Shown: in pieces, positions 1-64,000 of the stretch
How positions within the stretch are numbered: the first letter of the stretch is position 1
Layout of the letters: the number at the start of each line of letters is the position of its first letter
IMG/VR virus record: IMGVR_UViG_3300042462_000689
Source of the DNA: a virus
Strand: one strand, 5' to 3'
DNA length: 64,000 nucleotides
Notes under the pieces: generated by a model
The model's database searches: none
Told to the model about the DNA's origin: nothing
What the model saw: the letters and a program-made list of their open reading frames with translations, nothing else
Translations under genes and position numbers: made by a program

Positions 1-33
1 TGGCTATAAATCAGCGCGGCCTTTTCTTTCGCA

Positions 34-288
34 ATGAAAATCACACCTGAAGAACACCTGGTCCGAATCATCGACGCCTGCAACCACAAGCTGGACATAG
101 GGGACTGCGACGAACTCACACGCTCCGGTTTGCTATCCACCATCGCCGCCATCCGCGGACTGGTCCCCGTCATCGAAGTGAATGACAAAGCCGGCTTCGT
201 GGAAGTATGGCAGATGGAGATCATCCGCCAAATCCGGGAAGCGTGGCCTTTGCGTCTCATGCCAGCCTCAAAAGCCGATGCATCATAG
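34..288 (+). CDS. hypothetical protein
   Basis: 84-aa ORF, co-oriented with the array. Confidence 0.6.
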   Translation: MKITPEEHLVRIIDACNHKLDIGDCDELTRSGLLSTIAAIRGLVPVIEVNDKAGFVEVWQMEIIRQIREAWPLRLMPASKADAS

Positions 289-412
289 ATTCATCGTCGT
301 AGCCATATTCGTGACGGCAGTTCTGAGCATCAGCAAATGCATGAAGGACGAACGCAAGAGCATCCGATTTGATCGCCACATGGGGGATAACCAACACCAA
401 AAAAAAAAAAGA
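278..412 (+). CDS. short single-TM peptide segment, in frame with dam through an A12 tract
   Basis: MHHRFIVVAIFVTAVLSISKC... hydrophobic stretch; ATG at 278 overlaps the previous ORF end; would stop at the TGA overlapping the dam ATG if the tract were A11. Confidence 0.45.
399..410. repeat. A12 homopolymer
   Basis: 12 consecutive A, 2 nt upstream of the dam ATG. Confidence 0.95.
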
Positions 413-1258
413 ATGACCTATAAAAAATCACCCTTGAAATATCCAGGGGGTAAATCGTGGATGCTCCCGCATCTCCTTCCTCTGATTCCGGAAAGCTGCA
501 CGCGCGTCGTGGAGCCATTTGCCGGATCGGCTGTTTTTTCGCTCAATGTGAAACAGCCCACACTGACCTGCGATATCAATCCGGATGTCATCGAGGTGTT
601 CCTGAATCTGAAGGCGGACAATGTGCAGGCGAGAGGAGCATTCATGGAATGGTGCACTCAGCATTTCAAACCGGAGTTTAACACAGCGGAGCAGTATTAT
701 GAGATGCGGACATTCTTCAATGACCGTACCCATTCGGCGTTTCAACGGGCGGCCGCTTTTGTTTACCTCAATCGTCACGGCTTCAACGGCCTCTGCCGAT
801 ACAATCAGAGCGGAGGCTTCAATGTGCCATTCGGCAAATACACCAACCCCAAATGCCCACTGGAGGCCATGCGGGAGTTCTCCACGGAATCAGCCCGGAT
901 GACATTCAAGGCGCAGGGATTTGAAGAGACGCTTAATGCGGTGCGTGAGGGGGACTTCATTTACATGGACCCACCGTACACGGCACTCTCAAAGACCTCG
1001 TCATTTGTGGGCTATCACACGGGAGGCTTCTCGCAGGACCAGCAGGAGAGGTTGGCAGAAAGGGCGCATCAGATCCGAGGGGACCGCCGCAATGTGACAA
1101 CGGTCATCTCGAACAATGCCACGGAGAAGATGATCGAGATTTACCGCGACATTTACCGGGCGGATGAATTGCTAATTGTCCCGGCCCGCCGGCGCATCAG
1201 TTGCAAGGTGGAGACGCGCGGGGATGTGAATGAGGTGATTGCGATTTGGAGATCCTAA
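413..1258 (+). CDS. dam: Dam/D12-class N6-adenine DNA methyltransferase
   Basis: LKYPGGKS, EPFAGSAVF (motif I), YLNRHGFNGLCRYN, YMDPPY (motif IV). Confidence 0.95.
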   Translation: MTYKKSPLKYPGGKSWMLPHLLPLIPESCTRVVEPFAGSAVFSLNVKQPTLTCDINPDVIEVFLNLKADNVQARGAFMEWCTQHFKPEFNTAEQYYEMRTFFNDRTHSAFQRAAAFVYLNRHGFNGLCRYNQSGGFNVPFGKYTNPKCPLEAMREFSTESARMTFKAQGFEETLNAVREGDFIYMDPPYTALSKTSSFVGYHTGGFSQDQQERLAERAHQIRGDRRNVTTVISNNATEKMIEIYRDIYRADELLIVPARRRISCKVETRGDVNEVIAIWRS

Positions 1259-1271
1259 CCCAATAAAACAA

Positions 1272-2072
1272 ATGAGTGAAGACAGATATGTCGTAAACCT
1301 CCCATTCTTTAGTGGGTTTTACGAATCGGATTTATCCCATGCGCTGGATGATGCCGCGGAACGAGACGCGGAATACTACGCCGAGAAGGAAATACCCTGG
1401 CCCCGCAAAGAGCCCGAACCATTCGCGCTGAGTGCGGAGGAAGACCCAAACACAGAATGGAAGCCGGCGCATTTGCGTATCTCCAAGGATGAGTATGCGG
1501 AGATCTTTTACGACTGTACAGATTATCAGGCGACGCACGAGCAGGTGGCGAAATACTGGGTGGAGGCATTTGACTGGTGGTGCAAGGAACACATCGGAAC
1601 GCCCGAAAAGTCATTCAAATGGGAGTCCATGGTTTCGCCGCGGGAATACAACTTCGCCACCGACCGCGTATTTGCGCTGGTGCCTCGCGCAGTGATCGAG
1701 TCGCTATTCGAAAACAGCAAGGCCGAGGATCACAAGACGCTCGCGCGGGTCATCAAGGACACGTTCACCAGCTACGATGGGTTCATGTCGTTTTACTCAA
1801 ACGAATTGGACGAGTGGCTGGAGAAGCCTCTGGAGGACTGGGATCATAATGAGCTGCAAACCTTGGTGGCGTCCGCAATCAGCCGCCACGAGGAATGGAA
1901 GGGCGGCAAATACAGACGGGAGGAGATCGGCAATTTACAATGGACGCTTTACGAATACACATTCTCAGGCAACGGGGAGGATGATCGCGTGGTGGATTGG
2001 GAGAAGTTCGAGAAGAAGGTGTCGGAATTGCGAGCGAAGAAGTCGGAAGAAACCGAAATGAAAATCACATGA
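1272..2072 (+). CDS. conserved phage/MGE hypothetical protein (LPFFSGFYES-type N-terminus)
   Basis: acidic 266-aa ORF; ATG after A-rich leader. Confidence 0.75.
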   Translation: MSEDRYVVNLPFFSGFYESDLSHALDDAAERDAEYYAEKEIPWPRKEPEPFALSAEEDPNTEWKPAHLRISKDEYAEIFYDCTDYQATHEQVAKYWVEAFDWWCKEHIGTPEKSFKWESMVSPREYNFATDRVFALVPRAVIESLFENSKAEDHKTLARVIKDTFTSYDGFMSFYSNELDEWLEKPLEDWDHNELQTLVASAISRHEEWKGGKYRREEIGNLQWTLYEYTFSGNGEDDRVVDWEKFEKKVSELRAKKSEETEMKIT

Positions 2073-2287
2073 CCACAGAGCAAATTGACTCACTGGCGGA
2101 TGGATTGAAAAGGGCAATGGATGAGGCACGGCAAATCACGGAGGAGCGGGATTTCTACCTACGCATCCTCAAACAGATAGCGCTGCAGAACGGAGGGGAG
2201 ATGAAGGTGGATCCCAGCCTTGGTGAGGCGGCGCAGAAGGAAAAGCGCACTCTGTTTTTCGGGGGTGGCTGGATTTCACTAAATTAA
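2069..2287 (+). CDS. hypothetical protein
   Basis: ATGA overlap with the upstream stop. Confidence 0.65.
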   Translation: MTTEQIDSLADGLKRAMDEARQITEERDFYLRILKQIALQNGGEMKVDPSLGEAAQKEKRTLFFGGGWISLN

Positions 2288-2617
2288 ATGCACCAATTCA
2301 AAGCCCCCATCGCCACCCTGACTTTCGAGTCGGAGCTGGTGATGGAATACAGCGCAGTGTCCACGGCTAGGCCGCTGGGGAAGTTCAAGAACAGCATGGA
2401 GCTTTATCTGGAGGATGCGGAGGTCAACAACTGCATCATCTGGAATTTCGGCAAGCATGCCCCGGACGAGGACGAGGAAATCATCGGACTGGAAATCGAA
2501 GGGCGAAAGGTCGTTGGCTACGATGGCCTCATGAGTCTCCCGATGCAGGCGGTGATGCTGCTGAATGCAGCGGGATTTGATACCACGGAGGTCGAAGACA
2601 ATGAGCACACCATTTAA
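2288..2617 (+). CDS. hypothetical protein
   Basis: ATG abuts the previous TAA. Confidence 0.7.
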   Translation: MHQFKAPIATLTFESELVMEYSAVSTARPLGKFKNSMELYLEDAEVNNCIIWNFGKHAPDEDEEIIGLEIEGRKVVGYDGLMSLPMQAVMLLNAAGFDTTEVEDNEHTI

Positions 2618-2674
2618 GGCCGAGCCGCCGGAATGGGCGTGCTGCTGGGATGCGTGCGGAAGGAGCTTCTGGGT

Positions 2675-2944
2675 ATGACAAAGAAAAAGAAATTCGCCGT
2701 AGGAATGCGCGTGCGGCTGGACCCACCACAGCCCGGAGCATTTGCACAGAAGCATGGCCAGGTCGTGTATTGGCACGGGAAACACAATCCCCGCTATCCA
2801 CGAGTGCGCTGGGACTCCCACTGGGGTACTACCTGCAAGGCGGAGCATTTGCGGGAACTGACAGACGAGGAGAAGGCCACCCTGCCGCCAGTGCAACTGG
2901 TGGATGGCTACGACACCAAATACGACGGAAAGAAAACCAAATGA
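2675..2944 (+). CDS. hypothetical protein, possible SH3/KOW-like beta-barrel
   Basis: FAVGMRVRL...GQVVYW...PRVRWD pattern. Confidence 0.6.
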   Translation: MTKKKKFAVGMRVRLDPPQPGAFAQKHGQVVYWHGKHNPRYPRVRWDSHWGTTCKAEHLRELTDEEKATLPPVQLVDGYDTKYDGKKTK

Positions 2945-3126
2945 AACACTCATACGAAGTAGAGATGCTGAGGATCAGCTACGCGACAGCGACCATCCGT
3001 GTGGAAGCGGAAACGGAGGCAGACGCACGTAATCAGGCCGAGGACATCGCCGGCAATTACCTGTACAACGAGACCAGTGCCGAATACGACGCAGGGGCTG
3101 TAACCCAACTACCAACAACCAAATGA
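2941..3126 (+). CDS. small hypothetical protein
   Basis: CCAAATGA overlaps at both ends; V-E-A-x-x-E-x-x-A motif. Confidence 0.7.
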   Translation: MKHSYEVEMLRISYATATIRVEAETEADARNQAEDIAGNYLYNETSAEYDAGAVTQLPTTK

Positions 3127-3308
3127 AGATCATCAAAAAAGACAATTACAACCGCGACCATATCAGCGAGTCCGTCATCGCGGAAAATGTGCATCCGTAT
3201 TTCGCCAAGGACATCGCCGAATTTCTGAACCAGAAGATGAGAAACGACGACTCGTTCTTCTGTAAAGTGGAGGCGGATGACTACGTCCCTTACCAATTCG
3301 AGCCGTGA
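3123..3308 (+). CDS. small hypothetical protein
   Basis: coupled ORF, 61 aa. Confidence 0.7.
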   Translation: MKIIKKDNYNRDHISESVIAENVHPYFAKDIAEFLNQKMRNDDSFFCKVEADDYVPYQFEP

Positions 3309-3871
3309 CCTACGACCAGAGGATGCGAATCCTGCAGTTCGTGGATGATTACTGCGCATGGCCTGCATCTGCCACGGACGAAGATCGCCGAGAATTGATA
3401 CGTGGGGGGTTTGCGCAGGTGGGGCTGACCTCGCTCGGGGAGCTGGAAATCGGCTACCCGGAGACGGACGACAATGGGGACAAACCCGAGGACAAGTCGG
3501 TGAGTAAGACGCTGACCATCTTTTCCTCAAATGGGGAGCTGTGCGTGGACGCGTCGACGGGACTGGTGGACAAAGGTGCATCGGACTACTACGACACGGA
3601 CGAGCTGAAGCACATCTCGCAATTCGACATCGAGGAGTTCTGTGTGTTCTGGAATTGCGAACCGCAGGACGGGGACATCCTGGATTTCGGCTACTGGATG
3701 AATAATGGCACCTACGAACCGCCGGCGATGGACTGGCGGCTCGACATTGCTGTGCAGTTCCTGACAGATGATATCGAATGGAAGGACTTTGGTCCCACGA
3801 CACCCGGAGAAATCCTAGAACTCGCACTGAATGGGAAATCATTCGGTGCAATACCAAAAGAAACCAAATGA
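3305..3871 (+). CDS. hypothetical protein
   Basis: GTGA overlap; acidic 188 aa. Confidence 0.7.
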   Translation: MTYDQRMRILQFVDDYCAWPASATDEDRRELIRGGFAQVGLTSLGELEIGYPETDDNGDKPEDKSVSKTLTIFSSNGELCVDASTGLVDKGASDYYDTDELKHISQFDIEEFCVFWNCEPQDGDILDFGYWMNNGTYEPPAMDWRLDIAVQFLTDDIEWKDFGPTTPGEILELALNGKSFGAIPKETK

Positions 3872-4338
3872 GTCTTAATTGGAAAATCAACAAGATCGTA
3901 AATAAAGAAAAGGTCTGCTGGGTCGGAGATGCAGAACCCAATTACATGAATCCGGTGACGGAATCATTGATTTGGCGCACCATGAGCCTGGACCTCGGAG
4001 AGATCACGAAGAAGAACATCCCCGAGTGGATGTTCCGCACCCGGTACTACAGTCGGGTGTTCGGGAAGCCGCTACGCAGGGTCGTGCAGCGGTGCAATGG
4101 ATGTCGGAATGAAATCAAAGATGGCGAGCAGTGCTGCTCCGCAGAATTGCCTGGGGTCGCTGATCACATTGAGGACTTCGATTACTCCGAGGAGGATTTG
4201 CGGGCGCATATTGGACTGAGCACCAATGTCCGATCGACCACCAGGGCCAACTTCCTACGCAAGATGACTACTGCGCTGGCGTGTGATGTGGAGCGGGTAT
4301 TGTCCCAAGAACGGCAGCGGAAGACGGAGGCGGCATGA
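3868..4338 (+). CDS. hypothetical protein with inserted CxxC..CC segment
   Basis: coupled ORF. Confidence 0.7.
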   Translation: MSLNWKINKIVNKEKVCWVGDAEPNYMNPVTESLIWRTMSLDLGEITKKNIPEWMFRTRYYSRVFGKPLRRVVQRCNGCRNEIKDGEQCCSAELPGVADHIEDFDYSEEDLRAHIGLSTNVRSTTRANFLRKMTTALACDVERVLSQERQRKTEAA

Positions 4339-5087
4339 GTCAACAACCTGACTGGAAATACGTCTGCAATTTAGGCGATCGCAACCCAATTGACCACGGC
4401 GGGGACTTCCTCTACGTGGACGCTACGGAGGTATATCCACCGGAGATCGAAAAGCTGGTCCCGCCAGAGGATGATGTCATCGACACGCCGCGGGCACGCT
4501 GGACGGTCTACCGCTTCATGGTGGAGCCCTGCACCTACATCAATGGCATCCTCAGCGACAACAAATACCACCCAGGACACGCCGCCTGGTTTGCCAACCC
4601 ATACAACCCGGATCGCCCACAGGACGGAAAAGGTGGGCTGGAGGAGCTGTCCTCCTACATCGGGGTTTCCATTGAGGAATTGGTGGCGATGTTCCGGAGC
4701 AATGATGTGCGGACGAGAGCGGTGGCCTGGCTGGCCGCTGCGGATTATCACGGAATTGACAATTTCGACTCCTACTCGCTGAAGTTCAACCGGGAGGAGA
4801 TCGAGAAGCGGTACGAGGACGAGGAAAGGATCGATGCGATGCGCCGCAATGACCGCAAAGTATTCCGGCGCGTATGGGCGCACCATCCACGCGACGGTCG
4901 GGATTATGGGTATGCGACGGATGTGCGCAAAGGGCTCTACTCGCCCGAGCGTGGCATTTGCATATCGGTTGAACAGGCAGCCATTGGTGGCGGCATCAGT
5001 TACCCGGAGGTGCAGGTGACGCTGGCGGATGCCGATGACCCATTGGATCCTTTGAATCAGGAGGAATGCACAACTACGTCATCGTAG
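4335..5087 (+). CDS. hypothetical protein (NLGDxNPIDHGG motif)
   Basis: 250-aa coupled ORF. Confidence 0.75.
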   Translation: MSQQPDWKYVCNLGDRNPIDHGGDFLYVDATEVYPPEIEKLVPPEDDVIDTPRARWTVYRFMVEPCTYINGILSDNKYHPGHAAWFANPYNPDRPQDGKGGLEELSSYIGVSIEELVAMFRSNDVRTRAVAWLAAADYHGIDNFDSYSLKFNREEIEKRYEDEERIDAMRRNDRKVFRRVWAHHPRDGRDYGYATDVRKGLYSPERGICISVEQAAIGGGISYPEVQVTLADADDPLDPLNQEECTTTSS

Positions 5088-5299
5088 CCCGCGGTCGCGA
5101 ATGCGGCCCTGGCTTCAATACCTTGAAAGAGGCGAAGTCACACCTGAAGGAAATCGTGGAGGAGGACATGCAGCGCGGGAAGGCCCGCTTCGGTCAAATC
5201 TCCAAGATCCACACAAAACCACATCATTACCGTTTGGTGATTGGTCCGCGCTGCGGATACAACATCTACTCGGAATACAACATTATCGGAATCAAATGA
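5066..5299 (+). CDS. hypothetical protein
   Basis: 77 aa, ends in CAAATGA overlap. Confidence 0.65.
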   Translation: MHNYVIVARGRECGPGFNTLKEAKSHLKEIVEEDMQRGKARFGQISKIHTKPHHYRLVIGPRCGYNIYSEYNIIGIK

Positions 5300-5544
5300 G
5301 TAAACCCAAAAAAGACAGGCAGGTATGGTTGCTGGAGGAGGGTGCGTATTTCAGTGACGGCGGTTTGGTGGTGCTGGCCTCTGAAACAAAGAAGGCGATC
5401 GTGCGTTGGGTGAAGGAACACTACCCTGCGTTCAAACGCTGTCGCGCCCAGGAGCGTAGCTGTGAAATGTTCTGGCAGAATAATGAAAGTCGTACGTGGC
5501 TCCGTCTCGCAGGTTGGTATAGCTGCCCGCTGCTGCTCAAATGA
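5296..5544 (+). CDS. hypothetical protein
   Basis: coupled ORF. Confidence 0.65.
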   Translation: MSKPKKDRQVWLLEEGAYFSDGGLVVLASETKKAIVRWVKEHYPAFKRCRAQERSCEMFWQNNESRTWLRLAGWYSCPLLLK

Positions 5545-5671
5545 AGAAGCACAAGAAGCGGCCTGATCACGCAATTGCCTGGGATAAAAAGAACCCACGA
5601 TTGAAGTGGGCGGGGCTGTCGAACGATGAACGGGTCGTAGTTCGGCTGGCCTGGCAAAACAAGGCAGGCAA

Positions 5672-5887
5672 ATGAGCACATGGCACCAAGATCAGGCTCG
5701 CGGCCGCGCCTACAAGGCAGGCAATCCGACCGTATTCTGGCACGAGACCCTATGGACGGTGGTCGTGGACCCACCAAACGAGATGACCTGCCTCATGCGC
5801 TTTGACGCAGAGCAGGCAGCACGCAAATACCAAAAGAACGCGGCGCACTCCTATGTGCTGCCGCCATATCCAAATACCAAGAAATGA
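5672..5887 (+). CDS. hypothetical protein
   Basis: CAAATG start; coupled to the next gene. Confidence 0.65.
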   Translation: MSTWHQDQARGRAYKAGNPTVFWHETLWTVVVDPPNEMTCLMRFDAEQAARKYQKNAAHSYVLPPYPNTKK

Positions 5888-6537
5888 ACTCGCAAACCAT
5901 AGACGGAAAATCGGGACTGATGACATGCGCCTGCGGCAAGGAACTGCACATGCGTCGCTTCGTGGGAGGGGAAATTCAATGCAAACAATGCTGCAGGAGA
6001 TATGACAGCCGCGGATATCAATTGGCTGCACCTCCACCCCCGACAGTGGCGCTGCCGGACTTCAGTCCGAGTAAACCCACCCGGTTCGCGCAAAGAGGTA
6101 AACGCATACCGCATAAAATGACCAAAGAAGAGGCCACGGAAATTTATCTGAGCACACCAGTCAGAAAAGGACGGCAGACAGAGAGGTTCCGGCAGGCCAG
6201 GCAATTGCTGACGGATTTGGGGGAGACGCGGGTGTTGAAAAAGCGAAAGCTTAAAAGCAAAAATAAAGCCGTTCCATGGACGCCCAAGGAATTGCCTGGA
6301 TTTGAAATGGTGCCGGAGACAATGCCTGTATCGGTGGCGGACGGAGCGCAACTTGGAATCCCGGAGATGCCCCAAATGAAAAAAGAAAAACAGAAGCCTA
6401 TGTCCATGCTCGCCCTGTCGGCTATGGCGGTTCACATGAACAATTGTCCGCAGTGTGGAATTAATTTGAGTATGCTGCAAACCGCCTACGAACTCACGCT
6501 GGCTGGGCAGCAACAAGACAATGACGAAACAAACTAA
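5884..6537 (+). CDS. Zn-ribbon-containing basic protein
   Basis: CACG...CKQC near the N-terminus, CPQCG near the C-terminus. Confidence 0.7.
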   Translation: MNSQTIDGKSGLMTCACGKELHMRRFVGGEIQCKQCCRRYDSRGYQLAAPPPPTVALPDFSPSKPTRFAQRGKRIPHKMTKEEATEIYLSTPVRKGRQTERFRQARQLLTDLGETRVLKKRKLKSKNKAVPWTPKELPGFEMVPETMPVSVADGAQLGIPEMPQMKKEKQKPMSMLALSAMAVHMNNCPQCGINLSMLQTAYELTLAGQQQDNDETN

Positions 6538-6817
6538 ACAACAGATGATGCATGAGCTGCTGAAAGCCCACGCATCCCGGAGCGTCATACTCCTGGGATA
6601 TTTTGGGCAATCAAATGCCAGCATCCGCGCAAAGACGGAACTTACAGATTCGCAAATCAACCGCATTCTTCGGAGGGCCGGCGTCACGCGGAAGCTGTAT
6701 CGGGACGGGGACGGCATGAGCGCCAAGGTGGTGCTGGGGCAGGTGTTCCATCACAGACCAATGCAACCACACCGGTATATGAGGTCATTGCATCGGGTGA
6801 TATTGAAGGCGAAATAA
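6521..6817 (+). CDS. small basic protein, possible HTH
   Basis: NASIRAKTELTDSQINRILRRAG helix-turn-helix-like segment. Confidence 0.6.
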   Translation: MTKQTKQQMMHELLKAHASRSVILLGYFGQSNASIRAKTELTDSQINRILRRAGVTRKLYRDGDGMSAKVVLGQVFHHRPMQPHRYMRSLHRVILKAK

Positions 6818-6859
6818 TTGCAGACAGACGTAAACAAAAAACCAAAACCAAAAACACAC

Positions 6860-7426
6860 ATGAGCAAACACACACGTAACCAACTGCCACTACCCGCCAA
6901 CTTCGAACTGAATCCGGAACTGCATCACTATTTCGATGAGCAGATCACGTCACCAAACTTGCGGTTTCTGAAGCGGCATCTTCCTGCCGCCTGCAAGGAA
7001 TTGCGGAGCTACAAGGAGGATATCGAAAGCCGGGTGAGAGCCGGTGAGCCGCTGAAACACATCGCGGACTTGTATCGGCATAAAATGTTGCAATTCCGCA
7101 CGCTGTGCGAAACGGCGAATATCAAAGTGCCGGCGAAAAAGACTAACAAGAAGAAGAAGTCCGCACCAGTCGCTGCGCCCGAAAGCCCGACACCTGCCAA
7201 TGGTCTGATAGAGATAGCGCAGGCATTGTCAGCATTCATAAAAGAAACCGAGGCCCATCACGCCACAGCTGCGAAGGAAAGGAAGGCCATAATCGCGGTC
7301 TTGGCGCGAATTGCGAATTGCCGGGCAATCTCGGTGTCGTGGCCGGAACTGGTGCAGTTTTCCGGTAAGCCCGAGCAGCTGAGTATGGCGTTCCAAACAC
7401 AGGAGCCGCAGGCATGCAATGGTTGA
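6860..7426 (+). CDS. hypothetical protein
   Basis: ATG after long A/C-rich leader. Confidence 0.7.
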   Translation: MSKHTRNQLPLPANFELNPELHHYFDEQITSPNLRFLKRHLPAACKELRSYKEDIESRVRAGEPLKHIADLYRHKMLQFRTLCETANIKVPAKKTNKKKKSAPVAAPESPTPANGLIEIAQALSAFIKETEAHHATAAKERKAIIAVLARIANCRAISVSWPELVQFSGKPEQLSMAFQTQEPQACNG

Positions 7427-7601
7427 TTACATGAAAACACGAAACCAAATCAGAGACGCATTCCTGTCCGCGCTGGATGGTAATTACCACGCGAAGGAGC
7501 TGGTCCGCACCACTGGAATGCCCGAGGACGAGGCCAAACAAATCGAGGCGCTATGGATCGAGCTGAGCGCCGAACAGGCCAGGGAGAGGATCGACAAATG
7601 A
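7419..7601 (+). CDS. small hypothetical protein
   Basis: overlapping ORF, 60 aa. Confidence 0.6.
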   Translation: MVDYMKTRNQIRDAFLSALDGNYHAKELVRTTGMPEDEAKQIEALWIELSAEQARERIDK

Positions 7602-7804
7602 GATCGATCCACGAAATCCAAGATGAGGCCGGCTGGAATGACAACACGCTCCTGGAATTGCTGCTGGAGTGGGTTGAGACCTATTGCCACGAAGACGCCG
7701 TTGCCCGGTATTTGGCAGCTAGGCTGAAAGACGAGCAGGAGCCGCCAGAGACGACAAAACGAACCAGAACACCACGCGACAAATGCCCTACCATATTACC
7801 GTAA
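7598..7804 (+). CDS. small hypothetical protein
   Basis: CAAATGA overlap. Confidence 0.65.
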   Translation: MRSIHEIQDEAGWNDNTLLELLLEWVETYCHEDAVARYLAARLKDEQEPPETTKRTRTPRDKCPTILP

Positions 7805-8277
7805 ACGGAGTGCCGTACTGCCAGGCCCCTGTCTATTCCATGCTGAAGGCAGCCGGAGCGTCCGCTGAAGCGCAATGCGCTTGCGGATATGGGCATAAGC
7901 TCCCGGAGGCGGAGACCGATGCCGCCAAACTCGCAAGGGCATTGCCGGATGCAGTGGTGAAAGTCGCGGAGGGACTCTGCGGCAACAACCCATGGTGGAG
8001 CATGCCGAACGGCAGGCATGCCGCCGAAATGGAGGTGGCGATGGATGACTACCGCACAGATGCCCACGCAGGGGATAAACCGACGCGCAGGCTGGCACGC
8101 TACACCGTCATCGTCGAGCGGGAGCTTGGGGATGAGGACGGACAAAACTACCTCGACGTCATCGACGAATCCTCAGCCATTCAGCAGCTCCGCGATGAGA
8201 TTCAGGAGGCGTTTGATGAGGGGCGCCTCGCAGGTAACTTCAACATCGAAAAACGAGAGGAGATTGAAATCAAATGA
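7783..8277 (+). CDS. hypothetical protein
   Basis: 164-aa ORF. Confidence 0.65.
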   Translation: MPYHITVNGVPYCQAPVYSMLKAAGASAEAQCACGYGHKLPEAETDAAKLARALPDAVVKVAEGLCGNNPWWSMPNGRHAAEMEVAMDDYRTDAHAGDKPTRRLARYTVIVERELGDEDGQNYLDVIDESSAIQQLRDEIQEAFDEGRLAGNFNIEKREEIEIK

Positions 8278-9101
8278 GCAAATCCAATTACGCCGGCCTC
8301 GACTACTCTGGTCCCGGTGCCACATGCAACCGGGACATCTCCAAAGGCATCCGCTACGGAGTCATCAGCCAGCATTCCGTGCAGCATGACGCAATGTCCG
8401 ACATCTGGAACAATGCCCAGGATCTGAGCTGGGAGTGCGCGAAGGATGACCTGCTCGACCGTATCATGGCCTCGCTGGCGTCAGAGACGCAGGATGAGCG
8501 GCTGGCGAATGTGGCGCATGATATCAAATATCTGTACCGCGATCCCGTATGCCGTTCAGTGGCAATGGAGATCGAAGAGCTTGGGGACGACAGCGCACCG
8601 AGCCGGGAGGAAGTATGGGATGTCATCTCGGACAAATTCGGTGATACCTATGAGTGTGACGCCCGAGATTGGCGCTGGGAGGAGCATGGCTACGTGCTGG
8701 AGAACTGCCTGCAATCGGACATGTTCGTCTCGAAGAGCCCATATTTCACGTATGCGCAATTCTGTTCTCCGTGCGTACCTGGAGGCTGCAATCTGGACAG
8801 CCCGTTCGAAGGCCTGGCTGTGCCGCAGGGAGATCACAAGTCATTCGCGGAGGACTTCGCATTGGAGGCGGATGCCGCCGGCTTTGCCAAATGCTTCTGT
8901 CTGGGGCATGATTTCTTTGACAAGGATCAGGCACCCTACGAGGTGTTCAGCGTGGCGACAGGCAAGCGGGTGGTAATGGTGGAGAAATCAGTTCCGTGTC
9001 CTTCCTGCAAAGGAACCGGCATTTGGCAGCCGACCGGCATTATCTGCGGCAATTGTCGCGGGACATTGAGTGTGATCGCGAAAGTGGAGGAAGAACAATG
9101 A
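8274..9101 (+). CDS. hypothetical protein with C-terminal DnaJ-type CxxCxGxG zinc finger
   Basis: IRYGVISQHS; CSPCVPG; CPSCKGTG...CGNCRGT. Confidence 0.75.
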   Translation: MSKSNYAGLDYSGPGATCNRDISKGIRYGVISQHSVQHDAMSDIWNNAQDLSWECAKDDLLDRIMASLASETQDERLANVAHDIKYLYRDPVCRSVAMEIEELGDDSAPSREEVWDVISDKFGDTYECDARDWRWEEHGYVLENCLQSDMFVSKSPYFTYAQFCSPCVPGGCNLDSPFEGLAVPQGDHKSFAEDFALEADAAGFAKCFCLGHDFFDKDQAPYEVFSVATGKRVVMVEKSVPCPSCKGTGIWQPTGIICGNCRGTLSVIAKVEEEQ

Positions 9102-9331
9102 GGCGCTTCTACGCCATCCGATGCTACGAGTCACCATTTGGAAGCGACTGCTACTACACGAACGCAGGCATGCGGACGGAGGTCGTGCATTTCGACTCCC
9201 AGAAAAAGCGGGACGAGTGGGTCCGGAAACCATCCGAATGGCCCGAGGTATTTCGTCAGGCAGTGCCATCCATGTATGTGGTGCATTGCCCTGCGGACCA
9301 CGCAAACATCTACGTGAAGGAGGCGGCATGA
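9098..9331 (+). CDS. hypothetical protein
   Basis: coupled ORF. Confidence 0.65.
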   Translation: MRRFYAIRCYESPFGSDCYYTNAGMRTEVVHFDSQKKRDEWVRKPSEWPEVFRQAVPSMYVVHCPADHANIYVKEAA

Positions 9332-9597
9332 AACTGATCCGCGAAGGAGATTTGATTTATGCCCCAGTCCCAGACTGGATGGATCGCCCACGCACGCTGC
9401 TCTGCGAGCGTAGTGAATGCGGCGAGGCAGTGGTGCCAAGCGAGACCGGTGACGACCTGGACATGTGCCTCTACTCGCTGCGCAACTGCAATGACGAGGC
9501 CGGCAGGCTGCCTGATGGCACCGAAGTGGAATTGGATGGGGTGGTTCTCGGACATTTCGAGAGCTTCCATTTCATCCCAGCAAAGAAAACCAAATGA
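9328..9597 (+). CDS. hypothetical protein
   Basis: coupled ORF. Confidence 0.65.
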   Translation: MKLIREGDLIYAPVPDWMDRPRTLLCERSECGEAVVPSETGDDLDMCLYSLRNCNDEAGRLPDGTEVELDGVVLGHFESFHFIPAKKTK

Positions 9598-10148
9598 AGA
9601 AACAATTCAACGCAGCAAACGGAATTACATTCCTGGTAAGAGTGGTGCCTAAGGGAGGGCCCTACGGGGCGGAGTGGTGTCTCACCAACAAAGGCAAGGA
9701 GCCCCTGGTGGAGTTCTATGACACACGAAAGGCATGCGACTATGATTTCGTCGGCAGTAAAGAGGCGGCAATCAAAGCCGGGGCTCCTGTGCTCGGGCAG
9801 TTTGTGAGCCGGTATAGCATGGCGACGATCATGGCGCATCCCAGGGCTAGCGGACTCGATTTGATGGGCTACGAGCCCAGCTGGAAGATTGACGGCGGCA
9901 CCATGGAAAGCATCCAAGATTGGTTGAAGTGGCTGGAGGCGGAAGAGGACAGTCAGCCAGCGTTCGACGCGCTGGCGCAGATGCATACCAACTTCGACTT
10001 CCTGCTCAAGCATATCGACGCCATCCATATGGCTCTGTGCTCAGACCAGAAGCACTGGCAATATCGCACATGGCAGCAACGCACCGAGGAGGCCACCAAG
10101 GAAGCGCAGAGGCTGGCTGCAATTAAAAAAAAGGAGGACCGCAAATGA
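9594..10148 (+). CDS. hypothetical protein (PLVEFYD motif)
   Basis: 184-aa coupled ORF. Confidence 0.7.
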   Translation: MKKQFNAANGITFLVRVVPKGGPYGAEWCLTNKGKEPLVEFYDTRKACDYDFVGSKEAAIKAGAPVLGQFVSRYSMATIMAHPRASGLDLMGYEPSWKIDGGTMESIQDWLKWLEAEEDSQPAFDALAQMHTNFDFLLKHIDAIHMALCSDQKHWQYRTWQQRTEEATKEAQRLAAIKKKEDRK

Positions 10149-10312
10149 TGCTACAAAAAGAAGTGATGAAATGGCTGAAGACCATTCCCGAAGACAGCGG
10201 AATTGCAATTGATGACGGCGGACTGGCGCTGGTGGAATTGGATGCGGACAATGACGAGACGGACAATTACATTGAAATCGGCGGGATACCGCAGGATGAG
10301 GAGGAAGAATGA
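10145..10312 (+). CDS. small acidic protein (55 aa, not in the ORF track)
   Basis: MMLQKEVMKWLKTIPEDSGIAIDDGG...EEEE; ATGA overlaps at both ends. Confidence 0.7.
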   Translation: MMLQKEVMKWLKTIPEDSGIAIDDGGLALVELDADNDETDNYIEIGGIPQDEEEE

Positions 10313-10512
10313 GCAATACACATGAAAGTCCAAGGCTGAATCCATATCAGGTCTCCCAGCTGATTACGCTGGCAGAGATCGTGGCTGAGATGGTGGACTA
10401 CGATGACGACGGAACGGTGGGGCATTGGGACGGCGGCCTGTTCTGCCCGGAGCTTCCCGAGCACGTAAAGCTGGCTCGGGAAATCCTGCACAGCATCAAC
10501 CAACGCGAATGA
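10309..10512 (+). CDS. small hypothetical protein
   Basis: coupled ORF. Confidence 0.65.
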   Translation: MSNTHESPRLNPYQVSQLITLAEIVAEMVDYDDDGTVGHWDGGLFCPELPEHVKLAREILHSINQRE

Positions 10513-10928
10513 ACATCACACCAAAAATCACACCGCCGCGGATTACGAAACTGGAACCAAATCAAATTTTCGTGTTTGGCAGCAATGAGCGAGGGATTCA
10601 TGGGAAAGGCGCAGCACTGCAGGCCAAGCAGAAATTCGGCGCACGCCAGGGAGTCGGCGTCGGCAGGAGCGGGAACACCTACGCGATTCCGACCAAGGAC
10701 GAGCATATCAAGACATTGCCCCTGCGGGTCATAGCGGATTACATTGCGGAATTTCTACGCTATGCGGTCACCTACCCGGAGTTGGAATTCCTGGTCACCC
10801 AGGTCGGCTGCGGGTTGGCCAATTGGACACCTGCGCAAATCGCGCCGCTGTTCTTCCGGCACGAGATCCCCAACAACGTCAGCCTGCCGAATGAATTCTG
10901 GCTGGCTGGAAACAACTACGAACAATGA
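10509..10928 (+). CDS. A1S_2505-like phage protein, macro-domain-like fold
   Basis: IFVFGSNERGIHGKGAA, YAIPTK, VTQVGCGLA motifs. Confidence 0.8.
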   Translation: MNITPKITPPRITKLEPNQIFVFGSNERGIHGKGAALQAKQKFGARQGVGVGRSGNTYAIPTKDEHIKTLPLRVIADYIAEFLRYAVTYPELEFLVTQVGCGLANWTPAQIAPLFFRHEIPNNVSLPNEFWLAGNNYEQ

Positions 10929-10998
10929 ACACAAGTGTCAATGAGGCGCAGGCATTCCTGCTGGAAGCAAAGAAGCCAAAGACGAAGAAGAAAGCCAA

Positions 10999-11298
10999 AT
11001 GAAGTGCAAACTGATCTGCATGAGCTTCGACGGGGAATACAAAACGGAGCGGCCGGAATTCGACAACGAGGACGACGCATGGGAATACGCCAACGACCTC
11101 GGGTCCAAATGGTATTTCTATCCGTTCTATTTCGTGGTGACGGCGTCCGGCAAGACGATCAAGGATGCGCCTTTCCCCTTGGATCATTTGAAGGGACAGC
11201 GTGTAGCCCGAGTAGCGAAGTGCTTTGCGGAGTTCGCAAAGACAGAAGAAGCAACAGGCATGGACTGCGAGCAATATGCTTTCGCCGTGCCGGTTTAA
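10999..11298 (+). CDS. hypothetical protein
   Basis: CCAAATG start. Confidence 0.7.
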   Translation: MKCKLICMSFDGEYKTERPEFDNEDDAWEYANDLGSKWYFYPFYFVVTASGKTIKDAPFPLDHLKGQRVARVAKCFAEFAKTEEATGMDCEQYAFAVPV

Positions 11299-11309
11299 CC
11301 AAAATACAA

Positions 11310-12065
11310 ATGCCAACACCAATTACAATCCAAGCCTACGAATTCGACGAGCTGAGTGAATCAGCCAAGGAGCGAGCCCGTCAGTGGTATCGAGAATCCG
11401 ACGACGATAGCTATTGGAGCGAATGCGTCATTGATGAAGTGGTCGAGCAGGGGGAGCTGATGGGAATTGAGTTCGCGCCGTTCGGGCGGAAATGGAGGAA
11501 TGCCAAAACCGGCACGGAGGGTGTCGACAACTCGCCGCGCATTTACTGGTCCGGCTTCTGTAGTCAGGGCGATGGGGCCTGCTTCGAGGGCACATGGAGC
11601 GCCAGTGCCGTAAATGCAGACAAGGTGGCACATGGATGGGGCGAATCGCCTGAGACCACACAAATCAAGCGCATCGCCTCGGTCTTCGCGGAGATCGCCA
11701 AGGCGTATCCCTACTCCTCGTTCAAGGTGAAGCATTCCGGGCACTACTACCACGAGCACTGCACGGACTTCGACTTCTACGAAGGAGCCGATGACATGGA
11801 CCCACATCACCCGGCGCTGGTGGCGCACATCAACAAGGAGGACCCCGAGGACGATCAAATCGAAAATGCCAGACAGCGCTACGCCGAGGCATTTCCGGAA
11901 AAGGATCTGAAGGAGAACGCCAAGGATCTGATGCGGTATATTTATGCTGCGCTCGAACGGGAAGATGAGGATCGCAACTCAGACGAGCGGGTCGATGAGA
12001 ACATCAAATGCAATGAGTATTTGTTCAGCGAGGAAGGCAAACGAACAGCCGTATTAAACCTATGA
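11310..12065 (+). CDS. plasmid/ICE leading-region-type protein (family often auto-annotated as antitoxin)
   Basis: YEFDELSESAKERARQWYRE and IYWSGFCSQGDGACFEG motifs. Confidence 0.75.
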   Translation: MPTPITIQAYEFDELSESAKERARQWYRESDDDSYWSECVIDEVVEQGELMGIEFAPFGRKWRNAKTGTEGVDNSPRIYWSGFCSQGDGACFEGTWSASAVNADKVAHGWGESPETTQIKRIASVFAEIAKAYPYSSFKVKHSGHYYHEHCTDFDFYEGADDMDPHHPALVAHINKEDPEDDQIENARQRYAEAFPEKDLKENAKDLMRYIYAALEREDEDRNSDERVDENIKCNEYLFSEEGKRTAVLNL

Positions 12066-12475
12066 AGACGCCTGATTATAAATTGCACCTCAAGGTGCTG
12101 GCACCCAGCGTGGTGTTTTCTGTGGCATGGAGCCCCGACGAGGATGCTCACTGGGATGGAAACCCGGACTGGAATCCCGAGGATGAAGGCTTCGAGCCCT
12201 TCAACACCGATGTGTATGCAAAGACCATCGTCGGTGGCGAGGAAATCAAAGGCTGGGCCTGCATGGGTGGCACTTGGGAGAAGCCGGAGGAAAAGGATCC
12301 GGAGATAGGAGGTTACCTCCCGCAAATGCTGGGGGAGGCTGCCACGGATCTGCTCAAACAGGAATTGCCATTGAAAATACAAATCGAGCTGCGCGCGGTC
12401 ACCGCCTATTTGAAGGCTGTGATGCGTCAGCGATGGGAAGACCAACAGAAAGAACACACCACAAATGCAAATTAA
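12062..12475 (+). CDS. hypothetical protein
   Basis: coupled ORF. Confidence 0.7.
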   Translation: MKTPDYKLHLKVLAPSVVFSVAWSPDEDAHWDGNPDWNPEDEGFEPFNTDVYAKTIVGGEEIKGWACMGGTWEKPEEKDPEIGGYLPQMLGEAATDLLKQELPLKIQIELRAVTAYLKAVMRQRWEDQQKEHTTNAN

Positions 12476-12749
12476 CAAAGAGACCAAAAAGATTGTCGGA
12501 CTGATCGCGGATATTGCGGACTTCGGAATTGAGCACACGCGACATGACGATGATGTGTCGGCAGATCACCCATACCGGCGGGGCGGCTACGAGACTGTCG
12601 GGCACACGGTGGCCTGCTGCATCAGCCAGTGGATCACGCATGACAGCGAAGGCACCAGCGATGTCTGCGAAGCGCTGAGGCTGGACGAGTTCCCTTCCCG
12701 GAAGAAAATCGAGAAGCGGCTGCTGAAGTATTTGAAGGGACGCAAATGA
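12465..12749 (+). CDS. hypothetical protein
   Basis: overlapping ORF. Confidence 0.65.
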   Translation: MQINKETKKIVGLIADIADFGIEHTRHDDDVSADHPYRRGGYETVGHTVACCISQWITHDSEGTSDVCEALRLDEFPSRKKIEKRLLKYLKGRK

Positions 12750-12958
12750 ACCTTCAAAGACTGCGCCTGCTGGGATTTGACGAGTCCAAGCACGTACCAT
12801 TCACCAAGCACTTCACGGCGCGCTGCTCCCAATGCATGGCGCTGTGCATCAATGGAACGCCATGTCACGAGACTGGCTGCCGGAACGCGATGCGCGAGTG
12901 CAATGGCTGCAATGCAATCATTCCGAGGAATCGGAAATACTGCGACGACTGCATATGA
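12746..12958 (+). CDS. Cys-rich zinc-finger microprotein
   Basis: CSQC..INGTPCHETGC, CNGC, CDDC. Confidence 0.75.
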   Translation: MNLQRLRLLGFDESKHVPFTKHFTARCSQCMALCINGTPCHETGCRNAMRECNGCNAIIPRNRKYCDDCI

Positions 12959-13170
12959 AAAAACCACCACTGACCGCAGAGCAGATCTCCGCCTATTTGG
13001 CGACTGGAGGCAATGCCTGTCCGTTTTGCCAAAGCGAGAGCATCGAGGGCACCGACGAACGCAACTACTACGGCGAGACGCAGGACCAACTAATTGAATG
13101 CCTGACGTGCGGGAGACAATGGTGGGATGTCTACAAGCTGACGGATGTGATACCGACGGAGGAATCATGA
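12955..13170 (+). CDS. Zn-ribbon microprotein
   Basis: CPFCQS...CLTCG.W.DVYKL. Confidence 0.75.
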   Translation: MKKPPLTAEQISAYLATGGNACPFCQSESIEGTDERNYYGETQDQLIECLTCGRQWWDVYKLTDVIPTEES

Positions 13171-13475
13171 ACACCAATCGCGTAAACCCGCCGCCACCAG
13201 CCCCAATACTCGCAGCCATCGACCACGTCCGCCAATTCCATCCGGAAGTGGACATGGTGGTATTCAATGACATGGGTCGCTGGCAATTCATGGGCGAGGA
13301 CTTCGAGCGTGTGAAGTTCGGGGAGTTTGACCCAACCACCGGTCTGTATGGTGGAATTGGTGTTGGGATATTGGAGGCGGCTGCGGATGAGGCGAATGCC
13401 GTGTTCGGGCTGCCTGCGGTCTGGCAGGCCTACACGTCAGCCGAGGGTATTTACCCGCAGGAGGGCGAAGCATGA
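13167..13475 (+). CDS. hypothetical protein
   Basis: coupled ORF. Confidence 0.65.
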   Translation: MNTNRVNPPPPAPILAAIDHVRQFHPEVDMVVFNDMGRWQFMGEDFERVKFGEFDPTTGLYGGIGVGILEAAADEANAVFGLPAVWQAYTSAEGIYPQEGEA

Positions 13476-13657
13476 CCGGCTGGAAGAAATGCCCCAGCGT
13501 AATGACCGGAGGCAAACCCCACTTTTACAAGAAGGGGGAGCTGACCGTGGTATGGGACAGGATGAGCAAGAACTGGTGTCTGGAAAATCGGCTGATGGTC
13601 ATTGAGAGATTTCCCAGCGCCACAGCCGCCATGAAGTCACCGCTGACTCGCGTATGA
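13472..13657 (+). CDS. small hypothetical protein
   Basis: coupled ORF. Confidence 0.65.
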   Translation: MTGWKKCPSVMTGGKPHFYKKGELTVVWDRMSKNWCLENRLMVIERFPSATAAMKSPLTRV

Positions 13658-13854
13658 AACACCTCGTATGGGTCAAATACAGCGAGAGAACCCCTGAGTG
13701 TTATAGGGACGACATCACACCGCCCGGCGTATGGGTGCCAAATGGGGACGGACCGATGGGACCGAAGACCGCCGAAAGAGTGGCGCGCGAAATACAGCAA
13801 GGCTGCCCTGGCGTAAAAGCGCTGGCGCTGCCGGCAAATCAACAACCAACATGA
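13654..13854 (+). CDS. small hypothetical protein
   Basis: coupled ORF. Confidence 0.65.
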   Translation: MKHLVWVKYSERTPECYRDDITPPGVWVPNGDGPMGPKTAERVAREIQQGCPGVKALALPANQQPT

Positions 13855-14330
13855 CAAAGAAATCAAATACCGCGGACTGGACCGTAGCAAAGGTGAAAAC
13901 CTTCATGGGAAGGGAAGGGCACGGATTCAATTGCGAGCTGCGCTACAAAGGCGAGCCCGTCTGCTTCATCATCAACAGCGCCGACGGGGGTGACTTCCGC
14001 TGGCAGTGGAATGCATTATCGGCCCGCGCAAAATCGGAATTGAAGGCGCTGGTAAAGGCCCTACCTAAAGTCACCGACAAGGACTTTCCGGAAGGCCTCG
14101 CGCAGAACGAAGACATGTGGCTGGAGGGGCTGGTGAATGACCATACCAACGCTGCGCAATTGAAGAAGTGGTGCAAGACGAGTGTGGTGTTCGTGCTGGA
14201 TGGGGACGCCGAGGGCGCATACCGGAAATGCACATTCAAGACGTCCGAGGAATATCGCAAAACGGTCGCCCACATCCGGACCAAATACCACGACCGCACG
14301 GTGACCATCCTCAACGAGAATTACCAGTAA
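13851..14330 (+). CDS. hypothetical protein (VKTFMGREGHGFNC motif)
   Basis: coupled ORF. Confidence 0.7.
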   Translation: MTKKSNTADWTVAKVKTFMGREGHGFNCELRYKGEPVCFIINSADGGDFRWQWNALSARAKSELKALVKALPKVTDKDFPEGLAQNEDMWLEGLVNDHTNAAQLKKWCKTSVVFVLDGDAEGAYRKCTFKTSEEYRKTVAHIRTKYHDRTVTILNENYQ

Positions 14331-14695
14331 TGAACATATTCAAATGCGGAAACTGCGGAGCCCGGTGGGATAAAGCCCTCTGCCCGGAAGCCCAAGACCT
14401 AGATGAGAGGCTGGACTACAACGGACCCTACACCGACAGGGAGTGTCCAATATGTGGGGCGTTGGCGTATCTAATGGAGTCAAAGCCCAAAGCCAGATTC
14501 AATTCCGGAGACAAAGTGAAGGACGCAGTCGACCGGCTGACGGCGACCACCGCGGCGCGCGATATTGCCAACGAGGAACATAAAGTAGCGGTGAGGGAGT
14601 TCCTGCAAATCATGAAGACGCTGTCGCGCACTGAGATGACCCTGGCATGCACGACACCCAAACCCAGAAAAAAGAAACCCAAATGCAAAACCTGA
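14330..14695 (+). CDS. Zn-ribbon protein
   Basis: CGNCG...ECPICGALAY; TAATG overlap. Confidence 0.7.
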   Translation: MNIFKCGNCGARWDKALCPEAQDLDERLDYNGPYTDRECPICGALAYLMESKPKARFNSGDKVKDAVDRLTATTAARDIANEEHKVAVREFLQIMKTLSRTEMTLACTTPKPRKKKPKCKT

Positions 14696-15312
14696 CACAG
14701 ATCTACGGAAGACTGGAAAAGACGTATTGCGCAGATCCGCTGACAGGACCTATTCGGCTTCTGCTTGTATGCATCGGCGACCAGCAGTCAACTGCGGCTT
14801 ACGAATTCAAATGCCCGATGGCTTCCTTTGCGGAGCAATTGCGGGACGGGAAGCCGACGTGGCTGCAAGTGCATTGCCATTACAATGAAAAGTCCGGCGA
14901 GAACTGGTATGCCTTTTCCACACCGGAGGAAAAGGATCTGTTCCTGCGTATGCTGGAATGTGACGGCATCGGTCCCGTAAAGGCATTGAACGCAATCGCC
15001 CGGACCAATTACACGGAGATCAATGCACTCATCACATCGGGAGATCGGGAGCGCTTCGTGAAGCTGCCTGGGATTGGGCCCAAGACAGGCGAGGCCATGG
15101 TGCGTGTGCTGTTCGCAGGGGCACCCAAGCAGGCTGCCACGCAAACCCACATCGCAGTCGTTCCGCTCAACATGGACTGCGTGATGGCGCTGACCGCCTT
15201 GGGCTACAAACGACCCGATGCGGAAGCCAGGACCAGGAAAGCGCAGGATGCATTGCCGGGTTGTGAGGATTCCTCGCAATTGTTGACGGCGGCGCTGAAA
15301 GGAGGCAAATGA
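14683..15312 (+). CDS. ruvA: Holliday junction branch-migration protein RuvA homologue
   Basis: three-domain layout: OB-like N-terminus, YAFSTPEEKDLF..L..CDGIGPVKA and KLPGIGPKTG HhH pair, C-terminal ALTALGYKRPDA. Confidence 0.85.
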   Translation: MQNLTQIYGRLEKTYCADPLTGPIRLLLVCIGDQQSTAAYEFKCPMASFAEQLRDGKPTWLQVHCHYNEKSGENWYAFSTPEEKDLFLRMLECDGIGPVKALNAIARTNYTEINALITSGDRERFVKLPGIGPKTGEAMVRVLFAGAPKQAATQTHIAVVPLNMDCVMALTALGYKRPDAEARTRKAQDALPGCEDSSQLLTAALKGGK

Positions 15313-15485
15313 GCAAATCCATAGAAAACATCCCACAGGAGGCGATGCTATCCCATCGCGAATTACAGGCTTTCTGGAAAGCCATGAACAAGCCGGAGCA
15401 TTACGGTATCGCCGACAAGGATCACGACGCTAATTGCGTGATTCGCCGGTTGGTGGAACACATCCAAAAACTAGAATCCAAATGA
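15309..15485 (+). CDS. small hypothetical protein (58 aa, not in the ORF track)
   Basis: MSKSIENIPQEAMLSHRELQAFWK...KLESK; CAAATGA overlaps at both ends. Confidence 0.65.
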   Translation: MSKSIENIPQEAMLSHRELQAFWKAMNKPEHYGIADKDHDANCVIRRLVEHIQKLESK

Positions 15486-15967
15486 ACAAAAACTCAAAAC
15501 CAAGTCTGCAGGACATCGTCGCGGCCTTCCGCGCAAAACAGAACGAAGAGACGGAAGCCAAAAATCAGAAGCAGCGACAGGAAGATGCGCAAGCGCAAGA
15601 CTACCTGGACGCGCGCAAAGCCGTAGTGAATGAATTGTGGGAATCTTTCCAAACCATCCTGCAGCCGCTGATCAAATCCGGAGACGCAGAGATGGGGCTG
15701 GTGACCGCACCTAACGTGACCGCACCTAACAACGGAGAAGTGAACTTTACCTTCAAAACCCGGAGACCGGTAGGACTTCAATGGGAAGAGCATCGCTGTG
15801 GTGCGTATGCGAACAATTACCACCAACCGGAAATACGCCAGTGGTGCTACTACCTGTACGGAAACTGGAGGCAGATACCTTGCGGATGCACGTGCACAGA
15901 CAAAGCGGAATTGCTGCTCATGGCCTGCGAAGGCACCGGACGGCTGATGGCCAAACTTGGCAAATGA
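15482..15967 (+). CDS. hypothetical protein with N-terminal coiled coil
   Basis: contains a 15-bp tandem duplication (VTAPN x2) at 15701-15730. Confidence 0.7.
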   Translation: MNKNSKPSLQDIVAAFRAKQNEETEAKNQKQRQEDAQAQDYLDARKAVVNELWESFQTILQPLIKSGDAEMGLVTAPNVTAPNNGEVNFTFKTRRPVGLQWEEHRCGAYANNYHQPEIRQWCYYLYGNWRQIPCGCTCTDKAELLLMACEGTGRLMAKLGK

Positions 15968-16212
15968 GCAAGCCATTCAAATTCCGCCCCAATCGGGACT
16001 TGGACGGCAATGGGAATACCAATCTGGTCCGGGCCAGCAGGGCCAGCGCGGCGCTGGATGCCTACATTGCCAACGACCGGAAGGACATCTCGCATCTGCA
16101 GGACCTGCTGTGTGATTTGATGCACCTGGCGGACATGGAGGCTGCGGAACGGGAGGACACATTTGAAGTCGCGCTCGCAAAGGCGACTTCTTGCTACCTG
16201 GAGGAACGATGA
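15964..16212 (+). CDS. hypothetical protein, paralogue of 19478-19744
   Basis: N..RA..A..AL..Y...DLLCDLMHLAD...LEER. Confidence 0.7.
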   Translation: MSKPFKFRPNRDLDGNGNTNLVRASRASAALDAYIANDRKDISHLQDLLCDLMHLADMEAAEREDTFEVALAKATSCYLEER

Positions 16213-16502
16213 AAATCAAAAAATGGCTGATATGCCCGCGTGGATTTGAGGACAATGAAACCACCGAGGAGATTCTCAAAGGTGCGGGTCGATCGCTCGA
16301 CCAGGCCTACTCCCACGACATCGTCGGCGAGTGCATCTTCGAGGGCGAGGATGGTAAGATGTATGTCGGCACCGTGGAGTTCGTGATCTCGGAGGCAAAT
16401 CCGGATTACGTGAAAGACCTGATGGACGCAGATGCCGTATTGTCCAAAGAGCCTGATTTCTCAGGTTTCGAAAAGGGCCTGAAGGGAGACCAAGAAATAT
16501 GA
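16209..16502 (+). CDS. hypothetical protein
   Basis: coupled ORF. Confidence 0.65.
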   Translation: MKIKKWLICPRGFEDNETTEEILKGAGRSLDQAYSHDIVGECIFEGEDGKMYVGTVEFVISEANPDYVKDLMDADAVLSKEPDFSGFEKGLKGDQEI

Positions 16503-17386
16503 CTATGAAACCATGGCAGCGATCTTTAGGAGACATGAGCCGAGGAGCCCCAATGGGAATCCCCAACGAATATCCCGAGGACAATGAAGCGCCAATTACC
16601 CTCACGGTCGAGCGCTGCAATTGGGTGGATGGGGACTACCTGGAGAACGGTGCGTACTTCGGCGGAGGCAACGACGACTGGATCTATTGCGCCTATGGCG
16701 ACGACTGCGTCCTTTATTGGCGTGCCAAATCCCGCGAGGAGGCCGAGGCGCATTTCAAATCGGAACTCCCCAATGCAACATTCACAGCATCCGCTGATGT
16801 GGTGGACTGGCGGGACTTCGACACATTTACCCGCGCCTATATCCAAGCCGCATTATGGGAATCCACGGATGAGCCTTACAACAAGAAGCGGGAGGCGAAG
16901 GAGGCGGGGTATGCAGTCGTGGACAATTCGCTGACCGATAAAGTGCTGCGCTACGCATTTGCAAAGCGGGGCGAGAGTCCGAATTGGATGGAGCATTCCT
17001 ACGAATACGAGCAGGACGCATGGGACGCCGCCTTCGAGGACATGGGCGGCGGGAGCTGCGACAGCGCATTGGACACCTACTTCACTCCCGACGATATCGC
17101 CCCCGCGACACTGCTGGAGATGCAAAAGGACTGCCTGCAATTCCAAAGGGATAATGCGGCGGATCTGGCGCTGGCATATGAGTCCTACCGCGGCATCACA
17201 AACGGAGTCGAGGCGGCGAGGCATGCGGGGCATGATTTCTGGCTCACGCAGCGCGGTTCAGGTTGCGGGTATTGGGACGGGGATCTGCCCGAGGAATTGG
17301 GAGCCCGGCTCACTGCTGCGGCAAAGCAATACAATGAATTCGCCCGCCTCTACGTGGGCGATGACGAGAAAATCAGAATTGAATGA
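16499..17386 (+). CDS. conserved phage hypothetical protein (AGHDFWLT..G.G.G.WDG motif)
   Basis: FTRAYIQAALWES and GHDFWLTQRGSGCGYWDG. Confidence 0.75.
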   Translation: MTMKPWQRSLGDMSRGAPMGIPNEYPEDNEAPITLTVERCNWVDGDYLENGAYFGGGNDDWIYCAYGDDCVLYWRAKSREEAEAHFKSELPNATFTASADVVDWRDFDTFTRAYIQAALWESTDEPYNKKREAKEAGYAVVDNSLTDKVLRYAFAKRGESPNWMEHSYEYEQDAWDAAFEDMGGGSCDSALDTYFTPDDIAPATLLEMQKDCLQFQRDNAADLALAYESYRGITNGVEAARHAGHDFWLTQRGSGCGYWDGDLPEELGARLTAAAKQYNEFARLYVGDDEKIRIE

Positions 17387-17754
17387 ATACCGAATACAAT
17401 GACCGCATGTCTCCGGACATGCAGATTACGATGGAGGAGATGATTGCCGCCAGCATCTTTGAAAAACTTAGGCTGGACAAGCAACGGTCAGTGCTGGACC
17501 AGGCACTTCTGCTGTCGAATTTTGTCGACTGGTTGGACTCAAAGGGTCGCGCCATCGTCGACAGGCATCGTCACACCGCGGAATGCGACCCGCCTATTGA
17601 GGGCAGGCTGGGTATATGCGGATACCGTGGGGGTGAGTATGTGCCGTTGAATTGCAGCTACGAGCACCTCTTCGCCGAATTCTTCGACATCGATCTCAAT
17701 TTGATCGAGAAGGAGCGCCGGGCATTGCTCAAAGAATTGAAGCAGAACAAATGA
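17383..17754 (+). CDS. hypothetical protein
   Basis: coupled ORF. Confidence 0.7.
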   Translation: MNTEYNDRMSPDMQITMEEMIAASIFEKLRLDKQRSVLDQALLLSNFVDWLDSKGRAIVDRHRHTAECDPPIEGRLGICGYRGGEYVPLNCSYEHLFAEFFDIDLNLIEKERRALLKELKQNK

Positions 17755-18098
17755 CGAAAAACGAACAAGTCCTTGCGGCACGCACTATTGTCGCGCAGAT
17801 CGGCGAGCTTCAAAAAGTGGAAGCGGTAACCTGGGCTGACTGGGATGGGTGTGCCACGTTGGAGCTGCGCTTCTACCCCGTAAAGCAAAAGGGCGGCCTG
17901 ATCCCCGGTGAATGGACTGGTGAGTTTCAGTATTCATTGCGGGGTCTGATGCACCAGGTGCACGGCATCCTGCGTCGGCACAACGCCGTCCTGCTGGAGA
18001 AGAAATCACCCGTGCGAGTTTACCGGGAGGGGCCGCACCGGAAGATGCTGGATCATTACGACCGGGACAATTACGAGCTGACCATTCAAATCAAATGA
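17751..18098 (+). CDS. hypothetical protein
   Basis: coupled ORF. Confidence 0.7.
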   Translation: MTKNEQVLAARTIVAQIGELQKVEAVTWADWDGCATLELRFYPVKQKGGLIPGEWTGEFQYSLRGLMHQVHGILRRHNAVLLEKKSPVRVYREGPHRKMLDHYDRDNYELTIQIK

Positions 18099-18104
18099 GC
18101 GCGG

Positions 18105-18452
18105 ATGCGTCCAACAATTAAACTCACACACAATACGAGACACAAAGTTCGACTGAGGCTGCTGCAAATGCGACATGCCTCCAATACCCGAAAAAGGAAG
18201 ATGCTGGTGCAGGAAATGGAAAAGGAGAGAAAGCGATGGGTGTGGCAATCCATAATGCTGAAGCTGATCATCGTCCTCTGCGCAATTTCCGGCTACCGGG
18301 CGGACCGCTACGCCGGATGGTTCATCATGTCCGGGCTGGCGCTGCTGGTTTACGGGACGCTCCACTGGCGGATGGTCCGCGCTTACAGGGAGCATCGCAT
18401 GTCCATGCAATGGCTGCGGGAGGACGACCAGGATTCCGCGGATGAATTGTGA
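18105..18452 (+). CDS. membrane protein (2 TM) with basic N-terminus
   Basis: IMLKLIIVLCAI and WFIMSGLALLVYG hydrophobic segments. Confidence 0.6.
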   Translation: MRPTIKLTHNTRHKVRLRLLQMRHASNTRKRKMLVQEMEKERKRWVWQSIMLKLIIVLCAISGYRADRYAGWFIMSGLALLVYGTLHWRMVRAYREHRMSMQWLREDDQDSADEL

Positions 18453-18564
18453 GGCAGTGAAATGAATACACAAAGCGCGGTATATGTATTTGATGAGGAC
18501 GCAATCCCATCCGCCCAGTCTCGCGCGTTAGCGGGGCACAAAAAAACAACCAACAACCAATCAA

Positions 18565-18831
18565 ATGAGCAAAGTAACCAGAAAAAACAAGACCAGCATG
18601 TTCCGCGCAGGAATGTGTGCCGTGGCCATGGCAATGCCGATGCGCCAACCTCCACAGCATGAGCAGCATTGGACGGATGTGCCGTCGACCATGCACATCG
18701 GCTACGCATCCTTTGGGGATGAGACAGCCCCCGAGGACAACCTGCCACGCAGGCGGGCCGACCGGGAGTACATCCGGGCGCTGCATTGCGGCGCACCGCT
18801 GATTTGCATGCGCCGCGGTCCGCTCACGTAA
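18565..18831 (+). CDS. hypothetical protein
   Basis: CAAATG start after A/C-rich leader. Confidence 0.55.
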   Translation: MSKVTRKNKTSMFRAGMCAVAMAMPMRQPPQHEQHWTDVPSTMHIGYASFGDETAPEDNLPRRRADREYIRALHCGAPLICMRRGPLT

Positions 18832-18837
18832 CAAAAA

Positions 18838-18893
18838 GGAAGCGCCCCCTCGCCGCCTGTCAAATGGCGGCGAGGGGCGTTTCCAATCTTTTC
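18838..18893 (+). terminator. intrinsic terminator-like hairpin, possibly bidirectional
   Basis: GGAAGCGCCCCCTCGCCGCC-tgtcaaat-GGCGGCGAGGGGCGTTTCC, A-run before, TCTTTT after. Confidence 0.75.
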
Positions 18894-18906
18894 AATTACA
18901 GGCCAA

Positions 18907-19113
18907 ATGAGTGAGCCAAAAAAGAAACGCCAGTTGCTCGTGACGGTGGAATTTATCGTGGAGATGCCGGCGGATTACGTAATCGAGGATGACGGCATCA
19001 CATTTGAAATTCCGTGTGAGCAAATGCAGGTGCATGACACCTATGGGGAGGTCAAGGGCGCGCAAGTGATTGCATATGAAACTCAGTTGGAATTGGAGGA
19101 GATCCATGAGTGA
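18907..19113 (+). CDS. small hypothetical protein
   Basis: CCAAATG start. Confidence 0.65.
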   Translation: MSEPKKKRQLLVTVEFIVEMPADYVIEDDGITFEIPCEQMQVHDTYGEVKGAQVIAYETQLELEEIHE

Positions 19114-19312
19114 GACTGACCCCCGCCCGCAAGTCCTGGAATTGGAAACTCCACCGCCCTGCTGCCAACACAAAACCCTGCTGCTGGGAGACGACAACAC
19201 CTACCGGTGCATTTGCGGCTACCGACAGGAGCGGCTGGCAAAACATCAAATCGTAATGCAGGCTCTCCAGGATGGAAACACCACTACGATACCCGACGCG
19301 GAAAATCACTGA
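19106..19312 (+). CDS. small Cys-containing protein
   Basis: CCQH...CICG. Confidence 0.55.
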   Translation: MSETDPRPQVLELETPPPCCQHKTLLLGDDNTYRCICGYRQERLAKHQIVMQALQDGNTTTIPDAENH

Positions 19313-19477
19313 ATGGGTCGGTAATTGGAATGCCTACATGGCGAGCAGCCTGACTGCTACGCTGTCCTGCGGACATTCCAAGAAGCTGTTCAACATCACG
19401 GGAAAGAAGAAACCGAAGGCGACATTGTGCCTGCAATGTCCACAAGAAGAAGAAACCTCAAAACCAAAAAACCTAAA

Positions 19478-19744
19478 ATGCCGACAACCCAAACCCAATT
19501 CCAATTCAAGCCATACAAAAACAAGGACGAGGAGTTCTTGAGCCCGAGCAATGCCGAGAGGGCCGAATGTGCCGAGAAGGCGCTAGTGACATTTGCCGCC
19601 GCGGCCAATGATCGCAGCGAGGATACCGAATCCCTGGTCAAAGACCTGGTCACGGACCTCGGCCATTACTGCGACCGGGAGGGGTTGGACTTCGAGGACA
19701 TCGTGCGCAGCGCCATCAACACCCACTGGCTGGAGGAACGGTGA
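19478..19744 (+). CDS. hypothetical protein, paralogue of 15964-16212
   Basis: NAERAECAEKAL...DLVTDLGHYCD...LEER. Confidence 0.7.
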   Translation: MPTTQTQFQFKPYKNKDEEFLSPSNAERAECAEKALVTFAAAANDRSEDTESLVKDLVTDLGHYCDREGLDFEDIVRSAINTHWLEER

Positions 19745-20055
19745 TGCCCAAACTCACGGCAAAAGAAATCACCAAGGCAATCAAGCGCGGCGATCTCCCC
19801 GTAGGCGAAGCCATGAATGCCGTGGCGGCGGCACAGGAAGACAGGCGGCGCGTGAATCGAATCCTGAAACTGGCCCACGACACCCTCTGTCTGTCCGATG
19901 GTGAATTGGAGCTGGATGATGACAATGCCATCATCTCCGAGGGTGACGACAACGGAACGTATATCTCATGCTGGGCCTGGGTGGATTTCAGCGGCACCAA
20001 ACTGGATAAGGAACCCGAGGAGACCCGGCACGCGGTCAAAGAAGCCACCAAGTGA
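19741..20055 (+). CDS. hypothetical protein
   Basis: GTGA overlap; ISEGDDNGTYISCWAWVDF. Confidence 0.7.
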   Translation: MMPKLTAKEITKAIKRGDLPVGEAMNAVAAAQEDRRRVNRILKLAHDTLCLSDGELELDDDNAIISEGDDNGTYISCWAWVDFSGTKLDKEPEETRHAVKEATK

Positions 20056-20276
20056 TGCTGAAGTTCAGCATCATGACATATGGCTGGGGCTGCAATTCCC
20101 CACGCACCCTCAAAGGGGAGTGCACCGCGGAAGGGGCGGATGCGCTCCTCCATCTGCCCATCTGGGCATCCGGACGGTTCCGGGAATGGCAGCAGACCGG
20201 CATGCAGCAGCCGCTGGAGTTCACGCACGAGATGAACGGCGGAACCGGGCGGTTCCGTTGCGAGCTGCTGAAGTAG
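20052..20276 (+). CDS. small hypothetical protein
   Basis: coupled ORF. Confidence 0.6.
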   Translation: MMLKFSIMTYGWGCNSPRTLKGECTAEGADALLHLPIWASGRFREWQQTGMQQPLEFTHEMNGGTGRFRCELLK

Positions 20277-20344
20277 ACCAACTGGAAGCGCTGGTTCCCG
20301 GAAGGGGCCGGCGCTTCCTCTTTCTTTCCAAATACGAAAACCAA

Positions 20345-20965
20345 ATGAAGATTCAACAACCAAGCGAATGCGAGTGTGTGGCATGCCCAGGGCAAATTCC
20401 CCCGGCGCGACCTGAGGACATTGGCGGCGGCATGCGCTGTCTGTGTCCGTGTCATAAAAAGGGATCGCTCCATCCAATTAACGCGGCGGCCCAAGTCATG
20501 GAATGGACCAAATGCGAGCAAGAACGCGACGCCGCAATTGCAAAGCTGGAGGAGGTCACCAAGGAGCGCGACGAGGCGCGAATGTTGTTGGAGACGATGA
20601 CGCATTCGCAAATCGAAATCGGCAAGGAAAGGGACCAGGTCAGCGATCTGCTCGATGCGGCGACCACCAAATGCGAGCGCGGTCTCTGTGCCGGGGCTGC
20701 GTTGTTCGCCGGAGCCGGCGGAACCCGCATGGAGGAATTGAAAGAAGTAAATCGACAGCTGAATGACAAACTGGTTCAGACACAAGAACGGCTCGGAGCC
20801 GCGCTCTTGGCTGGTGAGAAAGAGAAAGCCCGCCTCGACTGGCTGGAGCAGGACGACCACCTGACCCGTCTGTGGAATGGCCCCTTGAAACTCAAGCAAT
20901 GGAATCCGACGCCCCTGGTGGACGTTCGGGATTTCGTTGACGTGCAACTGAAGCGATCCGAATAG
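20345..20965 (+). CDS. Cys-rich N-terminus plus coiled-coil protein
   Basis: CECVAC..CLCPCH, then heptad-rich region ending ARLDWLE. Confidence 0.7.
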   Translation: MKIQQPSECECVACPGQIPPARPEDIGGGMRCLCPCHKKGSLHPINAAAQVMEWTKCEQERDAAIAKLEEVTKERDEARMLLETMTHSQIEIGKERDQVSDLLDAATTKCERGLCAGAALFAGAGGTRMEELKEVNRQLNDKLVQTQERLGAALLAGEKEKARLDWLEQDDHLTRLWNGPLKLKQWNPTPLVDVRDFVDVQLKRSE

Positions 20966-20968
20966 CGC

Positions 20969-21565
20969 ATGGCCAGACCACGACACCCAGACGCCCCACC
21001 CTGCAAGCTGCCCGACGGAAAGCAGAACCCGGCGTATCGCAAATGGTGGATGGCCGCCAAGCCGGAGAGGGCGGTAGCGCACAAGCTCAGGCAGCGGGTG
21101 TATTCGAAAAGCGAAACCGGGAAGGCCACATGGGAGCGCTGGCACAAATCCCCAAAGGGAATACAATACCGGCGGACCAAGGCAGCGATGCCGCATGTCA
21201 ATACAATCAAATGCATACACTGCGGACACTCACCCTGGTTCGGGGACCGCTTCTCGCCTGACGAGGACAGCCTGAACGGACGCATGTGGTGCTCCGGCTC
21301 CGACAAATGGTTTTACGCATGCAAGGAATGCCGGGATGACATGCCAGAGCAGTGCGTGCCGCGCCTCTCCCCATTGGAATTGGAATTCAGGCAGCATGTC
21401 GGGCTGCTGCGCATGCGGCGTGTCTTTTATTCAGATGGAGGACTCAACTGCATTTGGAAGCGCACGCTGCTTGCGGAATTGTCCGAGGAGGATTTGTGTG
21501 AGCAGGCGAGGATTGAGAATGATGACGGACCCACAGGATATGAAACTTCACCAACAAGCAAATGA
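20969..21565 (+). CDS. basic Zn-binding protein
   Basis: Lys/Arg/Trp-rich helix, CIHCG...CKEC. Confidence 0.65.
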   Translation: MARPRHPDAPPCKLPDGKQNPAYRKWWMAAKPERAVAHKLRQRVYSKSETGKATWERWHKSPKGIQYRRTKAAMPHVNTIKCIHCGHSPWFGDRFSPDEDSLNGRMWCSGSDKWFYACKECRDDMPEQCVPRLSPLELEFRQHVGLLRMRRVFYSDGGLNCIWKRTLLAELSEEDLCEQARIENDDGPTGYETSPTSK

Positions 21566-21774
21566 GTCGTAAACCAAAAGAATACTGGCAGGACCGGGCA
21601 GTTCAAGCGGAAGAGGCCATTGTGAGGCTCTCGCGGATTTTGTACGACAACTTCCCAGCAATGCGTGCAGATCTGCAGTGGCACAAGAACGAATGGAATC
21701 GGGTAATTGCCGAGGTGGAGGCGGCGTATCCGGACGAGCCGGCGCAGGATCAAACAACACCAAAAACCCAATGA
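21562..21774 (+). CDS. small hypothetical protein
   Basis: coupled ORF. Confidence 0.65.
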   Translation: MSRKPKEYWQDRAVQAEEAIVRLSRILYDNFPAMRADLQWHKNEWNRVIAEVEAAYPDEPAQDQTTPKTQ

Positions 21775-22016
21775 ACAACCACGACATCGGAAAATGCACC
21801 ATTTGCGGCGCCGACAATACTGCGATACGGCATTTGGAACTCTTCACGACCGGGTCCGAGGGGACTTGGGCGTGTGATGATTGCGCAATTGCGCTGGCCG
21901 AATTCGGACGGCGCATGCGCCTCACCGCCACCAAGGCGCGGATGCAGGGATACCGAGCCGCTAAGATTGTGGGCGGGGCAAAGGCAGCGGCTTGCCAATC
22001 GCAGGCGGGGACGTAA
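21771..22016 (+). CDS. Zn-finger microprotein
   Basis: CTICG...CDDC. Confidence 0.65.
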   Translation: MNNHDIGKCTICGADNTAIRHLELFTTGSEGTWACDDCAIALAEFGRRMRLTATKARMQGYRAAKIVGGAKAAACQSQAGT

Positions 22017-22025
22017 ACTGGCTGG

Positions 22026-25000
22026 ATGTCCGACCATGAGGATCTACCAAAGCTCAAAAAGGCGAAGTCGTTTTCTGACGACGCCAATTGGCATGAAAAG
22101 CATGTACTTCTCCGAAGCATGCTCGCCGAACACCCGGACCGCTGGGAGGTGGACCAGGATGACGGGCACCAGCATGCTGTCGGGATTCGGCACGAATCGG
22201 GATTCAAATTCCATCTGCCACGGGAGCAGGTGGTCGGGCCGGCGACGCCTCCCGCTGAGAAGTCCGCCATGTCCCTGATGCCCTCGCTTTCCGATATGGC
22301 AACCAGCCGCCTGCTGAAGGCGATCTCCGCGGATCAGGTAAAGCTGGGGCCGGATGGAGAGATCATCGTAGCACCCGAGGAAGAAGCCCCGCTGACACCG
22401 GAAGAGCAGGCGCAGGAGGATATGACCGCCATTTCTGAGCAGGTGGCGGCGATGCAACGGCAGCGGAAGGCCGCGCGTCCTGCTTATTACGATCCCAGGG
22501 ATTGGACTGCCCAAGTAGCCAGCGCATTGGGATTGCCCGATGATGGCAAATACCACCCACGCACCGTCAAATCCGCAGGCAGCAAATGTCCCAATTGCCA
22601 TACGACGGAGGGGTATTTGAAACTGGCTGGCGAGGCGATCATCTGCAGGGAATGCAACCGGCGCTCGGATACCACGGAATGGGAGGAGGCAAATCTGAAG
22701 ACATCTGGCGGCGAAAAAAAAGCATCCACCGAGGCAAAGCCCGCCCCGCTCACCGGCCCCGAGGGCATCAAGGCAAAGCTCGCCTCCCTCGACCTGGAGG
22801 CTCTCGCCGCCGAGCAGCATGCCTACATCAAATCAGGCAAGGTCTCCAAGCGCGACAAGGCCGTCAAAATCCTCAACATCATCGAGGGTCTCAAGCGCAA
22901 CAAGGTGAAGCCGGAGGAATTGATGATTCACGCCGTGCCAGTCATCCCGGCAGTGTATCGCCCATTTGCAATGGCGGGTGGCACGTTCATCCCCGGCGAC
23001 GCCAATGAACTCTACAAGGACCTGTTCACGTTCCAGAAGCTGCACCGGGAGACTCACAAAGAATTGGGACCGGAGGCAGGCAATGAGGCCGGCCTGCAGG
23101 TTTACAATGCGGTGAAGGCGCTTTACGGATATGGGGAGCCGGTGAATCCAAAGACGGCTTCTCGCGGAGTGACTGGGTTCTTCAAATCACTGGTGGGCAC
23201 TTCGCCCAAATACAGCTTCTACCAGCGGGCGCTCATTTCGAAACCGATGGATAATATTTCTAGATCGACGGCCAGCGTGAATCCGGATCTGGGAGTTGAC
23301 GAAGTCGGATTGCCTGATGACCATGCTTGGAAGGGCTTTGCTCCTTATGTGCAAGCGCGATTGGTCGGGCTGGGCTATGCACCCGGCGACGCTGTAAAAG
23401 CCATTCGCGATCGGACGCCTTACGCATTGCAGGCTTTACAGAAAGAGATGGAAGTGCGGCCCGTGATTATTTCAAGGGCACCGGCGTGGCACAAATTCAA
23501 TGCTGTAGCACAGCGTGCGCGTATGGTGAAAGGGGACTCCATCCAGGCCAATCCATTTGTTACGACGGGAATGAACCTAGACTTCGATGGAAATTGCGTC
23601 AAAGTCGGCACAAAGATAATGGTTGCATGGCATCCAGATACATGTTCATCCGCGCGCCTAATGAAACACGCCAATACACAAATCAGACTCAACACCAAGG
23701 ACACCTACGTCGCGTGCATCCCAATTGAGGATTTCCCGCATCTCAAGGGCACCGCAAAGAAGGATCGCAACGGGGCGGATGTTTATGAGGTGCCTGCTGG
23801 GCTCAAGGTGCTAAGCCCGGTAGAGGGCAAAGGAATGCAATGGTGTGATGTCACGCACTTCACCCACGAGAAGGACACGCCCTGCATGGATGTCGTTTGC
23901 GTCACCGGGCATTCCGTGACGGTCTCAGCCAATGAATCCATTGCCGCCTTCAATTCGGAGACCGGGCTGCTGGAGAAGATCAAACCCGCAGATGCCGTGG
24001 GCCGTCTCGTTCCGCTGTCTCGGTCTGCCGCGCTTCCCAAGACGACCATGCGCGTGTCCGACAATCCCTACGAATTCGGTTGGCTGCTCGGTGCCTTCCT
24101 TTCGGATGGCTGGATTGATGAGAACGGGATGGTGGGCTACACCAAGTCCAATGCGGAACACCGCATTCGGTTTGCGGCGGCCTGCTCTTCATACCTCGGG
24201 GACACGGAAGCCGCATTCCTGCGCATCCAGAATTACGCGGAGACGCATGGTGCGGACAATCACAGCGGGATTTGCGGGGACAGTTCGAAGATTCACATCC
24301 GCCTGTTGAAAGAACACGCAGCAAAAGCTCCTCGGTATGCGCAGCTTCAGGGTATTTTCCGGGACTGCTACGACCCTGCCAAATTGGAACGTGATTTGAC
24401 CACAGAGCGTTCCTGCCTCTACAAGCGGCTGCCGCAAATCACATGGGCACTTCCAATTGAAGCACTGTATGGGCTGCTGGCCGGGCTGTTTGACGGAGAC
24501 GGTAGCATTTCCAGTTCCGAGAAACCCGGACGCAAACACCCGGCGTTTACATGCAATCTGGCGACCTCATCTCCGCATCTGCGGGACTCCGTGATGGCGC
24601 TGGCCCAATTTCTCGGCATTCGCTGCAGCTCCACAGCGCAGGAGCCGAAGAAAGGGCGTGCGCAGACTCATACGAGTTATGTGGTGAATTTCTCGGTGAT
24701 CGATATCCGACGAATTGCCCCGTGGTTACAACTCACCAAAGCCAATGCCGCGGCGACCTTGGCGCATTTGCGGTCCGTGCCGGATATGCAGGACACGCGA
24801 GATGTTGTGCCTGTGCTGAAGGCGGAGCTGGAGGAATTACGAAAGAACAAGGACTTGCCCTGTCGTAATTCCATAACGCAAACGATTTCGAAACTCAAAC
24901 ATACCATCGCCCCTGTGGTCAGTCGTCAATGGGTGTTTGCGCTGCCGGAGGCGGATTTGAATCGGGTGCCGGCCTTGCGGCAACGCGCTGAGACCACCTC

Positions 25001-25412
25001 AGTGCTCTGGACTACAATTGAGTCTGCGACACCAGCAGGGAAGCATGACGTGTATGACCTTGCAGTGCCCGAGACGAAGGTCTTCGCAATTGCCAACGGG
25101 TTGGTGGTGTTCGACACCATGAACGCCCATGTGGTTGCGAGCCCGGAAGCAGTCAAAGAGGCCTACGACAAATTGCTCCCCAGCAAGATGGTCTTTGGGA
25201 TCCGTGACCCTGATGCCGTAATCAACAATTTGAAGCACGAGCAAATCCTCGGGTCGTATGCTGCAAGCCAGCGCCCTTCGCAGAAACAATGGAAGTTCGG
25301 CTCAAAGGACGAGGCCATCAGCGCATTAAAGAACGGCACCGTACCCCTGCATGATGACGTGACATTTCCAGGCAGCGAGAAACTCGGCACGCCTTTGCAT
25401 GTCGAGGTGTAA
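22026..25412 (+). CDS. rpoC: DNA-directed RNA polymerase beta' subunit, catalytic (N-terminal/middle) half, intein-containing
   Basis: KPEELMIHAVPVIPAVYRP, LISKPMDNISRS, VIISRAPAWHK and NLDFDG(N) match beta' regions B-D; continues TMNAHV...ILGSY after the intein. Confidence 0.93.
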   Translation: MSDHEDLPKLKKAKSFSDDANWHEKHVLLRSMLAEHPDRWEVDQDDGHQHAVGIRHESGFKFHLPREQVVGPATPPAEKSAMSLMPSLSDMATSRLLKAISADQVKLGPDGEIIVAPEEEAPLTPEEQAQEDMTAISEQVAAMQRQRKAARPAYYDPRDWTAQVASALGLPDDGKYHPRTVKSAGSKCPNCHTTEGYLKLAGEAIICRECNRRSDTTEWEEANLKTSGGEKKASTEAKPAPLTGPEGIKAKLASLDLEALAAEQHAYIKSGKVSKRDKAVKILNIIEGLKRNKVKPEELMIHAVPVIPAVYRPFAMAGGTFIPGDANELYKDLFTFQKLHRETHKELGPEAGNEAGLQVYNAVKALYGYGEPVNPKTASRGVTGFFKSLVGTSPKYSFYQRALISKPMDNISRSTASVNPDLGVDEVGLPDDHAWKGFAPYVQARLVGLGYAPGDAVKAIRDRTPYALQALQKEMEVRPVIISRAPAWHKFNAVAQRARMVKGDSIQANPFVTTGMNLDFDGNCVKVGTKIMVAWHPDTCSSARLMKHANTQIRLNTKDTYVACIPIEDFPHLKGTAKKDRNGADVYEVPAGLKVLSPVEGKGMQWCDVTHFTHEKDTPCMDVVCVTGHSVTVSANESIAAFNSETGLLEKIKPADAVGRLVPLSRSAALPKTTMRVSDNPYEFGWLLGAFLSDGWIDENGMVGYTKSNAEHRIRFAAACSSYLGDTEAAFLRIQNYAETHGADNHSGICGDSSKIHIRLLKEHAAKAPRYAQLQGIFRDCYDPAKLERDLTTERSCLYKRLPQITWALPIEALYGLLAGLFDGDGSISSSEKPGRKHPAFTCNLATSSPHLRDSVMALAQFLGIRCSSTAQEPKKGRAQTHTSYVVNFSVIDIRRIAPWLQLTKANAAATLAHLRSVPDMQDTRDVVPVLKAELEELRKNKDLPCRNSITQTISKLKHTIAPVVSRQWVFALPEADLNRVPALRQRAETTSVLWTTIESATPAGKHDVYDLAVPETKVFAIANGLVVFDTMNAHVVASPEAVKEAYDKLLPSKMVFGIRDPDAVINNLKHEQILGSYAASQRPSQKQWKFGSKDEAISALKNGTVPLHDDVTFPGSEKLGTPLHVEV
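23595..25115 (+). mobile_element. intein (507 aa) with LAGLIDADG endonuclease, ending in Asp
   Basis: starts CVKVGT after DFDGN; LGAFLSDG and LAGLFDGDG motifs; block F VYDLAVPETKVFAIANGLVVFD followed by Thr+1. Confidence 0.92.
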
Positions 25413-25428
25413 ACAATTTCAAAACCAA

Positions 25429-25743
25429 ATGAGTAACATGAGTGAAAAACCAAACATCAACACCAGCTACCGCCTATTTGACCTGGTGCGCTACATGCGC
25501 TCTGAACTGCACAAAGCAGAGCTGATCACCGACGAAGAATACGGGTGGCTGTGCTTTGAGTCTGAAATGGCAACCTCCCCAAAAAAAGGCAGCCCTTCCC
25601 GCCAGCGGCTGGAGGATTACGATGAACTCCGCGCCCAGCTCACCAAAGCCAATGCGCGAGTGAAGGAGCTGGAGGAAGACAAGAAGAAGTCCGACGCAAT
25701 GCTGCTGGCTTACTATGCAAAGGACAACAAACGGACGCCGTAA
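25429..25743 (+). CDS. hypothetical protein with C-terminal coiled coil
   Basis: CCAAATG start. Confidence 0.7.
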   Translation: MSNMSEKPNINTSYRLFDLVRYMRSELHKAELITDEEYGWLCFESEMATSPKKGSPSRQRLEDYDELRAQLTKANARVKELEEDKKKSDAMLLAYYAKDNKRTP

Positions 25744-26024
25744 TGAACCCACCTGACCGATACACCCAGCAGCTCAATGCGGCCTTCAAGCGTGTCGACA
25801 ACGCATTCGAGGCGGCGGGCAAAGCGCTGGATGCAGCAGCAAAACAAATGGACAAAGCACCACCGCCGCCAAATATGGAACCCAACGAACAGCCCGTCAT
25901 GCGGCTGGTGACACGCAAATGCAAATGGGGCAGGCTGGGTCTGTTCCTCAAATACCAGTGGCTGAGCCTGTGCGGCCTTTGGAATGGAGAAGTAGTGCAA
26001 TACATTCAAAAGAAATCCAAATAA
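25743..26024 (+). CDS. hypothetical protein
   Basis: TAATG overlap. Confidence 0.65.
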   Translation: MNPPDRYTQQLNAAFKRVDNAFEAAGKALDAAAKQMDKAPPPPNMEPNEQPVMRLVTRKCKWGRLGLFLKYQWLSLCGLWNGEVVQYIQKKSK

Positions 26025-26032
26025 CCAACCAA

Positions 26033-26824
26033 ATGAGTAAAAGCAATTACACCACGCAGCAATTGGAAAAAATCACACCGGACGTTGCCCGCGCATATCT
26101 GGCAGTGAACGACAATCCGAGGGATCCAAAGAAGCATCAGGTAGATGAATTCGTCCGCATCATCCGCGCCGGGGAGTTCAGGACGCTACATCAAGGGCTG
26201 GCCTTTGACACCCATGGAAAGCTGGTGGATGGGCAGCATCGGCTGCTCGCCGTCGTGGAGGCCGGCCTTGCGGTCCATATGTGGGTGGCGCGCGGCCTCT
26301 CGAAGCTGGATGTGCAGGCCATTGACCGCGGCATGATGAGAAACAATGCCACGGTGATGGGGGTGGATATTCGGGTCGCACCCATCATCACGCAGGCAAC
26401 CTACGTGTTGCTTTCGCATGTCCGCAAACCGCTGACGGGTGAATTGATGAAGGTGAAGGCAGTGCTGGAAGACAACTGCAACGAGTTGATCAGCGCGTGC
26501 GGCTATGCCAAAGCAAAGGTTACGACAGCGTCCATGCGACTGGGAGCAGTGATGAATATGTTCAATTCAGCAGGCAAAGCGTACACCATGGTTCAATACC
26601 CGGCATTGGTGCGTGGGGATTTTCCCACGATGACTCCAATGATCCAGGCGTTTTATCGGCGGTTGGTGGAGTCATCCAGGGCGATGTCCGGACATATGGT
26701 GCTGGCAAACGCATACCGCGCATTCAATCCGAACAATGCGCATCTCAAGTCCGTGGGCATCCGCACAGTGGAGGAGACGCTGGCGGACATGCGCAAGGCC
26801 CTGGGAAACTTAATCACACTGTAA
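26033..26824 (+). CDS. ParB/Srx-like (DGQHRL) domain protein
   Basis: ITPDVARAYL...QGLAFD..GKLVDGQHRLLAVVEAG. Confidence 0.8.
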   Translation: MSKSNYTTQQLEKITPDVARAYLAVNDNPRDPKKHQVDEFVRIIRAGEFRTLHQGLAFDTHGKLVDGQHRLLAVVEAGLAVHMWVARGLSKLDVQAIDRGMMRNNATVMGVDIRVAPIITQATYVLLSHVRKPLTGELMKVKAVLEDNCNELISACGYAKAKVTTASMRLGAVMNMFNSAGKAYTMVQYPALVRGDFPTMTPMIQAFYRRLVESSRAMSGHMVLANAYRAFNPNNAHLKSVGIRTVEETLADMRKALGNLITL

Positions 26825-26867
26825 TCGGCACTTGCGGTCTCTCCTGAATTCAAAAGAAATCCAAATT

Positions 26868-27377
26868 ATGAAAACCTGCAATGACTGCGGAGAAGAACAC
26901 GTCTTCACGGAATGTCCGTTTTGTTTGGAACGAAAACTCCAACCGAACACTCTGACCATCGGCACGAGTGTCGCCAACATCGGAGCCAGCGCCTTCATGG
27001 TCGAACCAATAATTACCGGCACTCTGCGAGTTACCGACCCTCCGCTCGGACGTGCGAAAGACCACGTCATCATCGACGATGCCGGATTTAATGATCCAGG
27101 CGCCACACCTGAGACGGACAAATACTACGGAGTGTCGCCGTGCGGCCCAGGTGAAGTGGGAACCGATGATGTGGAGTTCGCGCGTAAACTTGAACGCGAG
27201 CGTGACAAAGCCCACGCCGAACTGCGCGCCAGCAATCAGGAGTTGAAGGAACTACTCGTGCTTTTGGCACGCGCGATCCACGACGAGAACTGGAAGGAAA
27301 TTGGCAACTTGGTGCCGCGCATGGAAGCAGCCTTTAACAGGCCCGAAGCCGCCCTCAGGAAAGGAAACCGACCATGA
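26868..27377 (+). CDS. Zn-finger plus coiled-coil protein
   Basis: CNDCG..CPFC; ARKLERERD. Confidence 0.65.
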   Translation: MKTCNDCGEEHVFTECPFCLERKLQPNTLTIGTSVANIGASAFMVEPIITGTLRVTDPPLGRAKDHVIIDDAGFNDPGATPETDKYYGVSPCGPGEVGTDDVEFARKLERERDKAHAELRASNQELKELLVLLARAIHDENWKEIGNLVPRMEAAFNRPEAALRKGNRP

Positions 27378-27688
27378 GCGCCTTCACCGATTCAATCGCC
27401 CACTGCCTCAGAGGCGTGGAGCACTTCAGCACGGGAGCAATGGGAGGCTGCGAGGAATGCGGCCTCGGGGACAATGAGGAGCCGACGGAGCATGAGCGCG
27501 CAATTGCAGAGGAGGGTGGCTTTTCCAACCAACCCTGTGAAAGCTGCGAATCATCGCTGGCAGGCAACCGCTACCCGGCACACGGAATCACCTTCCACAA
27601 CGGAAGGACATACACACACCACTTCTCCATTTGCACGGACTGTCTGCAGTATCATGCAAATGGGGATGAACCTGAACCTGAAAAATGA
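27374..27688 (+). CDS. Cys-rich protein
   Basis: CEECG, FSNQPCESC...LAGNRY, ICTDC. Confidence 0.7.
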   Translation: MSAFTDSIAHCLRGVEHFSTGAMGGCEECGLGDNEEPTEHERAIAEEGGFSNQPCESCESSLAGNRYPAHGITFHNGRTYTHHFSICTDCLQYHANGDEPEPEK

Positions 27689-27873
27689 CCCCATTAATAT
27701 TAACAATGCTCCTCGGAGCCGCCACCAGCAGTGGGTGGTGGGCTCTCTCCGTTCTGAACATGCCGACAGAATGTTTCGTTCCGGTATTTCTGCTGACCCT
27801 GCTTGGTACGCTGACCTGCGTGGGAGTCCTCGCCACGCAGACCCTCGCTGTTCTTGAGAAAAAATCCAAATGA
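27685..27873 (+). CDS. small membrane protein (2 TM)
   Basis: two hydrophobic stretches. Confidence 0.6.
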   Translation: MTPLILTMLLGAATSSGWWALSVLNMPTECFVPVFLLTLLGTLTCVGVLATQTLAVLEKKSK

Positions 27874-28064
27874 ATTACCGGTATTACATTCAGCATGAAC
27901 CCCTGAGCGTCCGCCGCTACACCGAGGACCACAAGGAACGGTGGGACCGCAAGACCCAGAAATGGTCGGAGGATTGCGCAGATGAGAGCACCTGCGCAAA
28001 GGATCGTCTCGTCGAGGAGCCGGAAGCCATGAAAACAATAGCCCAATTGGTCGCACCCAAATAA
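27870..28064 (+). CDS. small hypothetical protein
   Basis: coupled ORF. Confidence 0.65.
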   Translation: MNYRYYIQHEPLSVRRYTEDHKERWDRKTQKWSEDCADESTCAKDRLVEEPEAMKTIAQLVAPK

Positions 28065-28314
28065 CCATGCAAAGCTATTACATCCTGGTAAATGGAGAGT
28101 GGCGACGTCGGTAAAATGACCACGCCCCAAATACCACCGGCACCGCTGCGGAGTCTCCGCCGTGCCGCTGATGTCCTTCTATCTCTGAGTTTGCAACAGT
28201 TTCAAAGTCCATGAGCACATTGAATGATGACCACAGCGACGCTCCGATTCACGCAACCGGCGCAACCAAAAGCAGAATCAATACTAGAACTTTCTTTTCG
28301 GAGATAATACAGCT

Positions 28315-28725
28315 ATGCAAACCTTTCTACCCTTCCCATCTTTTGAGCTGTCTGCCAAGGCGCTAGACATGCGTCGGTTAGGTAAACAGCGCGTTGAGTG
28401 CAAGCAGTTGATCCGGTCTTTGACAGAACCTGACTACGGCTGGAGGAATCACCCTGCCTCGAAGATGTGGAAAGGTAATGTCCAAGGGTTGGCTGCCTAT
28501 GGCTATGAGATTTGCAAAGAGTGGCGTCGTCGCGGGTATAAGGATACCCTGTTGGAGTGGTTTGATGAACGACGGAATGCTGTCGGCGATCCGCCCTTAC
28601 CTCATTGGCTCACTGCGGAGTTTTGCAGGGCACATCAGTCTAACCTGATTCGCAAAGACTCAGGATACTACTCGCCTATGTTTCCCGGAGTGCTGGCAGA
28701 CTTGCCTTACATTTGGCCTGTATGA
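28315..28725 (+). CDS. pyrimidine-dimer DNA glycosylase/endonuclease V-like protein (MSMEG_6728-type)
   Basis: MQTFLP...LD.RRLGKQRVE..Q...GWRNHPA..MW; HQSNLIRKD..YY; YIWP. Confidence 0.88.
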   Translation: MQTFLPFPSFELSAKALDMRRLGKQRVECKQLIRSLTEPDYGWRNHPASKMWKGNVQGLAAYGYEICKEWRRRGYKDTLLEWFDERRNAVGDPPLPHWLTAEFCRAHQSNLIRKDSGYYSPMFPGVLADLPYIWPV

Positions 28726-28892
28726 AAACCGTATCCGAATTGAAAGCTGTATGCTGTGTGAAATGATGCCATGAGAGACGACGACCCGCTGAAATACTTC
28801 CCCGGATACGCAGAGGCGTGCGCGAAGGCTGCTAAGTCTCAGATCGCCACCATCAGCGACTCGCCGACAGAAACCTCAACCGAAGGAGAAAA

Positions 28893-29396
28893 ATGAACGA
28901 ATCAGAATCAAACGCGGGCACGCCGGAACAGGCGAGTTCGCTGCATGAAGTGGATGGGCAGCAGGCGTCGGATCGGGAATGCCCAGCCTGCAAGGGACGC
29001 ACCGGACAATGGAGAGACGACCGCCTGCCGACGAGATGGTGGCATGAGTGCCATGTCTGCGGCGGCAAAGGGCGCAGATACAAATCGGTGGCTGCATTGA
29101 TGGTAGGCGAAGGCGTGCTGTCTCCGCAGGTGGTCAGTTTGGTGGAGGAGATGCAAAAGCAAATGTTCGCGGATTTGGAGGAAAAGGATCGGCAATTGAC
29201 GTCCGCATTGAAAGGCAAGCGGCCCTTTGAAACCAAACTGGCGGATGAAGTGATTGCCGGACAGGTGAAACGCATCCAGGAATTGGAAGAGAAATTGAAC
29301 GGCTGGTTTGCGGAAAGGGATGCTCTGAAGAAGGAACTGGATGAGGCACAGACCGAGGTAATTGGCTTCTGGAACGCCTTGAATGAAGCAAAATAA
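28893..29396 (+). CDS. Zn-finger plus coiled-coil protein
   Basis: CPACKG...CHVCGGKG, then heptads. Confidence 0.7.
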   Translation: MNESESNAGTPEQASSLHEVDGQQASDRECPACKGRTGQWRDDRLPTRWWHECHVCGGKGRRYKSVAALMVGEGVLSPQVVSLVEEMQKQMFADLEEKDRQLTSALKGKRPFETKLADEVIAGQVKRIQELEEKLNGWFAERDALKKELDEAQTEVIGFWNALNEAK

Positions 29397-29410
29397 GAAA
29401 AATAAGAAAA

Positions 29411-30052
29411 ATGAAAAAGAAAACACCAACCACAGTGCGCCAAAAACTGGCCGACGCAAACTACCTCATTGAATCGCAACAGACGGACGTCGCAATGCTG
29501 CTTACCCGACAGAAGGAGGACGAGCAACGCATCGCCGATCTGCAGGCCCTGCTTTGCGAGGAGAACGAGTCCGTCATCAAACTGATGCAGGAGAACTTCG
29601 CGCTCACCACCATCGCCAAGGAACTGGACGTGTTCTATAGGGGCGAGATCGAAAAGCTGAAGTCCGCCCCAAAATCGAACCGGGAGCATCTGCCCGACAC
29701 CCGAGACAGCATCAACCACAAATTCGATATCGGAGGCGTGGAGGGCTATATCATCGTCGGGCTGTATCCTGACAGGCGTCCGGGCGAACTGTTCGTGAAC
29801 ATCCAGAAGGAAGGCAGCACGGTCGGCGGGCTCATGGACTCAATTGGTATCCTCACGTCAATTGCGCTGCAATACGGCGTGCCGCTGGAGAACCTGGTGA
29901 AGAAGTTCGAACATCAGCGATTCGAACCATCCGGTCTCACCACCAATCCCGAAATCCGCATGGCTTCCAGCATTGTGGACTACGTGTTCCGGTTTCTGAA
30001 ATACTTATTTCCCGATGGGAAGCTGGACAGCCAGCGCGTGCTGATGCCATGA
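29411..30052 (+). CDS. coiled coil fused to a TSCPD domain (class II ribonucleotide reductase C-terminal domain)
   Basis: R..LPDTRDSINHKF.IGG.EGYI.VG.Y.D.RPGELF...KEGST..GLMD....S.ALQYGVPL...KF...RFEP.G.T.NP.I...SSIVDY.FR.L. Confidence 0.85.
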   Translation: MKKKTPTTVRQKLADANYLIESQQTDVAMLLTRQKEDEQRIADLQALLCEENESVIKLMQENFALTTIAKELDVFYRGEIEKLKSAPKSNREHLPDTRDSINHKFDIGGVEGYIIVGLYPDRRPGELFVNIQKEGSTVGGLMDSIGILTSIALQYGVPLENLVKKFEHQRFEPSGLTTNPEIRMASSIVDYVFRFLKYLFPDGKLDSQRVLMP

Positions 30053-30474
30053 AGTGCTCCATGAATTTCTGCAAGCATGAGGCGGAGGAACGCCGCCTGG
30101 CGGCAGTACGCGAGGCAGTACGTACACCGGAGCATCGCGATCTCGTACGTAAAATGCGTGTCGGGAAGGCTATGGTAGGGGTGAAGTCTGAGAAATTCAG
30201 CAAGACACATGCGGCGGCCATTGAAGTAATCCTGCGGGCTCCGGATATGGTGGAACATCACATAATTAACATCGAGGCGTTTGTGTATGAGCATCCGGAA
30301 TTGTTTTCTGAGGAGGATAACAAGTTGCGGTTCCGTAAATCCGGACGACCCAAGGACTGCAGGGCTTCCTGTGGGTTGCGCTCGCTTTGCAGGGTCAATG
30401 ACCCGCGCCGGATATGGAAGGACTGGACGCTGGTGTCCAGAATCAGCCAACTAAATCAAACCAAACAAGCATGA
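30049..30474 (+). CDS. basic hypothetical protein
   Basis: coupled ORF. Confidence 0.6.
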   Translation: MKCSMNFCKHEAEERRLAAVREAVRTPEHRDLVRKMRVGKAMVGVKSEKFSKTHAAAIEVILRAPDMVEHHIINIEAFVYEHPELFSEEDNKLRFRKSGRPKDCRASCGLRSLCRVNDPRRIWKDWTLVSRISQLNQTKQA

Positions 30475-30818
30475 AAAAAACCATCAAGAAAGAAATTCAC
30501 TTCTGCGACTCATGCGGAAAGGAAGAAGGCACGCACATCTATTCGTGCGACGAATGCGGAAAAGAACTCTGCTACGACTGCCGGACAACGCAGGCGAAGG
30601 CATACCCGCACTCCGTCTCATGCTCTGGAAGCGGCGACGGGCTGTATTGTGTGGAGTGCGACGCCAAGCTGCTGAAAGCAGGGACGAACAAGCGGCATCA
30701 GGCGTTCCGTGGAATTGAGCGACTGCGGCTCGAATCGCGGGCGTTCTACGAAGATTTCAAGAATCGCTGCGAGGTTGCCGAAAAACTGGTTCAATCACAG
30801 GCAAAAGCCAGAAAGTAA
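30471..30818 (+). CDS. multi-CxxC zinc-finger protein
   Basis: CDSCG, CDECG..LCYDC, YCVEC. Confidence 0.7.
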   Translation: MKKTIKKEIHFCDSCGKEEGTHIYSCDECGKELCYDCRTTQAKAYPHSVSCSGSGDGLYCVECDAKLLKAGTNKRHQAFRGIERLRLESRAFYEDFKNRCEVAEKLVQSQAKARK

Positions 30819-30823
30819 AAAAC

Positions 30824-31471
30824 ATGAATACACAACTCGAAGAAGCCCTCGCGTATGATCCCATCGCCGAGGCAGAAAAGATCACCGGCCTGGACGCGCG
30901 CAAGCACAATGCCGTGGCCTGGCTCGGTATGAGCCTGATGCACAAGCAACGGGAGGAGAAGAACGCACTCCTGTTCCTGAACCGCGACACCAACTCCTGG
31001 GCGCAAAGCCTGGAAGAATGGACGGCAGTGATTGTCGAAATGGGATTTGAGGAAATCCTCTGCGACGAAATCCCCGACACGCAGGACAAGCTGCGCATTT
31101 ACTGGCGCAAGGCCGATGGCGTGCTGCTGGTGACGGACAGCTATAATGGCAAATCTGTGAACAGCGCCACGGCCTGCTTCAATTACCGCGGCCCGAGGGA
31201 CGCAATGCACAAGACCTCGAATGGGTTCGTGAAGGAAGTGGACGGGGTTGAGGTGTGGGCGGGCTCCAGGGATGCGCGGGAGGGGCTGCGGTATGCTCTG
31301 GACGCCATGACGAAGGCCGGGCAATTGCTGCCTGTGTGGGTGAAGCGACCATGGCTGTGGTTGCTCCATTACAACTACACCAAAGTCGAAGGGTACGACT
31401 ACAAGGCGATCACCGAGGAGAGAATCTCCCGGTTGCCGGAGGATGTCCGCAAGGCCATCACACCTGAATAA
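30824..31471 (+). CDS. hypothetical protein
   Basis: 215-aa ORF. Confidence 0.75.
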   Translation: MNTQLEEALAYDPIAEAEKITGLDARKHNAVAWLGMSLMHKQREEKNALLFLNRDTNSWAQSLEEWTAVIVEMGFEEILCDEIPDTQDKLRIYWRKADGVLLVTDSYNGKSVNSATACFNYRGPRDAMHKTSNGFVKEVDGVEVWAGSRDAREGLRYALDAMTKAGQLLPVWVKRPWLWLLHYNYTKVEGYDYKAITEERISRLPEDVRKAITPE

Positions 31472-31472
31472 T

Positions 31473-31685
31473 ATGGGACACTACATCCTATTGTACTGGG
31501 TCACAACGTCCATCCTCGCCGCGCGGGTTTTCCACCTCGTGGCCATGCAGACGCCCCCGCTGCGCCCCTGCTGGCTGGTGTCGATAGGCGCCGGGCTGGT
31601 GTCGATAGTCGCCGGGCTGGCGGCGGGCTGGTTTGTCATCCCGATACTGCTGCTGGATAAAATCGCGAGGTTTTTGATCAAATGA
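31473..31685 (+). CDS. small membrane protein
   Basis: two hydrophobic stretches. Confidence 0.6.
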   Translation: MGHYILLYWVTTSILAARVFHLVAMQTPPLRPCWLVSIGAGLVSIVAGLAAGWFVIPILLLDKIARFLIK

Positions 31686-32119
31686 AACCACATCAAGGAC
31701 CCGACCTCGTAGCCGCCGCGGAAAAACTGGCCACCATCGCGCACTCAGGGCAAATGCGCCGGGACGGAAAGACATCATACATTTGGCACCCACAGGCAGT
31801 CGCCTCCAGGTTGATCATGGATTATGCAAGCTGCACAGCAATTGCCGCGGCCTGGTTGCATGATGTCCTGGAGGACACCAACGAAACACCAGAATCCATG
31901 CACGCCGCCGGCATCTCGGATGAAGTCGTGCAGGTGGTGGAATTGCTGACCAAAACGGAAGGGGCATCATATTGGGCGTATCTGGACGCCATCATGCTAA
32001 ATCCAATTGCCCGACAGGTGAAAATCGCGGACATGCTGTCCAACCTGGCGGACAGCCCGACGAGAAAGCAGATCATCAAATACTCCCGCGGGCTGCTGCA
32101 TTTGCACGGGGAGAAGTAG
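31682..32119 (+). CDS. HD-domain protein, RelA/SpoT-hydrolase (small alarmone hydrolase/Mesh1)-like
   Basis: AHSGQMRRDG..YIWHP..VA; AAWLHDVLEDT; VKIADMLSNL. Confidence 0.85.
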   Translation: MKPHQGPDLVAAAEKLATIAHSGQMRRDGKTSYIWHPQAVASRLIMDYASCTAIAAAWLHDVLEDTNETPESMHAAGISDEVVQVVELLTKTEGASYWAYLDAIMLNPIARQVKIADMLSNLADSPTRKQIIKYSRGLLHLHGEK

Positions 32120-32136
32120 GAACCCATTTTGTTGGG

Positions 32137-32188
32137 GGCGGGAGTGCTGGCGTAATTGCCGGTGCTCCCGCCATTCCCGCTTTTCTTT
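32137..32188 (+). terminator. intrinsic terminator-like hairpin closing the early/middle block
   Basis: GGCGGGAGTGCTGGC-gtaatt-GCCGGTGCTCCCGCC (with GU pairs), then TTTTCTTT. Confidence 0.7.
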
Positions 32189-32213
32189 CGCTATGAGATC
32201 CGGTGATTCAGGT

Positions 32214-32241
32214 TTGCAGGATGCGGGCAATCCGGTAAGCT
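32214..32241 (+). promoter_or_regulatory. sigma70-like promoter candidate
   Basis: TTGCAG-N16-TAAGCT just upstream of the 32248 ATG. Confidence 0.4.
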
Positions 32242-32247
32242 GCCCGC

Positions 32248-32799
32248 ATGCCTTCAGAGATCGACGACGCCATTTCTCAAATCGCTGCTGCCCGTGCCAG
32301 CATCAAATCCGCCTTTCAACCGCCGGCTCCACAGCAGGCCGCGCCGCCCCAGGGTCAACCTGGACAACCGCCACCGCAAGCCGGCCCTCCTCCAGGCGAT
32401 CCTTCGCAAATGCAGGGCCCTCCTCCGGGTGCTGGTGGTCCTCCGCCAGAGATGCCACCGCAGGATCCCAATGCCCAGGCAGGTCCAATTCCAGGTGCCG
32501 ACCCAAATGCCGGCGGTGCACCTCCACCGCAAGGAGATCCCAGCCAGCAGCCCGGACAGGCGCAGCAGGCGCCCGATGTGGTGAACGGCCTGCAGCAATT
32601 GGCCCAGGCCATGGACAAGATGATGACCGCCCACGAGGCCACCACCGCCCAATTGCAGAAGCTGCAGCAGGATTTCCACGCGCAGAACAAAGAGATGGCA
32701 GTGCTCAAGCATGTCACCGGGGAACATCAGAGGATGGTCGGTGAGCACCAGAAGGCGCTTTATGCACCGGCCCCCTATCAAGAGGGCGTCACCGCTTAA
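32248..32799 (+). CDS. Pro/Gln-rich disordered protein with C-terminal coiled coil
   Basis: about 95 aa of PQ/G low complexity, then LQQLAQAMDKMM heptads. Confidence 0.75.
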   Translation: MPSEIDDAISQIAAARASIKSAFQPPAPQQAAPPQGQPGQPPPQAGPPPGDPSQMQGPPPGAGGPPPEMPPQDPNAQAGPIPGADPNAGGAPPPQGDPSQQPGQAQQAPDVVNGLQQLAQAMDKMMTAHEATTAQLQKLQQDFHAQNKEMAVLKHVTGEHQRMVGEHQKALYAPAPYQEGVTA

Positions 32800-32808
32800 T
32801 TTCAAATC

Positions 32809-32824
32809 CACACACACACACACA
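32809..32824. repeat. (CA)8 microsatellite
   Basis: immediately upstream of the 32826 ATG. Confidence 0.9.
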
Positions 32825-32825
32825 A

Positions 32826-33566
32826 ATGAATCCTCGTCTCTTCGGCGCCTACCTTTCCACTGTAAAATATGCTGCGGCTCCAGCGGCGGCCCCCAAAGCA
32901 CCAGCAAGCCCTACCCCACCTCCTCAGAGTTTCATGAGCATGGGGGTGCCAGGAACAAAAAAGAGCACCATCATCAACTTCCGCAATCTCCCCGGCTATG
33001 TCCCGCTCAACAACGGCGGACTTCCCACCACATCAAACTTTATGCAGGAACATGGGCCGTCTGGTTTTACCACGCGGGCTCTCGGTGCGGGTATCGCCGG
33101 CGCAGTTGTAAATCCTGGCCGGCTGACGCGAAACATCGTCGCTACTGGTCTCGGCAATGCCGTCAATCAGCTCGCGAACCCGCAAAGCGCGTTTCATCAA
33201 GGGCTCAAAAATCTGGGGACGAATCCTGGCGTGTTCTCGGCCGCTGGCGCCGCCGCCCTCCACCCATCCATTTCGGACGAAGCCCTGCAGCATGGCGGAT
33301 ATAAGGCGCCTGCACCAGGTGTCACTTACCAGCGCCCCACTCCGGCTCCTCCACCAGGTGTCATTTACCCGCGCCCCACTCCGGCTCCTCCACCAGGTGT
33401 CATTTACCCGCGCCCCACTCCGGCTCCTCCACCAGGTGTCATTTACCCGCGCCCCACTCCGGCTCCTCCACCAGGTGCCGGATTTGGTCATGGTCCTGGT
33501 CCCAAGGTCAAATCTTCATACATCAACCCCCGCATCTTCGGCGCAATGCTCGCCCAGCTCCGCTAA
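32826..33566 (+). CDS. probable internal virion protein with NPRLFG cassettes at both termini
   Basis: MNPRLFGAYLSTVKYA...INPRIFGAMLAQLR; Pro-rich tandem repeat. Confidence 0.75.
   Translation: MNPRLFGAYLSTVKYAAAPAAAPKAPASPTPPPQSFMSMGVPGTKKSTIINFRNLPGYVPLNNGGLPTTSNFMQEHGPSGFTTRALGAGIAGAVVNPGRLTRNIVATGLGNAVNQLANPQSAFHQGLKNLGTNPGVFSAAGAAALHPSISDEALQHGGYKAPAPGVTYQRPTPAPPPGVIYPRPTPAPPPGVIYPRPTPAPPPGVIYPRPTPAPPPGAGFGHGPGPKVKSSYINPRIFGAMLAQLR
33313..33477 (+). repeat. 39-bp coding tandem repeat (PGVIYPRPTPAPP), about 4 copies
   Basis: unit caccaggtgtcatttacccgcgccccactccggctcctc. Confidence 0.95.
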
Positions 33567-33809
33567 ATGCCAATTCGCATCCGCCATACCGACGGCCAGG
33601 TATTTGAACTGCCGCCCACCGCTCGCTTCGTCGAATTGACGGATTTGCAGGGGGACATCGGCCATTTGATCGTCATCAAGGAAGGCGGGCAGATGCAGAT
33701 GTTCAGCGCGAAGGAGGATGCCACCTATTGCGCCAAATACGCCGCGGCATTCAAAACCAAATTCTGCAAGGTCATCAAGGTTGACCCCAGGCAATTGAGC
33801 CCCACGTAA
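33567..33809 (+). CDS. small hypothetical protein
   Basis: ATG abuts the previous TAA. Confidence 0.7.
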   Translation: MPIRIRHTDGQVFELPPTARFVELTDLQGDIGHLIVIKEGGQMQMFSAKEDATYCAKYAAAFKTKFCKVIKVDPRQLSPT

Positions 33810-33812
33810 TCC

Positions 33813-34631
33813 ATGCCACTCCAAAGCGCACAAATCTCACTCAGCAGCGGGCAGCAGACCGGCACCGTCACCTTCCCGACGCCATTTGCCTTCACGCCTG
33901 TCCCGCCGCTGATCCTTCCAGTGGTGCAGAACTTCTCGGCCGATCCGGTCATCCTGCAATTGTGGGTGACGGTGACGGACTGCGATGCAAATGGATTTGA
34001 TTTCCTCCTGTCCGCCCCGACCAACACCGCCAATTACAAGCTGGTCTACCAGGCCGGCCTGCCGGATGCATTATATGTGGCGACTCAGGGGCGGAGGCTG
34101 ACGGACGAGACGGTATTCAGTGGAACGCTGGCCTCGGGTGATTTGATCCCCATGGTGCAGATGGCCCCCATCCCACAGTCATTTGCCATGCCCATTTCGG
34201 CATTGCAGGCGGCCTTCCCTTCCAATCTGGCCGCAGTCCCTAACACGCCGGCATCGACCACCGGGCAGGTTCATTCATTCCTGACCGACGACAATTACCT
34301 ATATGCCAGGACTCCATCGGGAGTTGGGCGCATTGGCCTTTCGCGCACGCAATGGTCCCTGCCCGACCTGGCATTGAAAATCGATCGCGGATCCCATCTC
34401 TGCACCGCGGCAATCACCCAGACCATCACGTTCGCTGCCACGTTCCCGGTCATTCCGCACGTTCAATTCACAATTCGCAATACCGTCGCCGGAGACAAGC
34501 TGCTGCTCACCGGCAATATCACGGCACGCTCCACTACCGCAGCCACCATCACCCTCAATGCAGTGCCCACAAACGGCACGGACTACTACATTGATTGGAA
34601 GGCGGAATCCGCTCAGGTGGAATCCGCTTAG
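33813..34631 (+). CDS. tail/fibre-associated protein with two H-type-lectin/gp53-like beta domains
   Basis: VTFPTPF...TVT....GF and TITFAATF...V.FT repeats flanking a TPAS..G...DDNYLY module. Confidence 0.6.
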   Translation: MPLQSAQISLSSGQQTGTVTFPTPFAFTPVPPLILPVVQNFSADPVILQLWVTVTDCDANGFDFLLSAPTNTANYKLVYQAGLPDALYVATQGRRLTDETVFSGTLASGDLIPMVQMAPIPQSFAMPISALQAAFPSNLAAVPNTPASTTGQVHSFLTDDNYLYARTPSGVGRIGLSRTQWSLPDLALKIDRGSHLCTAAITQTITFAATFPVIPHVQFTIRNTVAGDKLLLTGNITARSTTAATITLNAVPTNGTDYYIDWKAESAQVESA

Positions 34632-34643
34632 CCGTAATTTCAT

Positions 34644-36683
34644 ATGATCATCGCTCCAATTACCAACGGCAGGCTGGAATCCGACCTGGACGCCAACGAC
34701 AAGATCATTGCCGGACCGGAAAAAATCTCCATCGGCAATGACACCACAGGCACCGCACGCCTGCATATCCTTCCCGGAGAAACACCCACCGACGATGAGG
34801 ACGGCATTTGGATCGGGGATGATGTGAAGCTGTACCGCGGAGCCACCGGGCAATTGAACATCGTCGGCAATTTGGTGGTCTCGGGGACGGTGTCGGCGGG
34901 CAATGCTGTCATCACACTGACCAGCACCAACGCCTGGACCGGACCCAATTCATTTTCCGGCACCGTCACAGCCACCGGTGCGCTCTACGTCAACAACGGC
35001 ACCGCCGGTATCACTTTCAGCGGCCCGGCGGCCACCGCAACACGCATCCACCTCGGTGTGGACATTGGCAGCGACGTGCAGGAATGGAGCGCACAGCTGG
35101 ACACCATTGCCGACCTGGCAGTCACATCGGGCAGCATCATGGTGGCCAACGGGTCCACTTGGACTTCCGTCTCTGGCAGCAGCGCCCGCACGGCCATTGG
35201 GTTGGGTTCTTCGGACAATGTCACGTTCGCCGAATTGACCACCACAGGGGATGTCATCTTTGGCAATGCCGCTACGGACACGGTGACGCTCAATGGCAAG
35301 GCGGCCTTCCCGAATGCAACCTCACTGACCTACGCGGTTTCAATTGGCGGGCTGACCATTTACAATTCCAGCGGAGTGCTGACCTTTGGCAGCGCGGTCA
35401 GCGTGGAGGCATTGACGGCCACCGGGCTTGTGTCATTTCCAAATGCCACCGGTTCAGGCACCGGGCTATTGTTCGGCGGAGACGCCACCCTTTACCGTTC
35501 AGCCTCCGATACCCTCAAGACGGACGGGGCATTTATTGCCGCAGGGCTCACCCTGACGGGAACTCCATTGGCCTCCGCAAGCGGGGGCACCGGCGTCGGG
35601 ACATTTGCACAGGACGTCATGCTGTATGCCAGTGCGGCCAATACGTGGAGTGTGGCTTCATTGTCCGCGGCGGTGCGAGCCACCCTGGGCAGTGCGGACC
35701 TGGCGACTTTCCGCACGGCTGTTGGTTTCGTGGGGGCCAATCTGGACACGGGTGGAATTGCCACCGCCAAGATCGCGGATGGGGCAATTACATCGGCCAA
35801 GATCGCAGACGGCACCATTGCCACCGGGGACATTGCCGATGGGGCAATTACCGCGGCCAAGCTTGCCGCCGGTGCGGTGACCAGTGCGGCCCTGGGGTCT
35901 GTCATCACGGCGGGCACCTACGGGGACGCCAGCAATGTTCCCATCATCCAGGTGAACGCGCAAGGACAGGTCGTGGCGATCACACCGACCGCAATTACGG
36001 CCGCCACGGTAGCCGGCAATTACATTGCCACGTTGACGTTGGGTTCCGGGCTGACATTTACAGCGGGTGCCGGCACTGGCAATGCGGCCGCCCCGACTCT
36101 GGCAGTGGATTCCACAGTGCTTGCTTACGTCACCAACGTCATGACCGTCCCCACGGGCAAAACCATTGCGGTGGCCTCGGGAGGCACACTGACATTAGCG
36201 GGGGCTGCAACGGTGTCCTCGGGCGGTACAGTGACTGTGTCCTCCGGGGGCGCGGTGACGGTCGCTTCTGGCGGCACGATGACATTGGCTGGAGCGGCTA
36301 CTGTGTCCTCTGGCGGCACGGTGACAGTGGCATCGGGTGGTGCTGTGACCGTGGCATCTGGCGCCACAATGACCTTGGCTGGTGCGGCGACTGTATCCTC
36401 GGGTGGTGCTGTGACGGTAGCGTCTGGCGCCACAGTGACTCTGGCCGGTGCGGCGACTGTGTCTTCGGGTGGTACAGTGGCTGTAGCTTCCGGTGGAGCG
36501 GTGACGGTAGCCTCGGGGGCCACGATGACATTTTCCACGGGAGCCACCTTGTTAATTCCGGAGGCGACACCAGCCTCTGCCTCCGCCACGGGGGTGAAGG
36601 GAACGATCGTGTGGGATACCTCGTATTTGTACATTTGCACTGCAACAAATACTTGGCGCAGAATCGCCCATGCCACGTGGTGA
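34644..36683 (+). CDS. tail-fibre-like protein
   Basis: IATAKIADGAITSAKIADG pentapeptide repeats, GATVTLAGAATVSSGG repeats, C-terminal TPASASATGVKGTIVWDTSYLYICTATNTWRR module. Confidence 0.8.
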   Translation: MIIAPITNGRLESDLDANDKIIAGPEKISIGNDTTGTARLHILPGETPTDDEDGIWIGDDVKLYRGATGQLNIVGNLVVSGTVSAGNAVITLTSTNAWTGPNSFSGTVTATGALYVNNGTAGITFSGPAATATRIHLGVDIGSDVQEWSAQLDTIADLAVTSGSIMVANGSTWTSVSGSSARTAIGLGSSDNVTFAELTTTGDVIFGNAATDTVTLNGKAAFPNATSLTYAVSIGGLTIYNSSGVLTFGSAVSVEALTATGLVSFPNATGSGTGLLFGGDATLYRSASDTLKTDGAFIAAGLTLTGTPLASASGGTGVGTFAQDVMLYASAANTWSVASLSAAVRATLGSADLATFRTAVGFVGANLDTGGIATAKIADGAITSAKIADGTIATGDIADGAITAAKLAAGAVTSAALGSVITAGTYGDASNVPIIQVNAQGQVVAITPTAITAATVAGNYIATLTLGSGLTFTAGAGTGNAAAPTLAVDSTVLAYVTNVMTVPTGKTIAVASGGTLTLAGAATVSSGGTVTVSSGGAVTVASGGTMTLAGAATVSSGGTVTVASGGAVTVASGATMTLAGAATVSSGGAVTVASGATVTLAGAATVSSGGTVAVASGGAVTVASGATMTFSTGATLLIPEATPASASATGVKGTIVWDTSYLYICTATNTWRRIAHATW

Positions 36684-36692
36684 CCCCTGCGG

Positions 36693-36744
36693 TTTGCGCT
36701 TCCTCTGATTTGCGCTTCCTCTGATTTGCGCTTCCTCTGATTTG
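36693..36744. repeat. intergenic 16-bp direct repeat x3 (TTTGCGCTTCCTCTGA)
   Basis: three perfect units plus partial TTTG, no spacers. Confidence 0.95.
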
Positions 36745-36770
36745 TCCGACCTGTCATTCTTTTCTCCCTG

Positions 36771-38000
36771 ATGCCTGACTTCATATTTCCAATCCAAGAC
36801 GGGAAGTTGATCAATGCCCTGGACGCAAATGGTCAGGAGATTGCCGACGCCAATTTGACCGGGACGACGTTGCTTGATGGGGTTGCCATCACCGCCACGC
36901 TCGACGACAAGCTCGATGCCAGCGCCCTCGACACCGATGGCACGATGGCAGCGGACAGCGATACCAGGGTCGCCAGTCAAAAAGCCACCCGCACCTACGT
37001 CGCGAGCGTCCTGGCCGGCGTCTCGAAAAACAAAGGGCCACTGGATTGCAGCACAGACCCGAATTACCCGGCCGCACTGAACGGAGATTATTACCGCTGT
37101 TCGGTCGCGGGCAAGGTCGGCGGCGCATCCGGCGTCGTCGTGGAGGTCGCGGATCTCATCATGTGCGTTGCGGACAATGCGGGCGGCACGCAGGCGAGCG
37201 TGGGCACGAGCTGGATCGTCGGGCAGGCCAATATCGCCGGGATCACGACTGCCGGGCTGGCGATGATGCAGGCTGCGGATGAGGAGGGGCAGGCCGGGTT
37301 GCTGGATGCGTTTCTGCTCTCGCTGTCAGGCGGCACGATGGACGAGAACGCCATCGTCAATCTGTTCAACGGCTCCCAATTCAAGCAGTCCATGCCGAAC
37401 AAAGGCATCGCTGGCACCGCAGGATTCTCAATCATCTGCTCGGTGGGCTACGAGTATAAGTTTGCAAATGGCTACCTGTTCGTCCTCTCGGATGGCAGTT
37501 CGACGGTTCGCAAAGTCCTCTACGCACCCGTTGCCCCTACCGTCACCGACGACGAAACGCTCGGCTACACCACGGACACGACGTGGGAAATGGCGGACGG
37601 CACTCCATATTACTGCTTGGATGCTTCCACCGGCGCTGCGGTGTGGTCTCGGGGGCAGAAGCCGGTCGGAGCGTATTCGATTGGTGAGCTCACCGGAAAT
37701 GTCACCCTGAGCCTCGCCAACGGCGGGACGCAATACGGCAACATGAGCGGGAACACCACGTTTCAGGTGCCGACCGGAACCCCGGAGGAATGCGTCTCTG
37801 AAATCACGGTGATCGTAAGGTGGGCAGACGGAGCGCACACATTGGACTTCCATGCGGACATCCAACGGGCCAGCGACAGCGCGGCAACCTTCCCCAAGAC
37901 ACTCACGGCTTGGAAGTCCTATATTTTCAAACTCAAATACATGGGCGGGGAATGGTGCCTCGTTTCCCTTACTGGAGGATTCACGGAGTCCGTGGATTAA
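36771..38000 (+). CDS. tail-fibre-like mosaic protein
   Basis: LDTDGTMAADSDTRVASQKATRTYV, DCSTDPNYPAA..GD.Y..SVAGK.GG, APTVTDD..GY...W...Y.CLDASTGAAVW modules. Confidence 0.75.
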   Translation: MPDFIFPIQDGKLINALDANGQEIADANLTGTTLLDGVAITATLDDKLDASALDTDGTMAADSDTRVASQKATRTYVASVLAGVSKNKGPLDCSTDPNYPAALNGDYYRCSVAGKVGGASGVVVEVADLIMCVADNAGGTQASVGTSWIVGQANIAGITTAGLAMMQAADEEGQAGLLDAFLLSLSGGTMDENAIVNLFNGSQFKQSMPNKGIAGTAGFSIICSVGYEYKFANGYLFVLSDGSSTVRKVLYAPVAPTVTDDETLGYTTDTTWEMADGTPYYCLDASTGAAVWSRGQKPVGAYSIGELTGNVTLSLANGGTQYGNMSGNTTFQVPTGTPEECVSEITVIVRWADGAHTLDFHADIQRASDSAATFPKTLTAWKSYIFKLKYMGGEWCLVSLTGGFTESVD

Positions 38001-38003
38001 TTT

Positions 38004-41000
38004 ATGCCGACACGCTACTTCAAAAACTCGGTTGACCAAAACTGGGACGTCCCCGGGAACTGGTGGGCAGACGCCGCCTGCACTGAGGGCTTTTCCGGCA
38101 CCCTGACCGGCGTGAATGTCACGGACACGGACACGGAAGTGACCTGCGACAGCACGGCGGGTCTTGTGGTGGGGCGCCCTATCACCGGCACCGGCATAGA
38201 CACAGGCACTACGGTCGCGAGCATCACGGATGGCACGACGTTTGAACTGAGCCTGCCAGCCATCGCCAACGGCAGTAGCAACCTCACTTGTGAATTGCAT
38301 GGGATTCCCGTGACCGCCGATGATGTCGTCATCGCGACTGGCAACGGCACGGTGGTTGCCCTCCCTTCGGCGGACGTGCTCGGGTTGGTGACGGTGAATG
38401 GGGACAGCGTGCTGGATGTAGGTATGTGGCCGTCTGTGGGGCTATCAGCCGCTAGCTTCGAGTTCAATGACACCAGTTACAATTCAGGCTACATCGCCGG
38501 AAACTGCACCTTCAACGACTCTAGTGCCAACTACGAGGGCAATATCGCCGGAAACTGCACCTTCAATGATTCCAGCTTCAGCTACGGCTCCATCACCGGA
38601 GACTGTACCTTCAACGATACTAGTAGCACCACCCTCGATGTCACCGGAAACTGCACCTTCAATGATTCCAGCTTCAACAATTGGGGCTACATCGCCGGAG
38701 ACTGCACCTTCAATGGCTCCAGCTACAACGGTTCTTCTTCCGCCTCCATCACCGGAGACTGTACCTTCAACGACAGCAGCTACAACGACGGCACCATCAC
38801 CGGTGAGGTCGCCTTCAACGGCAACAGTCGTAACGGCAACAATTCTCCTGTGGTAAACGGCATCATCAACGGGGACTTTACGTGGGGTAGTTCCAATTAC
38901 AACTACGGAATCATCAACGGTGACTGCGTAGGCGGCGCGGTCTTAAATGAGTACCCTGGCGTTATCAACGGAAACTGCACGGTAGCCTCCGGCGGGACGG
39001 TTGCCATCAACGGATGCGTCATCAACGGCGACTGTGACTTCCTTAATGGAGGTTACTCCTTTGGCAGCAGTGCGGTTATTACCGGCAACGTCACGTTCTC
39101 TGGTAGTAGCTATGGCGGTATGTATGGCGGAACCATCAACGGAGATGTTACCTTCAACGACTCTACCGCACTGCAAGGCAGTGGCACCATTACCGGAACA
39201 GTCACCTTCAACAACAGCACCCAAAAAACAGGGGGCTACATATATGGTAATCCAACCTTCAACGATTCCAGTGCTTACGCATGGGGCAGCTCAGGCACAA
39301 TCTTTGGTGATCCAACTTTTAATGACTACACGACGTGTAGTGGCGACATTACCGGAAATGTTACCTTAAACGATAATGCCTATTACTCGGGTGACACAAC
39401 GGGCAATGTTTCGTTCACAATGACGACGTTCGTGAGTGACCCTCTGAACAGCGTATACGGCGGATACGTGAGCGGTACGGTAGATTTTCCAAACGGGGCC
39501 ACCTTCACGCTGGCAAACTCAGAATCATGGATTGTGGACGCTTCCGCATGGACAGGCACACTTGCATGGGAGTTTAACGACACCAGCTACAACGCCAGCG
39601 GAGCCACCGTCACAGGAAACCCCACCTTTAACGACACCAGCTACAACGCCAGCGGAGCCACCATCACCGGCAATCCAACCTTCAATGACTCCAGCTACAA
39701 CCAAGGCTACATCTCTGCGACCTCTGTCACCTTCAATGATTACAGCTACAACCGCAGTGACAGCGGTAATCCGCTAGTCGCCACCTCTGTCACCTTCAAC
39801 GATTACAGCTTCAACGGTCTCGACAACGTCGCAGGCGGTTACATCACCGGAGACTGCACATTTAACGACTTCAGCTTCAACGAATACAACGGCTACATCA
39901 CCGGCAACGCCACGTTCACCGCAGCTGAATACTCGGCACTGGGGGGAAATTATTATTACGGCAGCGACCCACAGCGGGGCACCGTCTCAGGTACCGTCAC
40001 CTTTACCAGCCTCACGCCAGTCAAGTTCACGATGGCGGGAAATGTGTGGTATTCGGACACAACCGGATGGGTGTTTGATACCGCTGGTCAGAATTGGGAG
40101 TTCAACGGCGAGAGCTACGTCCTCGGCACCATCACCGGCGATTGTGTGTTCAACGGCGGTGACAGTTATTCAATCCCCTACCAAATCCAAGGAACGGTCA
40201 ATGGCAACTGTGTGTTCAATGTCTACAACGCCATCGGAACCTCTGGTGTCGTCAACGGCGATTGTGTGTTCAACAACGCTAAGGTCGACGGTACCGTCAA
40301 CGGAAACTGCACGTTCAACGGCTACAGTTGGAGCACTAGTACTAGCAACATCACTGGAGACTGCGAATTTTATGGTAACTCCGCTCAGGGCACCATCACT
40401 GGCGACGTCACGTTCTATAGTGGCTACAACACCGGAACCATCACCGGCAACGTCACGTTCTCTGGTGGCTACAACAGCGGCACCATCACCGGCAACGCAT
40501 CGTTCACCGACACTGCATTCTCCACAGCTACCACAGGATTTTTCAACCCACAGCAAGGCACCGTCACAGGCGGCACCGTGGACTTCCCGAATGGAGCTAC
40601 ATTCACTCTGGCAGGCTCTGAGGTATGGACTACGGACGCCTTTGCATGGACAGGCACACTCGCATGGGTGTTCAACGACACCAGTGCCAACAGCTGGGGT
40701 AGCACCATCACTGGCACCGTCACGTTCAACGATTCCAGCTACAACGGTGGCAGCGGCGTCACCATCATCGGCGACCCAACATTCAACGATAACAGCTACA
40801 ACGGCTACAGCACCATCACCGGCAATCCAACCTTCAACGACAACAGCTACAATGCTAGCGGAGGCGGCATCACCGGCAATCCAACATTCAACGATTACAG
40901 CTACACCACCGGCACCATCACAGGCAACTGCACGTTCAACGATACTAGCTACGTCGATGACAACGGAATCATCACCGGCAACGCCACCTTCACCAACACC

Positions 41001-41534
41001 GCCTTCTCCACGGCAACCACTGGATTCTACAACCCACAGCAAGGCACCGTTTCAGGCACCGTGGATTTCCCGAATGGAGCCACCTTCACGCTGGCAAGCG
41101 GAGAAGTATGGGCTACGGACGCCTCCATATGGACTGGCACACTCGCATGGGAGTTCAACGACACCAGCTACAACGCCGAGCGCATCACCGGAGATTGCAC
41201 CTTTAATGGTTACAGCTACGGCACAGTATCCGGTTCCGTCATCGTCGGCAACTGCACCTTCAACGGCTCCAAATACCACGGTAATGGCACCATCACTGGT
41301 AATGTCTCATTCCGTGAATCTTCCTACAGCGGAGCCAGCGGCATCACAGGAAACGTGACATTCTACGATTCCAGCTACAACTCCAGCGGTGTCATCATCA
41401 CCGGCAACGGCATCATCCGCCAGCACGCCGCTGCATTCGTCGCATGGCGGGACTACGCCACGTCCGCCTACATCACCGGCACGCTCACCTTACAATTCCC
41501 CGAGATGGACATCCTCGGCACCGGCCTGCTATAA
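38004..41534 (+). CDS. large beta-solenoid (ITGNCTFNDSSYN-repeat) protein, probable tailspike/adhesin
   Basis: dozens of roughly 20-aa GxxTFN(D/G) repeats; Gly/Thr/Asn/Ser-rich. Confidence 0.8.
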   Translation: MPTRYFKNSVDQNWDVPGNWWADAACTEGFSGTLTGVNVTDTDTEVTCDSTAGLVVGRPITGTGIDTGTTVASITDGTTFELSLPAIANGSSNLTCELHGIPVTADDVVIATGNGTVVALPSADVLGLVTVNGDSVLDVGMWPSVGLSAASFEFNDTSYNSGYIAGNCTFNDSSANYEGNIAGNCTFNDSSFSYGSITGDCTFNDTSSTTLDVTGNCTFNDSSFNNWGYIAGDCTFNGSSYNGSSSASITGDCTFNDSSYNDGTITGEVAFNGNSRNGNNSPVVNGIINGDFTWGSSNYNYGIINGDCVGGAVLNEYPGVINGNCTVASGGTVAINGCVINGDCDFLNGGYSFGSSAVITGNVTFSGSSYGGMYGGTINGDVTFNDSTALQGSGTITGTVTFNNSTQKTGGYIYGNPTFNDSSAYAWGSSGTIFGDPTFNDYTTCSGDITGNVTLNDNAYYSGDTTGNVSFTMTTFVSDPLNSVYGGYVSGTVDFPNGATFTLANSESWIVDASAWTGTLAWEFNDTSYNASGATVTGNPTFNDTSYNASGATITGNPTFNDSSYNQGYISATSVTFNDYSYNRSDSGNPLVATSVTFNDYSFNGLDNVAGGYITGDCTFNDFSFNEYNGYITGNATFTAAEYSALGGNYYYGSDPQRGTVSGTVTFTSLTPVKFTMAGNVWYSDTTGWVFDTAGQNWEFNGESYVLGTITGDCVFNGGDSYSIPYQIQGTVNGNCVFNVYNAIGTSGVVNGDCVFNNAKVDGTVNGNCTFNGYSWSTSTSNITGDCEFYGNSAQGTITGDVTFYSGYNTGTITGNVTFSGGYNSGTITGNASFTDTAFSTATTGFFNPQQGTVTGGTVDFPNGATFTLAGSEVWTTDAFAWTGTLAWVFNDTSANSWGSTITGTVTFNDSSYNGGSGVTIIGDPTFNDNSYNGYSTITGNPTFNDNSYNASGGGITGNPTFNDYSYTTGTITGNCTFNDTSYVDDNGIITGNATFTNTAFSTATTGFYNPQQGTVSGTVDFPNGATFTLASGEVWATDASIWTGTLAWEFNDTSYNAERITGDCTFNGYSYGTVSGSVIVGNCTFNGSKYHGNGTITGNVSFRESSYSGASGITGNVTFYDSSYNSSGVIITGNGIIRQHAAAFVAWRDYATSAYITGTLTLQFPEMDILGTGLL

Positions 41535-41561
41535 TTTCAGCAACCTCAATCCACAAACACC

Positions 41562-41882
41562 ATGAAACTACAGACACCAGTCACAGTCCAGCCGCCCACA
41601 ATCTATCGCCCCGCCCGCGACAACCAACCCGCGCAGGAGCGAGTTCAGAAGCCAATCGTGCTCACGGAACTCGACGTGACTACCGTGGACAACGAAAAAC
41701 GGAAACTCGCCACCGCCCGTATCCATCCGTTCCCCAAGCAGCTCACGCTTTGGGAAGGTGCAGCCTACGACGCAGCAGGCGACTACACGCAGACCAACGT
41801 GGAAGCCCGCGTGCTCGAACTGCTCGGCACAGACATCAAGGCTGGCCTCGAAGCACTGTTCCCCGCAACGGGGAAGCCGTAA
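41562..41882 (+). CDS. small protein downstream of the solenoid, possible fibre chaperone
   Basis: LWEGAAYDAAGDYTQ..VEARVLELLG; position. Confidence 0.6.
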   Translation: MKLQTPVTVQPPTIYRPARDNQPAQERVQKPIVLTELDVTTVDNEKRKLATARIHPFPKQLTLWEGAAYDAAGDYTQTNVEARVLELLGTDIKAGLEALFPATGKP

Positions 41883-41888
41883 TCGCCG

Positions 41889-42419
41889 ATGTTCACACCC
41901 GCCAAACTCCTGCCGTGGCCCTGGTGGCGTAGATGGCTCATGCGCCTGAAAATCGCATGGGGCTACGCCATCGGGCGCGGCTACTGGTGGTGGGATCTGG
42001 AGACCGGCGAACTCTACGGAAACACGGCGATCTGCCGGGTGTATGGGCTGCCGCCTGGAAAATACCCCACGACCTACGAGGGCTTTGAAGCGATGCTGTG
42101 GGCGGACGATGACCGTGTGACGGTGCGTAGATCAATGGACAAATCGAAGGAGTTGCGCGCCGTGTTCCACGACACGTTCTGCGCGAAGGATCAGACGACC
42201 GGCGCGATGATTTTGATCAAAGCAAAGGGATGGTGGCTCTACCGTGACGGAGAACCCGTCGCGATGCTCGGCTGGAACGAGCGAATGCCTTACTCCCGCA
42301 CAAAGGAAAACGTGATCCGATTCTCGCAGAGCATGGAACGCAAGTTCGTCGAGGGTGATCGAACGGAGTGCATCGTCATGCTGAAAGCCTGCTTACCTAG
42401 ACAATATGCCCGGAAATGA
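41889..42419 (+). CDS. stand-alone PAS-domain protein
   Basis: RLKIA...G.W.WDLETGELY.N..I..VYGL...TYEGFEAML...D...V...F...G....IKAKG...DGEP.AMLG matches the PAS_3/PAC pattern. Confidence 0.75.
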   Translation: MFTPAKLLPWPWWRRWLMRLKIAWGYAIGRGYWWWDLETGELYGNTAICRVYGLPPGKYPTTYEGFEAMLWADDDRVTVRRSMDKSKELRAVFHDTFCAKDQTTGAMILIKAKGWWLYRDGEPVAMLGWNERMPYSRTKENVIRFSQSMERKFVEGDRTECIVMLKACLPRQYARK

Positions 42420-42729
42420 AGAAATCCTCCAGCTCCTGCGGGAGATGCGGACGAACGCCAACGGCAAAAAAGAAACCGTTGCGTATCTCAGCATCGCCGT
42501 CGGCATCCTCTCCGGGTTCCTGTCGTTCTGGGCCGGGCATGCGGTCACGGGAGAACGGGTCTCCCGACTGCAGCATGACTTTATCGAAGCGAAAAGGATG
42601 CAAACCGAACTGCACGCCCGGATTGAGAAAGTCGACCGTGAAAACGATAAGGCCATCTCGGCATTGCGCACGTTGACCCAGGCGCAGCAGGAGGATCTGA
42701 AGGAGCTGCAACGTGCGGTGAAGCGGTGA
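42406..42729 (+). CDS. single-TM plus coiled-coil protein (XhlA/holin-like)
   Basis: VAYLSIAVGILSGFLSFWAG, then heptads. Confidence 0.6.
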   Translation: MPGNEEILQLLREMRTNANGKKETVAYLSIAVGILSGFLSFWAGHAVTGERVSRLQHDFIEAKRMQTELHARIEKVDRENDKAISALRTLTQAQQEDLKELQRAVKR

Positions 42730-42795
42730 AGCCCTGAGCGGCGGCAAGGCAATTCCAGGCTGGACAGTCCTCCGATAATACGGCAGCGTCACCCA

Positions 42796-43053
42796 ATGCA
42801 ACTGCGCCTTCTCTCCATGTTGACCGGCCTGGTGTTTGCCGGCTGCGCCACGGCGCCCGTGGTCTCCAACCGCGCCATCACCGCGACAGGCCAGCACATC
42901 GGCGAGGCCCGAGGCAGCGGCAAGGAGATCCTGAGAATCGGCGGCACTCTTGAGCGCAGCAATGCGAAACTCAAAGCCAGCTCCGACAAGCTGGGCGACG
43001 ACATCAATATCCTGCAGTCCATCCTGAACAGCCTGCGCCCCAAATCCAAATGA
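42796..43053 (+). CDS. small lipoprotein, o-spanin-like
   Basis: signal peptide with lipobox FAG-C. Confidence 0.65.
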   Translation: MQLRLLSMLTGLVFAGCATAPVVSNRAITATGQHIGEARGSGKEILRIGGTLERSNAKLKASSDKLGDDINILQSILNSLRPKSK

Positions 43054-43574
43054 ACTCCGTTCGCGCATTCCTCTGGCCCATCCTCGCATGGGGGCTCCTG
43101 CAGGCTGCCTACTGCCAGGACGAGCCGCCCAAGCCGCGGTTCATCATGGTACCCATCGAGCAGTTCGAGCAGCTCCAGCAGGTGACGGAGGCAATCAGCG
43201 CGGGCCGGGAGGCATTGAATGCGACGATCATCGACCAGGCCGGGACGATCCTGAGCCTGCAAGGGAAGTCAGGTCTCCTCGCTGCGCAATTGAAGGCGGC
43301 CGGCGACGCTGCCGTGATTGCCGCGGAGAATTTCAAGGTAATGCAGGATTTGAATGAGAAGCTGGAGAAGCAATTGCGCAATTGGAAGGTCTTCGGCAAC
43401 ACAGTCCTCACCGTCCTGTTTGGGTTGGCATTCCTCGGCGCCTTCCTCACCACCAAGAACATCACCAAGGACAAGCCATCGTGGATGCTGTGGGCGGTGC
43501 GCATTGCAATCTGCCTGGCCGCCGGCGTGGCGGCATCGAGCGGACTTTTTTATATCATCACCCGACTCATCTAA
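43050..43574 (+). CDS. signal peptide, coiled coil and two C-terminal TM helices, spanin-like
   Basis: hydrophobicity pattern; coupled to the lipoprotein gene. Confidence 0.55.
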   Translation: MNSVRAFLWPILAWGLLQAAYCQDEPPKPRFIMVPIEQFEQLQQVTEAISAGREALNATIIDQAGTILSLQGKSGLLAAQLKAAGDAAVIAAENFKVMQDLNEKLEKQLRNWKVFGNTVLTVLFGLAFLGAFLTTKNITKDKPSWMLWAVRIAICLAAGVAASSGLFYIITRLI

Positions 43575-43576
43575 TT

Positions 43577-43792
43577 ATGAAAAAATTCATCCTCTCAATG
43601 CTGTCCGAGGACGGCGCCGTCTCAGCCATGCGCTTCTGCATGGTCCTGTGGTTCGCCGCACTGATCTTTGCCTGGTTGATCGTCTGCCTCGCGCAGCCGG
43701 GCCTGCCTGAGATTCCAAACAGCCTGCTCACCTTCTCCGGCCTGATGCTCGGCGGAAAGGTCGCACAAAAAGTCACCGAAAAAAAATCATGA
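43577..43792 (+). CDS. holin-like 2-TM protein
   Basis: SAMRFCMVLWFAALIFAWLIV..PEIP.SLL...GGKVAQK; directly upstream of the endolysin. Confidence 0.7.
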   Translation: MKKFILSMLSEDGAVSAMRFCMVLWFAALIFAWLIVCLAQPGLPEIPNSLLTFSGLMLGGKVAQKVTEKKS

Positions 43793-44721
43793 CCAAGATC
43801 GAACGCATCCAACAGACCCTGAAGGACGCGGGTTTTTACGCATTCGAAATCGACAACGACTTCGGACGGAAGTCACGCACGGCCCTCACCCAGGCGGACA
43901 GGGCGACGATCAAGCTCGTGCAGGCCGTCCTCGGATTCGAGGGTGACGATGTGGACGGACGCTGGGGCGTGAAGTCCGAGGGTCGCCTTCAGGCTGCAAT
44001 CGCAGGGAAGGAAGCCCCCAAGATCGACGTCCTGATTCCCGGTGGGCTGAATATGGGATCGGATCACTGGCTCGTTGGTGTGTGGCGGCAGCCGCTTTCC
44101 AGTGGAGGCCCTCTGAAGCCGCGCTACCTTGTCGAGCACTTCACCGGAGGTGCGGATGGGGACGGGGATCTGAACGGCGACTGCATCAAGGACGTTGACG
44201 GTGCCGTGGACGTTATGAAGGCGCGAGGCGTCTCGGCGCATTTCACGATCGATCGGGACGGAACAATCGTGCAGCACGTTCCCTGCAATCAGAAAGCATT
44301 TCACGCAGGCCGGAGCCAGTGGGTCGATCCCACAACCGGCATACTTTACAGTTCCGCCAATGGTAAAGGCGGCAATGATGAAGCCATCGGAATTGAGATT
44401 GCGAACTTGGGCGACTCGAAAGGCGCGTTCGGATGGGGACGCAAAAACGTCCCCGGCTTCGCCACCATGCTCGCACCGCACTGGTCGGGAAAACAAAACG
44501 GGGGAGATGAGTGGGAGATTTTCTACCCGGCACAGATCGCCTCGGTGCTGGCGCTCAGCAAGCTGCTGGTCGCCCGCTACGAACTGCATGACGTGACCGG
44601 CCACGACCGAATCACGCAGCGCAAGAACGACCCTGGTCCGGCATTTGAGGAGCATCTGCTCGCCATCCGTGAGGCGTGTGGATTTGTCGGCATGCCCGCC
44701 GTCCACCGCTCACCGTTGTAA
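43789..44721 (+). CDS. endolysin: N-acetylmuramoyl-L-alanine amidase (Amidase_2) with N-terminal peptidoglycan-binding repeats
   Basis: VEHFTGG, VSAHFTIDRDG.I.Q.VP...AFHAG.SQW, IGIEIANLG, GHD...RKNDPGPAF; DNDFGRKS / DGRWGVKS repeats. Confidence 0.92.
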   Translation: MTKIERIQQTLKDAGFYAFEIDNDFGRKSRTALTQADRATIKLVQAVLGFEGDDVDGRWGVKSEGRLQAAIAGKEAPKIDVLIPGGLNMGSDHWLVGVWRQPLSSGGPLKPRYLVEHFTGGADGDGDLNGDCIKDVDGAVDVMKARGVSAHFTIDRDGTIVQHVPCNQKAFHAGRSQWVDPTTGILYSSANGKGGNDEAIGIEIANLGDSKGAFGWGRKNVPGFATMLAPHWSGKQNGGDEWEIFYPAQIASVLALSKLLVARYELHDVTGHDRITQRKNDPGPAFEEHLLAIREACGFVGMPAVHRSPL

Positions 44722-44727
44722 ATCCAA

Positions 44728-45078
44728 ATGCCCGAGGAGACGTCGCAATTCCGCTTCACCGTCACGGACAAGACCTTCAAGGTGGTCTCGACCATTGCGG
44801 CCGTCGTGGTCATCGGATACAAGGCGTGGAATTGGACCATCGACAATGCCGTGGCGAAGCGCGACTGGCAGAATGAGCACCGGCAGTTCAAGGAGATGCT
44901 GCTCGGCGCTGACAAGGAGCCCGGCATGGTCAACCTGATGAAGGAGAGTCGGACAGCGCTGGTGCGGCTCGACGCGGATTACGGGAAGCTCTGGCTGGAC
45001 ATGGAGGCGCTGAAGAAATGGCGGGATGCCATGACGTTGCCGGCTACGCATGCGCCCGCCACCCCGACTCCCAAATAG
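44728..45078 (+). CDS. single-TM plus coiled-coil protein
   Basis: VVSTIAAVVVIGYKAW hydrophobic segment. Confidence 0.6.
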   Translation: MPEETSQFRFTVTDKTFKVVSTIAAVVVIGYKAWNWTIDNAVAKRDWQNEHRQFKEMLLGADKEPGMVNLMKESRTALVRLDADYGKLWLDMEALKKWRDAMTLPATHAPATPTPK

Positions 45079-45089
45079 GCAGGCTGTGT

Positions 45090-45118
45090 TTGCCATTGGC
45101 GCGAATTGCAGATAATCT
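45090..45118 (+). promoter_or_regulatory. sigma70-like promoter
   Basis: TTGCCA-N17-TAATCT, 6 nt before the ATG. Confidence 0.55.
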
Positions 45119-45124
45119 ACTCAC

Positions 45125-46330
45125 ATGTCTGTCACGACTGAACCATCCACAAGCAAGCTCAACGCGATAATTGCGGCCCTGACCGGCAGCGCACCCGACA
45201 CGCTGGATACTTTGCAGGAGCTGGCTGCCGCGATTAACAATGATCCGGATTTTTTCAACACACTGGTGACGCTGGAGGGCAGCAACACCTACACCGGCAC
45301 GACGAACACCTTCACGCTGCCCACGACGACCGGCACGACCACGACCAGCGGCATCGCGGTTGCGGCGAACAGCCTCACGACAGGAACGGGCGCGGACTTC
45401 TCAAGCACCAGCGCGAGCAGCACGGCGGGCGAAGTCGTGCGGATCGCCAAGACCGGAACGGGCACGCTCAATCAGGCACTCACGCTCACGGCGAGCGGAG
45501 GCACCGCCAATGTCGCACTGAACGCAACAGCAGGACATGTATTGGTGCCGGACGGCTCATACGCCTATAACACTTCAGTATCGCCCTCAATTGGCCGTAG
45601 CGCGGTTTCGGCAAATTCGACAAACCAAGCAGGATTTCTTCTTGGATCAAACTCGCTCACATTGCTGACTAATTCAGTTCGCGGGTTAAGTTTTAGCGGT
45701 TACGGGTCGTTTGGCAATGGCCTGCTGATTACTCCGGTGGGTGGCAACACTACATTCTCCGGAACGGTTGTTTCAACAACCGTCTTTCAAGCCGCAGAAG
45801 ACAAAACATCAACCCCCAACACGGGCACATTCAGAGGCGGCGGCGGGTCAGGGACAAACATCGCGGGTGGCGCGCTGCACATTCAGGGCGGCGCTTCGAC
45901 GGGCAGCGCGGCAGGCGGGTCAATTTTGATTCGCACGACGCCAGCAGGAGGCTCTGGTTCTTCCGCGAATGCCGCCGTGACCGCAATCACGATTGACTCG
46001 ACGCAGGCGGTGACGCTTGCCGCTACCCTAGCCGTGACCGGCGCGAGCACGCTGACGGGGCTTCTCACTGCTAACGGCGGCATCACGCTAGGAAATGCGC
46101 AGAACATCGCTTTCAGCACGACGACCGGAACGAAGATAGGCACGGCAACAACGCAGAAACTCAGCTTCTGGAATTCGACGCCAATCGTTCAACCGACAAC
46201 GTCAGTTGCCAGTGCGACCTTTGCTCACACGGGCGGGGGGGGGGCAAATATCAAAACGGACGACACGTTTGACGGCTACACGATTGCACAAGTAGTCAGA
46301 GCGCTGCGAAACGCCGGACTCTTAGCCTAA
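45125..46330 (+). CDS. tail-fibre-like protein
   Basis: APDTLDTLQELAAAINNDPDF, GGSSTG..AGG.I.I.T and KIGTATTQKLSFWNSTPIVQP fibre modules. Confidence 0.8.
   Translation: MSVTTEPSTSKLNAIIAALTGSAPDTLDTLQELAAAINNDPDFFNTLVTLEGSNTYTGTTNTFTLPTTTGTTTTSGIAVAANSLTTGTGADFSSTSASSTAGEVVRIAKTGTGTLNQALTLTASGGTANVALNATAGHVLVPDGSYAYNTSVSPSIGRSAVSANSTNQAGFLLGSNSLTLLTNSVRGLSFSGYGSFGNGLLITPVGGNTTFSGTVVSTTVFQAAEDKTSTPNTGTFRGGGGSGTNIAGGALHIQGGASTGSAAGGSILIRTTPAGGSGSSANAAVTAITIDSTQAVTLAATLAVTGASTLTGLLTANGGITLGNAQNIAFSTTTGTKIGTATTQKLSFWNSTPIVQPTTSVASATFAHTGGGGANIKTDDTFDGYTIAQVVRALRNAGLLA
46235..46244. repeat. G10 homopolymer inside the fibre gene
   Basis: ACG GGC GGG GGG GGG GCA. Confidence 0.9.
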
Positions 46331-46348
46331 CCCACAACCCACAAACCC

Positions 46349-46636
46349 ATGAAATCACTGTTTGAAATCCAAACCGAATCAGGCCAGCTTTGGCTCGACA
46401 TCTCCGCTTATTTCGCCGCCAAGGACGCGACCATCGCCGCCATCACCGCCGAGCGCGACGCGCACGCGCAGACCATCGCGGACTTCCTCGCAGCCGATGA
46501 CGCGGGCAAGGCCAAGATGCTCTCGGATGCTGCCAAGTCTGCCGATGAGAAGGAGCGCGACGCGGCGCAGGCTGAGTTTGAAGCGGCACAGGCGGCAGCG
46601 GACGCGGCCAAAGCAAAGCTCGACGCGCTGAAATGA
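46349..46636 (+). CDS. small Ala-rich coiled-coil protein (fibre chaperone-like)
   Basis: position after the fibre gene; heptads. Confidence 0.6.
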   Translation: MKSLFEIQTESGQLWLDISAYFAAKDATIAAITAERDAHAQTIADFLAADDAGKAKMLSDAAKSADEKERDAAQAEFEAAQAAADAAKAKLDALK

Positions 46637-46809
46637 AGCACGAAATCCCAAGCTGGCTTGCCGAAGCACTAGCCCTAATCGGCGCGTTTATCCTGCTAAT
46701 CACGCAGGCCAAACGCATCACAAGTCCCGACCTCGACCACGTTCTCCGCGACTGGCAATTCAAAATGGACACACCAGCAACCACTAATTACCATTTGAGC
46801 ATTCTTTAA
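46633..46809 (+). CDS. small single-TM protein (58 aa, not in the ORF track)
   Basis: MKHEIPSWLAEALALIGAFILLITQAK...; AAATGA overlap. Confidence 0.5.
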   Translation: MKHEIPSWLAEALALIGAFILLITQAKRITSPDLDHVLRDWQFKMDTPATTNYHLSIL

Positions 46810-46819
46810 TCACTGACCC

Positions 46820-47167
46820 ATGACACTCACCTTCGATCCCAAAAGCGACAATTCCCCAATCGTCATGCTGCTCACCGCAGCAGCGGCCGCCTCCCCGTAC
46901 AGCTCCGTGATTCGCCGGGATCAATTCGGCCTCAATACGTTCCAGGTGATCAATACCGCCGGAGCCACCGTGAAGCTGTATGTCAGCGTCCTGCAGGATT
47001 TGGATTCTGCCAGCGAGAACTGGCAACAGATCGGAGCCGACATCACCACCAGCGCCATCGTCGTCCTGGACCCGGGCCTTTACCCATACGTGCGCGTCGA
47101 GCGGGATAATGCCACCGGTGGCACGGTCACGGTGGCAATTCAGAGCGGGTGGGGTGTGAACCGGTAA
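46820..47167 (+). CDS. small beta-rich probable structural protein
   Basis: 115 aa; TFQV...ATVKLYVS...WQQIG...YVRV pattern. Confidence 0.65.
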   Translation: MTLTFDPKSDNSPIVMLLTAAAAASPYSSVIRRDQFGLNTFQVINTAGATVKLYVSVLQDLDSASENWQQIGADITTSAIVVLDPGLYPYVRVERDNATGGTVTVAIQSGWGVNR

Positions 47168-47177
47168 GGAGGACCAA

Positions 47178-50100
47178 TTGAAGGGCATTCGACTCCTTCT
47201 CGAACACCAGCTCCCGCACGGCCTGCGGGACTACGGCCGCAATTACGACGCCAAGGGCTTCAACCAATTGCTGGCCCGTGCTGCGCGTGAGCATCCCGAG
47301 GAGTATTCCAGCATCATCGGGAAGATTGCGGACGTAGGGCGCAATGCCAGCTACGACCAGGGCGAATCCCTGACGCTGGAAGATCTCAAGCCTGTCATCG
47401 ACAAGGACTCCATCTTCAAAGGGATGGAGGCGCGAATTGCCCAAGCAAAGAAAGGCGCGAATACCGACGCCGAGTTCCGCACGAAGCGGATGAAGATCTG
47501 GCAGGACACCAATGAGCATGTCACCAGGGAGACGCAGCGGGAGGGCCTGCGCCGCGGCAACAACATTGCCTACTCGGTATTGAGCGGAGCCCGAGGCAAG
47601 GCGCCGCAATTGAACTCGATGATTTCGGCACCAGGGATATTCCAGGATGGGAATGGTACGCCAATTGAGATGTACGCGACGCACTCGCATGCGGAGGGAT
47701 TGCGTCCGGCGGAATTCCTGGCCAGCACCTACGGGGCGCGTAGTGCCGTTATTTCGACGAAAAAAGCCACGGCCGTCGGCGGTGACTTCTCCAAGCAACT
47801 GTCGTCCCTGCTTTCCACGCTCAATACCACCAGGAAAAGCACCGGCTCGGACAATGGCGTGGATCTGGACATTGAAGATCCCAGCCTCAAATACCGAGTG
47901 CTCGCCAAGCCCGCAGGAGGCTTCAGCGCCGGCACCATGATCACAACGCCGGTGCTGGCGGAGTTGCGCCGCAAGAAGGTGCCCTACGTCATTGCCCACA
48001 GCCCAATCACTGATGACTCTCCGGAGGGTATCGCATCGGAAAGCGTGGGCGGAATGGATGGTGGGCACCTGTATGGTATTGGACGTACGGCAGGCATCAC
48101 CGCCGCAAACTCAATTGGCGAGCCGATTACCCAATCTGCGCTGAACGTGAAACATTGCCTCAAGGAAGGCACCATGGTGCGAATGGCCGATTTGTCCGTG
48201 AAGCCGATTCAGGAGATCAAAGCCGGCGAATGGGTCCTGGGTTCTGATATCACAGGCGCCACTTTCCCAGTGAAAGTGAAATACGTATGGGATCAAGGCA
48301 TTCAGCCGGTTCAGCGCTATATCTACAAGCAAGGGCAGACAAAACGCCGGCTGACCTTGGAGTGCACGGACACGCACATCGTGCTGAGCAATAAGAAAAC
48401 GACGGGTGAGTATCTGCGCAAAAAATATGCAGGAAAATACGGCTTCGGATGTCCGGAAAATTATTTAGCCTGCAAACTTCCTGCGGGTTATCCCCATAAA
48501 AACATTGCGGCAGTGCTGCCTGTAGAATGTAAGATTGATGCGGCACTGGAAACGCACGAACCATTGGCTGTCCTGTGTGGAGCACTGCTCGGCGACGGTA
48601 TTCGCTGGGATTCTGAAAATCATGCGGATGCGTCCATTCGCTTTTCGTGTGCGGATCCAATGCTCATTGCGGATTTGCAAACCCCGCTGGCAACTGCCGG
48701 ACTCGCACTGAAGAAAAGAAAGCGCAGCCATGATTACGCAATAGTCCACACATCGACTCAAGGGTGGGGAGACCGCAGCGCAACGACTGGGCAGATGGTG
48801 AAGACCGCTACCCGGCACCCAATGAAGGTGAAGATGCTGGAGTGGGGAATTGCGAACAAGTATGCCCACGAGAAGCGGGTGCCCGTGCAGGCCTTGTATT
48901 GGGATAAAGCCTCTGTGTCTGCTTTGCTCGCAGGATTTATTGCCACGGACGGTAGCATTGGAAAAAACAAAGCCGGCCATGTTTTCATCAGCTTCGCCTC
49001 CACGAGTCGCGGGATGTTAGAGGATTTGCGACGTCTGTTGGAGCTTCGTCTTTGTGTGTACACTTCGGAAATCACCAACACGGCAAAAGCGGGAACTCGC
49101 AGCTACAAACATGATGCGTGGGCATTTGCAATTACACGACAAGATCAGATTCAGAAGCTGGTAGGCATGCTGCCTCCAATTCCGGGGTGCAAAGGCCCAA
49201 GGACAAAAGACCTACTGGAGAATGCAAATTACGAATTGCGGAATCCCGAGCTATTTTACCGCGCCAAGCGCGAATCAATTACTGAGATCGGCAACCACCA
49301 TTGCTGGGACATCACAGTGGATCATCCGGACGAGCTGTTCGTTTTGGAGAACGGATTGATTGTGAAAAACACCGCAGGAGTCGCCGGTAAAAAGAGGGAG
49401 TTCTCGGGAATGAACGCCATCAATGCATTCGTCCAAAGCCCCGAAGCCTTCCCCGACAAAGCCCCCGTGTCCGAATTGGAAGGCACCGTGCATTCCATCA
49501 AGGATGCCCCGCAGGGAGGCAAGTTCGCTTACGTGGGCGACCATGAGCACTACATTCCCGAGGGCCTGGGTCTGCTGGTAAAGCCAGGCGACAAGCTGGA
49601 GGCCGGTGACGCCTTGAGCGAGGGCATTGTCGATCCCAGGGACATTGTCCGGCTGCGGGGATTGGGCGAGGGCCGCCGCTATTACGCCACCCGTCTCAAG
49701 CAATTGCTCGATGACAGCGGCATCAAGACGGATTTGAAGCACACCGAGATGGTGGCGCGCGGAGCATTGGACCATGTGCGCATTACGGATGCGGAAGGCC
49801 TGGGCGACTACCTGCCCGATGACACCGTCTCCTACAACAAGCTGGCGGCCTCCTACGTGCCGCCGGCCGATTCGGAGCGTGTGCATCCAGGCCAGGGCGT
49901 CGGTCGGTATTTGCAGGCCCCGGCCCTCCATTACACCATCGGAACCAAATTGACCCCGAGGATGGCGGAGCATCTGGCTTCCCGCGGGTATGACAAAGTC
50001 GCGGTGGCAAATGATGCGCCGGGATTTGAGCCGGACATGGATCGTCTGCGGACGGCGGGAAGTGCGTCAACGGACTGGGCCTCGAAACTGACCAGCAGCT

Positions 50101-50234
50101 ACGTCGCAAAAAACATGGCGGAGTCGGCAATGCGAGGGGAGGACAGCGATTTTAGTTCGAATATTTCACCATACCCGAGACTCGCAATAGGAAAAAACTT
50201 TGCCAATGATGTAGAGAAGACTGGCAAATTTTGA
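47178..50234 (+). CDS. rpoC: DNA-directed RNA polymerase beta' subunit, C-terminal half (bridge helix, trigger loop), intein-containing
   Basis: SGARG, EGLRPAEFLASTYGAR..V.STK.ATA.GG (bridge helix), AANSIGEPITQ.AL.VKH (trigger loop), DPRDIVRLRG, KHTEMVAR; TTG start with AGGAGG upstream. Confidence 0.93.
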   Translation: MKGIRLLLEHQLPHGLRDYGRNYDAKGFNQLLARAAREHPEEYSSIIGKIADVGRNASYDQGESLTLEDLKPVIDKDSIFKGMEARIAQAKKGANTDAEFRTKRMKIWQDTNEHVTRETQREGLRRGNNIAYSVLSGARGKAPQLNSMISAPGIFQDGNGTPIEMYATHSHAEGLRPAEFLASTYGARSAVISTKKATAVGGDFSKQLSSLLSTLNTTRKSTGSDNGVDLDIEDPSLKYRVLAKPAGGFSAGTMITTPVLAELRRKKVPYVIAHSPITDDSPEGIASESVGGMDGGHLYGIGRTAGITAANSIGEPITQSALNVKHCLKEGTMVRMADLSVKPIQEIKAGEWVLGSDITGATFPVKVKYVWDQGIQPVQRYIYKQGQTKRRLTLECTDTHIVLSNKKTTGEYLRKKYAGKYGFGCPENYLACKLPAGYPHKNIAAVLPVECKIDAALETHEPLAVLCGALLGDGIRWDSENHADASIRFSCADPMLIADLQTPLATAGLALKKRKRSHDYAIVHTSTQGWGDRSATTGQMVKTATRHPMKVKMLEWGIANKYAHEKRVPVQALYWDKASVSALLAGFIATDGSIGKNKAGHVFISFASTSRGMLEDLRRLLELRLCVYTSEITNTAKAGTRSYKHDAWAFAITRQDQIQKLVGMLPPIPGCKGPRTKDLLENANYELRNPELFYRAKRESITEIGNHHCWDITVDHPDELFVLENGLIVKNTAGVAGKKREFSGMNAINAFVQSPEAFPDKAPVSELEGTVHSIKDAPQGGKFAYVGDHEHYIPEGLGLLVKPGDKLEAGDALSEGIVDPRDIVRLRGLGEGRRYYATRLKQLLDDSGIKTDLKHTEMVARGALDHVRITDAEGLGDYLPDDTVSYNKLAASYVPPADSERVHPGQGVGRYLQAPALHYTIGTKLTPRMAEHLASRGYDKVAVANDAPGFEPDMDRLRTAGSASTDWASKLTSSYVAKNMAESAMRGEDSDFSSNISPYPRLAIGKNFANDVEKTGKF
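48156..49370 (+). mobile_element. intein (405 aa) with LAGLIDADG endonuclease
   Basis: CLKEGTMVRMAD start, GALLGDG and LAGFIATDG motifs, WDITVDHPDELFVLENGLIVKN end, Thr+1. Confidence 0.93.
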
Positions 50235-51385
50235 ACACACAAGAACTCATAGACTCTGCGTTAATCTCAATGGATCTCGCGGCGGTGTCGCAGCTCGCAC
50301 TGCCTGAATCCTGCGGCATTTACGCAATTTTCTGTAAACCGAATGGTAAGCTATATCTAGGGAGCGCAGCGGGTAAGCGCGGATTGCGTGATCGCTTCCG
50401 TAAGCATCGTAGCGCTCTGATTCTCGGGAAACACCACACCCCTTATTTGCAGGCAGCGTTTGTAAAACACGGGATTCAGGCATTTTCTTTTCACGTAATC
50501 GAGCTGACCTGCAAGGATGAGACAGTAGCCAGGGAGCAAATGTATTTGGATAAATTCAAATCCTACGATCGTGCGGTGGGATTTAACACTAATCCGAAAG
50601 CGCAGTCTCGTCTTGGGGCTGTGCACTCGGAGGCTACCAGATCGAAGATATCCGCGGTCTTACGCGCCCTACCATCGGATGTGAAAGCGCGCATCAAGGC
50701 ATCGAAACCACCATGCACGGAATCTGCAAAGCTGAGATACAAGGAATTGTACTCAAAAGATTTTGCCTTGGAAAAAGATGGCGTTGTTTACAGTGGTAAA
50801 AACGTAACGCAGTTTTGTCGCGAGCACGGACTCGATCGTGCGGGGCTTGGGCGTGTGCTTAACGGGCAATGGCATTCATGCAAAGGCTGGCATCGCGTTG
50901 GCGAAGCTCCCGAGTGGGAGCGATTCAAGAAGGAACGACAGGAATTGGACGATTACAGGGTCACACATCCGCTACGCCCTAAAAAACACGGGCGAGGTCT
51001 GCGTCCCAAAGTGACGCAACGACGAAAACCCAATTCACCATTCAGGCTTCTATTTGAAGGGAACATTTATGAAGGAACAAATGTGTGCGCTTTTGCACGT
51101 AATCACGGATTGCAGCCCGGACGATTAAATGAGGTGGTGCTCGGCAACAGCAACGTCCATAAAGGGTGGACCCTTCCGGAGAATCCGGTGCCGACATACA
51201 TTCTCATCGACCCTACCGGAAGCGAACATGTGGTGTGTGGTGTCACTAAGTTTGCGAAAGCACATCAATTACACATTCAATCGGTGTGGCAACTTTGTGT
51301 GGGGTACTCAAAACAGTACAAAGGCTGGCGTCTTGCCCCCGAGATCAATTCCGAAGCAAAAGCACAGCTGACCGGTCGTTTTTGA
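50231..51385 (+). CDS. free-standing GIY-YIG homing endonuclease with repeated C-terminal DNA-binding modules
   Basis: GIYAI...KLYLGSA...RF..H...L; EQ.YLD...GFN; three N(V)..F.R.HGL...L..V..G...KGW repeats; TTGA overlap with the rpoC stop. Confidence 0.88.
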   Translation: MNTQELIDSALISMDLAAVSQLALPESCGIYAIFCKPNGKLYLGSAAGKRGLRDRFRKHRSALILGKHHTPYLQAAFVKHGIQAFSFHVIELTCKDETVAREQMYLDKFKSYDRAVGFNTNPKAQSRLGAVHSEATRSKISAVLRALPSDVKARIKASKPPCTESAKLRYKELYSKDFALEKDGVVYSGKNVTQFCREHGLDRAGLGRVLNGQWHSCKGWHRVGEAPEWERFKKERQELDDYRVTHPLRPKKHGRGLRPKVTQRRKPNSPFRLLFEGNIYEGTNVCAFARNHGLQPGRLNEVVLGNSNVHKGWTLPENPVPTYILIDPTGSEHVVCGVTKFAKAHQLHIQSVWQLCVGYSKQYKGWRLAPEINSEAKAQLTGRF

Positions 51386-51392
51386 TCTGCAA

Positions 51393-51695
51393 ATGATCCT
51401 TGCCACCCCGTGGAACATTGGTCAGCCTGTCCCCATGCCTCGCATCTATCAAGCCGACGAAATCTTGCAGGATCCCAAGCCGAAGCTCATGGCCCTCATC
51501 GCGAAACTCAAACCGGGGCAGTCATACGTCCTGCTGGAGCTGGCTGAGGAACTCGGCATCTCGCATGACACGATGAAGCGGATCACGCCGAAGGAGAACA
51601 GGCGCATCGCGCGTGTCGCCGGATATCATAAACCCGTCATTCTAATCACATGTCCAGACGCATCCACACCCCAACCCCGCACGAAGAAGAAATAA
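51393..51695 (+). CDS. small HTH-like protein
   Basis: LLELAEELGISHDTMKR. Confidence 0.6.
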   Translation: MILATPWNIGQPVPMPRIYQADEILQDPKPKLMALIAKLKPGQSYVLLELAEELGISHDTMKRITPKENRRIARVAGYHKPVILITCPDASTPQPRTKKK

Positions 51696-52696
51696 TCCGG
51701 TTGGAGCAGCAGCTCCGGGGGAACAAGGTGCAAATTGCGGATTTGCGCAAAAGCGTGGCGCGGGCACGCACCGAGGCGGATTTGTGGCAGGAGAAATACG
51801 ATGAGGCGCTGGCCATCATGGAACCTCAGAACATCCAGCCACTGCTAGCGTCCTCGTCCCAGCAGGAGGAGCGCCGCGGTGTGTCCCTCGTCGGCCTGAG
51901 CGACTGGCATGTGGCAGAGAAAATCGACAAGGCCAAGGTGCGCGGCCTCAACAGCTACTCGCCGGCCATTTGCCGCAAACGCGCAGTGCATTGCATGGAG
52001 AGCATTATCCGCCTGCAGCGTCATACCGTGAAGAGCTACGACGCCTCCACGATGGTGCTGTGGCTGGGTGGGGATTTCGTCACTGGGTATTTGCATCCTG
52101 AATTGGAGCAGACGAACTTCATGGGCCCGGTGGAGGAATCGTTGTTCGCTGTGGAACTGCTCACGCAATGCATCGGGATGCTGGCCCAGGAGAAGAGCAT
52201 CAAGAAATTGCACATCGTCTGCCAGCGGGGCAATCACGGAAGGACGACGAAAAAGATGCAATTCAAAAACGATTTCGAAACCTCACACGAGACCATGGTG
52301 TATGCCGCACTCGCCGGCTCCATCAAGGCGGATCACATTCAATGGGAGATCCCCAAGGCAGATGTGCATTACGTGGATTTGCTGAAGGACTGGCGGTTGC
52401 GCTGCTTCCACGGGCATCAGGTCAAATACAACGATGGCGTGGGTGGTGTCTCGATCTCGCTCAACAAATGGGAGGCCAAGCAAGACCAGACCCGGAAGGC
52501 CCATCACAACATCATGGGGCACTTCCATCAGTACTCGGAGCCAAACACCCGGACGACGATGAACGGATCGCTCAAAGGATGGGATGAGTACGCCGCGAGC
52601 TTCGGCTTCCCTTACCAGGAGCCGCTGCAGACATTCCTCCTGCTCGACGCATCCAGGCGGATGGTGGCGCAGCGCATGCCGGTCTTCTGCGCGTGA
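51650..52696 (+). CDS. calcineurin-like metallophosphoesterase with N-terminal coiled coil
   Basis: LSDWH, GGDFVTG, GNHGR, HGH, GHFHQ, NGSLKGWDEY. Confidence 0.88.
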   Translation: MSRRIHTPTPHEEEIIRLEQQLRGNKVQIADLRKSVARARTEADLWQEKYDEALAIMEPQNIQPLLASSSQQEERRGVSLVGLSDWHVAEKIDKAKVRGLNSYSPAICRKRAVHCMESIIRLQRHTVKSYDASTMVLWLGGDFVTGYLHPELEQTNFMGPVEESLFAVELLTQCIGMLAQEKSIKKLHIVCQRGNHGRTTKKMQFKNDFETSHETMVYAALAGSIKADHIQWEIPKADVHYVDLLKDWRLRCFHGHQVKYNDGVGGVSISLNKWEAKQDQTRKAHHNIMGHFHQYSEPNTRTTMNGSLKGWDEYAASFGFPYQEPLQTFLLLDASRRMVAQRMPVFCA

Positions 52697-52866
52697 AAAT
52701 CATCCAGGCCATTTTCGGCGAGCCGCGCCTTTTCAATTTCATCATCATGGCGCTGTATTGCATGGCCGCCATCTGGTGGGCCCTTCACCGAAAATGGGCG
52801 GATGCCTGCTACTGGCTCTCCGCACTGGCGATCACTGCGACTGTGACTTTCGGATACAAGCGCTGA
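52693..52866 (+). CDS. small membrane protein (57 aa, not in the ORF track)
   Basis: MKIIQAIFGEPRLFNFIIMALYCMAAIWWA...; GTGA overlap. Confidence 0.6.
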   Translation: MKIIQAIFGEPRLFNFIIMALYCMAAIWWALHRKWADACYWLSALAITATVTFGYKR

Positions 52867-52868
52867 CC

Positions 52869-52967
52869 ATGCACCGCCCCCTTGTCCTGCGTATCGTGCT
52901 CGCCATATGCGCCTGCATCATCCTGCCTTTGCTCGCCCTGCTCAACCGCAACAAGCCGACCCCATGA
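52869..52967 (+). CDS. single-TM micropeptide (32 aa)
   Basis: MHRPLVLRIVLAICACIILPLLALLNRNKPTP; ATGA overlap with the next gene. Confidence 0.45.
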   Translation: MHRPLVLRIVLAICACIILPLLALLNRNKPTP

Positions 52968-53341
52968 AGCCCCGCACACTACACCCCCTCCCTTTCACAG
53001 TGCAGCCGCTGGACGTGTCTGATTTTGCCAAGCCCACCGAACTCTACCCGGAGACCGTCACGGAGGAGGCGCAGCGAATCACATCCGCCGATCGCAATGC
53101 CGCCTACGGACATCCCCTCGACAACCATCAATGCACCGCGGACCTGCTCACCGTATGGCTGCGTCGCAAATACGGGGCTGCGGTGCCGCAATTGACGGCC
53201 GAGGACATCTGCACTTTCAACATGATGCAGAAGCTCAGCCGGGAAGCCCACGCCCCCAAGCGGGACAACTTGGTGGACGTCTGTGGCTACGCCAGGAATG
53301 CCGAGATGATTGCGCAGCGCCGGGCACAGAAGGCGCTCTGA
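52964..53341 (+). CDS. DUF6378-type protein (all-alpha nucleotide pyrophosphatase-like)
   Basis: EEA..I...DR...YG.P..N....A.L; K.SR......DN.VD..GYA. Confidence 0.8.
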   Translation: MKPRTLHPLPFTVQPLDVSDFAKPTELYPETVTEEAQRITSADRNAAYGHPLDNHQCTADLLTVWLRRKYGAAVPQLTAEDICTFNMMQKLSREAHAPKRDNLVDVCGYARNAEMIAQRRAQKAL

Positions 53342-53405
53342 CCGCAGATCGATTGTTTCTTTTGTCAGATTGACGGGGGTGCGTGGCGTAGTGGATCATC
53401 CTCGC

Positions 53406-53654
53406 ATGACTCCCGAGCAGACCACGGCACTGGACAGGGCAATTGAACTCATCGGGGAGTTCTTCGACAACGCCGTCATCGTGGTCCAGCCGGACCCGCA
53501 GAAGCCAGATGCCGAGGTGCGCTACAGTGGATCCTGTCTGGCCGCCGCTTCGCTGTGCGACTACGGGGGCATGTTCTGCAACGGGGAGCTGGAGGCGGGC
53601 GATGAGGAGGAAGAATCTGATGACGGCGATGACTGGAAGAAAAAAAAGGCATGA
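53406..53654 (+). CDS. small acidic protein
   Basis: TTGACG-N18-GATCAT upstream; acidic tail. Confidence 0.6.
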   Translation: MTPEQTTALDRAIELIGEFFDNAVIVVQPDPQKPDAEVRYSGSCLAAASLCDYGGMFCNGELEAGDEEEESDDGDDWKKKKA

Positions 53655-53813
53655 AAGGCGATCAGCATGCGCCGCTTTTTTCCCGTTATTGACGATGAGG
53701 AATATGGGGAGTCCTGGCTGCTTGGGTCTGGTAGCGTGCGGGATGAGCCGGTCCATCGACGCAGGAAGTCCAAGCCAATCCGACAGGTAAAACGCAACCG
53801 TCGTTTTCGGCAA

Positions 53814-53842
53814 TTGCAATTCATTTGAATCTCAGCCATCAT
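53814..53842 (+). promoter_or_regulatory. sigma70-like promoter candidate
   Basis: TTGCAA-N17-CATCAT. Confidence 0.35.
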
Positions 53843-53853
53843 TCCACACACTC

Positions 53854-55584
53854 ATGAATCCTCGTCTTTTTGGTGCCTACCTTTCCACGATCAAATCTGC
53901 GGTCACTAGGACTACAAAACCAACCGCCGCGGAGGATGCCGCTGATACGGCTATGTTGGAGGAGAAGGCCAAAGCTTTCATGTCACAGCCGTCCGGATCC
54001 CCAGGTAAATCAGAGGCCGACAAAGTCATGGACAGCGTGAGTAAACAGAAAATGCCTGAAACACCGATGCCTGTGGGTGCAGCCGGACTGAACTCCATGG
54101 TGGGGCTGTTTGGTCCGGCAGCCCTTGGTGGTCTCGGGGGTGCACTGCCCGGCAATTCCGGAATGGTGCCCGGCACGTTACGCGGCATGACGGCGGGGGT
54201 GGGCGGCAATCTCGGCCACATGCTGGGAGCAGAAGCCTCCGAGGCCCTGGAACACGCGGGCATACAGAGCCCGGCATTGCGCTCCCTGCTGCCGATTCTC
54301 GGCTACGGAGGCGGTGCCTATGCGGGCTACCGCGCCGGCAAGGCGCTCACCAAAACGGACAAGGAAAAGGCGCAGGAGAAGAACGCAAATCTATTCTGGA
54401 AAAAGCTGAAGACCCCCGTTGGAATTAAGTCTCTCTGGGGTCCCTCCGATGGTGCATCCTCCGTGCGATTAGACGCCGAGCGCACAATGGAGCCCAGACT
54501 TCTGACTCGGTTATTCTCGTCTCCGAGAAAGGATTATGATCGTCTGCAGGCATGGATGAAAGATGAACTTGGTAATATGGATCCCGAAGATCGAGAACTT
54601 GGTTCTTCGCCAATGGGGCGTGGAGTTGTGGCCTCCCTTATGCTACCAGCCATGCATCCGGACCGATATAAACAAGAGGGCGACAGTCCTCTTGGTAATG
54701 AGGACATATTTGAAAACTCGATTTATCCAGCAGACAAGACGCGCACCAAAACGGACAAAAAGAAAACTGCCTCCAATTCCCAATTCGAAACCCTGAAGGC
54801 CCCCAAAGTCGACATCAGCGGTTTGAAGAATTGGAATCAACTGGACCCGACGGCCTACTCGGATGATTCCGGCAATAGCGGCTGGCATTTGAATATGCAG
54901 AAGTCGGCGGCGATGGAGAAGGATGCCCTCAGTTTGCTGGCAAAAGCGTTCCCGGCGGCACTGAGCTGGGGCGGCAAGGCCATTGCTAATAAAGTGCGCG
55001 CGATCCCTAAAATGCTTGGCAGCGCGGCGAAGTTCCTCGGAAAAGAAAATCCACAAGTTGCCGGCCTGGGGGCTGCTGCTCCTGCCGCTGCAGGCACATG
55101 GAGAAACCGCTTGTTCGACTGGGGCCGTAAAATTCGCGGCACTGCAACCAACGCCACCAACGCAGCCAATTCTGCATTCCAGACCAATCGCGTGGCACCA
55201 ATGATGCGCGCCTTCAACCAGCTTCCGCAATGGGGGCAGAAGACGCTGGGAGCGCTGGGTAGCGTCGGGCGTTTTGGTGGGAATGTGCTTGCGGGCGGGG
55301 CGGGTACCGGCAAAGGGTTGGGCGGAATGCTAGGTGCAGGTACCTCACTCTGGGGTGCGGGGAAGGCTGGTCATGGCATAGGGATGTATGACGGTGCGCA
55401 GCTCGGCGTGCAGGGTGCCGCCGGCTATGCCTCAAACATGCTCGACGATCTCGCCGGAAAGGCTGATGGTTCCATCATCGACCGCATCGGCATGGCCTAC
55501 AAAATGTCCGACCCGGAGTTCCTGCGCAATACGGCAAAGGAAATGCGCGATCCGAAATTCGTGAGCAAAATGATGGGTCGCTGA
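53854..55584 (+). CDS. probable internal/ejected virion protein with NPRLFG leader and glycine-zipper segments
   Basis: MNPRLFGAYLSTIKSA; several K-x-A motifs; GxxxG-rich hydrophobic blocks. Confidence 0.75.
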   Translation: MNPRLFGAYLSTIKSAVTRTTKPTAAEDAADTAMLEEKAKAFMSQPSGSPGKSEADKVMDSVSKQKMPETPMPVGAAGLNSMVGLFGPAALGGLGGALPGNSGMVPGTLRGMTAGVGGNLGHMLGAEASEALEHAGIQSPALRSLLPILGYGGGAYAGYRAGKALTKTDKEKAQEKNANLFWKKLKTPVGIKSLWGPSDGASSVRLDAERTMEPRLLTRLFSSPRKDYDRLQAWMKDELGNMDPEDRELGSSPMGRGVVASLMLPAMHPDRYKQEGDSPLGNEDIFENSIYPADKTRTKTDKKKTASNSQFETLKAPKVDISGLKNWNQLDPTAYSDDSGNSGWHLNMQKSAAMEKDALSLLAKAFPAALSWGGKAIANKVRAIPKMLGSAAKFLGKENPQVAGLGAAAPAAAGTWRNRLFDWGRKIRGTATNATNAANSAFQTNRVAPMMRAFNQLPQWGQKTLGALGSVGRFGGNVLAGGAGTGKGLGGMLGAGTSLWGAGKAGHGIGMYDGAQLGVQGAAGYASNMLDDLAGKADGSIIDRIGMAYKMSDPEFLRNTAKEMRDPKFVSKMMGR

Positions 55585-55613
55585 TTGCCAACGACACACA
55601 ATTCCAATAGAGT
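55585..55613 (+). promoter_or_regulatory. sigma70-like promoter
   Basis: TTGCCA-N17-TAGAGT upstream of the 55627 ATG. Confidence 0.55.
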
Positions 55614-55626
55614 CAACGAATACCAA

Positions 55627-58600
55627 ATGAAGACACCCACTTTGCAGGACCCGTCCGTTCAATACGACTGGGAGAAGCATGCCAGCGCAGTTCTCTCCAC
55701 TCCAGAGATCGAAAGAGCGTTCGGCGATCAGGCGTACAGCCGCTGCGCCCAGCGCGCCCAAAAGCTGATGCAGCCGCCGTATTTCCTCGGCTTCGAGATG
55801 ATCTACGCCAATGAGGACAAGACGCGCCTTGTGGGCATCTTCGCCTTCCGCATCAACAAGGATCTCATTTACATTCCGAGCTTCTTCCTCAATGGACAGG
55901 TCAAAGGCCAGGAGCTGCTCTACCAGGTGAAGCAGAAGAAGATGAAGCCGTGCACGGAGGAATGGATTTCCTATTTGATGGAGAAGGCCATCTCCGAGCC
56001 CGGCACGGGCATCGCCCGCACCCGACTCGACCGCCTCAATACCGGCACGGATTTGAAACCGCTCATCATGCCGATGCGCAACAAGATTGCCTCCAGCATG
56101 GGCAATTCCGAATTCATCAAGATGGCGCGCGAAGAGCATGGCGAAGATGCCGGACAATTCGTGGAGGATGCATTTACGCGGGCTCTGGCATTTGAGGATA
56201 TGCGGGAGAAGCGAGCTAAGTTTGGCGACCTTACAACGCAGCTGGGCAAGTCGCCCACCGTGCCGGAAGTTACCGCTGATCCCTCGCCTATTCCCGCAGT
56301 TGGCGATTCGACGTTGCCTCCGACTCCCGCCTCGCAAGCAACCAGCAGCGCGAATTTGCCCCAGTCCCCTGCGACACCCGCACCCGGTGCTTCGACGTTG
56401 CCTCCGCCTCCCATCACGCCAGCAGCACCCAGCACCCCGTCCTCCTCTGGCTTCGCACCCCTCGACGCTAAGGTGAATTATATGGCGGAGCCGACTCAGT
56501 TCTACGGGGGTGGCAATGGACGGTTCGGGCACCCCACGCAAGAGCGCGGGAATAACCAGCCCGCCTCTGACTTCGCACCCCTCGACTCTGCAGCCGCGAA
56601 TGCACGGGCCTTCTCTCTTCCGGTGGAACCAGCGGTCAACGCTGAGGTGGAGAATGAAGCCTCAGCAGATCCGGCTCCCGCCCCTCCCCAAGAACCCACG
56701 CCCAGCTACCTACAGCAGTCGCCTGTTTCGGCAAGGCCGCCCCAGCCCGGAGAACATGCACCATCGCTTCCATTCAATCCGAACCAGGTGTCGGACGCAG
56801 ACAAGGCGCGCTTTTACGCAGCCACCAAATCCACATTCAACGCCCGTTCTCCCGGCGACGTGGCCAGCATGCAAAAGATGCTGGCAGGATCCGGTCCGGG
56901 GCATTCCCGGCTGGATAGCATGAACACCTACACCCCGGCACAATACCGGGCTAGCCTCAAGAAGACACCGAATACGGTGTCCAAAGCGCCGATGGCTCAA
57001 AGGCCTATGGTCGGTAGTGGCGGTGGCGGTGGTCCGCGCAGTCCGCGCGCCTATGGTAAAACATCACGCCTACCGGTCACCAAATTGTCCGCCGGCTTCA
57101 TCCCGCGCATGGAAAAGGAAGCCTCCGACTGGTGGACCTCCTACGTGGGCGAGATGCTTCCGGTGGACACCACCAACCCTTTCAAATCCGCCGGTGCCCT
57201 GAGGGAATACCTCGTCACCGACGGCAAGCGTCCTGCGTGTCTCGCCATTCATGGCGCGCTGACCAAATCGGCCGCCTTTGCTGAAGCGCTGATGACCGCC
57301 ACCAATGGCGACATGGAGCAATTCCTCCCCGCGGAGGCCCTGGAGATCACGCAGGTAAAAAAAGCCGCCTACGTCCCGCAGCTCGTCATGCATTTCGGTG
57401 GCGTGAAGAATGCCAGCGTCACCCCTGCGCTTTACGCCCAGACGGTGAAGCATGGCTTCTCCATGACCGATGTGCGCCCCTCCGATGAATTGACGGCTGT
57501 ATATGAAGACGCCCACCACTCCATGGAGTCGGTGACGGGCAATGGCGTTTACGAGATGCCCTCAATGGACGGCAAGAACGGCAAGGTCATTGCGGCCACG
57601 CCTGTGGAATTGTGCGGCGTTGGTAATACGCGGTCTTCGATCTTCAATTGCCACCCTGGCTCGTCGACGCAAAGCCTCGCCTTCATCTTCACCTCCCCGG
57701 TGAATACGATGAAGCGGGTCGAGGTCGGCGCATATGTGGGCAAGGTGATTCCGGAAGAACAGGCCGGCGTCAGCAGCGTGGGCGTGGAGAGCCCGACCGC
57801 CGGCAAGGCCTACGTCATTTACAATCCCAAGTCCGGCAATTGCGCGGACACGGCAGTGTTCATCTCGGGAGTCATCAAGAATCCGTCGGGCACCAAGACG
57901 CTGATTTGCAACAGCGTCGATACCTACAACATCTCCGGCTACGGCGAGATGGAATTGCTCCTGAATCCCGATGCCCCCAAATGCGACTGGCAGCATGGCA
58001 TCCTCAATAGAGAGGTCCGCTTCATCGAAATGGATTTGGAGGAGCTCCCCGAGAACGCCAATCATCGCGCGGCAGCCGGCGGAGGTTCCTCGCTGGGCAC
58101 TGTGGAGATCCCCTGCAAGCGCCTCGTCGCCGCGCCTTCCCTCATGCCGCAAAAAGTGGTGTGGGATTCGCTGCTGTATGGGAAACTCTTCAAGGGGCAA
58201 ATCTCCATGCTCGATGAGAGCGGAAAGATCTCCCTCAATTTCGGCGGCCGGAAATACGCCACCACGCACACCAAGGCTGCAGCCGTTGCCTTCCTCGCCG
58301 GTGGCTGCCATATCGCCGCGGATGCCGCGATGGAGCTGGTCGGTAATGTCGCATCGGGCAAGTCGGTCTCGTTCATCATGCAGCCGCAGGAGAAGCATGC
58401 AATGGCCGTCACGCGCCTGATTGATCGTCCACGCTTCACGGAAGGCTACGATAGCCAGGTGATGGCGCGCGAGCAGGAGCCACAGAGCTTCGAGCTAGGC
58501 ACCCGCACGGACGCGCCACCAATTCGCAGCATCAGTATCAACGAGGTGCACGACCCGTCCATGGGCGGCTCCATGAATTCCGATCGCCACGAAATCAAAG

Positions 58601-58962
58601 ATCATGTCGGCATGGAAGACATGCTGACCAAGGACCCAATGCAATTGGCGGACATCCAGAAGTCTCAGAACCTGCCCAATGTATTTGAGCACAAGCTCAT
58701 CGGCTCGCTCATCAAGACGTTCGACGCCGCGGCCAGCATGGAGCGCTACATTCCCAAGATGGAGGAGGGCCTCGATGCTATCGGGCGTTCGCTGTTCCTG
58801 TTCTTCTGGAAGCCGGCTGACTTTGAAAAGGCATACGGCCAGGACGATACGCCTGATATCGAGCAGGAATTGATTTCCAACTTCAAATCCTTTGGCGACA
58901 TGGTGCTCAATCTGATGCGCAAATCGCCGAACGCGGATCAGGGCTCGGCCCCGATGGCGTAA
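55627..58962 (+). CDS. large probable virion protein with central Pro-rich disordered insert
   Basis: globular N- and C-terminal regions; EKHA/EKEA/KKAA motifs; CCAAATG start. Confidence 0.75.
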   Translation: MKTPTLQDPSVQYDWEKHASAVLSTPEIERAFGDQAYSRCAQRAQKLMQPPYFLGFEMIYANEDKTRLVGIFAFRINKDLIYIPSFFLNGQVKGQELLYQVKQKKMKPCTEEWISYLMEKAISEPGTGIARTRLDRLNTGTDLKPLIMPMRNKIASSMGNSEFIKMAREEHGEDAGQFVEDAFTRALAFEDMREKRAKFGDLTTQLGKSPTVPEVTADPSPIPAVGDSTLPPTPASQATSSANLPQSPATPAPGASTLPPPPITPAAPSTPSSSGFAPLDAKVNYMAEPTQFYGGGNGRFGHPTQERGNNQPASDFAPLDSAAANARAFSLPVEPAVNAEVENEASADPAPAPPQEPTPSYLQQSPVSARPPQPGEHAPSLPFNPNQVSDADKARFYAATKSTFNARSPGDVASMQKMLAGSGPGHSRLDSMNTYTPAQYRASLKKTPNTVSKAPMAQRPMVGSGGGGGPRSPRAYGKTSRLPVTKLSAGFIPRMEKEASDWWTSYVGEMLPVDTTNPFKSAGALREYLVTDGKRPACLAIHGALTKSAAFAEALMTATNGDMEQFLPAEALEITQVKKAAYVPQLVMHFGGVKNASVTPALYAQTVKHGFSMTDVRPSDELTAVYEDAHHSMESVTGNGVYEMPSMDGKNGKVIAATPVELCGVGNTRSSIFNCHPGSSTQSLAFIFTSPVNTMKRVEVGAYVGKVIPEEQAGVSSVGVESPTAGKAYVIYNPKSGNCADTAVFISGVIKNPSGTKTLICNSVDTYNISGYGEMELLLNPDAPKCDWQHGILNREVRFIEMDLEELPENANHRAAAGGGSSLGTVEIPCKRLVAAPSLMPQKVVWDSLLYGKLFKGQISMLDESGKISLNFGGRKYATTHTKAAAVAFLAGGCHIAADAAMELVGNVASGKSVSFIMQPQEKHAMAVTRLIDRPRFTEGYDSQVMAREQEPQSFELGTRTDAPPIRSISINEVHDPSMGGSMNSDRHEIKDHVGMEDMLTKDPMQLADIQKSQNLPNVFEHKLIGSLIKTFDAAASMERYIPKMEEGLDAIGRSLFLFFWKPADFEKAYGQDDTPDIEQELISNFKSFGDMVLNLMRKSPNADQGSAPMA

Positions 58963-59009
58963 CATTTGCGCTGGACGCGCGGTGTGGGGTGTTGAATGCT
59001 GGTTCTCAT

Positions 59010-59138
59010 ATGGAACCCAGACCTGAACGCACAAAGGGAAATGTCGGTGACGCTGTTGTCGTCGCAGTCACTGCCATTTTCTTCGGCTGTTTCCTTCGGC
59101 TGGGGTGGTATATCGTCGAATTGGCTATCGCCCAATGA
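59010..59138 (+). CDS. single-TM micropeptide (42 aa, not in the ORF track)
   Basis: MEPRPERTKGNVGDAVVVAVTAIFFGCFLRLGWYIVELAIAQ; ATGA overlap with 59135. Confidence 0.5.
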   Translation: MEPRPERTKGNVGDAVVVAVTAIFFGCFLRLGWYIVELAIAQ

Positions 59139-59407
59139 AGTCCCCCACACCCACAATCGAAGACGCCCTCACCGAAATGGAAAGCGTAATGGACGAGATG
59201 CATACGCAATGCCTGCGCGATCAGCTCTGGCGTTGGGCGGCATTCCTGTTCGCACAGAAGCATCCGGAATCCCTGCGGGAAATCATTGTCGAGGTGGGTG
59301 GCTGCGTGAGCGAGCAATTGTCCGGCGCTGGCAGAGGCGCCATCAATGCGGCCCATATGCAGGATGCCCTGTCGGAATTCAAATCAGAGGCCTCGAATCT
59401 TTTATGA
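59135..59407 (+). CDS. hypothetical protein
   Basis: coupled at both ends. Confidence 0.65.
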   Translation: MKSPTPTIEDALTEMESVMDEMHTQCLRDQLWRWAAFLFAQKHPESLREIIVEVGGCVSEQLSGAGRGAINAAHMQDALSEFKSEASNLL

Positions 59408-60345
59408 AAGCCGACCGCATCAATCAAATGTGCCGGATATTGCCCGCACCGGAAGAGGACATCGTTCGCGACAACTTCCGCATCCGTGCCGCGGATACGC
59501 AGGTGGGCATTACGGACCCGGAGATTGGTCGGTTCGCCACTGCCTACAAGGATCTGTCTTTCGGCTGGAACTTCGCCAGGACCATGGCGTTCAACCGACG
59601 ACCCATGCAGGTGCCATTGAACGGACGGGATGAATGGGTGTGGCGGGCCTACCTCTACGCCATCAATCCGATCAAATACAAGGACAAGGCATTGGCCGAA
59701 GCCATCACATGGATGGGTGCCGATTACGCCAAGGAGCGGTCCGTCGCAAATGCGCTGCTGGTCTCGGGCGATATGGATTTGGACAAGATCGCCAAAGTGC
59801 TGAACAAAAAGCAGGAGGTAATTTCCGCTTACGAGATCCTCTTCTTCAACATCTGGGATCGGAAGGCGGACGAATTATTCCTCAGTTCGATCATTTACCC
59901 GAACGGTCGCGCGGTGGAATTCTTCAATGGCTACACCACCAACGAGGGGCTCGACGTGCAATTGCTCCGGGCTGGCTTCAACAATGGCGCGGCGCATGTA
60001 TTGCATCTGGCCGGCTTCTCCTCCCAGCTCGTGACCAAATACCTCAGTGCCGATACCGTGCAGCGGTTGGAATCTTTCGTCATGGCCAACGGGCTCATCC
60101 TCGCGATGAACGGCTGGCTCAACCAGGGGCCCGAGGCCGGGCATGGGGTCAATTCAGCCCTGCGGCTTATCTCGGCCGCCAAGGCAGGCGGGCAGGATGA
60201 GAAGGCCTCTCCGTTCCAGAACTCGGGCGGTCAGGTGCTCATGGCGGAAATGCAGCGGGTCAAAGCCGCAGCCCACGCCAAGCGCACCACGGAGTTCTAC
60301 CGCGGGAAGCCGACGATGGAAGTGTCTGGGGCTGGGGTGAACTGA
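59404..60345 (+). CDS. hypothetical protein (AYEILFFNIWDR motif)
   Basis: ATGA overlap; helical protein. Confidence 0.7.
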   Translation: MKADRINQMCRILPAPEEDIVRDNFRIRAADTQVGITDPEIGRFATAYKDLSFGWNFARTMAFNRRPMQVPLNGRDEWVWRAYLYAINPIKYKDKALAEAITWMGADYAKERSVANALLVSGDMDLDKIAKVLNKKQEVISAYEILFFNIWDRKADELFLSSIIYPNGRAVEFFNGYTTNEGLDVQLLRAGFNNGAAHVLHLAGFSSQLVTKYLSADTVQRLESFVMANGLILAMNGWLNQGPEAGHGVNSALRLISAAKAGGQDEKASPFQNSGGQVLMAEMQRVKAAAHAKRTTEFYRGKPTMEVSGAGVN

Positions 60346-60389
60346 TTTGGAATCGACTTGCTCTCTCTCTCGTTTAGACTGACGGGAGT

Positions 60390-60902
60390 ATGAATCCTCG
60401 TCTTTTTGGTGCGTATCTCTCCACAGTCAAATCAGCTGATATGTCTTCGAGACTCGAAGCCGCCGGGTCCAATATCGCGCGACATGCGGGAGGAAATGCC
60501 TTGGGCGGCGCTGCTGTGGGTCTGGGTGTGGGCCTCAACCGTATTGCGCGCAAGGGTTACGCAAATATGGATACAAAAGAAATCCTGTTGCATCTTCTGG
60601 CGCTGCCGGTCGCCGGGGCAGGGATTGGTTCCGTGACAGGTGCGGGACTGTCGGGTTTGCATGGTTTGATCCTCCCAAAGCAGGTGATGCAGGATTTACG
60701 CGAAGAGCAGGAAAGTAAAAAGAAGGCGTCCATCAGCCCGCGTCTTTTCGGCGCCTACCTTTCCACTGTCAAATCGGCTCATCAAGGTATTTCCTCCGGG
60801 CATGCAATTAAACAGGATGAGGAAAAGGCGCGGCGCGCGAAGCTCAAGAAAGTGGCATCCATCAACCCCCGCATCTTCGGCGCATTGATCGCGCAGCTCT
60901 GA
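60390..60902 (+). CDS. probable internal virion polyprotein with three NPRLFG cassettes and a glycine-zipper cargo
   Basis: cassettes at 60390, 60732 and 60861. Confidence 0.75.
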   Translation: MNPRLFGAYLSTVKSADMSSRLEAAGSNIARHAGGNALGGAAVGLGVGLNRIARKGYANMDTKEILLHLLALPVAGAGIGSVTGAGLSGLHGLILPKQVMQDLREEQESKKKASISPRLFGAYLSTVKSAHQGISSGHAIKQDEEKARRAKLKKVASINPRIFGALIAQL

Positions 60903-60917
60903 TTTGAAATACCAGCA

Positions 60918-62171
60918 ATGATGACGCCCGGCATATTGGGAGCACGGATGAGCATGGTGAAGCTGGCTGCTCCGGCTCTGCCTTCTGTCTCTTCACCACC
61001 AGCAGGACGGTCCGCATTCAAATGGCCAAAATCAATCGGTGACGTATGGGACCGCGTGACAGGTAAGACTCCACCACCCTCATTCCTTACGGGACCAAGT
61101 CAATTACCACAGCCTCCCACACCCACCCCACCACCGCCAACAAGTCAGGTGGTAGGCGGTGGTTTTAGGGCAGGCGTCGCGCCGCAAGCAACAGGCGCCC
61201 CCGCTGTGAAGCCAATTCCCTCCGCATTTGCCGGGCCTACGCTGTCCTCCGTGACCCCAGCATATTACAAGCAACCGTATTACGGAAATAACCTGCAAAG
61301 CGAAATGGAAAAGGCGCATGCCTACAATACAGCATCCGGTTTGCCAGGAGATCAAAATAAATGGACGCAGCCGGTGCCGGTGTTGCGCAATGATGCGGAT
61401 GCCGCAGTTTTCGGGCCACATTACGACCCGCTCGCTGACAGCGTCCACATGTGGGGTTCGGACGAGAGACGGAAGTTTACAGACAGCGTCCTCAAGGATC
61501 CAGAGGGTCTACGAGATTCGAACATGACAGCCAGGCAGGCGGCTAAATCGTTAATGGATGATGAGGATTCGCTGAAGCATGAGGCGTATCACGGAGCGCT
61601 TGCAAGTCCGCCGGGTACCGGGGTGGATGCTTACGACACTGCAGCTTTACGCCTGGAGCATCCAGACAAATATGTCCCCACGTATGCGACCCCATATCCT
61701 GATCAGCCGCGCATGGGAAGTGGGCTGCATTGGTCGAGGCGTCCTTCTGGAGAACGTCCGGTGCATTTCCGCGAGACGCTGAAGCAACAGAACAAATTGC
61801 CTGTGTATGGCAACCTGCATCATGATGTGCACTCTGCCGAGATGCGGGATTACATGTCGCAATTGCAGGAGCATCAATACCAGAACACCGGGAAGCGATT
61901 TGAAAGCCCGCAGGATTACGACAAGTTTTTACAGGGAGTAAATCCCACGCAACCCGATGAGTCGCAATTCGAGAAGGGGATTCAGCAATACCCACTGGAT
62001 GCCCAGCGCATGTTCCGGCAGATGCGCAAAACAAATCAGCGCAGCCCGGAAATCTACGACAACATCCGTAACTGGCAGCGCACTGTGGTTCCGGGCATTG
62101 TGCAGAACGGACAGGAGATCAACAAGACTGCCTCATTGCGGGAACTGGCCCGTCGGTTGGCAAAGCGCTGA
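60918..62171 (+). CDS. probable internal virion protein with HExxH (zincin-like) motif
   Basis: degenerate leader MTPGILGARMSMVKLA; LKHEAYHG; C-terminal NKTASL. Confidence 0.65.
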   Translation: MMTPGILGARMSMVKLAAPALPSVSSPPAGRSAFKWPKSIGDVWDRVTGKTPPPSFLTGPSQLPQPPTPTPPPPTSQVVGGGFRAGVAPQATGAPAVKPIPSAFAGPTLSSVTPAYYKQPYYGNNLQSEMEKAHAYNTASGLPGDQNKWTQPVPVLRNDADAAVFGPHYDPLADSVHMWGSDERRKFTDSVLKDPEGLRDSNMTARQAAKSLMDDEDSLKHEAYHGALASPPGTGVDAYDTAALRLEHPDKYVPTYATPYPDQPRMGSGLHWSRRPSGERPVHFRETLKQQNKLPVYGNLHHDVHSAEMRDYMSQLQEHQYQNTGKRFESPQDYDKFLQGVNPTQPDESQFEKGIQQYPLDAQRMFRQMRKTNQRSPEIYDNIRNWQRTVVPGIVQNGQEINKTASLRELARRLAKR

Positions 62172-62186
62172 TTTCGCAACGCAGGC

Positions 62187-62215
62187 TTGCGACCGCCGCA
62201 CAAATCGTTCAGCAT
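62187..62215 (+). promoter_or_regulatory. sigma70-like promoter candidate
   Basis: TTGCGA-N17-CAGCAT. Confidence 0.3.
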
Positions 62216-62221
62216 TCCCAT

Positions 62222-63727
62222 ATGTCACCAAGTCGCGTGCTCGAAGTCATTGAAAGCCTCCTGCCTCAGATTCAGAAATCTGCCAGCGCCGAGGACATCC
62301 TCATCAATTACGCACGGGAGAACAATCTCGCCCCTGAGCAGCTCACGAAGATGGCGATGACTTTGAATACGGCGCGCTCCGTGGCCTGGATGGACAACAA
62401 CCCCGATCAGCGCGGCGCTTCAATTCCCCTCATCGATACCGTGAAGCTGGCCTCGGACTACGGCACCTACAAGGCTCCGGCGGCGGCCAAGGACAAGAAG
62501 CCCGACACCAAGCCGGCGGAGCACAAACCAATTCCCCGTTTCATGTCCGGCGCGACCGGCAAGAAGCCCCTAAACAATCCGGTTGAGAAGATGGCATTTG
62601 CGGAGCCCGCAGCAAAGCCCCCGACTCCCGGCGAAAAGGCCGCCGCCCTCATTGCTGCCCGCCGCGTCACGGAAATCAATGTCGCCCGGCTGGGTGATTT
62701 GCAGGAGGACCAGAGCGCACTGTATCGCACTGCGGTGACCAAGCTCGCCAAATACATCGGCGCCAACAAGCCCTTCTTCGCCCAAATGGAAGAGGACGTC
62801 TCGCAATTGGCAGACGCCGAGGGGCAGATGATTTTCAAAGCGGCAGTCAAGCAGGCCACAGCGCATGTCTCGGTGCAATTGACGCCCTGGACGAAGGTGG
62901 CTACCAAGCGCAGCCTGCTCCACGATCGCACCAATGTCCTGCCGCTCATCAAGACGGCCGCCGATGCCCTACAATTGCACAATGCCTATGCGCTGCTCGC
63001 CAAGCAGGAGACGGAGGAGTTTGAGAAGCTGGCATTTACCAGAGAGCCGCAGGTCCCAGATGTGGATGATACGGGAGAGCGGGACGATGCAGCACCTGCC
63101 GCGGACTGGACCCAGACGGAACAGAGTCCTGCTGCTTCGATAGGTGGTCGCGTGGAAACCATGCAGCAGCAAGCCCAGCGCACCCGACAGCAGAACACCC
63201 GACAGCCCGAGCGCGATGCGCCCACCCCTAGAAACAGCCGACAGCCCGAGCGCGATGCGCCCACCCCTAGAGGGTCGGCGAAGAAGGACACGGCCAGCCA
63301 AATCATCGACGCCATCAATGACTTCATCCCCAAGGGGAGCGTTGGCAAGACGGTCGGTGCAATGCCCGGCATCCTCGACAAGATGAAGGCCACCGGCGAC
63401 AGCAAATATGCACCCAAGTTTCGCCAGAAGGGAATTGACCATGCCGTCCGGGATGTGAGCTTCGTGTCCAACCTGCAGCGCCTGATCATGACCGACCCGA
63501 TTCTCGGGGAGGCCGATCCGCAGCATCTCGTGGACCTCGCCAATGATTTGCAGAAGGGCGACCCGCGCATTGCGCACAATCCCAATCAGCTACGCTTCGC
63601 CCTGCGTGAGGCGCTGCAATACGGCGGTGTGCCCATCCAGACACATAAGACGCTCGCCGATATCGACAAATCCCATTCGCAGGCCGAAGAGACCCGAGCC
63701 AGAACTGAAGACGCTCGCTACGCCTAA
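62222..63727 (+). CDS. probable virion/head protein with K-x-A motifs
   Basis: QKSAS, EKMAF, EKLAF; 39-bp duplication RQPERDAPTPR at about 63198-63270. Confidence 0.7.
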   Translation: MSPSRVLEVIESLLPQIQKSASAEDILINYARENNLAPEQLTKMAMTLNTARSVAWMDNNPDQRGASIPLIDTVKLASDYGTYKAPAAAKDKKPDTKPAEHKPIPRFMSGATGKKPLNNPVEKMAFAEPAAKPPTPGEKAAALIAARRVTEINVARLGDLQEDQSALYRTAVTKLAKYIGANKPFFAQMEEDVSQLADAEGQMIFKAAVKQATAHVSVQLTPWTKVATKRSLLHDRTNVLPLIKTAADALQLHNAYALLAKQETEEFEKLAFTREPQVPDVDDTGERDDAAPAADWTQTEQSPAASIGGRVETMQQQAQRTRQQNTRQPERDAPTPRNSRQPERDAPTPRGSAKKDTASQIIDAINDFIPKGSVGKTVGAMPGILDKMKATGDSKYAPKFRQKGIDHAVRDVSFVSNLQRLIMTDPILGEADPQHLVDLANDLQKGDPRIAHNPNQLRFALREALQYGGVPIQTHKTLADIDKSHSQAEETRARTEDARYA

Positions 63728-63733
63728 TTCACC

Positions 63734-64000
63734 ATGATCCTCGACACCAAAGTAACGCTGGAAAAAGGGACCTACCACGCGCAGATCGGACTCAATCCCG
63801 CGGACGACGCATTGAGCACCGCCGAAAAGGAAGCCCTCGAACAATTCGGAGAGCCCACCATCGCATGTGGGGGAGTGTTCGGTTCGGGTGGCACCACTTT
63901 TACGCTTGCGGCCAATGACCTTCGCTTCCCCTCTCAATTCCCGGTGAAGCACACGTTTTCAATTGCCGACGATGAGCAGGCCAATGACTATGCGTTGCTG
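63734..64000 (+). CDS. hypothetical protein, truncated by the window end
   Basis: MILDTKVTLEKGTYHAQIGL..., open to the end of the window. Confidence 0.65.
   Translation, partial: MILDTKVTLEKGTYHAQIGLNPADDALSTAEKEALEQFGEPTIACGGVFGSGGTTFTLAANDLRFPSQFPVKHTFSIADDEQANDYALL

What the first reader, a model, noticed from the sequence alone, without database searches (positions are those of the whole stretch)
23574..25130. Reciprocal Asn/Asp swap at an intein inserted in the RNAP catalytic triad: possible splicing-coupled protein editing
Seen: the beta' active-site motif reads N-L-D-F-D-G-N (AAT at 23592) | C-V-K...V-V-F-D (GAC at 25113) | T-M-N-A-H. Established: multisubunit RNAPs need all three Asp of NADFDGD to bind Mg2+. 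Inteins normally end in (His)-Asn; Asp-ending inteins are rare (e.g. Chy RIR1). Here the extein has Asn where Asp is required, and the intein has Asp where Asn is expected. Canonical splicing would give DFDGN-T, predicted to be crippled, although the rest of the gene and its partner look intact. Inference: the two changes are coupled. Either the extein Asn(-1) amide supplies the cleavage chemistry normally done by the terminal Asn and is converted to Asp, restoring DFDGD, or splicing plus deamidation acts as an activation switch. This would also avoid the premature N-terminal cleavage known for Asp at position -1.
Basis: partly seen in the sequence, partly recalled or inferred. Interest (0 to 1): 0.9.

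Follow-up and report, generated by a model that had tools for sequence, protein, structure and literature searches.

The report
Rewired intein masks polymerase catalytic aspartate
A mobile self-splicing insert (intein) sits inside the magnesium-binding DFDGD loop of a large phage's RNA polymerase, and in its whole, apparently undescribed family the polymerase's "invariant" third aspartate is encoded as asparagine, so either maturation re-creates the aspartate or the enzyme works without it.

Summary
The window encodes NLDFDG-N(AAT 23592) | C...VVF-D(GAC 25113) | TMNAH in one intact 1128-aa beta' N-part gene.

It is not an error or a one-off:
- I collected 48 sequences (about 45 distinct) of this intein family, 30-40% identical to each other.
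- All read DxDGN|Cys1.
- Every complete one ends [F/Y/W]-Asp|Thr/Ser.
- Glu (once Asp) replaces the "most conserved" block-B His.

Comparison with 218 beta' homologues:

| Allele class at this site | Triad |
|---|---|
| Intein-free | 154/154 DxDGD |
| This intein family | 18/18 DxDGN |
| Other inserts | 37 DxDGD, 9 DxNGD |

- Ten phylogenetically independent intein gains or losses all switch Asn and Asp together.
- One complete 178-kb phage has this allele as its only beta'.
- Mini-inteins without a nuclease keep the pairing.

So Asn(-1) is selected, and the enzyme made from it must work. Whether Asn is converted to Asp (my best guess, about 0.4) or tolerated (about 0.35) cannot be settled by sequence.

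I found no paper describing this. This scan has already noted the same family on other DNA (for example e1-5685898, e1-1940409, e1-5664030).

The parts
22026..23594 (+). N-extein: N-terminal part of a split phage RNA polymerase beta' subunit. It ends in the catalytic loop N-L-D-F-D-G-N. Public gene calls start at the ATG at 22119 (P0122).
   Evidence: PF00623 on aa 476-523; PF04997 weak; phrog_25354; the profile aligns to bacterial beta' up to NADFDGD.
23592..23594 (+). Asn(-1), codon AAT, at the position of the third catalytic Asp of NADFDGD.
   Evidence: HMMER aligns it to the third Asp of bacterial beta'. It is Asn in all 48 family sequences and Asp in 154/154 intein-free alleles.
23595..25115 (+). 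Intein, 507 aa: a HINT splicing domain with a nested LAGLIDADG homing endonuclease. Starts at Cys1 (TGC 23595-23597).
   Evidence: Foldseek: 7qss E 6e-17, 1dq3 E 1e-16, PI-SceI.
23925..23939 (+). Block B, S111-A-N113-E114-S115. Glu114 occupies the position of the catalytic His B:10, and Asn113 is invariant.
   Evidence: N113, E114, S115 invariant. (hhalign puts S-x-N-E-S on the canonical T-E-H-H-N). ([ST]xNES in 47 of 48). (STNDS in the one exception, P0287).
24042..24929 (+). LAGLIDADG endonuclease domain (approximate limits). Both catalytic Asp are present: D171 at 24105-24107 and D302 at 24498-24500.
   Evidence: PF14528, PF05204; S170-D171-G172 and G301-D302-G303 invariant; helical core, residues 158-466.
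25050..25091 (+). Block F, V-Y-D488-L-A-V-P-E-T-K-V-F-A-I. Asp F:4 is kept; no His stands at F:13.
   Evidence: V486 and D488 invariant, K495 nearly invariant.
25095..25115 (+). Block G, N-G-L-V-V-F506-D507. An aromatic residue replaces the penultimate His, and Asp (GAC 25113-25115) replaces the terminal Asn.
   Evidence: All complete family members end [F/Y/W]-D.
25116..25412 (+). C-extein, T(+1)-M-N-A-H-V..., 98 aa plus the stop codon. It continues the beta' catalytic loop.
   Evidence: (88% identical to the tail of P0131). Position +1 is Thr in 94% of family alleles (Ser in one) against Thr in 45% of intein-free alleles.
47178..50234 (+). Partner gene: the beta' C-terminal part (Rpb1 domain 5). 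It is intact and carries a second, more canonical intein (48156-49370).
   Evidence: (same phrog_25354, positions 626-941).

Best explanation
Shown, or strongly inferred from sequence:
- This is a live, mobile member of a large intein family specialised for the DFDGD|T site of phage beta' subunits.
- The family has lost the canonical catalytic set. His B:10 is Glu, His G:6 is an aromatic residue, Asn G:7 is Asp, and there is no F:13 His.
- It keeps Cys1, Ser/Thr B:7, Asp F:4 and Thr/Ser(+1).
- It always comes with Asn encoded at extein position -1, so Asn(-1) is part of the element's working active site (substrate-assisted).
- Cys1 and Thr/Ser(+1) are conserved, nuclease-less mini-inteins keep the same pairing, and one complete phage has this allele as its only beta'. 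The precursor must therefore splice to a working polymerase.

Inferred, not shown:
- The encoded Asn is a masked Asp. The amide is what this intein needs beside Glu B:10 in the precursor.
- It is deamidated to Asp during or after splicing, restoring DFDGD.

Candidate routes, none tested:
(a) Glu-assisted attack of Cys1 or Thr(+1) on the Asn carboxamide with loss of ammonia, as in autocatalytic Lys-Asn isopeptide and Thr-Gln ester bonds, followed by hydrolysis.
(b) A succinimide between Asn(-1) and the Cys1 nitrogen that also activates the scissile bond.
(c) Transfer of the amide nitrogen to the anhydride formed by the terminal Asp.
(d) Mg-assisted hydrolysis in the assembled active site.

A consequence would be that the intein cannot be deleted cleanly without killing the polymerase.
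For: - Family-wide signature in 48 sequences at 30-40% intein identity: DxDGN|C, [ST]xN[E/D]S, [FYW]D|[TS].
- Glu sits at the His B:10 position.
- HINT plus LAGLIDADG fold. Both endonuclease Asp residues are intact.
- Triad counts: 154/154 intein-free alleles read DxDGD and 18/18 family alleles read DxDGN.
- The closest intein-free relative, P0131 (87-89% identical), reads DFDGD.
- On the extein tree the intein needs at least 11 state changes. There are 10 independent pairs, and all switch Asn with the intein.
- IMG/VR scan for intein-free DFDGNx[LIVM]N[LIVM]H: 8 hits, none an RNA polymerase.
- Mini-inteins of 248 and 290 aa without a nuclease keep N...D.
- The complete 178-kb phage G001 has one beta' catalytic domain, and it reads NADFDGN|C...WD|T.
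- Position +1 is Thr in 94% of family alleles against 45% of intein-free ones. No other extein column tracks the intein, so there is no compensation in cis.
- The only triad substitution ever seen is Asp to Asn, which is isosteric and convertible: 27 alleles at two positions.
- Relatives at the same site with His or Lys at B:10 keep Asp(-1) even when they end in Asp.
- Established knowledge: each of the three Asp residues is needed for all activities of E. coli RNA polymerase (Sosunov et al. 2005, NAR 33:4202). I cite this from memory; the reference is listed, but the text is not held.
Against: - No result here reads the mature protein.
- No known intein changes an extein residue, and I found no paper on extein deamidation coupled to splicing.
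- Every simple succinimide route from Asn(-1) gives Asn or isoAsn links, not Asp. This is my own chemical reasoning.
- Nine alleles with other inteins, some fully canonical (S1...HN|T), carry Asn at the second triad position, three residues from the junction. Splicing chemistry cannot reach that position. This favours a cause independent of the junction: tolerance, or spontaneous or Mg-assisted deamidation.
- Spontaneous Asn-Thr deamidation is slow (weeks in model peptides, from memory) and gives mostly isoAsp.
- None of four phage records with this intein encodes an isoaspartyl methyltransferase.
Confidence: 0.4

Rival explanations
1. Asn is required only for splicing and stays Asn. The mature polymerase works with an Asp-Asp-Asn magnesium site, with the Asn carbonyl oxygen ligating Mg-A. 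Asn pairs by hydrogen bond with Glu B:10 in the precursor. Its cost to catalysis is accepted because reversion to Asp would break splicing.
For: - It is the simplest reading and needs no new chemistry.
- DxNGD alleles with canonical inteins show Asn at a triad position that splicing cannot touch.
- Asn appears at the second and third Asp, which bind Mg-A, and never at the first, bridging Asp (0 of 64).
- Asn(-1) co-varies with Asn-Glu in block B, as expected for an active-site contact.
Against: - 0 of 154 intein-free alleles carry Asn, and no RNA polymerase appears among the IMG/VR hits for DFDGN.
- The triad is invariant in all multisubunit RNA polymerases, and single substitutions cripple E. 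coli RNA polymerase (Sosunov 2005, from memory).
- No compensating change was found in about 370 extein residues.
- The allele is the only beta' of a complete phage, so a strongly impaired enzyme is hard to accept.
Confidence: 0.35
2. The element only cleaves and does not ligate. Cyclisation of Asn(-1), or hydrolysis of the Cys1 thioester, leaves an N-fragment ending in Asn or isoAsn (isoAsn is Asp alpha-amide). Its free carboxylate serves as the third Mg ligand in a beta' that is split at the loop.
For: - The Asn-Cys dipeptide at the N-junction looks like a canonical C-terminal splice junction.
- Hydrolysis of a C-terminal succinimide yields isoAsn, which has a true Asp side chain (established intein chemistry).
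- These phage beta' subunits are already split into several genes, and some relatives end a few residues after DFDGD.
Against: - Thr/Ser(+1) is conserved in all family alleles against 45% Thr in intein-free ones.
- Cys1 is invariant.
- Both point to transesterification and ligation.
- A break in the buried catalytic loop is unprecedented.
Confidence: 0.08
3. The insert no longer splices. It stays as a domain between Gly and the terminal Asp, and that Asp (D507), brought next to DFDG by the closed HINT fold, is the real third catalytic Asp.
For: HMMER aligns both Asn(-1) and the terminal Asp, followed by T-x-N-x-H-V-P, to the same Asp of bacterial beta'. The canonical catalytic His and Asn residues are gone.
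Against: - Cys1 and Thr/Ser(+1) are invariant across about 45 diverged alleles.
- The endonuclease is intact and the element is polyphyletic on the extein tree, so it is mobile.
- A 250-560-aa domain inside the buried DFDGD loop would block the active centre (structural knowledge of RNA polymerase).
Confidence: 0.05
4. These alleles give a dead or regulatory polymerase. They persist only through homing-endonuclease drive, or because a second polymerase does the work.
For: - Homing can carry a costly element, and the adjacent Asn codon would be co-converted with it.
- First-reader notes on this window's own genome mention further RNA polymerase pieces about 85-115 kb away (untested).
Against: - Nuclease-less mini-inteins keep the pairing.
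- The reading frames and extein conservation are intact across deep divergence.
- One complete genome has no other beta'.
- Only Asp-to-Asn changes are seen, never random substitutions.
Confidence: 0.07
5. Sequencing or assembly error at one or both codons.
For: Raw reads could not be examined.
Against: The identical protein stands on several contigs. The same two residues occur in about 45 independent alleles with both AAT and AAC codons.
Confidence: 0.01

Closest known systems
Class 1 inteins with a nested LAGLIDADG homing endonuclease (TliVMA 7qss, PI-PfuI 1dq3, PI-SceI 1vde)
   Same: Same fold and layout. Shares Cys1, Ser/Thr B:7, Asp F:4, a Thr/Ser(+1) nucleophile and two LAGLIDADG motifs with catalytic Asp.
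   Different: No His B:10 (Glu), no His G:6 (Phe/Tyr/Trp), no Asn G:7 (Asp) and no His F:13. It also has an obligatory Asn at extein -1.
Inteins ending in Asp or Gln (review PMC4031507: Asp and Gln can cyclise; CIV RNR and Pab/Mma Pol II have Gln; the Carboxydothermus RIR1 Asp intein of Amitai et al. 2004 is cited from memory)
   Same: A terminal residue other than Asn that can still cyclise to free the C-extein.
   Different: Those inteins keep His B:10 and place no known demand on the -1 residue. Here the Asp end comes with Glu B:10, an aromatic G:6 and Asn(-1).
Tko CDC21-1 intein, the one functional intein known in 2014 without His B:10 (PMC4031507)
   Same: Activates the N-terminal junction without the block-B His.
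   Different: It compensates with Lys58. The present family has an acid at B:10 and an amide at -1.
Sister intein lineages at the same beta' site: the 'GRF' family (DFDGD|[S/C]GRF..., block B SxDHS, end [Q/N]-D|T) and P0290 (DHDGD|C..., block B SRDKS, end F-D|T)
   Same: Same insertion point, homologous splicing and nuclease domains, terminal Asp.
   Different: They keep Asp(-1) and have His or Lys at B:10 with Asp at B:9. The present family has Asn at -1, Asn at B:9 and Glu at B:10.
Autocatalytic Lys-Asn isopeptide bonds (HK97 capsid, Gram-positive pilins) and Thr-Gln ester cross-links (own knowledge, not tested here)
   Same: A carboxamide side chain beside a catalytic Glu/Asp in an aromatic pocket is attacked by a protein nucleophile with loss of ammonia. 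The three residues that define this family (Asn -1, Glu B:10, aromatic G:6) resemble that set.
   Different: No homology. Those reactions make cross-links, not a free Asp. The resemblance is a lead only.
Inteins in eukaryotic and giant-virus RNA polymerase genes (PMC1635734; PMC5784728)
   Same: Inteins in conserved motifs of multisubunit RNA polymerase subunits.
   Different: I did not open the text of these papers. No paper in the searched library holds DFDGN together with an intein or RNA polymerase.

Membership tests
Intein (HINT protein-splicing domain) | HINT fold with N- and C-terminal splicing subdomains | tested here: met
   AlphaFold model with pLDDT 86. Top Foldseek matches are solved inteins 7qss, 1dq3, 2cw7 and 1vde at E 1e-17 to 1e-10. 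Pfam Intein_splicing is only weak (E 0.006).
Class 1 intein | Cys or Ser at position 1 | tested here: met
   TGC at 23595. Cys1 is present in all 48 family sequences.
Class 1 intein | Cys, Ser or Thr at +1 | tested here: met
   ACC at 25116. Thr (Ser in one) in all complete alleles, against 45% Thr in intein-free alleles.
Class 1 intein | [quoted passage not shown] | tested here: not met
   S111 stands at B:7 and Glu114 at B:10 (hhalign). The family has Glu in 47 of 48 sequences and Asp in one.
Class 1 intein | Terminal Asn G:7 preceded by His G:6 | tested here: not met
   Phe506-Asp507 here. [F/Y/W]-Asp in every complete family member.
Class 1 intein | Block F Asp F:4 (and usually His F:13) | tested here: inconclusive
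   Asp488 in V-Y-D is invariant. No His follows in P-E-T-K-V-F-A. The F:13 register was judged by eye only.
Class 1 intein | Actual excision and ligation of the exteins | not testable with these tools
   Inferred from conserved nucleophiles, mobility and the sole-beta' genome.
Class 3 intein | Trp-Cys-Thr motif with a block-F Cys as first nucleophile and no Cys1/Ser1 | tested here: not met
   Cys1 is present. Block F reads V-Y-D, with no Cys at F:4.
LAGLIDADG homing endonuclease | Two LAGLIDADG helices, each ending in a catalytic acid | tested here: met
   PF14528 and PF05204. S-D171-G and G-D302-G are invariant. Fold matches I-DmoI and I-OnuI. Cleavage activity was not tested.
Multisubunit RNA polymerase beta' (largest subunit, double-psi beta-barrel) | Rpb1 domain 2 homology | tested here: met
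   PF00623 E 7.5e-11. The profile matches bacterial beta' at E 1e-64.
Multisubunit RNA polymerase beta' (largest subunit, double-psi beta-barrel) | NADFDGD with three Asp | tested here: not met
   As encoded, the loop is N-L-D-F-D-G-N. The state in the mature protein is unknown.

The most novel reading that the evidence does not exclude
Protein-level editing. This intein family uses the extein's Asn(-1) carboxamide in its own chemistry and leaves Asp behind, so a catalytic residue of an essential enzyme is written in the genome as a different amino acid and is created only by splicing. The intein thereby becomes undeletable (addiction). A weaker form is that Asn at either triad position is a pro-residue, matured by Mg-assisted or time-dependent deamidation.
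Probability: 0.3. Interest if true: 0.95.

Novelty: new variant of a known kind. Interest (0 to 1): 0.8.

Why it matters
The Asp triad of NADFDGD is among the most invariant features in biology. Here a whole mobile-element family, including the only polymerase of at least one complete phage, encodes Asn in its place, and only when the intein is present.

Either answer is new:
- A multisubunit RNA polymerase may work with an Asp-Asp-Asn metal site.
- Or an intein (or the active site itself) converts an encoded Asn into the catalytic Asp. That would be the first case of protein splicing changing an extein residue, and it would be a way for a selfish element to make itself indispensable.

The family is also a natural example of splicing without any of the canonical His or Asn residues. 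That is of direct use for understanding and engineering inteins. One expression construct and a mass spectrometer can test it.

Tried and rejected
- **Raw reads.** Independent contigs and family conservation stand in for it.
- **Own genome.** No whole genome is held for the window, and the NCBI contig behind L247 cannot be searched. A second RNA polymerase in this phage, reported in first-reader notes, is untested.
- **First DNA pattern.** The two jumbo-phage hits (L034, L070) are not RNA polymerases. I replaced it with a longer pattern.
- **The search for related loci** in IMG/VR gave only 4 loci.
- **Isoaspartyl methyltransferase.** PF01135 was absent from 4 phage records carrying this intein. 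No other deamidase family was searched.
- **Compensating extein changes.** None was found beyond +1 Thr and two conservative columns. Other subunits were not examined.
- **Sosunov 2005.** The paper is not held and is cited from memory.
- **Literature.** Searches with DFDGD, DFDGN, jumbo phage, aspartate triad and deamidation found no description.
- **Model geometry.** Model coordinates are not returned, so side-chain geometry around Asn(-1), Glu114 and Asp507 could not be measured.
- **Rejected explanation: charge clash.** The idea was that Asp(-1) cannot sit beside a terminal Asp. Sister families have both.
- **Rejected explanation: hitch-hiking.** The idea was that the Asn codon only travels with the intein. 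It is kept over 30-40% intein identity and in nuclease-less mini-inteins, although one transition would revert it.


Full report
**1. What is in the window**

ORF 22026..25412(+) is open for 1128 codons.
- Residues 1-523 are the N-terminal part of a split phage RNA polymerase beta'. Pfam RNA_pol_Rpb1_2 ends exactly at residue 523, and phrog_25354 matches.
- The chain then reads N-L-D-F-D-G-N | C-V-K-V-G ... A-N-G-L-V-V-F-D | T-M-N-A-H-V.
- The 507-aa insert holds LAGLIDADG_3 and Hom_end matches.
- It folds with pLDDT 86 into the architecture of solved LAGLIDADG inteins: TliVMA 7qss, PI-PfuI 1dq3 and PI-SceI.

The identical protein is on record from several contigs.

**2. It is a family, and the odd residues are its signature**

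Protein searches and IMG/VR scans gave 48 sequences (about 45 distinct) of this intein. They are 30-40% identical to the window's copy. They sit in split beta' genes of 750-1900 aa and in fused beta-beta' giants of 2000-3000 aa.
- Every one reads D-x-D-G-N | Cys.
- Every complete one ends [Phe/Tyr/Trp]-Asp | Thr (Ser once).
- 47 of 48 carry [S/T]-x-N-E-S in block B, and the exception has N-D-S.
- A profile-profile alignment with canonical inteins from the same site puts this Glu on His B:10. The JBC review calls His B:10 the most conserved intein residue, lacking in only one functional intein known in 2014 (PMC4031507).
- Asp F:4 and both endonuclease Asp residues are invariant.
- Two mini-inteins (248 and 290 aa) that have lost the nuclease keep Asn(-1) and the terminal Asp.

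**3. Asn is tied to the intein, not to the polymerase lineage**

I aligned 218 homologues on residues 240-522, leaving the third triad residue out, and classified them by what follows DxDG.

| Allele class at this site | Triad |
|---|---|
| Intein-free | 154/154 DxDGD |
| This family | 18/18 DxDGN |
| Other inserts | 37 DxDGD and 9 DxNGD |

- Fisher p for Asn against any insert is 4e-17.
- On a FastTree of the exteins, the family needs at least 11 state changes for 18 tips.
- 10 independent pairs on supported branches all switch Asn with the intein (p = 0.002).
- The window's nearest relative, P0131 (87-89% identical), has no intein and reads DFDGD-Q.
- In IMG/VR, the pattern for an intein-free DFDGNx[LIVM]N[LIVM]H gave 8 hits, none an RNA polymerase.

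**4. The product must work**

- IMG/VR record G001 is 178 kb, has terminal repeats and is rated 100% complete by CheckV. It has a single beta' catalytic domain, found both by PF00623 and by the window's own extein.
- That domain reads NADFDGN | C ... V-V-W-D | T inside a 2594-aa beta-beta' frame. No other D[F/Y]DGD exists in that genome.
- Position +1 is Thr in 94% of family alleles against 45% of intein-free ones, as expected if transesterification and ligation occur.
- No other column of about 370 extein residues tracks the intein, so there is no compensation in cis.
- The partner beta' C-part in this window (47178-50234) is intact.

**5. What constrains the mechanism**

(a) Asp(-1) is not forbidden at this site. 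At least four other intein families keep DFDGD directly before Cys1 or Ser1 here:
- S...HN|T
- C...THQ|T
- C/S...LSN|T
- [S/C]GRF...[Q/N]D|T

(b) A terminal Asp does not by itself demand Asn(-1). The homologous 'GRF' family (block B S-x-D-H-S) and P0290 (S-R-D-K-S, ending F-D) end in Asp but keep Asp(-1). Asn(-1) therefore goes with Asn-Glu at B:9/B:10. An acid has replaced the His that normally touches the scissile bond, and the two neighbouring acids (B:9 and -1) have become amides.

(c) Nine alleles with unrelated inteins, some fully canonical, carry Asn at the second triad position (DxNGD). That is three residues from the junction and, necessarily, in an Asn-Gly dipeptide.

(d) Asp to Asn is the only triad substitution seen, and the first Asp is never changed.

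**6. Reading**

I take the following as established.
- The window holds a live member of an undescribed, histidine-less, Asp-ending intein family.
- Asn(-1) belongs to that family's working active site.
- The encoded Asn is under selection. One transition would revert it, yet it is kept across deep divergence, across horizontal moves and after loss of the nuclease.

What becomes of Asn is open. My estimates:
- 0.4 that it ends as Asp. The arguments are that it is a masked residue, that the only change seen is isosteric and convertible, that Asn never survives without an intein, that the allele is the sole polymerase of a complete phage, and that there is no compensation.
- 0.35 that it stays Asn and the enzyme copes. 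This is favoured by simplicity and by the DxNGD alleles.
- The remainder goes to cleavage-only, non-splicing and dead-enzyme readings.

The chemical routes I list are my own inference. These are Glu-assisted attack on the carboxamide as in isopeptide or ester cross-links, an Asn-Cys1 succinimide, amide transfer to the Asp anhydride, and Mg-assisted hydrolysis. The simple succinimide routes give Asn or isoAsn rather than Asp.

**7. Known or new**

Searches of about 8.4 million papers found nothing that joins an intein with DFDGN or with an Asn-for-Asp triad. They also found nothing on extein deamidation coupled to splicing.

This scan has met the same family before on other DNA (e1-5685898, e1-1940409, e1-5664030, e1-1940431, e1-5664019), with the same open alternative.
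- the independent-pair test;
- the sole-beta' complete genome;
- the link to block-B Asn-Glu through Asp(-1) sister lineages;
- the DxNGD alleles;
- the lack of cis compensation.

Noticed in passing
window 48156-49370 (within the gene at 47178-50234, + strand): A second intein (405 aa, Hint plus LAGLIDADG_3) sits in the beta' C-part, directly after the trigger-loop His (G-E-P-I-T-Q-S-A-L-N-V-K-H | C-L-K-E...L-I-V-K-N | T-A-G-V-A-G). It has Cys1, a canonical block-B T-D-T-H, a terminal Asn and Thr+1, with Lys instead of the penultimate His. It serves as an internal control: this phage also carries an ordinary Asn-ending intein.
   Followed up: partly
related proteins P0153, P0156, P0159, P0160, P0143, P0168, P0171, P0186, P0212: Nine beta' alleles with other inserts at the same site encode Asn at the SECOND triad position (D-F-N-G-D, an Asn-Gly dipeptide). 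At least three insert families are involved, some canonical (S1...HN|T). No intein-free allele does this (0 of 154).
   Followed up: partly
related proteins: The DFDGD|T site of these phage beta' genes is an intein hot spot: 64 of 218 homologues carry an insert. There are at least five families, ending in Asn, Gln (T-H-Q|T) or Asp ([Q/N]-D|T). Some start with Gln, Asp or Ala instead of Cys/Ser. Some genes stop 12-20 residues after DFDGD (for example A-Q-L-A-H-I-Q-L-L-R-K), which looks like short N-fragments of split inteins.
   Followed up: no
P0131 against window 22026-23594: The closest relative (87% identical, intein-free) has about 600 extra residues inserted in the poorly conserved N-terminal region of the beta' N-part. 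Other relatives fuse glucosaminidase, NUDIX or SET domains there. This suggests a variable cargo or virion-associated N-terminus.
   Followed up: no
window 38004-41534 and 45125-46330 (+ strand): A 1176-aa protein with bactofilin-type repeats (PF04519) and a tail-fibre-like protein lie between the two beta' genes. The polymerase genes are therefore interspersed with probable structural genes.
   Followed up: no
window 60918-62171 (+ strand): tblastn with fused beta-beta' relatives (P0175, P0223) hits 61797-62141. This is probably a beta-subunit fragment that neither Pfam nor PHROGs recognises.
   Followed up: no

Follow-up and report, generated by a model that had tools for sequence, protein, structure and literature searches.

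Phage heads carry proteins that are injected together with the DNA, such as anti-defence factors, channel formers and enzymes, and, T4, P1 and a handful of giant phages apart, we know of no rules for how such proteins are loaded. In encapsulins, short conserved N- or C-terminal cargo-loading peptides dock cargo inside an HK97-fold shell; to our knowledge, these peptides are not cleaved and do not occur in phages. In T4, the capsid-targeting sequence (CTS) is an N-terminal propeptide of 10-20 aa, which attaches to the core of the prohead and is cleaved off by gp21 (PMC7411985; PMC3012670), and whose carriers include the internal proteins IPI, IPII, IPIII and Alt (PMC7411985; PMC3012670; Mullaney and Black, 1996, as cited there). 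In P1, the N-terminal 30 residues of DarB direct packaging (PMC9024508), and the SPN3US prohead protease, gp245, has been proposed to be targeted into the prohead by a propeptide at its C-terminus (PMC7411985).

Within the window, namely, the whole 64-kb stretch of DNA analysed here, the initial annotation had reported that one motif opens three otherwise unrelated proteins and recurs in internal, C-terminal and degenerate copies. We confirmed these coordinates and sequences: N-terminal copies at 32826, 53854 and 60390, where each ATG is the earliest start that its ORF allows; an internal copy at 60732, in P0003; C-terminal variants at 33522 and 60861; and a diverged N-terminal copy at 60918/60921, in P0004 (Table 1). 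When a profile HMM of the tag was searched against all six-frame ORFs of the window, exactly seven copies were found, at 18-28 bits, while the best non-tag match reached 6.4 bits, i.e. noise. All seven copies lie on four plus-strand proteins (P0001 to P0004), whose bodies are unrelated and whose cargo parts have no significant mutual similarity by BLASTP, a distribution that supports the notion of a portable tag at N-termini, C-termini and internal joints. That the diverged copy of P0004 is homologous to the tag is shown by a 53%-identical homologue, which opens with a clear one (..VNPRLLGAFIASVKSA).

Table 1. Tagged proteins, tag copies and neighbouring proteins in the window.
Feature	Coordinates	Strand	Remarks
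P0001, 246 aa	32826..33566	+	Pro/Ala/Gly-rich, no Cys
P0001 N-type tag (MNPRLFGAYLSTVKYA)	32826..32873	+	tag HMM 27.6 bits
P0001 probable relic of a decayed internal tag (KKST then IINFRNLPGYVPLNNGG)	32970..33020	+	from comparison with P0009 and P0011
P0001 C-type tag (INPRIFGAMLAQLR), VKS-SY before	33522..33563	+	tag HMM 24.5 bits
P0002, 576 aa	53854..55584	+	Gly/Ala-rich, no Cys, N-type tag only
P0002 N-type tag (MNPRLFGAYLSTIKSA)	53854..53901	+	tag HMM 24.7 bits
P0014, 1125 aa, untagged	55585..58962	+	no family match
P0003, 170 aa	60390..60902	+	no Cys; variable cassette locus flanked by conserved genes
P0003 N-type tag	60390..60437	+	tag HMM 28.4 bits
P0003 KKA-S then internal N-type tag (ISPRLFGAYLSTVKSA)	60720..60779	+	25.2 bits
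P0003 KVA-S then C-type tag (INPRIFGALIAQL)	60849..60899	+	21.0 bits
P0004, 417 aa	60918..62171	+	no Cys; diverged N-type tag, 18.0 bits
P0013, 501 aa	62222..63727	+	Ala-rich, no Cys

The tag comes in two forms, an N-type form, NPRLFGAYLSTVK-x-A, which continues YLSTVK-x-A, and an internal/C-terminal form, NPRIFGA..AQL, which finishes ..AQL(R). In either form, positions 4, 5, 8, 9 and 12 are hydrophobic, and N-P-R and F-G-A are nearly invariant despite the unrelated cargo. All four tagged proteins are net basic, and Cys is absent from them (0 of 1,409 residues, against a background of 1.5%). A Sec-type signal peptide, which calls for a hydrophobic core of at least ten residues at the N-terminus and for small residues at -3 and -1, was rejected on account of a hydrophobic run of only about nine residues, with Gly, Ser and Thr in it, of Lys at -3, and of the tag copies at internal sites and C-termini.

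At the DNA level, the word ATGAATCCTCGTCT has three exact occurrences in the window, and its matches at up to two mismatches number four, a count that was reached in none of 100 shuffles. The duplication of a cassette, proposed in the initial annotation from such shared DNA, holds only in part. Similarity among the tagged genes begins at the ATG; the DNA upstream is not homologous, and a shared promoter cassette was accordingly rejected. Nor are the copies recent DNA duplicates, since the pairwise codon differences of six N-type copies comprise 81 synonymous and 23 non-synonymous changes, an old divergence. The dominance of synonymous differences implies, therefore, selection on the peptide and not on the DNA. 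This bears directly on the idea that the peptide has no function at all, the tag being a conserved DNA joint, or an ancestral gene-end remnant, kept for cassette recombination. Such a reading draws on the chimeric internal tags and on the breakpoints between relatives in or at the tag, which are described below; however, freely varying synonymous positions under conserved amino acids are the opposite of what it predicts, the longest identical run between copies is 14 bases, and the tagged proteins also share a composition, Cys-free and basic. We thus consider it very improbable.

The initial annotation had also associated the tag with K-x-A, and this association proved systematic. First, among 23 tag copies from 12 proteins, all internal and C-terminal copies have K-x-[A/S] two to three residues upstream, and every well-preserved N-type copy finishes in K-x-[A/G/S]; these flanks mirror each other, and therefore the putative cut site is always on the cargo side. 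Second, an excess of K-x-A-[S/A] is limited to the presumed head block: the six proteins at 53854-63727 have 18 occurrences against about 4.5 expected (about 4-fold), whereas the other ORFs of at least 100 aa in the window have 12 against about 12.5 expected, i.e. no excess. Third, the tag sequence beyond K-x-A is not present at the K-x-A sites of other proteins, and the tag is therefore more than a cut site. Counting against a cut-site rule, the N' tag (MNPRLLG[AT]YFSNFSG) of a second HExxH module, HELGH, found in relatives, has no K-x-A end. Since the same peptide sits on unrelated proteins and always beside a likely cut site, we suggest that the tag is probably an address label that is clipped off, and the K-x-A excess of the 53854-63727 proteins may point to the head as the location of its carriers, three of which, P0002, P0003 and P0004, lie within this block.

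The architecture of the block is as follows. P0002 has moderately hydrophobic, Gly-zipper-like stretches behind its tag, and its stop abuts the TTG start of P0014, which has 7 K-x-A-[S/A] sites where 1.2 are expected (z 5.5), the strongest excess of any protein in the window, and is, by position only, a portal candidate. P0003 consists of an N-type tag, the module TM1 with a hydrophobic segment at residues 62-88 (KD 1.81), KKA-S, the internal tag, a 26-aa basic module, KVA-S and the C-type tag. In P0004, a tag ending VKLA-A is followed by a Pro-rich linker, a globular part with an invariant K-H-E-x-Y-H at 61578-61592, NKTA-S and a 12-aa basic tail; NKTA-S is invariant too, both K-x-A sites being conserved without change in homologues down to 53% identity, and the homologue P0018 bears a clear tag. 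P0013, a scaffold/core-like candidate, has a K-x-A excess of its own (13 observed against 5.1 expected, z 3.9) and its own N-terminal peptide, ending IQKSA-S. The label 'virion proteins' that had been given to the carriers is not established by any database match, as the tagged proteins and their neighbours have no virion family match in PHROGs, Pfam, NCBIfam or PDB sequences.

The HExxH motif of P0004 opens a different interpretation, in which the tag would be the recognition element of a zinc metallopeptidase encoded by the cassettes themselves (the HExxH modules of P0004 and of 441- and 566-aa relatives), an enzyme that would split small polyvalent proteins into their modules, either ahead of injection or following it, while loading into the capsid would depend on something else. 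HExxH is invariant in the P0004 family, and in relatives the HELGH module is fused to tagged modules and shares with the module of P0004 a YDPLxDS stretch upstream of HExxH (E 0.05). Moreover, zincin-like peptidase domains have been proposed to process polyvalent phage proteins (PMC5512222), and the nearest named clusters in a protein atlas include peptidase M85, M48 and LPD23, but with scores of just 0.76-0.78, which makes them weak leads. Nevertheless, HExxH by itself is a weak signature, a peptidase family match was not found in Pfam, NCBIfam, PHROGs or PDB, and the AlphaFold models of P0004 (pLDDT 37) and P0019 (pLDDT 32) provide no usable fold. In addition, the K-x-A excess reaches large untagged proteins, which points to a general maturation protease, and the other K-x-A sites lack the tag sequence. 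On balance, we regard a tag read by its own metallopeptidase as quite unlikely.

The remaining carrier, P0001, is 20 kb away from the others and adjoins HD phosphohydrolase and tail-fibre-like genes, which argues against a head location. It is strongly basic (19 K+R against 3 D+E) and is made up of an N-type tag, module A, a relic tag, module B, four PGVIYPRPTPAPP repeats and a C-type tag. The relic is probably a decayed tag, judging by comparison with P0009 and P0011, the relatives having KKST/KSSY and then INPRIFGAYLSTVKNGG at this site; as some internal tags have decayed, internal cleavage is not always needed, which counts against the removable-tag reading. The modules of P0001 recur in other orders in the relatives P0008, P0009 and P0011.

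Such rearrangements are found at the other loci too. Metagenome relatives whose flanking DNA is 97-98% identical carry different modules in place of one another, and homology breaks off roughly 20 nt inside the N tag, between K-S-A and H, and between I-K-S and A. For instance, homology between L004 and P0003 fades about 20 nt into the N-type tag and resumes exactly after ..SA, at HQG, and, at P0002, the relative L010 has an extra 500-nt module directly after the tag. The variants of the P0003 locus (P0006, P0019, P0010/L004 and P0007) display many module combinations, and in relatives the same modules are reordered or fused, with chimeric tags where they meet. In P0011 and P0019, the internal tags combine C-type and N-type sequence (NPRIFGAY..), which is what recombination within the common tag core would produce. 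When contigs of four lake-water runs were mapped on 52800-62300, they had the same arrangement, with no variants; loose contig ends at 53845/53888 and 60856/60899 turned out to be only P0001 tags cross-mapping. These observations have a small base, about a dozen proteins of one uncultured lake-phage lineage.

The conserved hydrophobic positions also invite the proposal that the tag is permanent, serving as a short amphipathic helix that anchors the proteins in the host membrane, in the manner of the terminal membrane-targeting helices of MinD and FtsA, or that makes modules pair or oligomerise. In favour of this, the tags keep an i, i+1, i+4, i+5, i+8 hydrophobic pattern, the C-terminal tags are preceded by basic residues, P0003 has its hydrophobic segment and P0002 its Gly-rich hydrophobic stretches, and small carriers have an N tag at one end and a C tag at the other, two elements that could pair; in the low-confidence model of P0019, the tags appear as helices. 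What is usually conserved in membrane-binding helices is their character and not the individual residues, whereas the near-invariance of N-P-R and F-G-A is much higher than usual for such helices. The helical hydrophobic moment of the tag (0.44-0.49) is moderate, the 95th percentile being 0.53, a value that counts against a docking helix as well. P0001 and P0004 lack any hydrophobic segment, and a permanent helix gives no account of the mirrored K-x-A/S flanks or of the K-x-A excess in untagged neighbours. We therefore judge a retained helix to be unlikely, and favour a removable tag.

In the collections searched, the tag is confined to a tiny lake-phage lineage. INPHARED contained no relative by DNA or protein, and protein and alignment scans of IMG/VR found no tag relatives, two loci there (L001 and L002) being chance matches to the tag DNA pattern only. 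In GTDB genomes, the C-type pattern had no match and the N-type pattern had four (L013-L016). L013 has no tag in any frame, and L014-L016, from two Hyphomicrobium MAGs and one unclassified proteobacterial MAG, have one element in common and were counted as a single chance match; in L015, this element lies between tsaD-like and hemC-like genes, outside both, in an 87-aa ORF that nothing else supports. A scan of JGI metagenomes returned ten loci, only two of which, L004 and L010, are genuine relatives; the nine-residue match falls in unrelated or stop-broken frames in L003, L005-L009 and L011, and L012 had no tag on re-scan. An exhaustive phmmer search of 1.84 billion representatives with the C-terminal 63 residues of P0003, which include the tag, gave only four proteins at E ≤ 0.001.

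Taking these results together, we give roughly even credence to the peptide being a docking tag that is removed from proteins located inside the head or ejected from it, analogous to the T4 CTS but without relation to it in sequence, usable at either end and acting as a recombination joint. The peptide NPR-[L/I]-F-G-A would be a short, probably helical element that sends unrelated, basic, Cys-free proteins to one and the same place, most likely the inside of the phage head during its assembly, by docking to the scaffold/core, the portal or the inner shell surface. It would then be clipped at the adjoining K-x-A/S site by the phage maturation protease, downstream of N-type and upstream of C-type copies, and the cargo would be packaged and ejected. 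As the core is common to all tagged genes, recombination within it could fuse, split and swap cargo modules, and the resulting internal, sometimes chimeric, tags may persist as cleavable joints or decay. In its more specific form, as a two-ended address tag of 12-16 residues with a cargo-side K-x-A cut site, which is read alike at N-termini, C-termini and internal joints and is at once a loading signal and a homology patch for module swapping, this proposal is plausible at somewhat short of even odds.

If correct, one could recognise and predict from sequence alone which proteins of this lineage are injected cargo, the tag would amount to a minimal, portable label for packaging, and cargo repertoires would be seen to evolve through exchange at a constant joint. 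Practical benefits are limited, as the lineage is small and uncultured and the general idea, embodied by the T4 CTS, is long established. New are the mirrored K-x-A flanks, the local K-x-A-[S/A] excess, the module swaps at the tag and the absence of Cys; distinctive are the use of either end and a putative cut rule without Glu (K-x-A).

In comparison with known systems, encapsulin cargo-loading peptides are also short, terminal and conserved, and their consensus differs. DarB and gp245 provide precedents for terminal head-targeting peptides, including C-terminal ones, but theirs are single-protein signals of 30-64 residues and not a cassette shared by many cargos. Like polyvalent proteins (Iyer et al., 2017; PMC5512222), the carriers combine unrelated modules in one polypeptide, recombined between relatives; they may include an HExxH peptidase module, and their genes lie close to presumed virion genes. 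Unlike polyvalent proteins, they are small (127-576 aa, one to three modules), no recognised effector or MPTase domain was detected in them with Pfam, NCBIfam or PDB, and their joints have a defined 12-16-aa tag, which is not described in that work. As for the T4 CTS, the lake-phage tag does not resemble it in sequence, contains no Glu and has no PHROGs match, and the inferred cut rule is K-x-A instead of L/I-x-E. As in T4, however, a short terminal peptide is common to diverse, basic, small proteins, a putative protease site is directly beside it, and the cargo genes are diverse while the tag alone is conserved. Beyond the T4 arrangement, this tag is found at N-termini, C-termini and internal joints, with mirrored putative cut sites, and its core doubles as the observed breakpoint between modules.

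The initial annotation placed three N-terminal, one internal, two C-terminal and one diverged copy of a short peptide, the tag, in four proteins of the window, and all of these positions hold. A search of all six-frame ORFs of the window with a profile made from 15 distinct copies, filters fully disabled, scored these seven copies at 18-28 bits and the runner-up at 6.4 bits. At each N-terminal copy, the ATG preceding N-P-R is the earliest start codon of its open frame. Since P0018, a 53%-identical database homologue of P0004, starts with the tag (..VNPRLLGAFIASVKSA), the diverged copy in P0004 is homologous and not coincidental. As proposed for three of the carriers, all four are otherwise unrelated, with no significant pairwise similarity among them once the tags are removed.

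Features of the window discussed in the text (an arrow marks a putative cut site)
Feature	Position	Strand	Remarks
Large protein	22026-25412	+	phrog_25354 match; weak HNH match
CA-repeat	32796-32825		CCACACACACACACACAA ATG, ahead of P0001
P0001	32826-33566	+	tagged; 246 aa
P0001 tandem repeat	33300-33470		residues ~160-215; PGVIYPRPTPAPP, four copies
Beta-helix protein	38004-41534	+	1176 aa; bactofilin-type PF04519, residues 710-788, E 1.6e-18; 23 Cys, no K-x-A
Large protein	47178-50234	+	phrog_25354 match; weak RNA-polymerase beta (RNAP-beta) match
CA-repeat	53824-53853		CCACACACTC ATG, ahead of P0002
P0002	53854-55584	+	tagged; 576 aa
P0014	55585-58962	+	untagged; 1125 aa
P0012	58996-60345	+	untagged; longest ORF
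P0003	60390-60902	+	tagged; 170 aa
P0004	60918-62171	+	tagged; 417 aa
P0004 C-terminal peptide	62133-62168		non-NPR; last 12 residues, after NKTA↓S; basic helix-like tail
P0013	62222-63727	+	untagged; 501 aa
P0013 N-terminal peptide	62222-62284		non-NPR; first 21 residues; ends ..IQKSA↓S

Comparison of 23 copies from 12 proteins (window, two metagenome loci and eight database proteins) gave a common core, N-P-R-[L/I]-[F/L]-G-A, followed in the N-type by Y-L-S-T-[V/I/L]-K-x-[A/G/S], and in the C-type by [L/M]-[I/L/V]-A-Q-L(-R) and the protein end. Positions 4, 5, 8, 9 and 12 are hydrophobic in both types, a spacing compatible with a single face of a three-turn helix; by calculation, the helical moment is only moderate (0.44-0.49; 95th percentile, 0.53). 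Well-kept N-type copies all end in K-x-[A/G/S], and K-x-[A/S] stands two or three residues upstream of every internal or C-terminal copy (KKA-S, KVA-S, KKA-A, KDA-S, KKS-T, VKS-SY, IKS-GS). The K-x-A flank claimed initially was thus recovered, with the tripeptide lying between tag and cargo in each case, whichever side the cargo is on. A permanent membrane or oligomerisation helix, one of the main alternatives for the tag, does not predict this mirrored placement, which is what a removable tag would predict.

The tag-coding DNA varies at third positions (CTC/CTT, TTC/TTT, GGC/GGT, GCC/GCG, TAC/TAT, ACT/ACG/ACA and others), and pairwise comparison of six N-type copies gave 81 synonymous versus 23 non-synonymous codon differences; judged from these sequences, the peptide is the level at which selection acts. 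Tagged genes are alike from the ATG onward, and the DNA upstream of it is unrelated between them. The synonymous differences and the unrelated upstream DNA argue against either a DNA element or a very recent duplication, and the cassette duplication initially proposed is only partly borne out. The same variation among copies speaks against the tag being a pure recombination joint, a reading that we disfavour. P0003 is preceded by GGGAG. No Shine-Dalgarno sequence stands ahead of P0001 or P0002, which carry a CA-repeat immediately 5' of the ATG, possibly a CA-rich enhancer of translation or a sign of a different initiation mode.

Metagenome pattern matches included two true relatives out of ten, L004 and L010, both in one JGI sample. 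First, L004 matches the window at 97.5% identity over 57990-60409 and 97% over 60762-60971, with 1.5 kb of other DNA in between replacing 350 bases of the window. Its left breakpoint lies ~20 nt inside the N tag, and identity comes back exactly at the S-A↓H-Q-G codons, where the window's internal tag ends. From N- to C-terminus, the 566-aa protein of L004 consists of a variant tag, the HELGH module (an HExxH-bearing unit), a tag preceded by KKA-A, a Gly-rich module of a different kind, the 26-residue basic module also present in the window, and a C tag preceded by KVA-S. Second, L010 is 98% identical as far as I-K-S of the P0002 tag, where a 500-nt additional Gly-rich module with a decayed tag at its end is found before it rejoins the window at 53987. 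Third, among database relatives, P0006 is laid out as tag, TM1 (the P0003 module with a hydrophobic segment) and C tag; P0019 as variant tag, HELGH, tag, TM1 and C tag; and P0008, P0009 and P0011 hold modules of P0001 in different orders. The internal tags of P0011 and P0019 have a C-type beginning (NPRIF) and an N-type ending (GAY..K-x-A), the expected leftover of recombination between one unit's C tag and the next unit's N tag. P0001 itself has a decayed internal tag after KKS-T, at residues 49-65. Where P0001 has its tandem PGVIYPRPTPAPP copies, P0008 and P0011 show related Pro-rich 'GQF(M/S)GNP.PTP' repeats.

To evaluate K-x-A as a local code, each + strand ORF was compared with 300 shuffles of its own sequence. 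P0014 showed an excess of K-x-A-[S/A] (7 observed against 1.2 expected, z 5.5), as did P0013 (4, 0.9, z 3.5), P0004 (2, 0.3, z 3.1) and P0003 (2, 0.5, z 2.4). The six proteins at 53854-63727 together had 18 sites versus ~4.5 expected; the remaining window ORFs of at least 100 residues gave 12 versus ~12.5. A frequent form of the site is [V/I/T]-K-x-A↓[S/A]. This local excess would fit a putative head-maturation protease cutting after K-x-A. The two non-NPR terminal peptides of P0013 and P0004 may be further propeptides; the latter, with its NKTA↓S, is invariant across all P0004 homologues.

All four tagged proteins are basic (P0001 has 19 K+R versus 3 D+E), and their 1,409 residues contain no cysteine, where the 1.5% Cys of other window proteins would give ~21; P0013 also lacks Cys. 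A single clear hydrophobic segment is found in P0003 (residues 62-88), and several moderately hydrophobic Gly-rich stretches in P0002; P0001 is proline-rich and probably disordered. Such traits would suit storage with DNA and passage through a narrow channel. Neither the tagged proteins nor their neighbours had a match in family libraries or in a PDB sequence search. P0004 has an invariant K-H-E-x-Y-H, and a Y-D-P-L-x-D-S stretch lies upstream both of this motif and of the relatives' HELGH (E 0.05). In the protein atlas, the neighbours belong to unnamed viral clusters, with faint echoes of zincin families, and AlphaFold models reached only pLDDT 37 (P0004) and 32 (P0019). A cargo metallopeptidase is therefore possible but unproven. 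Another main alternative is that the tag serves for recognition by a cassette-borne zincin; zincin processing has been proposed for polyvalent proteins (PMC5512222).

The window belongs to a phage, as its PHROG matches (DNA methyltransferase, homing endonucleases, exonuclease, endolysin and tail-fibre-like proteins) indicate; its substantial ORFs are all on the + strand, and its G+C is 56.6%. The two large proteins align to separate segments of the phrog_25354 profile, at positions 171-495 and 626-941. The beta-helix protein, amid tail-fibre-like genes, is probably a fibre or spike. In P0012, the first ~136 codons of the longest ORF look non-coding-like, being Arg/Cys/Trp-rich, and translation more plausibly begins near 59404 (MKADRINQ...); the L004 counterpart is alike.

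The window was found unchanged in many lake-water metagenome runs, with no relatives in INPHARED or IMG/VR, and 52354-63671 had no matching stretch among the compared windows of other genomes. Eight tag-bearing relatives came from word-indexed searches of 5.8 billion proteins (seven with P0003 queries, P0018 with a P0004 query), four from an exhaustive HMMER search of 1.84 billion representatives, and none from IMG/VR and GTDB genomes: the tag is confined to this phage lineage. Three GTDB pattern matches, two in Hyphomicrobium MAGs and the third in an unclassified proteobacterial MAG, have in common a stretch that translates as WNPRLFGAYLSPELPA (L014 1397-1425, L015 5903-5931, L016 7415-7443), which in L015 lies between tsaD-like and hemC-like genes, outside both; we rejected it as a chance pattern match, though it is itself a conserved element.

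The most likely account, to which we give about even chances, is a removable docking tag, which would direct head-internal or ejected proteins and later be removed, in the manner of the T4 capsid-targeting sequence. The latter is a 10-20-residue N-terminal propeptide, the sole conserved part of diverse internal proteins, which binds the prohead core and is removed by gp21 (PMC7411985, PMC3012670). In P1 DarB the packaging signal lies in the N-terminal 30 residues (PMC9024508), and a C-terminal targeting propeptide has been proposed in SPN3US (PMC7411985). Known phage protease rules are Glu-based, L/I-x-E in T4 and A-x-E in SPN3US (PMC7411985). The tag described here differs from that of T4 in both sequence and putative cut rule and so falls outside the T4 family. 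What is distinctive here is the use of the tag at both ends and at joints, the mirrored putative cut sites, and the recombination breakpoints observed within it.
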